Below are positions 1 to 64,000 of a stretch of DNA of 64,000 bases, one piece after another. Below the pieces are notes generated by a model. It searched no databases. It had not been told where the DNA came from and was given only the letters and a program-made list of their open reading frames with translations. Source of the DNA: Oopsacas minuta (lineage: Eukaryota; Animalia; Porifera); the NCBI GenBank assembly GCA_024704765.1, contig JAKMXF010000012.1:1-64000 (forward strand), read 5' to 3'. A program made the position numbers and the translations under genes. Position 1 is the first letter of the stretch. Every line of letters starts with the position of its first letter.

Positions 1-209
1 TAGGGAGGTACAGAAAAAATGGTGTTTACTACCCTAGGGTGTATTTTTTAAGCACCACGGGAGCTCTCCTTCAAGGTGTGAACGGTCCTGACCCAGAGTA
101 CAAGTTCTATTTTGCTACAGCTGATGAATTGCTAGATGCGATGAAAACTGTTTTAGAATTAAACAAACAACAACAAGATTTGTTTGATGTATTCCACGAA
201 GAATTTTAG
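1..209 (+). CDS. 3' part of a second TXNDC12/AGR-like thioredoxin gene (truncated by window edge)
   Basis: 1-238 matches 4719-4956 with one visible mismatch before they diverge; encodes ...GRYRKNGVYYPRVYFL...DVFHEEF* with TAG at 207-209. Confidence 0.85.
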   Translation, partial: GRYRKNGVYYPRVYFLSTTGALLQGVNGPDPEYKFYFATADELLDAMKTVLELNKQQQDLFDVFHEEF

Positions 210-235
210 AATTTTAGTTCTCATCGTTTATCACA

Positions 236-490
236 TTATACGAAGGAAGGAATCTGATTGGCAAAACGTTGACCAATCAGATTCCTCCGAAAATGCATTG
301 ATTAATATGGGCGAGGTGTGAAAAATTCACATGTCTTGTCCATAAATGGTTCAATTCGAAAAATATTTCTTATTTGGAAAGGTTGAGTACGACTTAGTCG
401 ACACACAAAATTTGGATCGAATCGGTCCAGGCATCTCTGAGAAAACGCGCGGACACACATACATACACTTTGTTATATATATATAGATTA
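236..490. mobile_element. possible non-autonomous Helitron/HINE-like element
   Basis: Begins where homology to the 4.7-kb paralog stops; 14-bp perfect inverted repeat AGGAATCTGATTGG/CCAATCAGATTCCT (248-286), GAATCGGTCC, (ACAT)n microsatellite and TATATATATAGAT end, an architecture recalled from Lep1/DINE-type elements. Family assignment not verifiable here. Confidence 0.3.
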
Positions 491-930
491 TCTTCCCATT
501 TACTGTATTGGTTATATTGTATTACTAAGCTAGCTAATGGCTTTTTGCTGTGAGGTTATAAGGACCCAAGCATATGTCTGATCTAATGATTCTTGACTAC
601 AATTCTCTGAACCTCCGTTTTGTTATACAATACATTGCGTTCCCCCATTATGTTTTGATAATGGGGTCGTATCTATTTCCATATTTGTCTTGCATGAATC
701 CTAATAAGGAAATGATCTCTCAATACTTTAAGAAATGTAAAACTCAATAAAAAGTAAATATTTTAATTATTTCTAAGTAAATAAAATTTGTTACATAAAA
801 TCAACAAATTTGTTATTTATTTGTTTGTGTTTTGATTTATATTTCACGTACAGACTTTATTCGTAAATATTGTTTGTATTTTTATTTGAGTTTATTTTGC
901 ATATTAATACATTCATAAATATATATTCAG

Positions 931-1022
931 CAGCCTTTCCCAACCTTTATCACTTCTACCATTTTTGAGGTCCTGTGGACCCCCTACTGTCCAAGGGGTC
1001 CATGTATCGAGGTTGGGAACAG
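931..1022. mobile_element. degenerate hAT-type MITE
   Basis: CAGCCTTTCCCAACCT ... AGGTTGGGAACAGT imperfect terminal inverted repeats with internal GTGGACCCC motif; same family as the intact element at 52297-52379. Confidence 0.55.
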
Positions 1023-1188
1023 TTATATGAATTCCTTGTTACACAATTTGTAGCTAATTTACGAACAACGTATTTGTTAGAATGCTACACATACCAAGAA
1101 AAGCAACTTTGTTTACAAAACAAGTTATCACACTAAACAAGGTAATAATAAACAACATTCCATTCTAAAATAACACATTCCTACGTTG

Positions 1189-2136
1189 TCATGATAAGTC
1201 CATTTTCTTTGTTTTCCTGCTTGTCTCTATTCTAAGAGCTTTTCTCTTTCTCGTTTGTAGATTCGAGTAATCTTGTCTGTCCATATGAATTCTTCCTAGC
1301 TTAGATCCGTGTATATTGTAACTCACATTCTTTAAATGCCTTATCTGCCCAACTGTTGCTACCTTAATAGATTTCCTGAACAGTTTATCATCTGGTGGGT
1401 TATATCGTCTCATTTTAAAACACACCCTTGGACCCATTTCCTCTAGTCCACACACATTCCTTCCTTCCCTAACAACACGGTATACTCGCATATGTATATT
1501 TATGACGTCATTAGTTGAGAAGGTAATCACATGTTCTATAGAACTGAGTGGTAGCTTATCCGTGTTAGGCCCTCTGAAAATATCTAAAAATAGATTCTTG
1601 ACTTTACTCAGCTCAGCTTCAAACTGAGGGCCAAGAAATATGACCGCCGGATGGGACGTAACCGAAATTAGATCTGTCTTAAACTCTGAGATCGGTTTAT
1701 ATGACTCTACCCCTAATTCCACAATATCTAATACTTTATCGTCATAAACACGACCAAGAATAAGATTATCAGCTCGCTTCTTGGAGTGATTAGCTAACAC
1801 AAACATACCACATTCCATTCTAACGCATAGTTGTAACAAATACGAGCAATCCTGAAAAGGATAAATCATATTTTTCCTCTGTAGCCTTACCGAACTACGC
1901 TTCTTTAAATTATAGAAATCACCCAAACATTGTGTGATCAGTGAAGAGGTGTTTTGTCCCTTCAGGAATAGGGTCTGTTTGGTCCCCTCATGGAACTGAG
2001 GCTCTCTTGCGGCTAGGATCCGTCTCCCCTTGTGTGTCTTAGCTTTATGTAAAATCTTAGAAATAGGGGAAGATTTGTGTGTCGGCATTTGGAACTTTTG
2101 AGTGTTTATGAATTCTAATTGTGTATATCTGTGCAT
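1189..2136 (-). CDS. RPF2: ribosome production factor 2 (Brix domain), intronless
   Basis: 315-aa ORF: KTHKGRRILAAREPQFHEGTKQTLFLKG, HSKKRADNLILGRVYD, EEMGPR, SKLGRIHMDRQDYSNLQTRKRKAL typical of RPF2. Confidence 0.93.
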   Translation of the reverse strand: MHRYTQLEFINTQKFQMPTHKSSPISKILHKAKTHKGRRILAAREPQFHEGTKQTLFLKGQNTSSLITQCLGDFYNLKKRSSVRLQRKNMIYPFQDCSYLLQLCVRMECGMFVLANHSKKRADNLILGRVYDDKVLDIVELGVESYKPISEFKTDLISVTSHPAVIFLGPQFEAELSKVKNLFLDIFRGPNTDKLPLSSIEHVITFSTNDVINIHMRVYRVVREGRNVCGLEEMGPRVCFKMRRYNPPDDKLFRKSIKVATVGQIRHLKNVSYNIHGSKLGRIHMDRQDYSNLQTRKRKALRIETSRKTKKMDLS

Positions 2137-2318
2137 TGAAATTATTTTATGGGTTGTTATTAATTTATTATTTACCGTTATGGTCGATTTGGGTGTTAAT
2201 TTGTGAATATACCCACATCAGACCCCTCGGGGCATCTGAGAGTGGTTTATGAGTGCAATTTACTCCAACCCCTTGTTATGTTTGTTGTTTTTATTAATGA
2301 CAGATACAAGTTGTGTTT

Positions 2319-2549
2319 ATGAGGTCAACAACAAACTCTCCAAACACCAACACAAAGAAGGATGAGACTATAAACAAACACAAAGGTTTGAAAATCTACA
2401 AACATATTTGTTTACAATTCTTTACTTGTTATTATTTAGAATCACCTCTCTATAAAGTTACAGAATATTTCAGTTATAACAAACATTCGTATTACGATAT
2501 AGAAGAAGAGTTATTAGAGAAGAGATTACCTCAACCTAATCCATACTGA
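2319..2549 (+). CDS. NDUFV3: NADH dehydrogenase flavoprotein 3 (10-kDa subunit)-like; probable intron 2386-2439; 5' end uncertain
   Basis: C-terminus YKVTEYFSYNKHSYYDIEEELLEKRLPQP matches the conserved NDUFV3 tail pattern (Y..F.D....L.K.R.PQP); 54-nt GT..AG intron read through in frame by the ORF track. Divergent from RPF2. Confidence 0.7.
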   Translation: MRSTTNSPNTNTKKDETINKHKGLKIYKHICLQFFTCYYLESPLYKVTEYFSYNKHSYYDIEEELLEKRLPQPNPY

Positions 2550-2907
2550 TTATACAGCATTCCAATGTCAATATGTGTTGTCATGATACTTATCATGATT
2601 GTTTACTTGTTTACATATACTGTAGACTTGGTTTAGCGCCAAAAATTATTTTACCAACAAACTTATTAAATTAGCTAATTATAGATTACACAAATTGGAA
2701 CTAATAGCTAATACAGCATAGCAACTAATTCTATACAAGGAATGTGGCTAGTTATAACTGGAACTAATTTACATATTGAAAGCCATCTGACCTAACACAT
2801 CCGTAATTCTGTGAGACAATAGTCTCGTGGTAGAGTTCAAGGAAATGTGATTAGTTGTAACTTTCTATTTCACCACTTAACACCTGAATAATGAATGTAT
2901 GAATTTG

Positions 2908-2913
2908 TATAAA
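2908..2913 (+). promoter_or_regulatory. TATA box in the conserved NHL-cassette leader
   Basis: TATAAA ~50 bp upstream of the ATG, conserved as GTATAAATAC in all four close NHL copies. Confidence 0.5.
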
Positions 2914-2957
2914 TACAGTCTGTAAATGAGAATAATCATAAACAGAACAACAAACAA

Positions 2958-4121
2958 ATGGCCACCAAATACTCAGAAGAAATTCCTACCAACCCTTTCG
3001 AACTAACGGAACAGCTGATCCATTCCACCTTCGAGAAGATTATTAGGATTGCGATAGAAAGGAAAGATCAGCTGCTTGTCCAGCTGTTCGATATGAAGCA
3101 GGACTATCTAAGAAAGGAGAATACAAGAAAGAAACGAGTAGCAGACCTGGAGAAGCTAATCCAACAAGTCATGGAAACTAGCATTCAGCAAAATCCAATC
3201 CTCAAAGTCCAAGAGAGGCAACTAAACAACTTGGAAGAAGAAAAGATGAAATACAGTGAGCAAACACCTATCCCAATCCCTTCCTTCAATACTGAGGGTG
3301 TAGACTCTCTCCTAGAACAGCTGGAGAAGTTGGGGTCTATTCAGGCTATAGCTGGACTATACAGAAACAAGACTGAGCCAATCAGAAGGATAGGAAAATG
3401 TGGAAGAAAGAAAGGAGAGCTGAATTACCCTAATGGACTAGCTCTAGATGGAGATAAGATCTATATAGCAGATACATACAATAATAGAATACAGATCTTC
3501 TCTACAGAAGGTAAGTTCATTCATGAATTTGGTAAAGGGGAGCTAAAGTATCCATCCGGTATAGCATTATATAAGGAATGGGTGTTTATAAGTGATTCGA
3601 TACTTGGTGCTATATTTAAATTCTCTAAAATAAATTACAAATTAATTAAGAGTGTTAAGGGAGTTGTTAGTCACCCTTATGGTCTAACAACTGACACAAA
3701 TGTAGAAGTGTTAGTTGCAGATTTCGGTAATAATATAATTGCAGTATTCAGCTCTGATTTAGAATATATTAGAGAAATAGGAAAAGACAAACTTATAAAA
3801 CCGTGTGACGTCAAAATAAATAATAATAATATATTTGTAGCAGACAATAATGAGATTAATAATATACACATATTCTCTAAATCAGGTGATTTATTGAAAA
3901 GTTTCATAAAATTAGAAAATGGAAGATTCACTTTTCTGTGTTTTGATTTGTATAATAATATTATTATTAGCGATTATTGGGGAAATTCAATTAATATATT
4001 TACTGAAGATGGACAGCTGATACACAAAATTACATGTAATAATCCTACAGGAATTATTGTTAATAATAACTTTGATATTATTTGTGCTAATGATGGTGAT
4101 AATGTAATAAATATATATTAA
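2958..4121 (+). CDS. NHL-repeat six-blade beta-propeller protein with N-terminal coiled coil (copy 1), intronless
   Basis: 387-aa ORF; helical N-terminal ~130 aa then repeats such as [29 protein letters not shown]; no RING or B-box seen. Confidence 0.92.
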   Translation: MATKYSEEIPTNPFELTEQLIHSTFEKIIRIAIERKDQLLVQLFDMKQDYLRKENTRKKRVADLEKLIQQVMETSIQQNPILKVQERQLNNLEEEKMKYSEQTPIPIPSFNTEGVDSLLEQLEKLGSIQAIAGLYRNKTEPIRRIGKCGRKKGELNYPNGLALDGDKIYIADTYNNRIQIFSTEGKFIHEFGKGELKYPSGIALYKEWVFISDSILGAIFKFSKINYKLIKSVKGVVSHPYGLTTDTNVEVLVADFGNNIIAVFSSDLEYIREIGKDKLIKPCDVKINNNNIFVADNNEINNIHIFSKSGDLLKSFIKLENGRFTFLCFDLYNNIIISDYWGNSINIFTEDGQLIHKITCNNPTGIIVNNNFDIICANDGDNVINIY

Positions 4122-4441
4122 TTATATTGTTGTTGTTATTTACTTGTTTGTTTATTATTATTAAATATTTCTCTCACTTTATCACATTTTATTTATAAGA
4201 ATCTTAATGAAGGTGTCAACCAACAATTTTCCTATGTAATCTATTTAGAACTGTTTTTTTGTGGGCCCAATCCTGTCATTTGTGGTCCGTCAATGGGACA
4301 GGTGGTCTAACGTCTGAACAATCCATTAGGATTTGTCATAATTCACACCTGCCACTAGTTGTTAATCTTCGCTGAGGTGTTATAAATACATCACATAATA
4401 AGTGTTCATAATTACAATAATTAGACATTCCAACAGCTCAA

Positions 4442-4927
4442 ATGCTTCACTGCGTAATTCTAATAATAATAATTAAAGTATCATATATTCACACCTCATC
4501 CTACGAGGATACCTTTAACTCTATTTTCAATTGGGAGCCTTACTCTCCTTCATTTGAGATTCCCAGTCCATTACCGAGACCTGTTATGATATTATTTTAC
4601 GGGGAAAAGTGTTTTGCAAGCAGTCGATTCAAAAAAGAGCTAATCGCCTCTCCAGAGCTCATAGGGCTCAGTCAGGAATTCACTATGGTTAAAATAGAGA
4701 GGGGACATGACCCTGGTATAGGGAGGTACAGAAAAAATGGTGTTTACTACCCTAGGGTGTATTTTTTAAGCACCACGGGAGCTCTCCTTCAAGGTGTGAA
4801 CGGTCCTGACCCAGAGTACAAGTTCTATTTTGCTACAGCTGATGAATTGCTAGATGCGATGAAAACTGTTTTAGAATTAAACAAACAACAACAAGATTTG
4901 TTTGATGTATTCCACGAAGAATTTTAG
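4442..4927 (+). CDS. ER thioredoxin-fold protein, TXNDC12(ERp18)/AGR family, intronless
   Basis: Signal peptide; PVMILFYGEKCFAS (CxxS), GVYYPRVYFL and YKFYFATADELL align with TXNDC12 PLMVIIHKSWCGAC/GGYIPRILFL/YKYFY; C-terminal HEEF resembles KDEL-type ER retrieval signals. Confidence 0.85.
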   Translation: MLHCVILIIIIKVSYIHTSSYEDTFNSIFNWEPYSPSFEIPSPLPRPVMILFYGEKCFASSRFKKELIASPELIGLSQEFTMVKIERGHDPGIGRYRKNGVYYPRVYFLSTTGALLQGVNGPDPEYKFYFATADELLDAMKTVLELNKQQQDLFDVFHEEF

Positions 4928-5142
4928 AATTTTAGTTCTCATCATTTATCACATTATTAGCTCAAAATTTTCATAATTAGAAATCACCATGACAACCAAA
5001 AGAATGTTTAATTAGAGTACTCTACTATCTGTATGATTAATCTAATTAACTATTAATAATTGTTCTATTAATAGAACACTTGTCTACTATATAAATTGTA
5101 TTCATAGATTCCTTAGTTACATATTAGTGTAGTTGGAATTCA

Positions 5143-6483
5143 ATGCCACCAAAATTAGATCCCACTGAAGTTAAGATTAGTAAGTTATTACATAAGAACT
5201 TCAAATAGTAGCCCGGGGTGATTATTCATATTTAACACCCTTGTACGGGGACATAGTATATATATTCACCAACTCCCTAACGTGCTTCTGTGACGTGTTA
5301 TGTCCCAGTTTCCATGGTTACCTCGTTGGTATTTGGCTACACCCTTAGCGAGGGAGGGTATCATCGGATGAGGCTACTCTTTGAGGTATTATTTGTTATA
5401 GTTCTTATTTGATTTGTGATGTTTGTTTAGTATACGTCAGAGCTGTTGGAGGAGAATCCGGGAACTCTGCTACCCTGGCACCTAAAATTGGTCCTCTAGG
5501 ATTGGTGAGTTCATACAATCTGTAGGTGTGAAATAGGAATGTTATTAATATCCCAATCCTACAGGAAAATTTTAAAACTCAGAATTTGTTAATTTTGCGT
5601 ATAACGTGACAATCGTAATACTCTCTTATTAACTATTGTACCAATAACAGGCTCCAAAGAAGGTAGGAGAGGACATATCCAAATGTACACAAGCCTACAA
5701 GGGTCTACGTGTTACTGTCAAATTGACTATCCAGAACAGACAGGCCCAGGTAGAGATCGAGCCGAGTGCTAGTACCTTGATTATTCATGCACTCAAGGAA
5801 CCCGCCAGAGATAGAAAGAAAGTCAAGAATAGTAAGTTTACACTTCTTAGTTACCGGATAGGATATTTGGAATGTGCAGTTATATAACACATATGGCGTC
5901 AATTAATTGTGTTGGTTGTTATTTGTGCAATTTCTAGTTAGACATGCTGGTAATTTGACACTAGACCAGATAAAGGAGATAGCTCACAGTCTGGAGTATA
6001 AGTCCCTGTCTAAGAGCTTCACCGGAACTGTCCTCCAGGTGTTAGGTACAGCTCAATCAGTCGGTGAGTAGTATTATACCGGATATAATACATACAGTTC
6101 TCATATATTCCTGTATATTCATACCGGTTATCAGAACATGTCGTGCTACTCCTAAGGGTGTTCTTATAACCGGTATACCCTGTGTATAGTATTCAGGGAT
6201 CATAGAGTAGTCAGTATTCGCATAGTTCAGTTATATTTGAGATAATTAGCCGAGTACATAGAGATGCCATTCAGTATCCATTGTCCGAATGACTTATCGA
6301 CAGCAGGTTTGGGAAACAGCTGTCCTGTATGTAATATATGAAACGGGGACTATATTATCCATGGTTCTTATCCGACTTATCATGTTATAACAGTAATTTA
6401 ATATAGGTTGTAACGTCGAGAAGAGGACTCCTAGAGAGATAATAGAAGCTATAAGAGCAGGAGACATCGATGTAGAATCTTAG
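5143..6483 (+). CDS. RPL12: 60S ribosomal protein L12 (uL11), 5 exons
   Basis: Spliced exons (~5143-5179, 5431-5504, 5651-5831, 5937-6064, 6407-6483) give [21 protein letters not shown]...[19 protein letters not shown]...[29 protein letters not shown]...[13 protein letters not shown]...DIDVES*. Confidence 0.95.
5215..5358 (+). repeat. short interspersed repeat family A (~140 bp, unclassified); other copies ~7950-8085(-), 17944-18096(+), 29084-29235(+), 50024-50165(-), partial 23575-23615
   Basis: Shared core ATTCACCAACTCCCTAACGTGCTTCTGTGACGTGTTATGTCCCAGTTTCCATGGTTACCTC, starting GGGGTGATTATTCATAT and ending near CTACACCCC; the five full copies are intronic, in both orientations. Confidence 0.85.
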
Positions 6484-6660
6484 TTTGTTATTGTTTACTA
6501 GTGATTATTTAGTTGAATTTAGTTAGTGTTTATTCACTCAAAACTTTGCAAATATTTATTTTTTCACAGCCTAGGCCAGTTGGGACTTTGGCCTAGGAGA
6601 TGACTGCTCCAGTATCCATGGTCCATATAATAGTTCTATTTATAGTATCAATTAGTTAGC

Positions 6661-7224
6661 ATGCCTAAGGATTCTTCCCGCCCTAAGCGAGCTCTGGGTC
6701 CGTATAACTTCTTCGTAAAAGAACGTAGACAGCATTACAAGGACAATAATCTAGCGATTAATTTCTCAGATTTCTCAAAAGAATGTAGTAACATTTGGAA
6801 AAGCATGGATGATACGGATAAATCAAAATTCCAGAAAAGCGTCGAGGCAGATAAGTTAAGATATGAGAAGGAAATGGCGCGCTATACCCCTGAGCCTGTA
6901 CAGAAAGGGGGGAGGAAGAAGAAGACCAAGGATCCGAACCAGCCCAAGCGACCCCTCTCTGGATTTTTCTTCTTCTGTCAGAAAATAAGACCGACATTCC
7001 GCGGGCAGGATCCCAAGGCCTCTGTAGGAGAGCTGGCCAAGAAATTAGGCGCCGAATGGCAGCAGTATTCCCAGGAAGAAAAGGCGCCATATGAGGATAT
7101 GGCGCGTAAAGATAAGAAAAGATATGAGCGGGAAATGGAAATATTCAAAAGTGATGGAAAAAAGGGCGCCAATTCTGCTGAACCAATCGACGATGATAGT
7201 TCCAATTCTGATGATAAGGATTAG
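6661..7224 (+). CDS. HMGB-type high mobility group protein, two HMG boxes, intronless
   Basis: PKRALGPYNFFVKERR...FSDFSKECSNIW and DPNQPKRPLSGFFFFCQKIRP...VGELAKKLGAEW; short acidic tail. Confidence 0.93.
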   Translation: MPKDSSRPKRALGPYNFFVKERRQHYKDNNLAINFSDFSKECSNIWKSMDDTDKSKFQKSVEADKLRYEKEMARYTPEPVQKGGRKKKTKDPNQPKRPLSGFFFFCQKIRPTFRGQDPKASVGELAKKLGAEWQQYSQEEKAPYEDMARKDKKRYEREMEIFKSDGKKGANSAEPIDDDSSNSDDKD

Positions 7225-7575
7225 TATACTTCCTAGCAACCAGATCTCTTGTTTGGAATTTGATTATTGAATTAATTCTATCTTAAAATGTACTCTTTAA
7301 TCTAGTCTATTTATAGTAACATCATTCTTCCCTGATTAAAACTATTAATTATTTTACAAGTTCGAAGGTGTTATAGGGGATAACTTATTTATCATATGAT
7401 TAATCATAATTTAACACCTTTTAGATTAGCTTCCACCAGCTGATTATCTGACACTTTCAAATGTCTAACACGATTCAATAGATAATTAATTAGCTACGAA
7501 GCGTGATAATCTTAATATGCACATTGTTGTGTATATAATTTAGCCTAATAGTAACACATGGAACTATAACTGGAA

Positions 7576-10136
7576 CTAATTCATAGTATCATTGGGCCTC
7601 TCACGTTTAGAGGGAGATTCTATGTCATAGCTCTCATCAGCTGGTCGTTTTATTGTCTGCATAACTTGGTGTAGAGGTTGTGTTACGAAAAGGTCATCTC
7701 CTTTCTTGTGTAAATAGAAATTGTTTTCTAGTTTCTTCTCTTTGAGGAACTCTAGACCCTAAATAAACAAGTAAACAAATAACCAGATAGAGAAGTAGAT
7801 ACACAAGTAAACAAACAAACCAACTCACTTCACCAAAATATGTAATAGATGGACATATCTCTACTTGTACCCCGCTAGAAGTCTCTGTATCAGATGCTCT
7901 TCTATAAATAAACACATTATCATCTTATCGTTATTATTGATAGACGATCTCCTCCCTCAAGGGTGTAGTAAATACCATGAGGTAACCATGGAAACTGGGA
8001 CATAACACGTCACAGAAGCACGCTAGGGAGTTGGTGAATTTACATATGTCCCCTCTCCAAGGTATTAAAATAAGAATGATCACTCCTTTGGGTACACTAA
8101 CTAACCTCCTAGGAATAAAGGGAAGAGAATATCCGTTCTTATCAACTACACTTCCGCCAGCTGCTAATATGAACCTAAATTTGTAAAGGGGGTTATAACA
8201 AACAAACAAACAAACAAATATATATATTTTTTTACCTGTAGTGAAGATCGTATACAGCTGCTCTACTCGTATAAGGGGACTCTTTAGCTACCCCAGGGGG
8301 GTTCTTGAGGGGAGCAAACTCATTCTCTCTGACAATTTCAAGGACAGCTAAGTTCTTTGAGAACTGAAATACGTCAAATACGAATTTCTCCATTTTTATT
8401 CCACTATTGAAACTCGGAGATATCCTACATATTTCAGGTATAATATCGTTACTAAGGACACAAGGGGATCATGAGAACATGCACCCATGGTACAAGTTCC
8501 ACAAAGGCCCTTGGCAAACCCCCTAGAGTGCCAATTGATCAAATGATAACTATCCATAGTCCACTATAATAATCTACATACATTTTCCCATCAGCATCAA
8601 CATAAGGTATTTTCTTCTTAGCACTATGATATGGTAATTTGCTTGAGTACTTCTTAGCTACATCAAGCAGGAAATCTATCCTAAAATAATGTATAGCTAT
8701 GTTTCCCCAGCGGAATGTCAGTTCTCCGTTAGTGTCCCTTTGCTCAGCGTCTTCAAAGGATAGCTCACTGTATTCTACTATCTGGAATTCTCCATTTACT
8801 CTAGCAAATACTCCGACAGGTTCTGAAGGCATTAGCTTCTTGACTACCTACACAGATTGTATACGGACTATATGCTTATTAGATATTGAACCATGGATGG
8901 TGGATTAGTGTATTAGCATACAGCTCATATAGGGAGATGGCTTATTAAGTGAAAAAGGTTGAAAACTGCTGTCCTAATGGAAGTACATGGTGTAACGAAC
9001 CTAGCAGCACGAGTTATATGAAAATGGGTTCATAAATTATTCACACCTCTCTATCTAGTTAACCGAAATAATTACAGCTAATACCTTATTTCCACAATCT
9101 GCATTCTTCTCCACACAAAATCCAGTAAATATTGGATCAGCAATCTTAACGAGTACATTATCAACACAGTACACATGTATGTCTTCTATTCCACGTGACA
9201 CCATGTCACTCAGGACTCCACTTAACTCTAGCGCCTCATAAAGTGCGCCATTTCCTCCTGGCGCTTTTGCTATTCTGTGTTTTTCTTTTAATAGTATTTT
9301 TCCTTCAAAATCTAGACAAGGAACCTGTTTCTGTTCGAAGAATATTACTTGTTTATGATCTATTCCAAAATATTTATTCTCCTTAAAGAAGGCTACTGAT
9401 TGGTTCTTTGTGTCCTCACTTGTCATTATGTACCTATTGATAAACAAGTAAACAAACAAGTAAACAAACTGACAGATAGACAAACCAACAAACAAACAAT
9501 CCTACCAAGGAATAACAACTTGACAGTTGTACTTCTCTCCTACAATAGTCTGTAATCTGAGCAATCTCTCAGCTTGTATTTGATACAAACTCTTCTCACT
9601 CAATAGTCCTATGTTATACATACCTTTTGGGTAGGTAACACCTAGTCTGGTACCCTGCCCCCCTGCCAGGAGGACAGCACACACCTTCCCTTTAGAGATC
9701 CTCTCCATACCTATAGAAGTAAACAAACAAATGAATAAGTAAACAATATGCAAATAAGTCAAAACACACAAAAATTTCTAAATAAACAATTTAATACACC
9801 TTGAAACAAACAAACAAACAAACAAACAAACAAACAAACAAACAAACAACAAACAAACAAATCACCTATTTTCTCCCATAATTTGAGCTTTGCTTTATCT
9901 CTCAAAACTGATCCACAAGCCTCTGGAGGTATAGGCTCCATTTTGATTGGTTCAACCTGCTCAACAGCTGTGTTACTCTGTTCTTGGCGCCAAAACTCGT
10001 TAATTTCATCAAAGTTAATATTATGAATATCTTCAGTCAATAAGGACAGCTGATCATTACTCAAATCAGCTGAGAATCTCAACAGCTGTTCTTGATTGTG
10101 TTCCCGTACCTTTTGTCTAGCAGACTCTAATTCCAT
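7576..10136 (-). CDS. UAP1: UDP-N-acetylhexosamine pyrophosphorylase, multi-exon
   Basis: Exons encode [83 protein letters not shown]; last exon read by eye ends ...PNDTMN* (TAG 7578-7576). Confidence 0.93.
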
Positions 10137-10371
10137 TGGTATATACTGGTTGCTAGGGTAGCCTTTTGGTCAGAAGTGTGAATATATCACATATAGAATT
10201 GGTAATTATTGTCCCTCACAAGTAACTACTCCCTATCCCATTTCTAAATATAAACAAGCTATCGCATATAATAAGGGTGATCTCTCAATAATATATAAAC
10301 AAAAACAAACTTGTATATACACAAGAACATAATCAAATAAACAACAATAATAATAATAATAATAATCATCA

Positions 10372-13300
10372 TCATATGTCATATCCTTCAGGTGTTAGCA
10401 ATACATACACATCTAATTCTCCTTTACCTTTACAATACACAGCGCCTTTGTGTTCTAATTTTAGCGATCTTTTAGTAAGAGCGATTTCAACTTTTTTAGT
10501 GACTTGTGTTTCACCGGTTAATCCCGTTGATTCCATTCTGCTTGCCACATTTACTGTGTCACCCCATATGTCGAAAAGTGGTTTCTCAGCGCAGATGACA
10601 CCTGCCACCACTGGGCCACTGTTTATACCTAAAAAGGTGTGATAATTTTATCTCAAATTTTGAAAATAAACCTACCTATTTTGAATTGAAAATCATTCAA
10701 AGCATTGTAAGATAATTCTTTTAACTTCTCTCTCAGAGCAAATGAAAACATAGCCATTGTGTAGATATGATAATCATTGTTTGTATCACTCTAAACGTAA
10801 ACAAATATCTCAACAACAAGATAAACAAACAAACAAACAAACAAACAAGTAACCTCTTTGAGTCCTGTAGCAGCCATGTATGTACTTCCTATTGTCTTGA
10901 TTTTCTCTACACCAGCGAACTCTGGTTTCTCCAGTAGCTAATATAATAATAGAATCATGATACGATAATTACAATAGTCTCCAACCTGGGAACGACAGCA
11001 GGGGTCTACAGGAACTAAAATTCCTCTGTAATACAGGTCTCATATATTCCCGTATACTTATACCGGTTATATTAACACCTATTACTACTCTCTAAGGGTG
11101 ATGTGTATGTATATTTATATGAACTATACCATATCAAATTCATGAAACATCTCATTTAATAATCTGATCCACTCCTTCCCTCTGTGATTAATATCATCCT
11201 CGCTGTATATACAATCAAACTCTGGGATAGAGGCAAACATCACACATGTGTTATCGTGTCTATGCGAGTATAAGTTCCCCTATAAGAGACATTCCTTTAT
11301 CACATATTGTAACTAAAGACTTGTTTCTGATTAAACAGTCCCACGGCCTCTTATTTAGGGGCCCAATGGACCCATCGGATCTCCCCTATAGGAACTGTCC
11401 CCCCCATAATACCTGACTCTCCTCTAACAAGTAATGCTCTGCTACATGACTAGGCAATATGTTGTGTAATAGATGTGTGTGATCGTCTCTAGCTTGTTGA
11501 TGTTCTTCATTCTTACAGATACTCTAGTAAACAGTTATTAGTAAACAAACAAACAAACTAACTGACAAACTAACAAACAAATAAACTAACACACAAACTA
11601 ATAAACAAGTAAACAAAGATAGAGGGTCGTTTATAAGGTGGGTGCTTAATAACTCACATGGTGTCTCCATATAAATCCTATCCTATTAGTTCTCTCTGTC
11701 TATAAATAAACAAACAAATAAACAAGTAAAACAAACATGTAATAAAGAGTACAATATACTTACAACTCTCTCAAATAGTACTAATGCTAAGAACTCTATT
11801 AATATCCAATATATTCCTCTCTCTATTAGCGGGACATAAGACTTCTCACTATATACACACATATTACATAAACAGAGTATTTGTTTGTTAGTTAGTTGGT
11901 TTGTTTGTTTACCTGTTAGTTAGTGTTAGTCTGTTTGTTTACTTGTTTTGTTTGTTTGTTTACTTGTTCGTTTACTTGTTTACAAAACTTACTCTGTACA
12001 TATACCGCCGTGTCTATAATCCCATTGATCAAAATAAACTCTACCCTGTACAGTATATAGTGTGACGTATATGATAAATCCACAGGTGTTAATAACAGCC
12101 TTATATATCCAGTTAAGACCAATGAACATAGAAGGTACAAGCATAGCTAGTACTGCATTATAGATGAAGTATTGAGGATTCTGACACTAAAAGACATGTG
12201 ATTACTCAACTTAGAGTGTTAATACGAACACCATACTTATGGATTTGACCTCTGAACACGCCCCATGAGTGAGGTTATTAAAGGTGTCAAAATCCCTAGC
12301 CTCAGTCCTGAATAAATATCCAGCACTCGTTTTTGTTATTGTTACCTTTACACAATCTGGACCAAAGATATCCTCATTGAAGTATTTGACAAAGAACGGA
12401 CACTCATTAACAACAGAGCTCAGAGATTTGTTGAAGTTACACTACAAATAAAATAATTCTAAAAATAGAACAAATGGCGCCGAGTGCCTCGATTTTCAAT
12501 TAATATTCATTGTTGTAAGCACAGATTGTAATTCAAAATTTTTGCAAGCAAATTTTTGCCAAAATTCTATGAAATATTACAAGTGGTCAAAATGTGGCTA
12601 AAGTGGCACAATATGTTAAATAAACCATCAGTGCACACCCAACGGTAATAGTCCATGTGCCTTGAAAGTTTCAGCTCTTAATTTATAATAATTTGGCTGT
12701 GTACCGTCCACACACAAAAGTAATAAAGTCATCCTTCAACACAATGGTCCGCACAGTAAAAATCAGTGCTGACACTTTTGGAGGCACTAATGAAATGTGA
12801 TATATAACCCTAATACAGATACTGCCTCAATATACTAATCCGTCGGTACAGAGCATTCATATTACTTACGAGATTATGTCTGAATGTAGAATTTTCAATT
12901 GGACAGCATGTAGCCTAAAATAAACAAACACCAAGTAAGTAAACAAATCTTTGTTTACAAATTGCCCCAGTTGTACTTACCAGATTAATTGTAGCAGATA
13001 CCATTACGATGATAATAACAACAAGAGACACTAAATATCTTACGAAAATGTTACCAACTATTCTATCCGAAAAGATAACTAAGCTGTCTTTAATCTTCTT
13101 CAAATTGAAAGGATAAATATCTACATACTATAAATACAAGTAAATAACAACAAATGATTAGTAAATAAATTTGTTGTTATTTACCTGTAACAGATATAAC
13201 CAATAGAAACAATCAAGTATTGCCATTATTATTGATCCACCAATAAAGAAATATACAGGAACTGGACTCCTAACAGATATACGTCATGATAAACAAACAA

Positions 13301-16300
13301 ACAAACAAGCAAGTAAACAAACAAATAAAGATGCAAACAAGGAAGCCAGCAAGCAAATAAGCAAATAAACAAGTAATCAACCAAACAAGCAAGTAAACAA
13401 ATGACTCACGTATGTACAATCATCTGCACAACAAAAATAGCTAAATGAACTATCCATGAAGATATAATGTAGTATTTGAACGATCTGTCTTGAACATTAT
13501 GATACTATAAGAGGATAAATAACAATAAAACAACAAACAAACAAACAAACAAACAAACAAACAAACAAACCTTCATTTCTAATCCTAAATCTTTAAAAAT
13601 AAGGAAATACGGATTCAAATCTGAGTGAGTATCTACTATACTGAAAAGAGCTCGCCTACAAACAAACAAACAAACAAACAAACAAACAATATATTTATAT
13701 AAACAACATACTTGTCCTCTTTTGTATCAGTTTGTTGTTGTTTACTTCTCCTCTTAAGAGACTCTTCTATTTGCTCTTTAATCTGTTTATCTATTGTATC
13801 CTCATTTTCTGTTTGTATAGAATCCATAGTAGCTCTCCTCTCTGTCATCCTCAAATTATTTTCCTAATACAGGAGTATAATAATATGGAACTATAGATAT
13901 AGGGGTACAAATCAGACCGATGGGACATAACTGGGACAGTTGCATATTTGTATGACACTATAAAGACACAAACCATAGTCCATTAATATGATATACTTAC
14001 TTGCTGTCCTCTAACCATATCAATTGATTGCTTGCCGAATGGAATAGCGTTAGATTTGAACCTTGATCTAGATAATCTGGGACTCCTCTAAACAAACAAA
14101 CAAACAAACAAACAAATTAACAAGCGGTTCCCCGTGGACCCCAGAGGTTGTGAACCACTGAACTAACCAACCAAACACTTACAATTCTTTGTTCCTCAGG
14201 TTTGATAAAATATGTTTGAACATTCTTTCTCTTAAGAAATAAATCTCTTTCAATTCCATTACCATTATACATCTTAAAGTCGGTCATGAGATTCCTCTTA
14301 GTAGATTCTGATATGTGTACCCATCTATTGAGATATTAGTGCTATTATATAAACACTCTATTCCACAGAGGATAGGAACTATAAAATAACACCATCGCTA
14401 TACAGTGTAACCTCCACTAACGGGGCTATTGACGCCGATAATTGCTACCCCGTTTCTGCCAAGTCCCACTTTTGTCGAGGTTCATATTTATGGCACAGGA
14501 TTGCTGTGGGACTTGAAATTCCGTTCCCACGGCAACCGGGTATGGGACTATGAATTCGCTCTATAGTTTCACTCCGTTTCTAGAAGTCCCCGTTTCCACA
14601 GCAACCATTTGTGGATGCTACACTGAATCAGGTACCTACAATGATATTCAATTGGTATTATTCCAGTGTGCTAAAAATAGAACTTACCCTGCTACGCCAC
14701 CAGACTCCATATGATTAGCTATAGTGACGTCAGTAGACCAGATATCAAATTGGAATTTCTTAGAACCTAATATTCCTGAGAACACATGACCTGAGTGTAC
14801 TCCTACTCTCATATTTAGATCTGGGGACGTGCTCCTCTGGAATCTCCTAAAATGGAGATGTGTAAACAAGTAAATAAGTAAACAAACTACATATCAACAA
14901 ACAAATATTTATACAAACATAAACACACAAACAACTCACTTGATAGTATTACACATATCTAATCCCATATTTACACAATTATCAGCATGATTAGAGATAG
15001 GACCAGGAACCCCTGACACACAGTAGTAGCAATCCCCAAGGATCTTGATACGGAGACAGTTATTTAACTAAATATAAACACAAATAAAATATACATATAT
15101 TGACAAGTTGACACCTTTATCATGGCAACAGTGTAGGTACAAAGTTATGAGAAAAGAACCAAGAGTAAAATATGATAAATTAAGAGAATTTAAAGAATTG
15201 GAACTAATAGCTAATACAGCATAGCAACTAATTCTATACAAGGAATGTGGCATGTTATAACTGGAACTAATTTACATATTGAAAGCTATCTGACCTAACA
15301 CATCCGTAATTCTGTGAGACAATAGTCTCGTGGTAGAGTTTAAGGAAATGTGATTAGTTGTAACTTTCTATTTCACCACTTAACACCTGAATAATTAATG
15401 TATGAATTTGTATAAATACAGTCTGTAAATGAGAATAATCATAAACAGAACAACAAACAAATGGCCACCCAATACTCAGAAGAAATTCCTATCAACCATT
15501 TCGAACAAGCGGAACAGAAGATCCATTCCACCTTCGAGAAGATTATTAGGATTGCGACAGAGAGGAAAGATCAGCTGCTTGTCCAGCTGTTCGATATCAA
15601 GCAGGACTATCTAAGAAAGGAGAATACAAGAAAGAAACAATTCGCAGAACTGGAGAAGATGATCAGACAATTAATGGAAACTAGCATTCAACAGAATGAC
15701 ATAGTAAAACTCCAAGAAGATCAAATAAAGAATTGGAAAAAGGAACAACAGAAATACGAAATAGAAACACCTATCCAAATCCCTTTCTTCAATACTGAGG
15801 GTCTAGACTCACTCCTAGAACAGCTGGAGAAGTTGGGGTCTATTCAGGATATAGCTGTACCCTACAGAAACAAGACTGAGCCAATCAGAAGGATAGGAAA
15901 ACCTGGAAGTGAGAAAGGAGAGCTGAATTGCCCTCTTGGACTAGCTCTAGATGGAGATAAGATCTATATAGCAGATACAAACAATAATAGAATACAGATC
16001 TTCTCTACAGAAGGTAAGTTCATTCAAGAATTTGGTAAAGGGGAGCTAGATACTCCATGGGGTATAGCATTATATAAGGAATGGGTGTTTATAAGTGATT
16101 GGGGACTTGATGCTATATTTAAATTCTCTAAAACAAATTACAAATTAATTAAAAGTGTTAAGGAAAGTGTTAATGTCCCTCTTGGTCTAACAACTGACAC
16201 AAATGGAGAAGTGTTAGTTGCAGATTATTATAATAATAGAATTGTAATATTCAGCTCTGATTTAGAATATATTAGAGAAATAGGAAAAGACAAACTTAGA

Positions 16301-19300
16301 AAACCGAATGACGTCAAAATAAATAATAATAATATATTTGTAGCAGACAATAATGAGATTAATAATATACACATATTCTCTAAATCAGGTGATTTATTGA
16401 AAAGTTTCATAACATTAGAAAAAGGAAGAGGATTCATTTTTCTGTGTTTTGATTTGTATAATAATATTATTATTAGCGATTATTTCGGAAAATCAATTAA
16501 TATATTTACTGAAGATGGACAGCTGATACACAAAATTAAATGTAATTATCCTACAGGAATTATTGTTAATAATAACTTTGATATTATTTGTGTTAGTTTG
16601 AGTGATAAAGTAATAAATATATATTAATTATATTGTTGTTATTTACTTGTTTGTTTATTATTATTAAATTATCATATTCACACTTGTTTAATATAATAAA
16701 GAACTCTTTGGGTCACTGATTAATCAAGCAAGTTAGTTACGATTACATCCACTTAATCGGGTCAAAATGTTATGTGGTCCCGTGGTGACACTATTAAGAG
16801 GTGTTAAGTCAATTCTCTGATATATTAATAACTCACCTTTGCTAATTCATCAAACTCTCCGAATAATCTATTCAAAAGTTCCACTAGCTCTTTAGCATCT
16901 ATGGAGGAGGATAGCTTCGTGAACCCACACACATCAGCAAACAATATACTATACAAATCAAACTGTAACTATGCCACAATTATGAATATCATAAGGAGTG
17001 TTATAAGTGGCAGATGAGGATAGGACATAGCAGGGGAATTGGATTGTTATGTTTACATAACTGGACCCCCTATACCAATTTCAACCCCCTCTAGTGTACT
17101 CTAATACAAATAATAAGATCCTTTCAATCACCATGGCTCCAGGCATGAAATTATGATAATCTCACCTGACAGATTCCATATGATCCACATGTAACACCTT
17201 GAAGTTAGAATTCTGTTCTGTAGCGTCTGTTATTCCAAAATTCTTATCACTCATATCATATTTAAGATAGAAGTATTTTGGCATGATTGATAGAAGCAGA
17301 TATTTCTAAAAATATATTGGAGAAATAAATCAGCTGATATGGAACATAAATGGGTACAATTGAGGGGTACATAGGTCCCAGTGCTATAAACATTTTCATA
17401 TTTATAATTTCTTTAGAAATTAATCATATTTTAACACCTTGGCGTATAATAAACAAATCACAGGGGATAGGGAGCTTTAAGCTAGGTGTCGATTCAGCAA
17501 CCATGAAGGCCGTGAAGCAAGGGCCAGTCCCAGAAATTCCTTGACAACACATGATACAGGTCCAGAATTGGACCAATGGTAACAACAACATAGTCAACTC
17601 CCATTACATCTGAGCTCAAGGTATAATGGATGTAATATTTGTTACTTTGACGGTTTGGGACAATATTTGTAGAATATAAGGGGGTAATTCTAGTTAAGAG
17701 GAATTGTCTATACTAACAATCTTCTGATATTGATTATTAATAAGAATAGAAGCCTTAGCAGAATCTCTGATAGTAAGGAATGTTCTTCTAGCTGATAGTT
17801 CATACAGAGTATTGTGATAGAATCCGTTAAGATTAGCAGCAAGTAATATGAAAAATATAGCGAATATCTCTATGTAAATCTATAGGAAATATATTAAATG
17901 GAAACTCATAATGTTAAGACAGGATTTCCAGGGATAGTAGCCAGGGTGATTATTCATATTTTAACACCCTTGGACGGGGGGGACATATATATAATCACAT
18001 ACTACATGGATCTATTCACCAACTCCCTAACGTGCTCCTGTGAAGTGTTATGTCCCAGTTTCCATGGTTACCTCATTGGTATTAGGCTACACCCCTACTA
18101 GTATCCGATGAAAATCATATTATTATTAGTTCCAATTGGAAGTAACTCACCTCCTTCTCAACATGAGGTTTAAATGATTCATAAACAATAATAATTAGTA
18201 TCATATGGAATATGGATAGAATTGTAGCTAATGAAAGTGACCAGAAGAGAGGAACAGGAATTAGAGTATACGTCATGAATATGATGAATTGTGTGAACCC
18301 TACTTCGTCATCTGGGACTCTGTACGGGTTAATCTATAAATAGAAGTGTAAATATTCAATAAGCTTCTGGTTAAGTGATTATAGGGGAGTTCGCCTATTT
18401 GATGTGTTTTGTAAGAAATGGCTGCTCATTAGATAATTAACCATGGATGGTAGATTTCGTACATTTATCTTGTATACAAATTCCCTTCCAAACAAGCTAG
18501 GACTGCCTTAGAATAATCTAGAACAATAACTTACAGAAAAGAAAGAATAGTTGATAACACATAAAATAAGCCATAACAACAGAGCATAAGCTCTCCTCCT
18601 CTTGGTAGGAGGATGTCTGTCAAATTGCCAAACTATAGCTAGTGTCACGAATATTATCAGAGAAATGCTATGTATAATCAATCTGGGTAGAGCTCCATAC
18701 TCATAGAATACGAAATCTCTCTACAAGAAAAAGTGTTAAAGTATAATAGAATAGGCGCCAAAGCTAGGAGGACAAGGACCCATGGTCACATATATATCTT
18801 GAGTGTTAATGTGATAACATAATTATCACATTTCTAAGCGATGTGTAAACAAATACACAATTATCTACAGTCAGGGGTGCATATTGAACCAAGCAAGTAC
18901 CCAATAAAATGGACAATTAGAGAGGAACCACAATATTTTGGTTCCATAGGGGTCACAATAAGCACCCCTGACTATATACATTTACCGGATGTGGAGTTAA
19001 CGGATGATCATGACCCTCTCTAAACTGTATATCACAGACAGAATTATTTGGGTGTATATTTTCCTCATAGCATATAGTAGATCGACAAGTGAAGTTATTG
19101 AATTGTTCTGTTGTGATAGGATTAGTAATTAATGTATACTAAAAATAGAATAAATAGTGTCAACAATAAAATAAACCATAATTTCCCGTTATATCTAAGC
19201 TCAAGGGACCGTGATGATTACTTCGATATAACCGACGGAATATGTGTTACTTTGACGGTTTGGGGCCTTATTTGTACAATTTATAAGCGGGTATTTGACA

Positions 19301-20513
19301 GTAGAATCAGCATAATAGAACCACCGGTTAATCGGGACAACGTGTCCTTCTCTAGATGTGACCTGAGTCTATTGTATATTTGTGTGTGATATAACAGGAG
19401 ATGACTATACCTTTTTATTGATAAAGAAGGTGATAATCTGCACAACATCCCACATAATATTTGCTAATCCTAGGAATTGAAAGTGAAAATGTGCGTCAAG
19501 ATAGAAGAACTTCCTGTATAATCTAAAAATAGAATAACTAATAAACTATCAGAGCTTTGACCACAATTAAATTCTACCTTTCTAATTGTGAGTCTTTGAA
19601 TGTGCACCACCAGGTTAACCCCGATATCCTACCATGTTTTAAAAGCATATCTGGAGCAGCTAGCGCTTCTTGTTCATCCTACAAATATGTGATAAAATAC
19701 GACACCTCACTCAGCTGGAGGAGATACTTAGTTAGGAATTTGCCAGGTATTCATACACTATATTTGTAGATTTAACCTCTGAACACGCACCCGGAGGTGA
19801 GGTTATTGAGTCAGGGGTGCTGAACTTTACTCCCTACTATATGAATATTACATATTTAACCATGGATGGAGGATATGGTGTACGTATTTATGTTCTATAA
19901 AATCCGCCATCCATGGTTAAATACTTAATAAGCATATAGTGAGACCAATTTCGTTATGACACAAAGCCAGGAGGCTCACTCAAGCCCCCTCGACACCGGC
20001 TTCAGGACCATAAAAACATTGAGAAATGAATTGAAATAAATCCGGAATAAAATTACCTAAATATGCATACAAACACAACCCATCAACCAATGAGATGTTA
20101 CCTTAGAGGGCTGCTGCTTGAGAATAACAGATGTCCTATAAGACTCGGTTAGGCTCATACTCATAACTGAAGTCCGTCTGTCTGTGATTAGAAATTGTAT
20201 ATAAACACTTTTGTATGCATATATGTATATTTTGTATACACATGTGATAATATATTTTATTGATAAGAAAATATAATTAATGAATATATGAGAATTCAAA
20301 TATACAGCAATTTGGCTACAAATACGTGTGTGGAGGTTACACTGTATGCAGTATTACAATATATGTATATTCGTGTAAAGTAACAAACTAACCTAGTCCT
20401 CTGTTAATAGCAGACATTGGTAAAGTTGGTACTGTCCCATTAGTATTAGGTCTTAGGAACAGATTGGAAGAGGACATAGCTAATCTCCCTGAAATAGGAG
20501 ACCTAGTATACAT
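10372..20513 (-). CDS. transmembrane adenylyl cyclase (class III, two catalytic domains), many exons
   Basis: C1: [64 protein letters not shown]2: [33 protein letters not shown] (adenylyl-specific Lys/Asp, catalytic Asn/Arg). Hydrophobic exons at ~17.5-18.8 kb and ~12-13.5 kb. Start inferred at 20513 or 20477. Confidence 0.92.
12241..12296. repeat. ~50-bp hairpin element family D; copies 19767-19820 (degenerate), 24524-24579, 55243-55289
   Basis: GGATTTGAC ... GTCAAATCC inverted ends around a related core (CTCTGAACACGC..GAGGTGAGGTTATTAAGAGGT). Confidence 0.7.
15461..16627 (+). CDS. NHL-repeat protein copy 2, nested antisense in adenylyl cyclase intron (~15068-16836)
   Basis: 388-aa ORF closely similar to copy 1; lies between AC exons ...FGEFDELAK and [13 protein letters not shown]. 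Confidence 0.92.
   Translation: MATQYSEEIPINHFEQAEQKIHSTFEKIIRIATERKDQLLVQLFDIKQDYLRKENTRKKQFAELEKMIRQLMETSIQQNDIVKLQEDQIKNWKKEQQKYEIETPIQIPFFNTEGLDSLLEQLEKLGSIQDIAVPYRNKTEPIRRIGKPGSEKGELNCPLGLALDGDKIYIADTNNNRIQIFSTEGKFIQEFGKGELDTPWGIALYKEWVFISDWGLDAIFKFSKTNYKLIKSVKESVNVPLGLTTDTNGEVLVADYYNNRIVIFSSDLEYIREIGKDKLRKPNDVKINNNNIFVADNNEINNIHIFSKSGDLLKSFITLEKGRGFIFLCFDLYNNIIISDYFGKSINIFTEDGQLIHKIKCNYPTGIIVNNNFDIICVSLSDKVINIY
18868..18974. mobile_element. Tc1/mariner-type MITE (~107 bp)
   Basis: TA|CAGTCAGGGGTGC ... GCACCCCTGACTA|TA: 13-bp TIR with one mismatch and TA on both sides; in an AC intron. Confidence 0.7.
19853..19925. repeat. ~70-bp hairpin element family C
   Basis: TATTTAACCATGGATGG ... 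CCATCCATGGTTAAATA 17-bp inverted repeat; related half sites (ACCATGGATG) near 8890, 18437, 21986, 31618, 34292. Confidence 0.65.
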
Positions 20514-20866
20514 AGTTAAACTGTTGCTTAGCAACCACCATTGGAATTCGAAATATTGTAACAATTAACAAGGTAACCGCGTTAATACAAATTGGAACTA
20601 TAAATTATATGAGTAGGGGATACGTTCTCCCCTTACCCCACCACCAATCCATCTACCAATAAGGGAACCACACACGCCCCCTAGGGCACGGTTCCAAACA
20701 ATTTTAACACATTCTGTGGACCACCAAGGCCCAAGGTGTCCACGGCGCCTGATCCACAAATGACAACTTGTGTCATAGTAACAGGATAAGGTAATAGGTA
20801 TTTCCTTGACAAATACTAAATTTATTGAATGAACCTGAAGAATATACTAATATGAATGTTTAATAC

Positions 20867-23303
20867 CTAACTACACTTCTTGTTGCCTAGAAACGCCTTG
20901 ATTTCTAACACCATATCTTCATCTCTCACAAACTTATCCTCACGTGTTGATATATTGCGAATTTTCACGCCGCCATTCTTCTGCTCCTCAGTTGCAATTA
21001 TAACACCTAAAGGAATAAATTCCTTTTCACAGAATTGTATCTGAGTTAATAGTTTAGAGGATTTCTTATAGAATAATTCAGCATTAATATTTTGTTCCCA
21101 AAGCTTTGCTATGCAAGAAAGTCTCTGTTCTAAGAATCCATCTTCTCCTGACATTACTAGCACCTCTGTTTCTGTTGTTCTTATCTGGAAATAACAACAA
21201 ATACGTGTGTATATATATGTTAGTTTGTTTGTTTGTTTGTTTGTTTGTGTACTCACCTTCTCTCCTTTCATCTTTTGTTCCATTATACTAAACAATCTCT
21301 CTACACCAATACTTACCCCCACACAAGGTACAGCTCTATTCTTAACATCAAACATTCCAACTAATCCATCGTATCTCCCACCAGCAGCCACGCTGCCCAC
21401 TTCATATTTGTGTCCACCAATTAGCACAGCTTCGTATATAACACCTATATAATGGAATGTCCGTCGGTTCACATAGGATACATACAGTCCACCCGTTACA
21501 TATAGAAATACCCGCTTATATCAAAGTGTGAAATTGTACATATTTGTGAGTTGATTGTACATTTGGTGGTTAATTAAACATATATTTCCCCCCCCTTTTG
21601 GGTATAATTCGAATTGAAAGATTTTGCTAGTCAGAGGAAACCGTGAGGAAAATATTTTCGAATTTACTATCCATGGTCCATAATATCTCACCTGTATAGT
21701 AATCAAGTCCTCTAGCTAAACTCATGTCAAACGTCACAAACTGACCAATCAATAGCCTCTGACAGTATGTGTACAACAGCTGTAGTTCATTTATAGCTAT
21801 CTGTGCATTCTGATTGGTAGAGAGGAGAGGATCAGTTTGTAGTTTATTGAGCAGAGAGTTATCACCTGATAGGTTAACGTATGTGCCTATTTTATCAGCT
21901 GTTTCTTGAGGTATATGTTTTTCTTTGACAAGTTCATTCCTTGAAAATGAATTATAATACGCTTTTGAGACAAAAATGTTGATTTAACCATGGATGCTGG
22001 ATTTTGTTTATCTGCTCGGATGCTGTTGTAGGTAACCGGTTCCCATCATTTTGGACCCCCTATACAAATTCTAACACATCGACTGTAATACAAATTTTGT
22101 GATTATGTGAACCGCCAAGTGTTTCCATGATCCAGGTTGAGTACAGCTGTTTAGGTTATTTGTAAATATAGTGAATGAAATATATCCAACCATGGATAAA
22201 TATCTTAAAATAATATTAGGGACCTGTCCAGCACTTACCTAACTTCCTCCCAGCTGATTTTATCCAGTTTATCAACAGAAGAACATACAGTTCTAAAATT
22301 AGCCTCACTAACCCCACTGATACTAAAAATAGCATCGAGCAATAGTCTATGATTCACTTTAATAACAAAATCTGAAAGATTCAATTCCTTGAGTATTTCT
22401 GCTACAACTCTAATACATTCTGAATCTGGTATCATAGGATCGAATTGTCCTGCGATATCAAAGTCACACTGATAGAATTCTCTATAGCGACCCTTTTGGA
22501 TGGATGGATTGTCACGTCGGTATACTTTTGCTATGTGATAGCGCTTGATCTGTTTGATACGATTCATGGCAACGTATCTAGAGGATAGGAATGTATGATA
22601 TTATTCATTATAATAGGATCAATTGAGTTGTCTAACCTTGCAAAAGGAACCGTCAAATCATATCTAAGAGAGAGTAGCTCTCCCCCTTGGTCTTGGAGGT
22701 CATATATGAGTTTAGAGTCCTCTCCATATTTTCCTGTTAGAGTATCTTTCAACTCAAATACTGGGGTGTCAATAGTAACAGCTCCGTGACGTTTGAAACA
22801 GGAAGTGATTGTACTGAACAATTGGTCCCTGACTGCCATCTGCTGAGGGTCAAAGTCTCTAGCACCCTTGGCACACTTCAGTGAGAATTGTGGTTTATCA
22901 TCTTTATCATGTTCCTTCTTTATGAGTTGTAATTTTGCTATCTCTTTATCGATCTGTTCTTGAGAAGCTCCTAAATATGATGTTTATTTGTTTGTTTGTT
23001 TGTTTGTTTGTTTGTTTGTATACTTGTATATTTGTTTGTTTGTTTATTTGTTTATTTGTTTGTATATTTGTTTATTTGTTTGTTTGTATATTTGTTTGTT
23101 TGTATATTTGTTTATTTGTCTGTTTGTATCAACATGTGTTTGTTTATTAGTTAGTGAGTTAGATTATTTATTTATTTATTTGTTTACTAAATCAAGTATA
23201 AATAATTACTAATAAACAACCCTCTAACACCTGAAGATTTTAAAGCCCGTATGACATCTCCTTGATTACGAATAAGAGCACTCACGTCTGTATTAGTAGC
23301 CAT
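20867..23303 (-). CDS. HARS1: histidyl-tRNA synthetase with N-terminal WHEP domain, multi-exon
   Basis: [22 protein letters not shown] (WHEP), [46 protein letters not shown]...[46 protein letters not shown]. Confidence 0.96.
22980..23185. repeat. (GTTT/ATTT)n degenerate microsatellite tract, representative of dozens of intronic (AAAC/GTTT)n tracts (e.g. 9805-9860, 13290-13400, 46820-47030, 54660-54765)
   Basis: Directly visible tandem 4-mers. Confidence 0.9.
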
Positions 23304-24448
23304 GTGGCACAAGTGGCTGAGGGAAGGTGTGAGATATATTAATCTTGATTGGGAATGTTGTTTATATATTAAAGGTGTATTTCTTAATAACACAAACAAG
23401 TTAAACATAAGCTAACAACCTATTTATTATTATTTATCAAAAAAGTAGTAAATAACAACAAATTCAATGTTTGTATTGTTCAATAATAAATAAAATTAGC
23501 GGGCACAGACGGTGATTTGAGATTTTTAAATAATCACATATTACATACCAGTAATCATAGCATTCTATACATGAAGTTATTCACCAACTCCCCTACGGTA
23601 TCCATGGTCCCTCGTTGTCAATCCACCTGGAATCCATGGCGAATTGAAATCAAGAATAGAAACCTTAAACTTGATATTATTAGATGTAAGCTTTTGTGAG
23701 AATTATTGATATCTCAGATAATATTGTCTTATTATTATACAGCGGGCGTTTGCATTCAAATTCCAATTCCATAATTTCGTATCTAGGAAATTCACAGAGG
23801 GAGGAGGCCACTGTCCAGAGTACTGTTAGATTGTTTCTGAGGTCTATTGGTTAAAAGGAGCCTCTCCCATAAATGAATCAAATACAGTCAGGCTTGCTTA
23901 TTATTAACCCCAGCGGACTCCAAATTTTTTGTTATAACAAACATATATTATATCATAACTAATTCTAGACATTACGGGATAAAGTCATATCGGTATTTGC
24001 AAATATTCCATCGGTTCTCTAATTCTCCCTTATTTTCTTGTAATTCCTGGGACAATCCTGGGATACCAGCTGGTAAGTATGAATGACATCGGTGCTTGTA
24101 ATATTGAGAGCTGATTACGATAATTATAAGGGCTGAATCTGTATAAACAGACGATTTGCTAAACAAACACAATTTTCATGTTTCAACGCAAGTGTTAGTT
24201 ATGCTATTACCCCCTGTATGTCTAAACACAGTCATTTCCTGTTACATCTAAGCTGAGGGGACCGGGATAACTACTCCGATATAACCGAGGGGATATTTGT
24301 TACTTTAACGGTTTGAGACCATATTTGTATAATTTCACCCTTGGATATAATCGGGTATTTCTGTATATCCGTGTTAGATATAACAGGAGTTTATTGTGCT
24401 AAATATAGAATATTATTTCAGCTGATAGCAATCACTTGCCTCGTCAAA

Positions 24449-27400
24449 ATGTCGAAGGAGCAAATCGAAATAGATATACACGAGGTAGGTACATTTATTG
24501 ACGCATTCTGCCCCCTCTCCCTTTGGATTTGATCTCTAAACACACCCCGGAGGTGAGGTTATTAAGAGGTGTCAAATCCTGACTGGGGGGGTGTGAGAAT
24601 CTGTATAATTATTGTTGTTATTTAGTGTCCCTTGTGTATGGAACCGTTTGAATTGGATGATCTCAATTTCTATCCATGTGCCTGTGAATACCAAATATGT
24701 CGATTCTGTTGGCACAGAATAAAAACAGATGAAAGTGGATTATGTCCCGCTTGTAGACAGGTTAGTTGTGTCACTATTTTCACACTTGCGACACATTTTT
24801 GACACGTTATTCCAATAAGGAACTATGGATGAATATTCTTATTTGGTAACTATGGAATGATGATTGGAATTTGTTATTTCCAATGTTTCTTGTTATTATA
24901 TTTATCAAAGGTGTTTGTTGTTATTGTTATTTAGCCATATACAGAGAATCCAGCAGAATACACACCTCTTACACAAGAACAGTATGTTTACTGCTAATGT
25001 ATTATTGTTTATTTATTTGTTTATTTGTTTGTTTTTGATTGAATTTATTGACGAACTTGAAAGAACTAATAACTCGTAATTTATTATCTTTGTGGAACTA
25101 TCAGAATTGACGATTTATCCCTTTTATGTATACTCTTAGTCTATATACATATTATCACACCTTTCTGAGTTGTAAATTTATTGATTTATCTGGGAAAGAA
25201 TTCCCGATTGTTGTTATTATTTGTTTGTTTGTAGAATAACAAAATTGAAACAAAAGAAGAAAACAAAAAGTCACGAAAAGAAACAAAAACAAATTGAAAA
25301 TCGAAAAAATTTATCAGAAGTTAGGTAAACAAATTTGTAAACAAATTTGTGTTTATTATTCCTCTGAATAGAGTCTCATCGGGACAAGGACATTTTGACC
25401 CGATTAACCGTATTTATTTATTTGTTTGTTTGTCGTTTAGAGTTGTACAAAAGAATTTAGTATTTGTAGTCGGATTATCGAAGAGATTAGCAGAAGCAGA
25501 GGTGAGAAAATTAATCATATTATTCATACAAACAATACTATTATTGGAATACAGTTGTGTATACACACACACATTATATTTCCTCTCCTGAGGGTACATG
25601 GTAACATGTACCCTTTGGTGTGATCACTGACGACAGCAACACGGGTCCACAGGATCTCAGATTGGTCCACAAAATGTGTATATTTTCACACTTTTTGTTA
25701 CTTTTCTAGGTTTTAAAAAGACCAGAATATTTTGGTAAATTTGGTAAAATACAGAAAATTGTTATAAACACAAACACAGTATATCACGGACCTCAAGGTC
25801 CTAGTGTGAGTGCATATGTTACTTATCAGAAGACAGAGGTAAGATTTGTTAATATGTGAATTAGTCAAACCTGCTTAACAGATAGCAGCCACATTTTAAG
25901 CCCCTCCGTGGGGAGAAACCTCTCTAACGGACACTTTTGCCAATCCTTTTGACGGCTGTTATAAACAAGTTTGACTGTATTCATTATTTTAAAAGGGACC
26001 AAGGATATCCATTTATAATCGTTACATGTAGTCAACTCCAGTTATATAGAAATACTCGCTTGTATCGAAGTGTGAATTGTACATATGTGTTCCCAAACCG
26101 TCAAAGTACATATATTCCATTGCATCGGGTATATCTAAGTAATTATGACGGTTCCTTGAGCTTAGATATTACAGGAATTGACTGTGGAATTTATCACATA
26201 CAAATATTTAGGATGCTTCTAAAGCAATACAATCAGTTAACAATGCTAAAGTAGATGGCAGAATTCTCAAGTAAGTTATAATTAGGTTATTAATATAGGT
26301 AACACCATTCTGTGGTGACAGTTGTCACCAAAGGATGTACCTTCCTGGTTGATTGGGTCAGGATTCATTGTCCCGAAGTGTCCCTCATAGTCCAATCTTT
26401 TGGTTAGAGTGTCGATTATGCCAAAGAATGTAACTAGAGATAAGAGATAATATCCATGGTCCATTCAGTGATTATAGATTACTAATGTTTATCTGTGTTG
26501 TGTGCTATATCTTATTATTCATTTATTTGTTTTTTGTTTACTTATTTTAGAGTATCTTTTGGGACAACAAAATATTGTAGTAATTTCTTGAAAGGTGCTT
26601 CTTGTCCAAAAACAGTGAGTTGTTGTTGTTGTTGTTGTTGTTGTTGTTGCATGTGTATTTATGTTTTAAGCTGTTTAGAATATATCCAATTTTAATCTCA
26701 CTTATAAACACACAATAAATATATGAACAAACAAACAAACAAATTAGAAAGTTTGTAACACCTGTTCAGGATTTTCTGATACAACATAGATAATTCCCTT
26801 CAAAGAAATACAAACACCTTTTGGCTTTATAAATTCACCTTTCAACAAACCATGACTCCCAAAGGTGTGAACAATCTCGCCATCTTGTGTGAATATTTTA
26901 ACATTATCATGTTTTCTATTGCTAATAATAATATTCCCGGTATGATCCAAACAGAAGAAATCCGCGTTAAATATCATACATTCCTTTTCATCACCTTGGG
27001 AAATAATCGATTTGGTAAATTTCCCTTCTCTCGACATAAAATGTATACAATTTGAACTATGATCCAGAACTAACACTTCATCTGTCGTGAATTTTATATC
27101 TTTTGGCAGTTTCAATTTGTCTTTCCCTAAACATATTTTGAATTTTAACTCTTCTGTGAATACTGTTATTCTATTGTTTAAAATATCGGCGACATATATG
27201 TCTCCATTTGTGTCAATTGCTAGTCCTCCTGGCCACTTAATTCTACCCTCCTCAATGCCAAAACCTCCGACTCTACCTACCATCTCATGTTTGTATTTAC
27301 AAAACTTGATAACAAAACAATGCCAAATATCGGTAACATACACAAACTCATCCGTTACAGCTATACCCCAGGGTCTTACCAACACCCCAACACCAATTTC

Positions 27401-28409
27401 TGTCACAAATTGACCCTTCAGTGTCAGGACTTGTACCCTTCTGTTCCTGTGGTCACAGACATAAATATTTATCTTCTTTTCATCCAAAGCAATCCCTAAA
27501 GCTGTTTCAAATTGTCCCTGTTTCACACCTCTTGGACATACAGTTAAAATTGGCGCCTTTTTAGATACATAATCTATTTCTTTGGCGCCTAAATCCAGAC
27601 GCGCCATTGTATCTTCAACTTTGTATAATTTCCTTCTGACCGCCATATTAATTAGAATTACACCAAGAAATACAATTGGTCAATTATATAGAGATTTTGT
27701 TGCTAATTTTAGATACGTTTCTATGGCAACGAGCGCCTACTTTAAAAATATGCATATTTTATTTCAATTAATTGTTTACGTCATATTTGTCAACAACAAC
27801 AAAAATTAATTTTGTTTATATTATAGGATTGTATGTATTTACATGAATTGGGTGAAGATGAAGCTAGTTTCACAAAAGAAGATATGGCACAGGGGTAAGC
27901 CACTTATACCGACACGATTAATCATATTTTCACACCTTTTATTTACTTATTTGTTTAGTAAACATCAGTTATACGAAACAGCAACTTTATCACAAGCAGT
28001 TGTTATTAGGGAAGTTGTTTACAAGGAACCTCCTGTCAGAAGGTTGTTTGTTTATTTGTTTGTTTATTTGTTTATTTGTTTATTTATATATTTGTATTCT
28101 TTAGAACAACACCTACACAACCTCCCAAACTCAAAGAACCACCAAAAGTACTAACTGCACACATACTGACATAATTAGATTATCATTTGTTTACTTGTTT
28201 AGATTACTACACCACCAATATCACAATCAGCTCTACCACCATCTGCCTCTTGGTGAGTATCCTTTGTTCTGTCCTATTGGCCAATAAACTATATTTGTGT
28301 ATTTACACGTATTTATCATATGATTAATCATATTATCACACCTTTTGGAACTATTTCTAAATTCTCCTAGAGATTTGCTTCAGGGGTAAACAGGGACGTA
28401 TAATTCGAA

Positions 28410-28440
<31 letters not shown>

Positions 28441-31400
28441 TTTATTTACTATATCATCAGGGCTTCAAAGACTACACCATCTAAAGACACAAATTCCCCG
28501 CCTAAATTATCCACATACCTTCCTCCCTCTACCCAGCAACCAAAAGGTCCTCTTGTACTTCTCGCTATAGATAACGAATCATCAAATGATACTAAAAATA
28601 GGTAAATATTATTAATACGAATTAACTCCCTCATGAGGCTAATTCTTAATATTATCTTGGTTCCAGGGGTGCTACTGAAGTTCCTGTAGGGACCTGGAAT
28701 AATTTTAGGGCGGTCTCTTGACTTATTGGAACTAATTTGGTTCCAGTTTGCAGACACCTTGGAGAACACCCTTGTGGGTAGCAATACATGTTCTTATAGC
28801 CGGTATAAATATACAGGAATATGAGAACCGGTATCCAGAGGATGGTGCTTATATCTGGTATACACTGTGCTACATACTCCATATAAGGAGTACACACTGT
28901 TGTACCCATTTAACAAGACAGGTGACGAATATGCGACCTCATAATTTGATATATCATCAACGGTCAGTTGGTGGTACATGTATTATAATCATCAGTCATA
29001 ACCACATAGTGTAATAACACTATAGCTACTGATTGAATGTAATGTACGATATGGGTTGTTTAGAAATACAAATAAACCGCGCTGGGGGTGATTATTCATA
29101 TTTTAACACCCTTGGACGAGGGACATGTGTATAATCACATGCTACACGCCATGAATATATTCACCAACTCCCATAGCGTGCTTCTATGACGTGTTATGTC
29201 CCAGTTTCCATGGTTACCTCGTTGGTATTAGGCAATCATTGGAGAGGCTACATTTCATGATATATTATTCCTCATTTTTGTTTTTATTATTATTATTATT
29301 ATTTCTAGACAATTGACACCTGACAGAGCCAGACTATCGAACTCAAGTCCTCTGAGAGACGAATCACCCAATCATCAGTCGCCTAACAGTTCTTATTCTG
29401 AACCTCAGGGTGTAAGTCCAACGAGGAGAAATGGAGAGGGAGATCTTGGTAAATATATTATTGTTGATTTTGTTATAATGTAACAGCCACAAACGGGGTA
29501 ACACTTTTTGTTGTTATTTGTTTATTCTGTTTAGACACTTTATCACCTATTACACCAACACATGAGTCAATAACTCCCTCACCTGATAGCACTCCTTTAT
29601 CACAACAATCTAATCAATCGTCTGAAGTAAACAACAACAAAACAAACACAAATAATGACATCAACGATATGTTTACAGAGGCTAGTAGCCTAGCAACGAT
29701 TCAAGCTGAAAGGAATGTGTATCCTATTCGTTCATTTTCAACATTTGGTTCGTCTCCTGCTCTAGAATTAGGAATGTAAGTAAACAAATATTTATTTATT
29801 GTTGATTATTTGTTTACTTATTTATTTTGTTTGTAGATTGGGTTCAGCTTGGGGCAATTCAGATCCAAATGATAAATCGTTTACTACCTCACAAACACCT
29901 CTCACTGCTGGTTTGTTTGTTTGTTTGTTTGTTTGTTTGTTGCTTCTCTTGGTTGGTGATTGGTTTGTATACTTGTGTATTAGTTTGTTTACTTGTTTAC
30001 TTTCCTATTTAGACATAAAATGGGAGTACCTACACAGTGATGTCCCCCTTGCCTCAGATTCACAGATACCTCTGCACAGATCCAACCAATCAAATTTAAG
30101 TACACATGACCCTACATTAGGATTAGACCTGTCAACTGGCCAATCAACTGTCAGTGTAGAAGATGAATCAATAAAAGGTGTGAAAATATGATCAATCATG
30201 AGCTTTAGAGAATATTTATGTAATAATTATAGGCATAACATCAACAGCTGTAGATCACAATACATCTAGTATGCTAATGTCAAGGAGAGCTAGTCTTGGT
30301 AACATACAAGTAGACACAAGTATTGTATCATATCGACAGGAACCAATTACACATTCATTACAGAGTAAGTAACAAATTGTACTAAGGAGTGGTCCACAAC
30401 CTGGGACACATGGTCCCCTTGGTGGGCCACAGAGGAGAGCAGGATCCACAAAAATCTGTTAAAATTGGTATAGGACAGCTGTTCCCAACCATTACATCCA
30501 TAAACCCTCTATATCTATTTTAACACATTCTGTGAACACTTGCTGTCGTCTGTGAGGGTCAATGAAGCACAGTTTGACAATATTCTTACATATAACCCCA
30601 TCTACTCATTGCTTGCCACCTGCCTGATCCTAACAACCACATACCGACATAGTTATTTATATATTAATGTCTCTTAGATTTAGGAATATCAGACACTCCC
30701 AATAGAATACGATCCGCTACTAATGTGTCTCCAGATATACATATATTCCAAGAACACCCTCACCCTAACAACCTCAATAATGCTCTGGTATGTATCTTAT
30801 TATTACGCGCAAAAAGTCCAGAAAATAGACCAATGGAATGGATAACCATATTGGCACACTAGTAAGAAGTGTGTTTGTATGTTTATTGGTGTTTGTTCTA
30901 GGACAGGAGAACATCTGTTGACAGTTCCGTCAAGCCCAATCGGGCACAATTTGATACAATGGGTGAGTAGTAAATAACATTCTTAATTCGTTGTTTATGA
31001 GGTGACAATTCTCTTCAAAACAACAACAAATTGATGTCATACGTGCAAACATTTCTGGGGAGAAATTGGATATTTTTGGTATCTCCACACCAAGGTGTTA
31101 GTAGATATGATAATATATTCTATTTTTAGACATGTATCGTCCAATGTATGCATTAACTCATCCAAGTCACAATATGAACTCACAACCATATATCAATCCT
31201 TCTAACCACCAACAGATAGTCACACCTAATTCCAACCAATTCCCGTCTCCTAGCAACGGAAGACATGGAATGGAATTACATAATAGGAACTATGATATGT
31301 TGGTATGTAAATAGTTGTTTTTGTTCTTGTTATTATTTATCATATGTGAATTTAGACTAATTCAAACTTCACACCTTTAATACAGCCACATGTACATATG

Positions 31401-32315
31401 AATGACTGGTATAAACTTCCACATGACACCTGGCAGAATAGTGGCATGCCTCAATCAAGCGCCACACAACACAACAGGGGAGACAGAGAAGAAATTTTCA
31501 AAGCTCCTGGTATCGAGAAGCAGGGACTGTTAGGGGGAGGGACCCATTGGAGTAGTGTCCCATCTTTATCAGGTTTAGGATATTGTTGTGAATATAATGG
31601 TCCCGATTATTAATTATTAACCATGGATGATGTTGTTCTTGTTATTTCAATCGACCCCTTATTCCCTTAAATATATTCTGTGTTTATTATTGTTTACTTG
31701 TTTAGAACCAGAACTAACACCTCCGCCTGGATTTGGAAACACAACAAGTAAACAAACAAACAAACAAATGTCTATTTTGTATATTTATTTGTTATTTGTT
31801 ATTTAGACCAATTATACTCAAACAGACCTATGGCTCAATTTCCCATAGAAACACCTAAACAACAAATCAGTCCATTTCCACATTCCTCTCCTGACCAATT
31901 GTATCCAAGACCAAACAGTTATCCAACTTCAACACCTATGGATCAGCCATACCCTTACTCACATTCCAACCCCTACAACATGTTGCCAAGAGAACAGTCT
32001 TATCCTATCGGTCAATTCATGGATTGTGAACAGCCTTTAATTTATCAACCCACTACGAACAATTCAGATATTATCGACCCTTATGAACAGACCCCAGCTA
32101 CAGATTTTGACCTTATTTACTCAAATCAAGTAAAAAACAAACCAATATTCCAACAAAAAATACCAAATTCCTCAATTGGTTGCCACCCTCGGGGTCAGTT
32201 TATCCGAAAACAAATAAATTCAATTCACAACGATCCGAATGTGAGCACTGAAAAACAGTTCTCAGATTTGAATGATATTTCACATCAAAACACAAGATAT
32301 TTGTCAGATTATTAA
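24449..32315 (+). CDS. CNOT4: CCR4-NOT subunit 4 (RING E3, RRM, CCCH zinc finger), multi-exon
   Basis: CPLCMEPFELDDLNFYPCACEYQICRFCWHRIKTDESGLCPACRQ; VVQKNLVFVVGLS; LKRPEYFGKFGKI; SFGTTKYCSNFL...DCMYLHELG; low-complexity P/Q/S-rich 3' exons, last ORF ends 32315 (3' exon structure less certain). Confidence 0.92.
26744..27646 (-). CDS. divergent NHL-repeat beta-propeller protein, intronless, nested antisense in CNOT4 intron (26615-27826)
   Basis: 300-aa ORF with NHL repeats (LVRPWGIAV, IKWPGGLAIDTNGDIYVADILNNRITVF, GEFIKPKGVCIS); lacks the long coiled coil and the conserved leader of the four close copies. Confidence 0.88.
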   Translation of the reverse strand: MAVRRKLYKVEDTMARLDLGAKEIDYVSKKAPILTVCPRGVKQGQFETALGIALDEKKINIYVCDHRNRRVQVLTLKGQFVTEIGVGVLVRPWGIAVTDEFVYVTDIWHCFVIKFCKYKHEMVGRVGGFGIEEGRIKWPGGLAIDTNGDIYVADILNNRITVFTEELKFKICLGKDKLKLPKDIKFTTDEVLVLDHSSNCIHFMSREGKFTKSIISQGDEKECMIFNADFFCLDHTGNIIISNRKHDNVKIFTQDGEIVHTFGSHGLLKGEFIKPKGVCISLKGIIYVVSENPEQVLQTF

Positions 32316-33076
32316 TAATGGTGTTACTATGGAAACCAATGGAATGTGTGGAATGTGGATATAATAGTATCCTTGTTTCAGATTTTTATGTTTAACTACA
32401 ACTATAAATATATGCTGCATTTTAAATAATATTTTGTGAGCAAAAATATATCTAATCATTTATATCAAATATTTTCTTGGATTATAGAGTTTTCATAAAA
32501 TGGACCATGGATGTTTGTTAAAATCTACTGTTTTTTTGGTGTGGAAAATGGTTGGCATTTCGCGGAATATTTTCGTTGTTGGGTTCATTTCTGGTTGGGT
32601 CACTTTGGGCGGGAAATCTCAGACCAAGGGTTCATCCAGAGATTCCTGCGCCTAGACAAACCCCTTCTCTACCAAGTATCCATGGTTCAAATAGTTCATA
32701 TGACATGTAAATATTTATAATTATATTTCACATTACCATATATAGCATGTTCTATACATTCCTGTATCGGGATTGGTAGCTAAGGAAATTGAAGTTAATA
32801 ATAAGTTTGTATAGGTTAGTTTCTAATTATAGATTATATTACATTCCTTTCTACTAATCCGATACTATGTTTTTCTCTAGGTTAAATGTAACATTCCTCC
32901 GTAAGTCCTTAGTTACAATATTGGCAATTTGGTATTTACAAATTTTCTTTTCTTTTTCCGCAAAATCAAGTTTCCCCGCGTGAAATTCCATCATGTATGC
33001 ATACCAAAGCCCCCAGGCGTAACCATGGAAACCTCTAATGTATTTGTTTAACTTTTCTGTAAATAAAGGCTAGTTG

Positions 33077-35927
33077 ATGACGTCAATTAATGATCTGGAA
33101 GCTTCGCTCCTTGATACTAAAAATAGCCTGGAAGAAGTCAATACACAACTCAAGAGGATATTGGGATGGGAGGAGAAATCTAGGTATGATTGTTCTTAAT
33201 GTGATTATTCATATTTTCACACTATTAAATCATATTTTTAGGCAAATCTCCAACTTCAAGCCTGAATCTCCCCCGTTGCTAGGGAAGGATAGCAAGTATG
33301 TATATTTATTGTTTGTTGTTTACTTGTTTATGTTTATAATTATAGGAGAGATAGTACATCACATGTGTCTTGGGATAAGTACACAAATAAGCGTAGAGCT
33401 GATGATGTGTTTGTTAAGTAAGTTTGTTTACATTTTGTTTGTTTGTTTGTTTATTATAATTTCTGTAGAAATGAATTTCCAAGAGAGAAACGTATTAAAC
33501 ACTACAATACTCCAAAAAGCAAATCTATTACTATGCTGAATGACGTAAGAATATTTGTTTATTGTTTGTTGTTTATTGTTTATTACACACTTGCCAAGCC
33601 CTTGTAACTGTGTACTTGGATAATTTTCATAGATGCCAAACCGTGAGATATATTCTCAAAAGGTGTTAGGCCTCTGAAAGAGCGTGAGAATCACTGGTAA
33701 GGCGTGAGAATAGGCATCTCTGAAATTCAATTCCTACTTCCATAAATGGCAATTTCCACTGGAAAGAGAGAGTCAGATAAATTCTCTGAATTTCTTGTAA
33801 GATTCTTGGAGGGTGTTTGTTTATTGTTATGAGAATAGGGACAGGATTGGACCAGGGGTGTTCAAAGAGGAACATTTGCACTATGTTAATAGTCAGTGTT
33901 AATGGATACCTTTGCCAGCTGTTTTGAATTGTTCTAATCAATTGACCTGTTTCAGTATCCATAGTCCTTACTTGTTCTAATTTCTCAATGTTTATATTCC
34001 TATTTTGTAGTCGGACATATTCAGAGTTAGTGAGAAACCTCAAAAGATTAATAAAGATGATGACATTACTATTCAAAGGTGACAACTATTTTGTTTGTTT
34101 GTTTTATTTTATTGTTGTTATTTAGAAATCGTCGTATGTTTGGTAATATTATGACTACTCTGAAACAGTTCCAAATGACGGAAGTACAGAATTCTACTTC
34201 AAACAAAGTTTGTTGCTGTTTTGATTTGTGAAAACTTGTTTACAAAGTTGTCGCAAAATTTAACACCCTCTTATGTGGTTGTTAGTTATATACCATGGAT
34301 GATGGATTTAGTGTATAAACCCTTCCAATCAACCTGGGAGTACTCAATAATGACTTAGAACAATATCCAAGCAGATAACCTAATTTCACCATCACCCATG
34401 GTTAAATATCTAATAAACGTATAGAAAGCCATTTCTATACGCATATTTTGAATATTGGTACTCCTATTTATACTCCAGGAACAGAGACGCAGAGAGATAG
34501 CACAGAAGCTAGACAGAGAAGACCATGAGGATAAACAGGCAGCAGCCAATGAGAAGAAAGAGTTAATAAAGAATAAACAAAAAATAAAGAATCAGATTAT
34601 GTGTTTTGAAGAGAAAATAGAAATTGAAAAAATGGTATTTATTGTTGTTATTTACTAGTAAACAAACAAATATACTCACAAACATATCAATATCTATATA
34701 TCCATATTTTTTCAGCTCCATCTCCCAAAATTTCGTTTGTATTTCTCTTCAAAGGAAATCTTCCAGAAATAACACTAACACCTTCTCTTAGTTCCGAATT
34801 AAGTTTCAGTTCCAATTCAGGAATCATCTCTGCCACACCAAACACTATTATTACGTCATACCTACTTAGTTTAACATCCCATAAATTCTTTCTTCTGAAC
34901 TGTGCCACTTTTTTAACACCTCCATAATACGCGCCAAACTTCGACCATATAACAAGCCAGGGGTTCAATTCATAGCCGTAACCATGGATACCACATTTAG
35001 CTAGTTCCAGAATGATTCTACCATCACCTGAACCTAAATCACATACTTTTATACCATCTGCATTACTATGCTGGCTATTGATTTGTTTACATATTTTGAG
35101 GAGGTTGTTTACTTGTTTGTTTGTTGCTGGTATGTATGGAATGCAGTATTTACGAGTAGCTGGTGATATGAAAGGTAAACAAATTGCTGTTAATGTCCCG
35201 AAGAATACTCCGAATATCCCTAGCAACCGATAGCTAGGAGTGGAATGTGTATCATCCATTTTGGATAATTTTTATTTAATTAACACATTATTCTGGTTTT
35301 ATACTGTGATATGGGTTGTTTTTAATATGATTAAAAGGTGTGAACATATCTACACTAAACTCCTGTTATATCTAAGCTCAAGTGTCGTGATAATTCCTCC
35401 GATATAACCAATGGAATTATGCTACTTTAACGGTTTTGGACCATATTTGTACCATTTCACACTTCGATATATCCGTGTTTGATATAATGGTAGTTGGCTG
35501 TACAGTGGGTCCTCTCTAATTGTCCACCAGTGGGCAGCAGAGTCCGTAGCGGAGGGTTAGAGAGGGCTAATTATATATATTTATTACACTTTTTGTCTTT
35601 AGAACATAAAATGGGATGAACACACAAACAAACTTTCAAACTTCATAAAGACAAAATCCAGACCGCATATTTTCTATCTTCCAAAGAAACACAACAACAC
35701 AACACAACACCTCTTAGATTCAACCAAACTGCAACTAACAGGTAAATAATAAGCCGCATAGACCTGTGGTACCAATCTGCACCCCATGGGCCACCTAGAA
35801 TTAATTCACACCTTTTTTTATAGCTCAAATTCAGTCTCGTAGAAAGAAGTTTGATGAAATTATTGACACCAAATATAGAATAAAACCCAGGAAAGAGTTT
35901 CATAAATATGCTAGATACGAATCATAG
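33077..35927 (+). CDS. PNN: pinin (short form lacking a long RS tail), multi-exon
   Basis: MTSINDLEASLLDTKNSLEEVNTQLKRILG; QRNRRMFGNIMTTLKQFQ; RRREIAQKL; KWDEHTNKLSNFIKTKSRPHIFYLP match the pinin N-terminal and pinin/SDK/memA domains; stop TAG 35925-35927. Confidence 0.85.
34687..35259 (-). CDS. ATPSCKMT: FAM173-family mitochondrial lysine methyltransferase, intronless, nested antisense in pinin intron (34635-35602)
   Basis: PFISPATRKYCIPYIPAT, DLGSGDGRIIL, GYELNPWLV, VIIVFGV, ISGRFP typical of FAM173B/FAM173A; paralog assignment between the two not certain. Confidence 0.85.
   Translation of the reverse strand: MDDTHSTPSYRLLGIFGVFFGTLTAICLPFISPATRKYCIPYIPATNKQVNNLLKICKQINSQHSNADGIKVCDLGSGDGRIILELAKCGIHGYGYELNPWLVIWSKFGAYYGGVKKVAQFRRKNLWDVKLSRYDVIIVFGVAEMIPELELKLNSELREGVSVISGRFPLKRNTNEILGDGAEKIWIYRY
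35353..35500. mobile_element. pogo/Tigger-like (Tc1/mariner) MITE family B, ~150-165 bp; other copies ~19185-19410, 24250-24400, 26029-26183, 41560-41703, 46480-46596, 52690-52839, 55584-55751, 59170-59302, 59856-60017
   Basis: TIR consensus CAGTCAACTCCTGTTATATC, TA flanks in this copy, shared core CTCAAGGGACCGTGATAATT...TTTGACGGTTTGGGACCATATTTGTACAATTCACACTTCGATATAAGCGGGTATT. Confidence 0.85.
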
Positions 35928-36145
35928 AAAATTAGCGCTCTTTATAAGGTAAGTTGTTTGTTTGTTTGTTTGTTTGTTGTTTTACAGCTTTATGTATTAT
36001 TGTTGTGTTAATCATATATCAATATTAAATCACAATATTTTGTAATTTCTTATAATAACCATCTCTTACAAAGTCGCATTTATCTTTTCTTCCAAAAAAG
36101 TCATAAATTAGCAGAAAAGACACTATTCTGCCATTCTAACCACAA

Positions 36146-39100
36146 ATGGCCACTTCAGAGTCACAACCAATGGAGATTGACGATTCTCTATACAGCAGAC
36201 AGCGCTATGTGTTAGGCGACAATGCTATGAAGAAAATGGCACAGTCAAAAGTGTTTGTGTCGGGGATGGATGGTTTAGGTGTCGAGATCGCTAAAAATAT
36301 CGTCCTGGCAGGTGTTAAGGAACTAGTTATACATGATACTGACTCGGTTACCATTGATGACATTGGAACGCAGTTTTTTCTACGAGAAAGTGATTTGGAC
36401 AGAAATCGAGCCGAAGTTACGTGTCCCAGATTATCTGAGTTGAACCCATACGTAACTGTGAAGGTGTTAGGCGGGGATTTAGATGAGGAAATGTCTGTTT
36501 TGGATACTTTCACGTGTGTAATATTTGTAAACTATTTATCACTTCAATCTCTGGAATGTGCTAATAAGCGCTGCCGCAAATCTGACCCTCAAATCCGATT
36601 TATTTCCGCAAGCACCTGTGGTGTATTCGCGTCAGTTTTCAATGATTTCGGTGACAGCTTTGAGGTGTTAGATAAAAACGGTGAAGAATTTCATGAATTT
36701 TTCATCAGCGGTGTCACAAGGTGTGAAAAAGGTGTCGTCACTTGTCTAGAGAATGAATTACACAACCTCGAGTCTGGAGATTTTGTAACTTTCAAAGAAG
36801 TACAAGGAATGGTAGAATTGAATAGTGGCGAATATAAAGTGGATGTGTTGTCACCTAAAGAATTTACTATCAGTGACACTTCTGGTTTCAAAGACTACAC
36901 TACTGGTGAGTAACACATTCCTTTAATCAGTATTCGTAACTATGGTGGAATACCCACAAATGTTTATATTATTGTTTACTTATTTAGGTGGCATTTGTTT
37001 ACCAATAAAGAAACCAATACATTTGTCGTTTAAGCCACTTCGACCTCAGCTACATAATCCTAATATCCTAATGTGTGATCTGGGGAAGTTAGACGCTCCA
37101 CCACAGATACATCTTGCTTACATAACTATGCTACATTTCGTTCTTAAGTACAAAAGGAAACCTCAACCTCATGACGAAAAGGATTTCCAGGTAGGTTAAG
37201 TAAACAAGTAAACAACACAAGCAAATAAACAAACAAACAAACAAACATAATCATCCTGTGTATATACTTAGCTGATGTTACAACTTACAGAAGGATTTGT
37301 ATCAAAATTTGAAGCAGGACTTCTTGATAAACCTGATATCGACATAATTAGAGATATGTCTAACACATGTACTGGCACATTACAGCCACTTTGTGCCACT
37401 TTAGGTGGCATAGTAGCACAAGAAGCACTCATAGCACTGACTAATAAATTCACACCTATTGAACAATGGATGCATCTAGACGCTAGAGAAGTGATACCTA
37501 GAGATGATATTGCTGCTCAGGAATTTGATAGGAAAGGCGATAGATATGATCCTCTAAGGATTTGTATTGGTAAGTTTGTAAACAACAACAAACAGCAACA
37601 AACAAAAATCTCAAATTCTGTGTAAGAACATATATAAGAATAGTGTTTGAAATATGAAAGTGTCAAAATCAAGTTCTACATTTCTGTTTATCCCTAATTA
37701 ACAAGTTTAGATAATCTCTAAGACTATTCTGAATATTCACCAATCTAAATCTACATACAGGTGACACACTTTTACAGAAGCTGAAAGGTGTTAACTCATT
37801 CATGGTAGGATGTGGCGCTATTGGGTGTGAAATGATTAAGAACATTGCCTTAATTGGAATGTCAACTAAAGGAAGACTTACTGTAACCGACAACGACCTG
37901 ATTGAAAAATCAAATCTCAATAGACAGTTCCTGTTTAGAGATAGGCACATACAGAAGCCTAAATCAATAACAGCTGCTCAATCAGCTGTTGAGATCAATC
38001 CTGAACTAAGAATAGAACCTCAGCAGAATAAGGTAGGTCCTCAAACAGAACTATCTCACTACAATGATGAGTTCTTCTTGAATCAGGATATTATAATTAA
38101 CGCTCTGGATAACGTGGAAACTAGAATGTATATGGATGCTAGGTGTGTCACAAACCAACGACCACTTCTGGAATCAGGTATGTTAACAGGATCGGACGAG
38201 GAGTTCATTACATCTTATATTTATATTCTCACACCTCATATAGGTACAATGGGTGCTAAAGGTCATGTACAAGTGATAATTCCATTTCTAACAGAATCAT
38301 ACGCTAGTCAAGCTGACCCCCCAGAGAAAGACGTCCCCTATTGTACCTTAAAATCATTCCCATCCACTATAGAACATTGTATACAATGGGCAAGGGACAA
38401 ATTCGAATCTTTGTTTGTACAAAAACCTCAAATGTACTCTCAGTTCTGGAATGTGAATATTGATCCAAGCCATTTACTGGCTAAAATGCAGCAAGGACAG
38501 CTACCGGAGAATTGTATTCCTGTTATTAAAATGCTTGGTAAGAAGGTGACAACTTTTAGGGAATGTGTCGAAGTGGCACGGGTTAAGTTCGAAAGATATT
38601 TCAACCACAAAGCTCGGAACTTGTGTCACGCGTTTCCTGATGATCACAAATTAGAAGATGGGTCTCCTTTCTGGGCTAGTCCCAAACGCAAACCTGAACA
38701 GATAATTTTTGACCCCAAAGATAGTACTCACATTGAATTCGTTATAGCTAGTGCTAAACTCATTGCATTCCGATCTAGTATCCAGGTAACGCGTCAGGAA
38801 TGTGAACTAGGCGCCATCCTTCCTATGATAGAAAATACAGCCGTGCCTGTTTGGAAAAAGAGTAGTAAGAAAATTGAGACCGACGAGACCAAGACGAAAG
38901 AGACTAGTGATGTCCCTAGCGACAAGAATATAGTTGAGGAATGCACCGAATACCTAGCACGTGCTGTAAATATCAAGGTGTCACCACCGATACAGAAACA
39001 TGAGTTAGTTATGCAAGCGAATAAATTTGAAAAGGATGACGATTCGAATGCTCACATCGATTTCATAGCTTCGGCGAGTAACTTACGTGCTAAAATGTAT

Positions 39101-39622
39101 TTAATAGAAAACGCGGACCGGTTGAAGATCAAACGAATCGCCGGCAGAATTGTCCCTGCAATCGCCACAACGACAGCTGCGGTCTCTGGTCTTGTAGCAC
39201 TCGAACTTATAAAACTGGTCAAAGTGTGTAAACTTGAGGATTACAAAAACTGTTTCATGTCCCTCGCTGTCCCAACTATTCTATTTTCAGAACCCGGTCC
39301 GGTAGCGAAATCAGAAGTTTGTCCTGGATTATTTGTCAGTCTTTGGGATAAATGGGAAGTGAGAGGAAGCGACACATTCACAATCAAACAATTCATCACT
39401 GACGTCACCAGCAGGTTCAAAATTACCCCTACAATGATAGTACAAGGCGTCAAGATGATATACGTCCCGCTTATGCCAGGACATTCCAAACGTCTCAACC
39501 AGCCGATTAATAAATTCATTCTCAAGAATGAATCACAAAATTATGTAGATTTAGTTGTTACCTTTGATGGGGCAGAAGGAGAGGATGTGAATGGTCCCCC
39601 CATAAGATATATCATATCTTAA
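36146..39622 (+). CDS. UBA6: ubiquitin-like modifier-activating enzyme 6 (E1), ~5 exons
   Basis: IDDSLYSRQRYVLGD (UBA6-type), VGCGAIGCE, SNLNRQFLF, catalytic DPPEKDVPYCTLKSFP...QWARDKFE, FEKDDDSN, AGRIVPAIATTTAAVSG; introns ~36908-36987, 37191-37271, 37570-37760, 38178-38243. Confidence 0.93.
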
Positions 39623-39889
39623 CCGACAGATTAGTGCATTAGGTTAGTCGTATAGTTAGAATGTAGATATAGTGTCTATTGAATTGTATGTAGTTATTAT
39701 TAGATATTTAGCATTCCTATTATACTAATTCGTTGCTATACAGGGGTTGTGACCCTTTAGCGACACAGTGGGGTAATCTTGTGTCCCCCTGGTGGAATAT
39801 TCTGGAATGTATACTTCATATTCTTTAAATACCAACACCTCACCAATTATCAACTCCCAATTAGTACTATTCTATATTTAGCATCAATC

Positions 39890-40804
39890 ATGCACAAGAA
39901 GATATTCTGTGGATTTTTCGTGACTTTAGCGGGATTTTTAATCATAGTTACGGCATGGAATGTACACTCTCACGTGTTAGATCCAAATTACTCTACTGAA
40001 ATACTTAGGCGTCTCATATCAGTAGAAGAATTCAATCGTTCGAAGCAGGGTGCCAAATTGTTCTGTTGGGTAGGTACACATGAGCCTAACTTTGATAAAG
40101 CTATCAACGTCTTCAATCTTTGGGGTTCTAAATTCGATAAAATAATATTTGTCGTGAACACTGATTCATTCGGAGTTCTCCCGTTTGTGAGGTTTCCCCT
40201 TCAAGAGACCCGCGACAATTTATGGCACAAAACGGTTTTCGCGTTTCGACATATTTATGAGAATTACCTAGATGAATTTGATTGGTTTATGAAAGCTGAT
40301 GACGACACATTTATAGTGGTCGATAATTTAATTACATTTCTGTCTGGATATAATTATAACAAATCGTATGTGTTCGGTCGGGAGTTTGTACAGAATGGAG
40401 TCACATTTCCAAGTGGTGGAAGCGGGTATGTGTTTAGCCGCGGAGCGTTGAAACAATTTATGAAAGGGTTCGATGAAAATTGCGGTGATTTTGAGGGAAT
40501 ACTTGAAGATGTAAATATTGGTATTTGTCTTTCAAAACTTGGTATGGAACTGACGGACACTCGGGACTCATTAGGACGGTTTCGATTCAATCCGCTGTCC
40601 GCAAGAGACCATCTGTTCACAAGAAGAGGGTATAACCCCCAATGGATTTACGATATAGAAAAATATGAAATGAGAGAGGAGCAGTACTGTTGTGCGAGTG
40701 ACGTCATAACCTTTCATTACATGGGAATTGAAGAGTCAATTGAATTTGCTAATATATTAGAGAAAGATCCTAAAAACCAATTCATTCCTACTAAATTCGA
40801 TTAG
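39890..40804 (+). CDS. C1GALT1: core 1 beta-1,3-galactosyltransferase-like (GT31), intronless
   Basis: Type II membrane anchor, LWHKT, DWFMKADDDTF, SGGSGYVFSRGAL, EDVNIGICL, DTRDSLGRFRFNP, CCASDVITFHYM; likely start MHKKIF at 39890. Confidence 0.85.
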   Translation: MHKKIFCGFFVTLAGFLIIVTAWNVHSHVLDPNYSTEILRRLISVEEFNRSKQGAKLFCWVGTHEPNFDKAINVFNLWGSKFDKIIFVVNTDSFGVLPFVRFPLQETRDNLWHKTVFAFRHIYENYLDEFDWFMKADDDTFIVVDNLITFLSGYNYNKSYVFGREFVQNGVTFPSGGSGYVFSRGALKQFMKGFDENCGDFEGILEDVNIGICLSKLGMELTDTRDSLGRFRFNPLSARDHLFTRRGYNPQWIYDIEKYEMREEQYCCASDVITFHYMGIEESIEFANILEKDPKNQFIPTKFD

Positions 40805-41035
40805 TAATTATTCATATTTGCTGCTTATATTGTTGTTTATGTTTTCTTCAAGATACATATTATTACACATCAGAATTGTTTTGATATTTTCTAGGACACA
40901 ATTTGAATACTCCTGCCACTTAAATATGTATATACAGTTGGTTATGAGAACACACTTGGGAGGAATAGCAATACTTGTTCTTATATCCGGTATCCTCTGT
41001 ATAACATTCCATTGTATATATTTGGTTACTATAGC

Positions 41036-44000
41036 ATGTCTACATGGCGTAACACAGCAAGTTCTAGCACAGGCGTGAAAAACGGAAGTAAACCTGTTGA
41101 TGATGATGATTGGGAGACTGATCCTGATTTTGTTAATGACGTCACAGAGGAGGAGAGCAGATGGGGAAGTAAGACTGTCGAGGGGTCTGGTCGTGTAGGT
41201 GTTGTGAATGTTAGAGATTTAGCTGAAGGTGTGAAACAGGACGATATTAAGGTGAAGGAACAATTCCAACATTCCTCACAGAAAGACGCAGCTAAAGGAT
41301 TTGGAGGTTAATATTTCTGATCAACCTCACTCACTCGTAGACTGAGGTGTTTAAATTTGTATCAAATTTATTATTATTTACTGTTGATTAGGTAAATACG
41401 GAGTACAGAAGGATAGGATGGATAAGTCAGCTGTTGGACATGACTATCAAGCTGACCTCTCTAAACACGTTTCTCAAACTGATGCAGCTAAAGGATTTGG
41501 AGGTAATGAATACAATTGGACCATGTATCTCTGGGGAACATGTTCCAAATATGTCAACTCCTGTTATATAGAAATACCCGCTCATATCGAAGTGTTAAAC
41601 TGTACATGTATGGTCCCAAACCTTCAAAGTAACAAATATCCCATCTGCTATATCTAGTACTTATCACGGTCCCTTCAGATTAGATATAACAGGAGTTTAC
41701 TGTATCTTATGTCCCCCGTACAAGGGTGTTAAAAGTATATTCATATGATTATTCTGTTCTTGTATAGGTAAATACGGAGTACAGAAGGACAGGATGGATA
41801 AGTCAGCTGTTGGACATGACTATCAATCTGACCTATCTAAACACGAATCACAGACGGACGCAGCTAAAGGATTTGGCGGGAAGTGAGTTGTTATATTTTA
41901 AACGAAGGGAGGAAGTGATAACAATAATGGTTTCAGTTCCAATTACATGTGCGGGGTGTTAAATATCATGCGCTATACTTTATATTTTAGATACGGAGTA
42001 CAGAAGGACAGGATGGATAAGTCAGCTGTAGGACATGATTATCAATCTGACCTCTCTAAACACGAATCACAAACAGACGCAGCTAAAGGATTTGGAGGTT
42101 AGTTCTTATTGAAACTAAGGTATAATGCTCTGATTTAAGAGGCCACTGAATAATCGGTCCCGAAGGAATACCCTCACATCTAATTGGCCCAAAGTGGAAA
42201 GGTGTGAAAATATGTATAATCGGTTTCTCTAGGTAAATACGGAGTACAGAAGGACAGGATGGATAAGTCAGCTGTAGGACATGACTATCAATCTGACCTA
42301 TCAGCTCATGAGTCTCAGACAGACCACTCTAAAGGATTTGGAGGTTAGTTCTTATAGAAACTAAGTGTATAACACTCTACTTAATCTGGTCATAGGTTAG
42401 TCGTCTCTTCGCTTATTTGGCCGAATACACTTGGATCAAATTGGCCCAATAATAATTGTAAGCAGGGTTTCATCCAGGTTCTCAGGGTTATACGCCTAAA
42501 AATGGGTTCTAATTCATTTCATAAGCTTAGGCTATAAATTTTTGCATTATAATCTAGGAGTTTCTGCCCCTAGAGAGAAATTTCATACCTTGACTGTAAG
42601 GTGTGGAAATATGATTAATCGGTTCCTGTCTAGGTAAATACGGAGTACAGAAGGACAGGATGGATAAGTCAGCTGTAGGACATGATTACCAATCTGACCT
42701 CTCAGCTCATGAGTCACAGACAGATCACTCTAAAGGATTTGGAGGTTAGTTCAAATTGGAACTAAGTAAAGATTCTTTTCTAACGAAATTCCTCTGTTTA
42801 TATGTATAACAAACTATACACACAGGTGTGAAAATATGATTAATCTGTTCTTGTATAGGTAAATACGGAGTACAGAAGGACAGGATGGATAAGTCAGCTG
42901 TAGGACATGATTATCAATCAGACCTATCTAAACACGAATCACAGACAGACGCAGCTAAAGGGTTTGGTGGCAAGTGAGTAAATATATGATTAATCATATT
43001 GTAACACCTCTGTGTAGCATGTGGCTATTCCTGTAGTTCCCATAATCTCTAGAAAACTCCCACATATCATGTAGTTATGCATACATTATAGATATGGTGT
43101 AGAGAAGGATAGGATGGATAGATCAGCTGTTGGACACGATTACCAATCAGACCTGTCCGCTCATTCATCACAGACAGACCACTCTAAGGGTTTCGGAGGG
43201 CGGTACGGGGTAGAGAAGGATAGGATGGACAGATCAGCTGGAAGCTTTTCTGATATGACAGATGTTAAATCTGTTCCCAAACCAGAGGTTGTTGTTGTGC
43301 TGACTATGATACTTACAGGACAGTGAGGACACATTTTTATCTGACACAATACGCCACTTTTAAACACGTGTTTACAACTAGCAAAATATTTTCATACAAT
43401 TACAGTCAACTCTTGTTTTATCTAACACAAATATATAGAAATTCCCGCTCATATCGAAGTGTGAAGTTGTACACATTAATTATTATTATTATTATTATTA
43501 TTATTTACGTTTATAGGTTCGAACAAAACCCAAAGGCGCCAAGTCAGGTTTATTCGCTAAATTCGAACAAATGTCAGTAGAGCAAGACAGTACTACTCAG
43601 CAGGGAGCAAATGAAGCGAAGGAGAGGAGAAGACTCCAAGAAGCAGAAGAGGCCGCTAGACAAAGAGAGATTAATGCTACCTTACCTGTTGATGATGATA
43701 CAGAAGAAATTAGTGTTGATGAACCAAAGATTGTTAGGTAAATACAAACAAACAAATAACAAATAAACAATTAAGCTAGTTTGCTGTAACCTCGTAAATA
43801 CAAACAGCAACAGATTATGAACGAATTTCCCGGAGTAATACCTGTCCACTTTTCTCATTACATTTCTTTGATAATAAACAAATAAACAAACAAACAAACA
43901 AATAATGTGTATTTCTAGACCACTTCCATCTAAATTAATTCAAATGGCAACACCTCCCAAAATGGCAGATATGCAATCACAAGAACCTGAGGAACCAATA

Positions 44001-47000
44001 CGAAGACCTCCTTCTATAGTTCCAATTTCTGTTCCAGGTCAGAGAATGGAACCGGAACCAATTCCAGATAGTGAAGTACTTTATGACACCTCTGAAGACG
44101 CATACGAGGTTAGAATTCAAACTTACTTCCTTAAGTACAGCCATCTTAATTCTGATACCATATGACATCCGTTTACAACCTGAACCATGGAGGACAGCAA
44201 GTTGTCCACTGGACCTCAAATATGGGAGGATACACATAATGTGTTATAATTAGTATAGGGGTACACGTGTGGAAACGGTTAGGAATGGTAATTTATAGAA
44301 AAGGACAAGTGTGAATATAATAATTTAATAAATAATAAACAAACAAGTAAATAACAACAATAATATAATTAATATATATTTATTACTTTATCACTCAAAC
44401 TAGCACAAATAATATCAAAGTTATTATTAACAATTATTCCTGAAGGTTTATTACATGTAATATTGTGTATCAGCTGTCCATCTTCAGTAAATATATTAAT
44501 TGAATTTCCCTTATTATCGCTAATAATAATATTATTACACAAATCAAAACACAGAAAAATGAAATTTATTCCATTTTCTAATTTTATGAAACTTTTCAAT
44601 AAATCACCTGATTTAGAGAATATGTGTATATTATTAATCTTATTATTGTCTGCTACAAATATATTATTATTATTTATTTTGACGTCATGCGGTTCTATAA
44701 GTTTGTCTTTTCCTATTTCTCTAATATATTCTAAATCAGAGCTGAATACTGCAATTCTATTATTACCCAAATCTGCAACTAACACTTCTCCATTTGTGTC
44801 AGTTGTTAGACCAAAAGGGACATTAACACTTCTCTTAACACTCTTAATTAATTTGTAATTTGTTTTAGAGAATTTAAATATAGCACTAAGTGTCGAATCA
44901 CTTATAAACACCCATTCCTTATTTAATGCTATACTGTGTGGATCCTCTAGCTCCCCTTTACCAAATTCATGAATGAACTTACCTTCTGTAGAGAAGATCT
45001 GTATTCTATTATTGCCTACATCTGCTATATAGATCTTATCTCCATCTAGAGCTAGTCCATTAGGGTAATACAGCTCTCCTTTCTCACTTCCAGGTTTTCC
45101 TATCCTTCTGATTGGCTCAGTCTTGTTTCTGTAGACTTGTTGTACAGCTATATCCTGAATAGACCCCAACTTCTCCAGCTGTTCTAGGAGAGAGTCTAGA
45201 CCCTCAGGGTAGAAGGAAGGGATTGGGATAGGTGTTTCTATTTCGTATTTCTTTTGTTCCTTTTTCCAATTCTTTATTTGATCTTCTTGGAACTTTACTA
45301 CTTCATTCTGTTGAATGCTAGTTTCCATTAATTGTCTGATCATCTTCTCCAGTTCTGCGAATTGTTTCTTTCTCGTATTCTCCTTTCTTAGATAGTCCTG
45401 CTTCATATCGAACAGCTGGACAAGCAGCTGATCTCTCCTCTCTGTCGCAATCCGAATTATCTTCTCGAAGGTGGAATGGATCAGCTGTTCCGTTAGTTCG
45501 AAATGGTTGGTAGAAATTTCTTCTGAGTATTTGGTGGCCATTTGTTTGTTGTTCTGTTTATGATTATTCTCATTTATACAGACTGTATTTATACAAATTC
45601 ATACATTAATTATTCAGGTGTTAAGTGATGAAATAGAAACTTACAACTAATCACATTTCCTTAAACTCTACCACGAGACTATTGTCTCACAGAATTACGG
45701 ATGTGTTAGGTCAGATAGCTTTCAATATGTAAATTAGTTCCAGTTATAACTAGCCACATTCCTTGTATAGAATTAGTTGCTATGCTGTATTAGCTATTAG
45801 TTCCAATTTGTGTAGAATTTAATAATCTAAGAAGTTTGCATTTTAAGTAATATTTCGTTGTTTATTATTATTTATTCGTGTTTGTTACTAGTAAACAATC
45901 CCTTGATTACTCACATATACAATTTCCGGTGGCTATACTTCCTGTGACGTAATATCTGTTTGCTATTACATGTGTTGTCAGTATTGTTATCGTTTCTTAA
46001 ACTGTACTTTAATATTCTATAATACTTATTGTTTCAATTCATTCTATAATCTTAAAGAATGGAAATTTCTGTTCGTATTAGCGACGGTGTATGTATGTTC
46101 ACCAATTTACTCTTTTAGACTCCAATAGAAACTGTCCAAGCCCCAGCCCCAGTATCACAACCCCGACTGCCGTACAACCCCCCTCTCCCTCCTATACCGA
46201 CACAACAACCAATTGATGACCCAGAGGCTCTGTACGAAGAACCACCAGTAACCCAAGAGTAAGATTAGTTATTTACACACAGTGTAACCTCTATATACGG
46301 AGTCCCAGAGACGCCGAAAATGTTACACCGTATGTGGAGGTTACACTATACACATAACTCCTGTATTATTTCTTAATGTAAGGTGTTAAGTATTAGTGCT
46401 GCTACTTTCAGTTCGTATTGCGAATTCTTTCACGATTTCCTTAGTTACCATATGTTATTAAAATATTTACAGTTATATATAAATACCCGCTTATATTCAA
46501 GTGTGAAAATTGTACTAAAATAAGTAACAAATATTCCATCGGTATATTAACTAATTATTACGGTCCCTTGAGATTTGGTATAACAGGAGTTTACTGTTTT
46601 CGTTGCAACTTTGTTTATGTTTACTTTCTATGTGTCAGATATCCAAATGAACAAACATATTTTGAGCCAACAGCTGACAACGAAGAGGCTACATATGAAT
46701 CCGTTCCTGAGCCACAACAAACGATACAACAACCTGATGACATAGCTAGTGGTAGTACTACTGCAAGAGCAGTTTTTGATTATCAGGTTTGATTACTAAT
46801 ATTTATGGATTATTAATAAACAAATAACATAAACAACAAATAAACAACAGATAAACAACAGATAAACAGGCGAATAAACAAATACACAAGCAAACAGACA
46901 AACAAACAATTACTAACACAAATACCATAAACAACAGACGAACAGGCAAACACACAAATACACAAACAAATAAACAAACAGACAAACAAGTACATAAATA

Positions 47001-47184
47001 AACAAACAAACAAACAATTACCAACACAAATCCAATCTCTATCTAGGCTACAGATGAAGATGAACTAACTTTTGACGTGAATGACGTCATAAATAACATT
47101 GAGCAAATAGATGAAGGTTGGTGGGTAGGTGAGTTCAATGGGGTGAGAGGACTGTTCCCCGCTAATTATGTAGAATTAATTTAA
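41036..47184 (+). CDS. CTTN: cortactin, multi-exon, 7 full + 1 partial cortactin repeats
   Basis: NTA with [14 protein letters not shown]; 37-aa repeats [32 protein letters not shown]; helical and Pro-rich exons; C-terminal SH3 [17 protein letters not shown]...GWWVG...[11 protein letters not shown]. Confidence 0.96.
44369..45541 (-). CDS. NHL-repeat protein copy 3, nested antisense in cortactin intron (44109-46118)
   Basis: 390-aa ORF closely similar to copies 1, 2 and 4, with the same leader. Confidence 0.92.
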   Translation of the reverse strand: MATKYSEEISTNHFELTEQLIHSTFEKIIRIATERRDQLLVQLFDMKQDYLRKENTRKKQFAELEKMIRQLMETSIQQNEVVKFQEDQIKNWKKEQKKYEIETPIPIPSFYPEGLDSLLEQLEKLGSIQDIAVQQVYRNKTEPIRRIGKPGSEKGELYYPNGLALDGDKIYIADVGNNRIQIFSTEGKFIHEFGKGELEDPHSIALNKEWVFISDSTLSAIFKFSKTNYKLIKSVKRSVNVPFGLTTDTNGEVLVADLGNNRIAVFSSDLEYIREIGKDKLIEPHDVKINNNNIFVADNNKINNIHIFSKSGDLLKSFIKLENGINFIFLCFDLCNNIIISDNKGNSINIFTEDGQLIHNITCNKPSGIIVNNNFDIICASLSDKVINIY

Positions 47185-47456
47185 CATCTGTGTTTACTGG
47201 ATAGATATTATTGTTGTTTGTTGTTTGAGCTTTGCTTTTATACTGAATAGATTGTGGATTTGTTTATTTTGTTGTTTACTAGATGTAGATCTTATTTTGT
47301 TATTATTTATCTTATTTGTTTGTTTGTTTATATGATTATTCACTAGCCAATTGAACTGGGACTATAAATGTGAATATTTCGCATATATTGAATCATATTT
47401 TCACACCTTTAATTCTGCTGGACTTGTTGTTATTTACGAATAGCTTTTCTAAACTA

Positions 47457-50400
47457 ATGAACTTCGCAAGAGCCTCGCATTCCTTTAAAGCAGAACAAGA
47501 CTATGAACTCACTCTATCACAAAATGACGTCATCGCTGCCGTTGAAATTGTAGATGAAAGTTGGTGTAAAGGTATCCTAGTTACCAACGGGGCCATTGGG
47601 TATGTACCTGTCGCATTCGTTGAATTCTTTCAACCTGAATCCGTTGTTGCAACTGATGAATTGGACACGGGACAGCTGGATGATTTGAATTTCTCCATCG
47701 GCGATATTATCTACAGATTGTCTCGTGTGGATGAGAATTGGTCGATTGGGTTTACGAATGGTAGAACTGGTCTCTATCCTAATTTATATGTAGCACCCAG
47801 AACGAATAAAGGTTAGCGAATATTTGTATGAAATTCTATATACAGAGCTGAGCTCTTGTAGAGCTTTTATAGCGCATTCTATCGGTGTTAATCATTGTTA
47901 TTAAGATCAGTTGCTTATAACTTGCTGCCTTCGGTTCGCTTCCCACGCCAGCATTTCCCTTTTCGACTGTAGATTACCTAATATGGAATAACTCAACTTG
48001 ATTCTTCAAATTTTCGTGATTTTAATGTACGTAACACTAAACTGTGCTCTAGTAGAGCTGAGCTATGAATATATTATCTCTATCTGTATATTGTCCTGCT
48101 TTTTCTGAGTGCCAAATCCTGTATAATTTCGATAGGTGATATCAGCCGCCAAGAATCCCGCTATCCCGCTATTACTTATTATTACCTCAGAAAGGTGTTA
48201 AGTATATAACAAATTCTCTATTTTAGGTCTGGATAGCCCAAAAGATAAACTCTCCCCATACGCTAATTCACAGATGTTCGCACCGGGACCTACCGACCCG
48301 GTGTATGCCAACTTCCCAGTCACTAATGAACACACGAAAGACTCTAACCTATCCCAATTCGACCACTTAGAGCCACTATCACCTGAATTCGACCATCTAG
48401 ACGACACCGGAGATATGTTGAGACAATTGGAGAAGGAATTAGAATTGAATGAAGCGAGATTAAAGAGTTTTGATATTAAACCAAGCGAGGAGATCACGAC
48501 AAGTCAGGTGATTTCTGAATCACAAATTCGTAAACAAGATATAAAGTTGAATTTGGAATTGGATTCTGTCATTGGAAATTTGGAGGAGAATTTGGGAGAT
48601 TTTGACAATAGACTGGTTACACCTGTATATGCCAACGGTCCACAGACTCACATATATAATCTGGACAAGCCGAAGCCCCTTGAGTACAATAATATCGAGA
48701 CGACTGTCCCTAGCAACGAAAAATCTGAGAAGAATGCGATTAAAACTGAACTTAAATTAGAGAAGGCATTAGGAAAATTGGAGAAGAAATATCAACCATC
48801 TAGTAAACTTGATGTTTACGAGGGAAACAAAAGTAAACAAGGACAAACAAACAAACCACAACCAGCTGTTAAACGAAAACTTCCCAAAACACCTGAAAAG
48901 GCTTTTTCACAGCCAAATTTAATTATGTCAAAAATTGCAATACAAAATTCTAGAAAACTTCCGAACGCAAAGCCGCACATCCCTTCCCCCTTCACTAAGC
49001 CCATTAAAGTGTTACCTACTTTGGACCAACATGACCCCATGGGGTCATCTGGTGGTCCTATCCCAAAGAGAATAGCTCCACCTCCTCCAGCCAATCAGAA
49101 TCCTCTCTCTGTTGATGTTACTCAATCACTGTGTGATATGAGACAGAGAACCAATCAAAATGCTGAGTGTAAGTTATACATATGTATATTGTAAACAAAC
49201 AAACAAACAAACAATATTATCATATAGATCCCCCGAGTGAGTACAGCTTCAAAACAGACTCCTTTTGCACCCTAACCCCCTCCTTAATAGAGGAACAAAT
49301 AAGACTCTCTCCTCCTCTAACACCTCCCAATCACTACCCTCAACCCTTCAGAAGGGTCAAGAGTAGCAACGAAGATATTAACCTATTTCCTAACATTCCA
49401 CGACAGTCTCCTGTTGCTAAGAAGAGTGATTTTAGTCCAAATATCAAAGTTAGTTAAGAATGTTTATTTCTTTGTTTGTTTATTTGTTTAGTTATTTACT
49501 TGTTTAGAAAGTTAATACACATAAGAAGGTAACAATAAGGAGCAGAAGTCTTGGTTCATGTTCCTCAGATGACTCCAGGAAATCTCCTATTGACTTGGAG
49601 TCTATAGAAGATCCATTCACAGGGGTAATTATAAATGAGAATATCTTATACGCTTACACAGCAACCAGTATATCCTTTAGGAATGTTATTTTATTGTACA
49701 CAGTGTAACTTTCATAAACATGCTACCCCTGTCCCCCGTACCGTTTGTGGAGGTTCACAATATTTCATACAACTTTCTAGGGAGAGCAGCGTTCCTCAAG
49801 AAGACGGACTGTCAACGGTCTAACCTCCTTCTCATCTCCTGTTAGCTCCACCAAACAGAGACACTTCCCTCAATCAGAGATAGACCTTAACGAATACCCC
49901 GGTGTTATTGAGCTACAGCAACAGATTAATGAAATAGAACGGAAACTAGAAGTATGTTTTGACACCTATTAATTATATATATGTACACATCGACCCGAAA
50001 AGTAGTCCTCATTCGATGATCTCCTCCCTCACTGAGGGGTGTAGCCAAATACCAATGAGGTAACCATGGAAACTGGGACATAACACGTCACTGAATCACG
50101 TTAGGGAGTCGGTGAATATATATTATGTCCCCGTTCAAAGGTGTTAAAATATGAATAATCACCCCTTAATATATTTGTTTACTTGTTTTGTAGGTTGAAG
50201 AAAAGATGCATTCTTGTTTACAAACAATGCTACAGGTAAACAACTAAACAGCAAACATATATACACTTTGTTTACATGTTTATTTCTTTGTTTCTTTGTT
50301 ATTAGGTTGTAACAGGTTGTGACGCGGCTAAAGAAGAACAATTAGAAGTTCGACAAGTAGCCTGTGAACATGAAATACAAGAATTACAGAATAAACTTCA

Positions 50401-53400
50401 AATATTGAAAGGTGTGATATACTTACATTTCTTATATTACTAAATCTGTAGGATAATTTGAATTACATGGAAAATGTATTAAAATATGATTAACCCTTCG
50501 AAAACTTGTGGAAATATTAATAATTATGAACTTAGGTGAGAAAGATACAATATTCACAGACCAAGTTAATGAATCACCAAACTTCTCCTCTCCCTATAGC
50601 ACCCCTAAGCGATCCAAGAATGGATCTCCTGACAGAGTAATGCAGTCTATCGCTGCTATAGATACACAATTGGAGGTATGGAATGTTGTGTTAATATTTT
50701 AATTGAAAGAATTCGTTCCCATCATGAGTCTTGGTATAAGGTGTCCACGGGTGAAAGAGGTTGGGGACTACTATATGAAAATTGTTACATATTTGTTTGC
50801 TGTTTCGTTGTTAGGCAGAAGAACGTGTTTTGATTGGTTTGGAGAGTCAGTTAGAAATTCCTCTCGATCCTGTTGTTAGGCAAGAGGTGTTATGCAAGAT
50901 ACAACAAACACAGAGCAAAATACAAATATTACAGATAGAATTACAGAATAGAAAAGGTAAACAAACTAATAAACAAGTATCAAGTAAACAAGCCAACAAA
51001 CAAACAAACATGCCAAAAGGCAGTTAATAAACAAACAAACAAATATATTTTTCCTGTAATACCATCTAAAGACATTCCTTCAGCTACCATAGCAACGTCA
51101 CAAGACCCCCGATTAACACGTCTAGAACACAGACAGTACGTCCTTGACGAGATAGTCCAAACAGAGAGAGACTTCTCTAAACACATGTACCTTACATGTA
51201 CATATGTGCTACAAGCTTGTAGGGACGCTAACATATCACAAATGGAGATGAATATATTATTTGGGAATATGGAGGCTATCTCCAAGGTCTCAGAGGTACT
51301 GTTAGTTGGACTACAGGACACTTTAAGGAATGTTATCGAGAAACAAACAATAGGTAAATATGTGTACTTTTGTTGTTGTTGTTCTGGTTTACTGTTTATT
51401 AAATATAGGTTTGTGTTTTCTAATGAATGCCAGAGATTTGAAAGACACCTATGCCAATTACTGCAGAAACCTAGACGAGGCTCTCACCCTATTGGACAAG
51501 GTTGGTTCCTTTCACACCGTTTATATCTCCAACTTTGAATACTTTAAATACCATTATTTACAATCCGTTACTATGCTAGTTTGATGAAGAACATCCTATA
51601 CACGGGGTGTTAGAATATGGCCTCTCTCAAATACGGTCTCATGTCCAATGCTGGGACCTACCCTCTATCCTAATTAAACCAATGCAGCGGATCCTGAAAT
51701 ATCCTCTCCTTTTGGGGGACCTTGTGAAGTATACGGAAGATGACCATCCGGACAAGAAACACCTAATTAGCGCGTCTAAACTAATGGGAGAAGTAGCTAA
51801 TCAGATTAACGAGGTTAAGAGGAGAAAGGATTTAGGTGATTAATCATATTTTCACACCTTTTGACGTATATATTTCAAAATGATACTACCCTGTCTTATT
51901 ATTATTCTTATTATTTGTTTGTTCTATTTTTAGTACTAAAGTATCACGTCAATGAACAGGGCCTCAAAAGCAAGCTTGAAAATATGAACTGGCATTCTGT
52001 TATTAAGAAAACTAGAAGAGTTAATCAAATAATATTAAAATCAGCTGGCATTAACACCTCAGTAAGTTTGTTGTTTTCCTGTTGTTCTTGTTGATTTGTT
52101 GTTGTTTTACTTCAGACAGTAGATGAAGTATTCCAAGCAGAAGAGAGGAGATTCAAAGAACTGGAAAAAACTCTGAAATCAGTTGTTAAAAGTATTACAA
52201 CTCTTGTAACATATATGCAGGTAATATTATACTAAATATCTATAATTCACACCTATTTTGAAGTCATTGAAAATGGGCGCCGAAAAACCCCTAGGTCAGC
52301 TGTTCCCAACATTTTTCACCCTGTGGGCCCCCTATACCAATAGTAACACATTCTGTGGACTCCGGGTTGGGAACAGCTGCCCTAGGGTCTGTAACAAGTG
52401 TTAAAGGGATCACTTGTCCGTAAACAGAACAATACAAAATTGGCCTGATCTTCATGTGACCCAATTCTACCAACATTCCTTATAGGAAGGCCTTGACAAC
52501 AGACTAATAGTATGTGAAGGATTAACTGAGTTATGTAATGGTAAAGATCTACAGTGTGTTACAGCTTATAATAAAGTATACAGACAAACTATATCTGAAC
52601 AGATATTCCCGCAATTAGTAAGTGAGATTAATGTTCACTTCTCAGCTCAAGGAACCGCGATAATCGGTATAACCCATGGAATATTCAATCGACTCACGTT
52701 ATATCGAATACCCGCTCATATCGAAGTGTGAATTGTACAAATATGGTCCCAAATCGTTAAAATGACATATATTCCATTGGTTATATCGGAGTACTTATCA
52801 TGGTCCCTTCAGCTGAGATATAATAGGAGTTTAGTGTATATTACAAACAGAAATGTATATTTTCCATTTATAGTCAGACTCCTTGAACTTAAGAGTCCTC
52901 CAACCTATTCAGAACCTCCTTGGACTGTTCCAAGGTCCCTTACACTTAATTCAGAAGCGAAATGACAAACTTCTGGACTATGACGCTTGTCTTAATAAAG
53001 CTGAGAAGACGCGAGATGTTATGAAGCTTAAAGCTGTATGTTTGATCCTTTTATATGAATTGTAAGATTAGCTATCCAATCAGTTACCTTCTTAGAAGGA
53101 ATATTTAAGCCTACTAAGGCTGTTATTTTATTGGCCAATTGGAATTCTCCTTGGGTGAGTGTTCCGAACAAATCCAGAGACACTCTGACAGGGGACCATT
53201 CGTGCCAACCACGCGGGCGCCAACTACAGGTTCGGTCTGGCTACTCGAGGGCAGGATTTAAAACCCGTGGCAAATCCCCCGTCTGCCCGCTGGAACCACC
53301 ACTAACCAACTGTCTTCAAATATCATTTAATCATATACCCCTTCACATAGATGAAAGATGAGCTACAATTAGCTAAATTGAATTACGACGCCCTTAATCA

Positions 53401-54939
53401 ACAGCTGTTAGATGATATCCCTAAATTCTGTTCAATGGCAGAAGACTATTTACAGAAGTGTCTGTCAGCTCTGATTCACTCAATATCTGGATTCTACACT
53501 AGGATGGAGTTAGCCTTCAAAAAAATAGCAAAACCTCTCGTAAGTGTCTTTCAAGTATTTTACTTTCCATTTGTTCCCCTATACCGATGTGTGTCTCTGT
53601 ATTGGTGACTAATCATATGATACTATTTCTAGCCAAGTGATTTATCAGAAATAGAGAAAGTACATTTAGAGAAGCTACATAGGGCGTGTTGTGCTATGTG
53701 TAATCTACACTTCATTCCTGCTTCCTTCTCCGTTGTTAGGATAAACAGATTACCCGCCAAACCTGATGTTATTGGACCAATCAGACCGGTGAGTTATTTG
53801 TTTATTTCTGCTTGTAAACAACGAGAAATTATATTGTATTTGCTTGCAAGGTGTGAAAATATGAATATACAATGTAACAAACGGGTTATGCTCCCTCCTC
53901 CCCCAGTGGAACAAAATTGGTACAAAATTGGTTCCATAACATATATTATTTATATTATAGCTACGACCAATCGCTGGAGTTGGCCTCAATTCACAACCCC
54001 AAAGGAACATGAACCTCTTCTCAAATTCTAATCTTAGTAGTCCCCAATCAAAAGACTATATAGTCAAGCACCAGTATATATCTACTAATGCTATTGAGCT
54101 TACAGTTAATCCAGGTAAATACTCAGCCTCATAAGGTGTTAGAATGTGAATATAAAATGTAACTGTGCATTCAGTTAACCAATAGAATAGCAGGCTGCAT
54201 ATGTTGGGTAAACCCTCCAATCTGATAGGTGGAGATATTCACACCTTTTCTCAGAGATGAGTCATAATTTTATTAGATATTATAATATATGTGATGAATT
54301 ACACCATTTCACACCTTTTTGCCAAATTTCAAGTTTATAACTCTTACGAATTCCTAAATATATATATTTATTAATTCACACCTAGGCGATATAATAAAAG
54401 TGATAGAGCCCCATGATACAGTGGGAAATACCGAATGGTGGTTCGTGTTGTTAGGCAACCAGACAGGGTATGTACCAGCTAGCTACCTTGCGGAATGTAC
54501 TGAGGATGAGTTAGCTAGGATGGAAGAATTAGAAACTGAACCTAGATACGCTAAAGCTGCGGAGGAATTCTATTTTTCAGAATACCCATTCGAAGCTAGA
54601 GAGAATATTGAAGTTAGTTCTTGTTATTTGTATAGAGGTGTTAGACCAACAAACAAATAAAAAAACAGACAGACAAACAAGTGAATCAACAAACAAATAA
54701 CCAACCAAACAAACGAACAAATAACCAAACAAGCAGACAAATAGACAAACAAACAAACAAACAAATAACGATATTTACATACACATCTCGTCTAGGTGTC
54801 ACTAACAGAAGGTCAAGTTGTATCAGTAATTAGGAGAAATGACATGGAAGGAAATACAGAATGGTGGCTAATAGAAGCAAATGATAAAATTGGATATGTT
54901 CCTTGTTCATATTTAGTTCCAATTGAAGCGAACTGTTAG
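47457..54939 (+). CDS. DNMBP: dynamin-binding protein / Tuba-like RhoGEF (2 N-terminal SH3, DH, BAR, 2 C-terminal SH3), multi-exon
   Basis: First exon encodes two SH3 domains (ends AAAG|GTTAG at ~47810); DH: RQYVLDEIVQTERDF, LIKPMQRILKYPLLL...INEVKRRKDL; BAR: KRNDKLLDYD, LNQQLLDDIPK; C-terminal SH3s with GNTEWW..GYVP. Confidence 0.9.
52297..52379. mobile_element. intact hAT-type MITE (83 bp)
   Basis: 14-bp perfect TIR CAGCTGTTCCCAAC / GTTGGGAACAGCTG with 8-bp target duplication CCCTAGGT / CCCTAGGG (7/8 match). Confidence 0.85.
53140..53312 (-). mobile_element. possible tRNA-derived SINE-like insertion in DNMBP intron
   Basis: GC-richer island; minus strand begins GACAGTTGGTTAGTGG (A-box-like) and has GGGTTTTAAATCC (B-box-like) ~35 nt later; single copy in window. 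Confidence 0.3.
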
Positions 54940-55360
54940 TTCTAGTTCCAATATATATGAGGTGTAATTCTTGCATTTACTTTTGAGATCTTTTAACTGT
55001 CCAGTACATATCTTATTCTTTTATCAGCTTTTAATTAAACTAATATTTTTATATAAATATTTTGACACCTTTCTATGTCACAGGGGACAGGCAGGTCCTC
55101 TGAGAGGAGGACAACGTGGGTCCTTTGGCCTGGACCTCAAAATCAATCAATCAATATATTTGGGGGAGATTTACTCATTTTAGGAAGATAATAAATCTCC
55201 AGGGCCTCTCCATCCAGTCAGAGGCCCTGCATCCAGGAGCATGGATTTGACACCTCCAAAAGACCCCCGGGCGCAAGAGGTCAAATCCTATGCTTGGTTA
55301 TTTATATGAATAAGAGAATATGCTATTTTAATCATCAACAACAACAACAACAACACATTT

Positions 55361-58300
55361 TCACCAAATGAATGGTGATCGTTCTCTAATTAACCTAACA
55401 CCGCTATTAATCCATTCTTCTCTCTTTATCCATACCTCACTGAATATGTCGAGTGATGCCACTATTCTGCCACCTGTCCAGCTTAGTTTTGATATGTCAC
55501 CTTCTCGTGGAGGTGTGAAAATCTCAACTTGTAGCTTTTTTAGAGCAGAAGGCAAAGTTTCCTAAAATGTTCAAAGTAACATACAGTCAGCTCCTGTTAT
55601 ATCTAAGCTCAAGGGACCGTAATAATAATTTCCATGTAATCCGATGGAATATTTGTTACTTTGACGGTTTGGGACCATATTTGTACAATTCACACTTCGA
55701 GATAAGCAGGTATTTCTATATATCCATATTAGATATAACAGGAATTGACTAATATACCTTGAGTCTATTCTGCAGGAAACTTAAACTCTTTGGGAACTGA
55801 AACCCAGCTCCCGTTATAACTATATTCTTATATATTTTCTGTTTATTCTGTTCATTAGAACAGTTTATTGATAAATGTATTGCTTCTTCAATACTCAATA
55901 GTTTTGCTTTAGTATCTGCTCCACCAATAGATTTCGTGTTTAGAAGCTTGGTTATTAGTGGCAGCTGTAGTTCTGTTTCTTGCTCGTCAATATGCGTACC
56001 TACGGTATAAATACGAATATTTTATTTGTCAGTAGACTCTGCCTAATAGAACCACCGGGTAATCAGGTCACTTAGCCAGAAATGACCTATAGCCAGTGGT
56101 TCTCAAACCCCTGAAGACTCATACGAGGTTAGAATTCAAACTTATTTCCTTAAGTACAGCCATCTTAATTCTGATACCATATGACATCCGTTTACAACCT
56201 GAACCATGGAGGACAGCAAGTTGTCCACTGGACCTCAAATATGGGAGGATACACATAATGTGTTATAATTAGTATAGGGGTACACGTGTTGAAACGGTTA
56301 GGAATGTTAGTTTGTAGAAAAGGACAAGTGTGAATATAATAATTTAATAAATAATAAACAAACAAGTAAATAACAACAACAATAATATAATTAATATATA
56401 TTTATTACATTATCACTCAAACTAGCACAAATAATATCAAAGTTATTATTAACAATAATTCCTGTAGGTTTATTACATGTAATATTGTGTATCAGCTGTC
56501 CATCTTTAGTAAATATATTAATTGAATTTCCACAACAATCGCTAATAATAATATTATTATACAAATCAAAACACATATGAATATATCTTTCTCCATTTTC
56601 TAATTTTATGAAACTTTTCAATAAATCACCTGATTTAGAGAATATGTGTATATTATTAATCTCATTATTGTCTGCTACAAATATATTATTATTATTTATT
56701 TTGACGTCACGCGGATTTATAAGTTTGTCTTTTCCTATTTCTCTAATATATTTTAAATCAGAGCTGAATACTGCAATTATATTATTACGATAATCTGCAA
56801 CTAACACTTCTCCATTTGTGTCAGTTGTTAGACCAAAAGGGAAACTAACACCTTTCTTAACACTCTTAATTAATTTATAATTTATTTTAGAGAATTTATA
56901 TATAGCATTAAGTCCCCTATCACTTATAAACACCCATTCCTTATATAATGCTATACCGTATGGATGCCATAGCTCCCCTTTACCAAATTCATGAATGAAC
57001 TTACCCTCTGTAGAGAAGATCTGTATTCTAATATTGATTGTATCTGCTATATAGATCTTATCTCCATCTAGAGCTAGTCCATGAGGGTAATTCAGCTCTC
57101 CTTTCTCACTTCCAGGTTTTCCTATCCTTCTGATTGGCTCAATCTTGTTTCTGTATAGTCCAGCTATTTCCTGAATAGACCCCAACTTCTCCAGCTGTTC
57201 TAGGAGAGAGTCTAGACCCTCAGTATTGAAGGAAAGGATTGGGATAGGTGTTTCTATTTCGTATTTCTTTTGTTCTTTTTTCCAATTCTTTATTTGATCT
57301 TCTTGGAGCTTTACTACTTCATTCTGTTGAATGGTAGTTTCCATTAATTGTCTGATCATCTTCTCCAGGTCTGCTAATTGTTTCTTTCTTGTATTCTCCT
57401 TTCTTAGATGGTCCTGCTTCATATCGAACAGCTGGACAAGCAGCTGATCTTTCCTCTCTGTCGCAATCCGAATAATCTTCTCGAAGGTGGAATTGATCAG
57501 CTGTTCCGTTAGTTCGAAAGGGTTCATAGGAATTTCATCTGAGTATTTGGTGGCCATTTGTTTGTTAGTCTGTTTATGATTATTCTCATTTACAGACTGT
57601 ATTTATACAAATTCATACATTCATTATTCAGGTGTTAAGTGATGAAATAGAAACTTACAACTAATCACATTTCCTTAAACTCTACCACGAGACTATTGTC
57701 TCACAGAATTACGTATGTGTTAGATCAGATGGCTTTCAATATGTAAATTAGTTCCAGTTATAACTAGCCACATTCCTTGTATAGAATTAGTTGCTATGCT
57801 GTATTAGCTAACAGTTCCAATTTGTGTAGAATTTAATAATCTAAGAAGTTTGCATTTTAAGTAATATTTCGTTGTTTATTATTATTTATTCGTATTTGTT
57901 ACTAGTAAACAATCCCTAATTATTCACATATACAATTTCCGGTGGCTATACTTCCTGTGACGTAATATCTGTTTGCTATTACATGTGTTGTCAGCATTTT
58001 TATCGTTTCTTCAATTCTACTTTAATATTCTATAATACTTATTGTTTCAATTCATTCTATAATCTTAAAGAATGGAAATTTCTGTTCGTATTAGCGACGG
58101 TGTATGTATGTCACCAATTTACTCTTTTAGACTCCAATAGAGACTGTCCAAGCCCCAGCCCCAGCGTCACAACCCCCTCTCCCTCCTATACCGACACAGC
58201 AACCAATTGATGACCCAGAGGCTCTGTACGAAGAACCACCAGTAACCCAAGAGTAAGATTAGTTATTTCACACAGTGTAACCTCTATAAACGGAGTCCCA

Positions 58301-61300
58301 GAGACGCCGAAAATGCTACACCGTATGTGGAGGTTACACTATACACATGACTCCTGTTATTATTTCTTAATATATATCATGACAACCATATTGGGATTAG
58401 GAATGTATTTCAAACAATCATTTACAGTATTTCACCTCTCAAATCTGATTGGCTACCTTTTAAGTTGTATGTGAATATTTCGCTTGAAAATTCTAAAGCT
58501 TTATTTGCCATAAGGTGTTAAGTATTTGTGCTACACCTTCACCCACGGAACCCCTGCCACTAAACAACATATTGAATTATTGATCCTCACATCCTGTATT
58601 AATTTGGATCAAGTGTTAAACACTTTGGGTCCTTCATGGCTGCTGAACTAGCCTTTTAGATACCCACCAAACACCTAGATAAAATACGGACCCCAGGGAG
58701 AAGACCACTGCTCTATGGGGGTCCTTGTTCCAATCCCCTAAAAGTAATTTCTCGGATTATACAACTAAATATTAACCTGAAACCAAATCTTTCTTAGTTT
58801 CCAATAGATTCATGTCATCAAGATAATCTTCAGAATGTGGCTGCTGTATTTTATGAGATATACAATTATCACCAGTAACCATGGTAATGAAACTAGGACA
58901 AAAGAATGTTAGTGGCGCTAATATTGGCTCATCATATAGAAATATCCTAAATTGTATTGCATTTGAATCTGGTGGATTCACACGGAATGGATATTCTTTC
59001 ACGCCTGTTAGTTCCATATCCAAGTGGCACATATCTTCTTTCAACTCATCCATCAGACATCTGTCCACACGGTCTGTGATGTCCCAATTCTTGTAAGGAA
59101 AACCTAAATGAATAGTAGTACGATGAATAGCGAATATTTTGGCGAGAGTTCATTTGATTATTATTCTATTGAATTTGATATAGTCAACTCCAGTGATATA
59201 GAAATACCCGCTCCTAAACCGTCAAAGGTAACAAATATTCTATCAGTTATATCGAGTAATTATCACGGTCCCTTGAGCTTCGATATGACAGGAGTTGACT
59301 GTCCAATTAATATTTCAAAATCCTACAACCTGATTGCTTGATGAGCCACCAGAAAGCCCGCGTGACGTCATTCCCTCCATAATTAAGTCTCAATCTAGTG
59401 TTAGGATTTGAAATTCCATCTTCCACACAACACACACTAATAGTCTGATCGCCTACATCTACAATACAACCAGAACTAATACCAGAACTATACATAGCAC
59501 ATACCGAGCTCTGTTGTATAGCAACCGAGCCGAACTTCAATCTGGTTAGTAGTACATCTACCATACTCTTCACTTCTCTGTGAAAAACAGCTGATTAAGC
59601 TAGTAATTTGTCAGCAAAATTCGACGGACAAAATCGTATATTTTCGTTTCTAGTTGGCTGAATATTTTCATATCCTTGGCAGCCAGTTTTTGTCAAATTT
59701 ATGTTACAGAAAGGCCAGAAAATGATTTTTTGGACAATAGTACAAGTTCCTCAAGTCTATGGGACATGTGGAACGATAACCTGATGCACTGGGTGTCTGG
59801 CCATGTTGGAGTATTAGGAATGATCCAATGATGACCCTCTCTAATTATCAATTACAGCCAACTCCCATTATATCAAAGCTCAAGGGACCGTGATAATTAC
59901 TCGATATAACCGAGGAATATATGTTATTTTGACGGTTTGTGACCATATTAGTACAATTCACACCTCAATATAAGCAGGTAATTCAATATATCCATGTTAG
60001 ATATAACAGGAGTTGAAATATAACTCACGTTCTATCAAACAAATCTGGAATTAACAAGAGTACTTTATACTCTCCAAATTCATTTATGCCACATAAATCT
60101 GCCACCACGCGCCCCCAAATATCCTCCAAACTTTGTAACACCATTTCATGTGATTGTGTCGCTGTTACATTAAATCTCCCGCGTTTTATTGGCCAATGTA
60201 TTGAGTATGGCGCCTTTTTTGATAAATGTAGCGCGTCTTCTCCAATATAGAATTTATTCGGCGGATTTATAACTGTTGAAGTTATCTCTGAAGGTTCTGA
60301 TAATTCCGTTGGGGCAATTGTCTCGTTCTTTTCACGTAACCTTTTGTAAACAAACAAGTAAATAAATAAACAATAAACAAACAAACAAACAGTTACCTTT
60401 TAGGTAGTACTGTATTTGTTGTTTTAGTTCTCACTTCTTGTATGAAACTTAACAGCTCTCCTAAATGTTCCTCTCTCCACTCGTTATATTTGTTTATATT
60501 CTCTTCTTCAAGATTATATAGCAATGTTTCGTCGACGGTTTCACCTAAATGAATACAGCAGAGACCGGTTATAAGAACACCCTTAGGAGTAGCAATACAA
60601 GTTCTCATAACCGGTTAAGATTCCGTGTATGACTATCAGCAAATGACTTAGCATCCTGAAAAAATGTTTCGGGAAGAGGACAGTTTTCGAGATATGATTA
60701 TGCTAAGTGGTTGTGTCACTTCCAATTGCAACAAGGTACCTCAGAATGTTCTCCTCCCGAAAATAATGTCTCAGGACGCTACGTCATGGATAGAGTAGAG
60801 TACCTATTGCCTCATAAGTTGGAAATTATTAATAATTCTACACACATGTCTATACATACAAATCTAATAGGAATAATACAATCTATACGCGAGATTCTGA
60901 TTGGCTCTTGAGATGAAGCGGGCAATTTAATAAGAATATGCATACGCGTGATTTTCTATATAATAGAGAATTTGTGTGAAGTTTAATATTTGTAATTCTA
61001 TCTTTTGTATTCTTACATTGTGACCCTTATAGGGTACAGATTTTTGTTAATAATACATGGTAGGATTTGGTCACTGGCGTCGTGTGGTTTGTAATACCAG
61101 TAGTATAGTATGGTGTCTGAAAGCATCCAGTGAAACTCCTGGTAGATGAAAAATTTGATTTGCAATTGGCACAGAAATTTCATATATGGAGAATACTTTT
61201 GGGAGCTAGCCCCCCCCCCCCCACTTGCCGTATGGCACGACGCCACTGTTGTATTCAGAAGCTTCAGAAACCTGGGTTAATGGACCCTTGGTGGTCCACA

Positions 61301-62658
61301 GAATGTGTTACAATTAGTAATATATTCAGCTTCCTAATATATCTGATATTAATTTAATATTAATTAGAATTTTAATCAACAACTATTGATTGGTATATCA
61401 GTATCAGTTATGTATTGTAACACCTATTGAATAGAATGAGTTTTCATTTACAAATTATAAATGCGTCAATCCAATTCAAAACAGGGAATAATTATCAAAT
61501 TCTTAGAAGGAAAATCCATTCATGAATGATTAATTACAAAATCTATTACACATGTTTACATCATGAGAACTATTAGCTTATTTCGGACTATTCGAGGGTA
61601 TCCACAAGAAGTGTTAAATTAGTATAAAGGGTCCACGGGGTGCAAATTCGATACATTATCGTTAATCTACGATTCTCACATTCTGAATTTCAGTTAGAAA
61701 AGTGTTTGTTTTAAATATTTTAGAGTAATTATATGAAAGTAAAATTGAAATAAGAGCTAAAGGGAAATATTATTCCAAATAGTCCAAAATATGAGAATAG
61801 ATAAAAGACTAAATTACATTTCAAAGTTTTGTATAAATGATGGGTGCATTTTAAGAGATTAATTTCAATTGAATTAACTTTCAATATTTTCTGCAAACGT
61901 TAATATTATGTAACTAAATTTGTGATTATTCAATATTATTAGAATTGGAAGTTTATTAAACTCTCAATCCAAAAATAATACAATATCACCTTATATTGAT
62001 TATACATATGTATAATCACGTTATATTGTATAATTTATATTTATTTATAACTCATAAAATAATTGATTTGCAGCAAAGTTTAGGCATTTGTGTATAATTT
62101 AAAAATTACCCTACAGTTAGTTGGAAATTGTTTCAGCTCCACCGCCTGCATCAAGTTTACCTGTCACATGAATTTTGTCATTATTTCACTATTTTATCAG
62201 TGAAATTCAAATATACAATATATTTACTAACTAACGAGTGAATAGCAGTAACAGACCTCCTTTAACACGCTTAATTATACATATTTAGAAGTAGAATCAT
62301 TGAAATATTTTCCATGAATTGGACAGTTTGTATTATGATGACGTCATATCATAATGAGATATGAAATGCCCTCAGATAGACACATGTGGAGCTGAAACAA
62401 GTTTCTCATTGACAGGGGTCTTATTAACCTACTTTTACTTCTTTGCTTATAAGCAATGACATGCGGAATTACTTCTGGAACTGAGTCCGTAACTCTTCCC
62501 AGTCTAAGGTTAGCAGATCCGATCTGTAACACCAGGACCAATTTAGCCTCATTCTCAGCTCCGAATTTGATTGGGTCAGAGGACTGATTGGATTCAATGA
62601 ATTCTGTAGCTGAATCCATGAAATTTGGTTCACTTGAAGCTATTTCATATTCAGCCAT
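55361..62658 (-). CDS. ACTR8: actin-related protein 8 (INO80 complex), multi-exon
   Basis: VLQIGSANLRLGRVTDSVPEVIPHVIA, FYIGEDAL...HWPIKRGRFN, LLLIPDLFDR, SSGCIVDVGDQ...CCVEDGIS, YGGNDVT, LSIEEAIHLSI, EEWINSGVRLIRERSPFIW*; unusually long introns ~56000-58774 and ~60560-62430. Confidence 0.92.
56391..57557 (-). CDS. NHL-repeat protein copy 4, inside the duplicated block within the ACTR8 intron
   Basis: 388-aa intact ORF with the conserved leader and TATA box. Confidence 0.9.
   Translation of the reverse strand: MATKYSDEIPMNPFELTEQLINSTFEKIIRIATERKDQLLVQLFDMKQDHLRKENTRKKQLADLEKMIRQLMETTIQQNEVVKLQEDQIKNWKKEQKKYEIETPIPILSFNTEGLDSLLEQLEKLGSIQEIAGLYRNKIEPIRRIGKPGSEKGELNYPHGLALDGDKIYIADTINIRIQIFSTEGKFIHEFGKGELWHPYGIALYKEWVFISDRGLNAIYKFSKINYKLIKSVKKGVSFPFGLTTDTNGEVLVADYRNNIIAVFSSDLKYIREIGKDKLINPRDVKINNNNIFVADNNEINNIHIFSKSGDLLKSFIKLENGERYIHMCFDLYNNIIISDCCGNSINIFTKDGQLIHNITCNKPTGIIVNNNFDIICASLSDNVINIY
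58131..58252 (+). pseudogene. orphan copy of a cortactin Pro-rich exon (18-nt deletion), antisense to ACTR8
   Basis: Matches 46119-46258 including splice sites (TTTTAG|ACTCC ... CAAGA|GTAAG); 122 vs 140 nt. Confidence 0.85.
60565..60615. repeat. ~50-bp hairpin element family E; copies ~6120-6180, 28760-28810, 40945-40993, partial 11058-11100
   Basis: ACCGGTTATAAGAAC ... GTTCTCATAACCGGT inverted ends around ACCCTTAGGAGTAGCAATACA. Confidence 0.75.
61072..61248. mobile_element. MITE-like element (177 bp) in ACTR8 intron 1
   Basis: 13-bp TIR CACTGGCGTCGTG / CACGACGCCACTG (1 mismatch), subterminal GCTAGC(C)n; no target duplication found. Confidence 0.5.
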
Positions 62659-62785
62659 TCCGGCTAAATTATACTTCCAGTTATATATTGGAACTAAGTG
62701 AAAATATATTATTTGTGTTTATTTAATGTTGTACACAATTAATTAAATGGAAAAATATATTTGCGAAAAGTATTTGGTCGAATTA

Positions 62786-63709
62786 TTAAAAAGCTTCAAT
62801 CCCATTTTCACACTCAAAACTAGAACTTTTTGATTTGCTAAGAACCTTTCTGAATTTCTTTAAAACTTTTCGTGTGTCTTTGCCAGTTGTGGCACTAGTG
62901 GTGATAACTTTAACAAAGTGTCCTTGTTCCCTGATCTCATCAAGTTGCAGCAATTCTTCCAGTTCCAAACTGTTACGAGCTGTCGGCAAGTCTTGTTTGT
63001 TTGCCACTACCACAAGTGGCACGCTCCTCATTGTCCGATTTGACACTATTTTATGGAGGAGATTACGTGACTCTTGGATACGACACAATCTAGAACTGTC
63101 CACCACCCACACTAAACAATCCGTGCCACTTAGATAATGCTTCCAAAGGTCTCGTGTGAGAGGACTACCCGAAACATCCCAGAGGGTGCAGGGGCGCCCG
63201 TCGAAATCTAATGACGTCACGTTATAAGCTATAGTCGGCTCATTGGGGACCTTCGTGTGTATTCCTTTCTTCGTCTCTCTGATTCTTTGGAAGAGAGTGC
63301 TCTTTCCTGCACCGTCTAGTCCTAGCATTAAAATTCTCTGTTTACGAGATGGGGTTATACTAATCAAATGTAAATCTGGCTGACTGGAAACTAATCTATG
63401 TCTGTTTGGAGTAAGTGAGTATAATTGCTGACATGATGAACGCATTCGTTGATAAGTTGGTGATTGCAGTTCGGGGGCAGATTGTGTGGTGTGAAGGCCT
63501 AATCGTATTTCAGGCGTGAGATTCGATTCATGGTAATTGTCCTCCAATTCGGGGCCGGATGTAGATTTCCTTTCAAGGATTTTTGCAATAAAGTGTTGGT
63601 CAGATTCGCACAAAGTTGTTGGAAAACCGTAAGTTGGTACATGATATTTTGGAGTAAATTCTTGATAACAATCCGTCTTGGATATTTCTTGTCCCATTTT
63701 GAATTTCAA
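62786..63709 (-). CDS. ARF-like small GTPase with long N-terminal extension, intronless
   Basis: G1 GLDGAGKST, switch I EPTIAYN, G3 WDVSGS, G4 NKQD, G5 TSATTG; second Met begins MGQEIS (myristoylation consensus). Confidence 0.88.
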   Translation of the reverse strand: MKFKMGQEISKTDCYQEFTPKYHVPTYGFPTTLCESDQHFIAKILERKSTSGPELEDNYHESNLTPEIRLGLHTTQSAPELQSPTYQRMRSSCQQLYSLTPNRHRLVSSQPDLHLISITPSRKQRILMLGLDGAGKSTLFQRIRETKKGIHTKVPNEPTIAYNVTSLDFDGRPCTLWDVSGSPLTRDLWKHYLSGTDCLVWVVDSSRLCRIQESRNLLHKIVSNRTMRSVPLVVVANKQDLPTARNSLELEELLQLDEIREQGHFVKVITTSATTGKDTRKVLKKFRKVLSKSKSSSFECENGIEAF

Positions 63710-64000
63710 TTTTCGTTTGGCATTAGTAATCTCATTCTGTATTTATACTCTCATGAGATCATTTTTTCACTTCATGATATAGTATATTACGTTAACCACT
63801 TATCTTTATTAATTATTGGAGAGAAATAGTATCAATACCTCGGGTGGTCATATAACATATTGCGTTGGATATATTCATCATAGATCTTACCTTAGCAACC
63901 AATCTCGTGGCTGGAATGTGACTCATTTACTACTAATTCGAAGTAAATCGTTTCTATTTTTGAACATTGATGTTGTTTCATAATTAAATCATATCTCATG

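Follow-up and report, generated by a model that had tools for sequence, protein, structure and literature searches.

We analyzed a window of 64,000 nucleotides of Oopsacas minuta (Hexactinellida), namely positions 1-64,000 of the forward strand of contig JAKMXF010000012.1 (assembly GCA_024704765.1). The window carries four NHL genes, which are intronless and intact and encode proteins of 387-390 aa with 81-86% identity. Copy 1 lies on the plus strand (unit 2658-4166; CDS 2958-4121, 387 aa; NHL propeller at approximately 3384-4118). Copy 2, which served as the reference for residue numbering, lies on the same strand (unit 15196-16687; CDS 15461-16627, 388 aa) and encodes a coiled coil (aa 11-100) and an NHL part (aa 143-388, nucleotides 15887-16624). 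Copy 3 (unit 44305-45808; CDS 44369-45541, 390 aa) and copy 4 (unit 56324-57822; CDS 56391-57557, 388 aa) lie on the minus strand. All four ORFs (2958+, 15461+, 44369- and 56391-) were present as claimed in the initial annotation of this DNA. In the public annotation copy 4 is part of a fused model, 'actin-related protein 8-like' (P0023). A fifth NHL ORF, missed by the initial annotation, was found on the minus strand at 26744-27646. It encodes 300 aa without a coiled coil and belongs to a different, divergent subfamily, with approximately 35% identity to copies 1-4 and 44% identity to L011:13213-14208 of the other glass-sponge species.

Each of the four copies forms a self-contained promoter-to-polyA unit of approximately 1.5 kb, in which the ORF follows approximately 300 bp of promoter and 5'UTR and precedes a 3' end of approximately 60-90 bp. 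For copy 1, approximately 300 bp upstream and approximately 45 bp downstream of the CDS were common to other copies (blastn; flank comparison of 17 copies). The units are dispersed between and inside housekeeping genes. Copy 3 sits antisense within the last intron of a cortactin-like gene, whose HS1 repeat exons lie at 41036-44111 and whose SH3 exon, at 47457-47822, closes this intron (both on the plus strand; tblastn with L012 gene products; L010 and L012 come from two different ENA assemblies, ERZ25766962 and ERZ25072730). Copies 3 and 4 have a common segment (44088-46380 and 56107-58374), and their duplication was a segmental copy of 2.3 kb which included host DNA. Their left flanks were 96.5% identical over 284 bp, while the identity was 92.9% for the CDS at the nucleotide level and 85% for the protein, in line with the initial hand counts (approximately 97% for the flank and 85% for the protein).

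Transcription was assessed in run X1, which we took as RNA on the basis of its GT..AG joints and not of its record. The summed depth of the family was very high and the contigs were spliced. At copy 1 the summed depth climbed in the bin 2773-2969 and collapsed past 4151. As 59-63% of 31-mers were common among paralogs, and unitigs were short, the X1 signal holds at the level of the family only.

The Pfam NHL profile (PF01436) matched all four copies (E = 2e-12 to 1.9e-20; 47-72 bits, cut-off 20). The AF2 model of copy 2 (mf823d7b6194b) presents a long N-terminal helix (helices aa 11-75 and 82-100), followed by a six-blade propeller with pLDDT above 90. There are 23 strands in aa 158-387, and together with the strand 143-145 they make up six four-stranded blades, closed by the N-terminal strand. 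The closest PDB folds were the NHL domains of Thin/TRIM32, TRIM71, TRIM2/3 and Brat, and the best PDB matches in both sequence and fold were all TRIM-NHL proteins (sequence E = 1e-23 to 7e-34; Foldseek E = 6.5e-22 to 3e-16, rmsd 2.2-3.1 Å). The TM score by target was 0.79-0.84 for Thin, TRIM71, TRIM2/3, Mei-P26 and Brat, and it was lower for NHL-2 (0.75) and for the longer filamin-NHL chains 6fpt and 6fq3 (0.59-0.60).

Neither a RING or other zinc finger nor a zf-B_box was matched by Pfam in any of the four copies, and the helix begins as early as aa 11. Homologues of the N-terminal 135 aa carried only NHL, and no partner was found among them that joins the coiled coil to a RING, B-box, TIR or death domain. 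Annotated names such as 'TRIM71-like' reflect the NHL part alone. The pattern reaches past the window, with relatives elsewhere in the O. minuta genome (at least 38 entries; 409 matches overall) and hundreds more in the second glass-sponge assembly. Some members are incomplete, either truncated or in fragments (for example L002:4821-5480, L005:8282-9250 and a number of partial entries), and a full-length ORF was kept in 17 of the copies examined. The family is lineage-specific, belongs to hexactinellid sponges and is derived from TRIM-NHL proteins, minus the RING and the B-box. As in the TRIM-NHL proteins (Brat, LIN-41/TRIM71, TRIM2/3, Thin/TRIM32, Mei-P26, TRIM56), a homologous six-bladed propeller follows a coiled coil, and the RING is absent as in Brat. 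Unlike the TRIM-NHL proteins, the sponge family has no RING, B-box or filamin domain, and it counts dozens to hundreds of copies, while TRIM-NHL proteins are 3-5 conserved developmental regulators.

The initial annotation proposed that residues around the conserved Pro and after the conserved Asp of each blade differ in nearly every copy. The listed residues were all recovered in our alignment: NYPN/NCPL/YYPN/NYPH and DTY/DTN/DVG/DTI in blade 1, KYPS/DTPW/EDPH/WHPY and DSI/DWG/DST/DRG in blade 2, SHPY/NVPL/NVPF/SFPF and DFG/DYY/DLG/DYR in blade 3, IKPC/RKPN/IEPH/INPR in blade 4 and DYW/DYF/DNK/DCC in blade 5. The multi-nucleotide codon swaps were recovered as well, as in the codon after the blade 2 Pro (TCC/TGG/CAC/TAC). 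In the NHL part of the four copies dN was 0.091 and dS 0.024 (bootstrap CI of dN-dS 0.041-0.095), with pairwise omega of 2.4-10. This pattern of variation is far beyond chance.

For 17 copies we fitted the site models M0, M1a and M2a in our own implementation (F3x4 frequencies, fixed IQ-TREE nucleotide topology, one scale factor), using codon-model likelihood with summation over internal states, along with pairwise counts. M2a was preferred over M1a (2ΔlnL = 434), with a class of w2 = 10.2 comprising p2 = 14% of propeller codons and 30 NHL sites with P > 0.9 for selection, in a likelihood ratio test that presumes a single tree and is anticonservative under recombination, which was detected. 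The second species gave the same picture. Column entropies of the two species were correlated (r = 0.84), the same columns being hypervariable, and sites defined in the other species, an independent site definition, gave w = 3.9 in O. minuta. Conversely, sites defined in O. minuta gave w = 1.72 in the other species vs 0.53 for the remaining NHL codons.

We then assigned the selected residues to the faces of the propeller. HMMER alignments to PDB chains fell in mixed repeat registers, and therefore the top and bottom faces were assigned by strand topology. Selected residues made up 25 of 71 in top loops (b-c and d-a), 5 of 126 in strands and 0 of 45 in bottom loops (a-b and c-d), although the bottom loops are equally exposed (Fisher, 6e-11). 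All five strand residues sit at a strand's top end. Among the top loops, that of aa 296-302 was invariant in both species. On this assignment the selected residues fall on the top face, as the initial annotation had proposed for the variable ones. The b-c and d-a loops make up the top surface with which Brat and LIN-41 bind RNA (PMC4015489, PMC5908797), which agrees with the role given to these loops in the initial annotation. The top surface of RNA-binding TRIM-NHL domains is reported to be electropositive (PMC4015489). In 17 copies of the sponge family the net charge of the top loops lay between -3 and +8, and the variable residues were rich in Tyr, Trp and Arg, which would suit either protein or RNA as the ligand. 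TRIM-NHL tops are conserved within orthologues, in contrast to the sponge top face with its hypervariability and its lack of a uniform positive charge.

The scaffold around these loops was almost invariant, synonymous sites included. dS was lower in the NHL part (0.095) than in the N-terminal part (0.25), and both were lower than the divergence of the flanks (0.34). A PHI-like recombination test was significant (0 of 1000 permutations), with incompatibility growing with distance. The clades were species-specific with 100% support. Two loci were syntenic between the species, the HisPhos locus and the cortactin intron, and in L012 of the other glass sponge three NHL copies lie in the same cortactin intron. 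Neighbouring genes in this comparison had saturated dS between the species. Since the paralogs recombine and the clades are species-specific despite at least two syntenic loci, the scaffold has most likely been evened out by ectopic gene conversion, with selection keeping or renewing the differences of the binding face. The species-specific clades could also come from parallel expansion of one founder locus. Uniformity of the scaffold through recombination or gene conversion was missed by the initial annotation.

The same loci bear on whether the NHL unit is a selfish or mobile cassette, that is cargo of a transposable element or an element itself, with a face that varies through element-host or element-element conflict (toxin-antidote, drive-like). 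The uniform units of approximately 1.5 kb, each with regulatory DNA of its own, are spread through introns and the spaces between housekeeping genes, which would suit such a cassette, as would the fragments of hAT, MULE, Tc3 and DUF4371 transposases near several copies. However, the search for terminal inverted repeats and target-site duplications at the unit ends gave short AT-rich matches only, one of them a pair (15 nt, 93%, 15169-15183 and 16664-16678, beside copy 2) that we find unconvincing. There is no transposase inside the unit, and the duplication that links copies 3 and 4 carried host DNA. Further, synteny with a species of saturated dS implies that the syntenic NHL sites are ancient and not recent landings. 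We consider this explanation unlikely.

Variation could also be created by a targeted mutator (codon hypermutation or templated replacement, DGR- or AID-like) and not by selection. It is limited to very few codons in near-invariant DNA, with many changes of two or three bases per codon, and silent diversity was raised at the same codons (dS 0.19 vs 0.088 elsewhere; position-3 diversity 0.26 vs 0.076). On the other hand, diversity at positions 1 and 2 of hypervariable codons (0.50 and 0.49) was twice that at position 3, which is unexpected from a codon-blind mutator, and neither a reverse transcriptase nor a template repeat was found beside the copies, whose neighbours are housekeeping genes. 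Moreover, paralogs differ by germline-fixed changes, and variation falls in the same columns in a species with saturated dS. A codon-blind mutator was rejected on the codon-position spectrum and the missing reverse transcriptase and template repeat, and we regard a targeted mutator in general as very improbable. Because synonymous divergence is approximately twofold higher at hypervariable codons, part of the selection signal may nevertheless consist of old variants shielded from conversion, not of repeated new substitutions. Relaxed constraint, in which surface loops of ordinary diverging paralogs are merely tolerant, would fit the general tendency of loops to outpace strands and the truncated members, but it was rejected on the face bias and on omega above 1, which is impossible under relaxation (3.9 at independently defined sites, approximately 10 in the site model), and the invariant loop 296-302 and the full-length ORFs leave it scarcely any credibility.

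Several known systems resemble this family. Fungal WD40-NLRs are cytosolic, and their propellers are joined to NACHT and effector domains. Their propeller DNA is conserved by recombination and concerted evolution, diversifying selection acts at few positions of the interaction face, and diversity arises between repeats within and between genes. As these receptors are generally described, the sponge family would share with them a conserved propeller scaffold with few diversified face positions, a cytosolic location and a host with communal cytoplasm (syncytium or heterokaryon). By the same general description it differs in that its blades are dissimilar within a protein, diversity lies between whole-gene paralogs and there is no NACHT or effector domain. 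Hypervariable WD40 propellers are described for the HET-E/HET-D/NWD family of Podospora (PMC4986451, PMC12222747). In primate TRIM5/22 and fish finTRIM, loops of the B30.2/SPRY domain are positively selected, which has been read as antiviral (PMC3845644, PMC3137616). The sponge genes are similarly a lineage-specific multigene expansion derived from TRIM proteins, in which a C-terminal recognition domain has positively selected surface loops, but this domain is NHL, there is no E3 module, and the dispersed copies apparently have a homogenised scaffold. Nearest by language-model features (score 0.91-0.92) were expansions of NHL and B-box-NHL genes in molluscs (Atlas clusters), in which short NHL proteins, some of them with a B-box, form large invertebrate families; they serve as a lead only.

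The initial annotation read the four genes as a diversifying repertoire of binding specificities on the ligand face. The site model, the two cross-species tests and the 25 of 30 selected sites in top loops strongly support it. The function that the initial annotation suggested, RNA recognition in innate immunity or against viruses or transposons, is a possible one. We consider it probable (roughly 0.8) that this is a hexactinellid family of cytosolic coiled-coil and NHL proteins with a diversified top face on a homogenised scaffold, which would act as an intracellular recognition repertoire, the opponent in the conflict being viruses, transposons, microbes or non-self cytoplasm. With its top face each paralog would bind a different ligand, probably in the form of a coiled-coil dimer, and the whole family would make up the repertoire. 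Ectopic gene conversion would even out the scaffold, and selection would keep or renew the differences of the binding face. Homology with Brat, LIN-41 and TRIM56 may point to RNA as the ligand, with repression or decay as the output, but protein is roughly as probable as RNA. A bolder version, which we put forward tentatively and hold to be doubtful, is that a syncytial animal keeps a germline library of programmable intracellular binders. Each of the dozens to hundreds would read its own RNA or protein target from a virus, a transposon or foreign cytoplasm, with conversion both fixing the scaffold and shuffling the specificity loops. Such a library would parallel, in an animal, the non-self recognition carried out by propeller-NLRs in fungi, with an RNA-binding fold as its base and without a known signalling domain.

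Sponge immunity is usually framed around NLRs, SRCRs and TLR-like genes, and the NHL family is not mentioned in either glass-sponge genome paper. The genes present a clean case of dispersed paralogs in concerted evolution, with one defined surface escaping homogenisation. NHL domains can read the sequence or shape of RNA. The family could therefore offer a naturally made collection of propellers that differ in RNA specificity but keep one scaffold, which would aid the study and engineering of NHL-RNA recognition. If the proposed reading is true, the NHL propeller would join the short list of diversified recognition folds (Ig, LRR, B30.2, WD40/ANK/TPR), as a new entry, and this in an animal lineage that was among the first to branch off.

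We found the four intact intronless NHL ORFs of the window where the initial annotation had placed them, at 2958-4121 (+, copy 1), 15461-16627 (+, copy 2), 44369-45541 (-, copy 3) and 56391-57557 (-, copy 4). They encode proteins of 387-390 aa that are 81-86% identical, and each of them matched the Pfam NHL repeat. All the loop motifs and codons reported in that annotation were present in our alignment of the four copies. Pfam identified no RING, B-box or filamin domain in any of the four. A fifth NHL ORF (26744-27646, -) encodes a 300 aa, NHL-only protein with approximately 35% identity to the main family and without its N-terminal part. This protein is 44% identical to the product of L011:13213-14208, a locus of the other glass sponge, and belongs to a second, older and separate NHL subfamily. 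The other large ORFs of the window were housekeeping genes, namely Brix, HMG-box, ubiquitin E1 UBA1, Fringe-like and ARL GTPases. Copy 1 was absent from the annotated proteins listed. The annotated protein P0023 (456 aa, "actin-related protein 8-like") joins the first 310 aa of copy 4 to actin-family exons; this is apparently a chimera that arose because the NHL unit lies within the actin-related gene.

The protein architecture was assessed on an AlphaFold2 model built on a 98-sequence alignment (residues are numbered as in the 388 aa copy-2 protein). The model has a long helix at the N-terminus (aa 11-75 and 82-100) and a six-bladed propeller at aa 143-388 (pLDDT >90), as well as two short helices. 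The closest solved structures were the NHL domains of Thin/TRIM32, TRIM71/LIN-41, TRIM2/3, Mei-P26 and Brat, and this set was the same by sequence and by fold (TM 0.79-0.84 by target). The N-terminal 135 residues were found in this NHL family only. Since the N-terminus is hydrophilic, the family proteins are presumably cytosolic.

In O. minuta the family comprises at least 38 protein entries, several of them partial, annotated under such names as TRIM71-like or TRIM2. Approximately 370 more clusters came from ENA assemblies of another organism (55-61% identity, mostly 389-391 aa), which shares microsynteny with O. minuta. For further analysis we used 17 intact full-length CDS, from the window and nine further O. 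minuta loci (L001-L009), and five comparable CDS of the other species, taken from three loci (L010-L012). Truncated or interrupted members were seen at L002:4821-5480, L005:8282-9250 and L001:15888-17055 (219 aa, 322 aa and a 359-aa model, respectively), which points to birth and death of genes in this family. In both species, transposase-related ORFs (DUF4371, hAT dimerisation, Mutator/MULE, Tc3 HTH) lay a few kb from several NHL copies (L002:1094-3208, L006:16162-17727, L003:6405-7172, L004:13267-13680, L009:9861-10388, L011:6585-7505). TRAF/MATH and IBR genes were also located near NHL copies (L004:17033-18744, L009:3183-3854, L001:13353-14189).

Pairwise Nei-Gojobori comparison of the four window copies gave dS of 0.009-0.037 and dN of 0.083-0.098 for the propeller (omega 2.4-10), and omega of 0.5-1.2 for the coiled-coil part. 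The propeller dN-dS was 0.067 (bootstrap 95% CI 0.041-0.095). The variation had been read in the initial annotation as rapid diversification, and codon site models, run on the 17 CDS as M2a against M1a in our own implementation, agreed with this for the propeller (2ΔlnL = 434, omega2 = 10.2, 14% of codons); the gain for the N-terminal part was 14.5. Thirty propeller sites had a posterior >0.9: 148, 156, 157, 159, 174, 176, 194, 197, 198, 200, 214-218, 235, 239, 241, 256, 257, 281, 283, 323-325, 328, 341, 342, 363 and 380. Recombination, which we detected among the copies, inflates likelihood-ratio tests of site models. Therefore, we added tests that were free of a tree and of circular site choice. 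Column entropy in O. minuta correlated with that in the proteins of the other species over the propeller (r = 0.84). When 22 hypervariable sites were chosen from the other species alone, the same sites in O. minuta had dN of 0.73 and dS of 0.19 (omega 3.9), and the remainder of the propeller had omega of 0.78. Reciprocally, the sites selected in O. minuta had omega of 1.72 in the five copies of the other species, compared with 0.53 elsewhere. Pairwise diversity of the hypervariable codons was 0.50, 0.49 and 0.26 at positions 1, 2 and 3, which points to selection at the amino-acid level rather than to a codon-blind mutator.

We assigned the selected sites to loops and strands according to the strands of the AlphaFold2 model. 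The top face of an NHL propeller consists of the b-c and d-a loops, which bind RNA in Brat and LIN-41 (PMC4015489), and the RNA pocket of LIN-41 lies on the same upper face (PMC5908797). The proposal that variation is concentrated on this ligand-binding face held on the model: 25 of 71 top-loop residues were selected, while none of the 45 residues of the bottom loops, where selected sites would have spoken against it, was. The other five selected residues were among the 126 in strands, each at the end of an a or c strand nearest to the top (Fisher's exact test: top loops versus the rest, p = 6e-11; top versus bottom loops, p = 9e-7). Selected sites were present in 11 of the 12 top loops. The exception was the blade-4 b-c loop (aa 296-302, DNNEINN, window 16346-16366). 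Among the O. minuta reference copies this loop did not vary at all, and in the second species it hardly varied; it may serve as a constant anchor adjoining the variable determinants. Variable residues were enriched in Tyr (5.4x), Trp (6.8x), Arg (3.7x) and His (2.7x). The net charge of the top loops ranged from -3 to +8 among the copies, so that some of them lack the uniformly positive top expected for RNA binding.

Four public sequencing runs of one sample (X1-X4) contained the sequence. X1 behaved as RNA-seq, because it had GT..AG joints in neighbouring genes and its depth collapsed between genes; X2-X4 covered intergenic DNA evenly. Summed word depth in X1 was 150,000-580,000 over the copy-1 ORF, compared with 2,600-20,000 over the adjacent Brix gene, and 142 just beyond the 3' end of the copy-1 unit. 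As 59-63% of the 31-mers of one copy also occur in other paralogs, this depth shows transcription of the family as a whole, not of each copy. All four runs had a depth spike with loose ends on both sides at 5137-5333 (7,000-37,000 versus approximately 100-500 nearby). A 166-bp match, 81% identical, is shared between copies 1 and 2 in this region (approximately 5205-5347 and 17934-18097), and the element is most likely a MITE or another short dispersed repeat.

The four copies share approximately 1.5 kb of DNA with 91.5-93.9% identity, from approximately 265-300 bp upstream of the ATG to approximately 45-65 bp beyond the stop; over the 17 copies the conserved flanks were approximately 300 bp upstream and 60-90 bp downstream. 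Copies 3 and 4 have a longer common block of 2.3 kb. Their non-coding left flank had been described as far more alike than their proteins; within the block, identity was 96.5% in the 3' flank, 94.3% in the 5' flank and just 92.9% in the CDS. Thus, the coding region diverged more than its own flanks. We found no convincing terminal inverted repeats at the unit ends. The copy-2 unit has a 15-nt inverted pair, 93% complementary, almost exactly at both ends (15169-15183 and 16664-16678). No counterpart was seen at the other copies, and the pair may have arisen by chance in AT-rich DNA.

Among the 17 copies, synonymous divergence was 0.095 in the propeller, 0.25 in the coiled coil and approximately 0.34 in the conserved flanks. 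A PHI-type test for recombination was significant (0 of 1000 permutations reached the observed value), and four-gamete failures rose from 0.27 for sites <50 nt apart to 0.49 for sites >300 nt apart. The coiled coil falls into three haplotype blocks, which recombination has reshuffled against the remainder of the gene. The blocks lie at aa 60-102 (window approximately 15638-15766), and copy 1 carries that of L006:10001-11167; they could define dimerisation classes.

Two NHL loci were syntenic between the species. At the HisPhos locus both keep the order calpain, ANM3 zinc finger, RPL29, UCH, HisPhos, NHL, and dS of the neighbours is saturated. The other locus, downstream of UBA1 and Fringe, is the last intron of a cortactin-like gene and carries copy 3 in antisense; the same intron of the other species contains three NHL copies. 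Despite this synteny, all copies clustered by species with 100% support. The argument from synteny and clades is somewhat weakened, as L010 and L012 come from two different ENA assemblies. The most economical reading is that ectopic gene conversion within each genome would homogenise the propeller scaffold, while selection would keep or renew differences on the binding face. As a weaker alternative, species clades could also come from parallel expansion out of one founder locus. Synonymous divergence was approximately twofold higher at hypervariable codons, suggesting that some of the diversity is old variation shielded from conversion, much as in MHC peptide-binding sites.

In the literature searched, we found no paper joining Oopsacas minuta with NHL proteins. 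The family goes unmentioned in the genome papers of O. minuta and Aphrocallistes vastus. A comparable single-exon expansion, of AIG1, is described in the A. vastus paper. When NHL was searched together with diversifying selection or hypervariability, the only hits were work on fungal WD40-NLRs and studies of TRIM B30.2. The closest clusters in the Atlas were large mollusc NHL and B-box-NHL clusters, so NHL expansions exist in invertebrates; no report of this selection pattern was found in the literature searched.

In summary, the loop variation is real, significant, located on the ligand face and replicated in a second species. We class these genes as a diversified recognition family built on the NHL propeller, without an E3 module and apparently evolving in concert, for which a candidate immune, antiviral or RNA-recognition role can reasonably be inferred.
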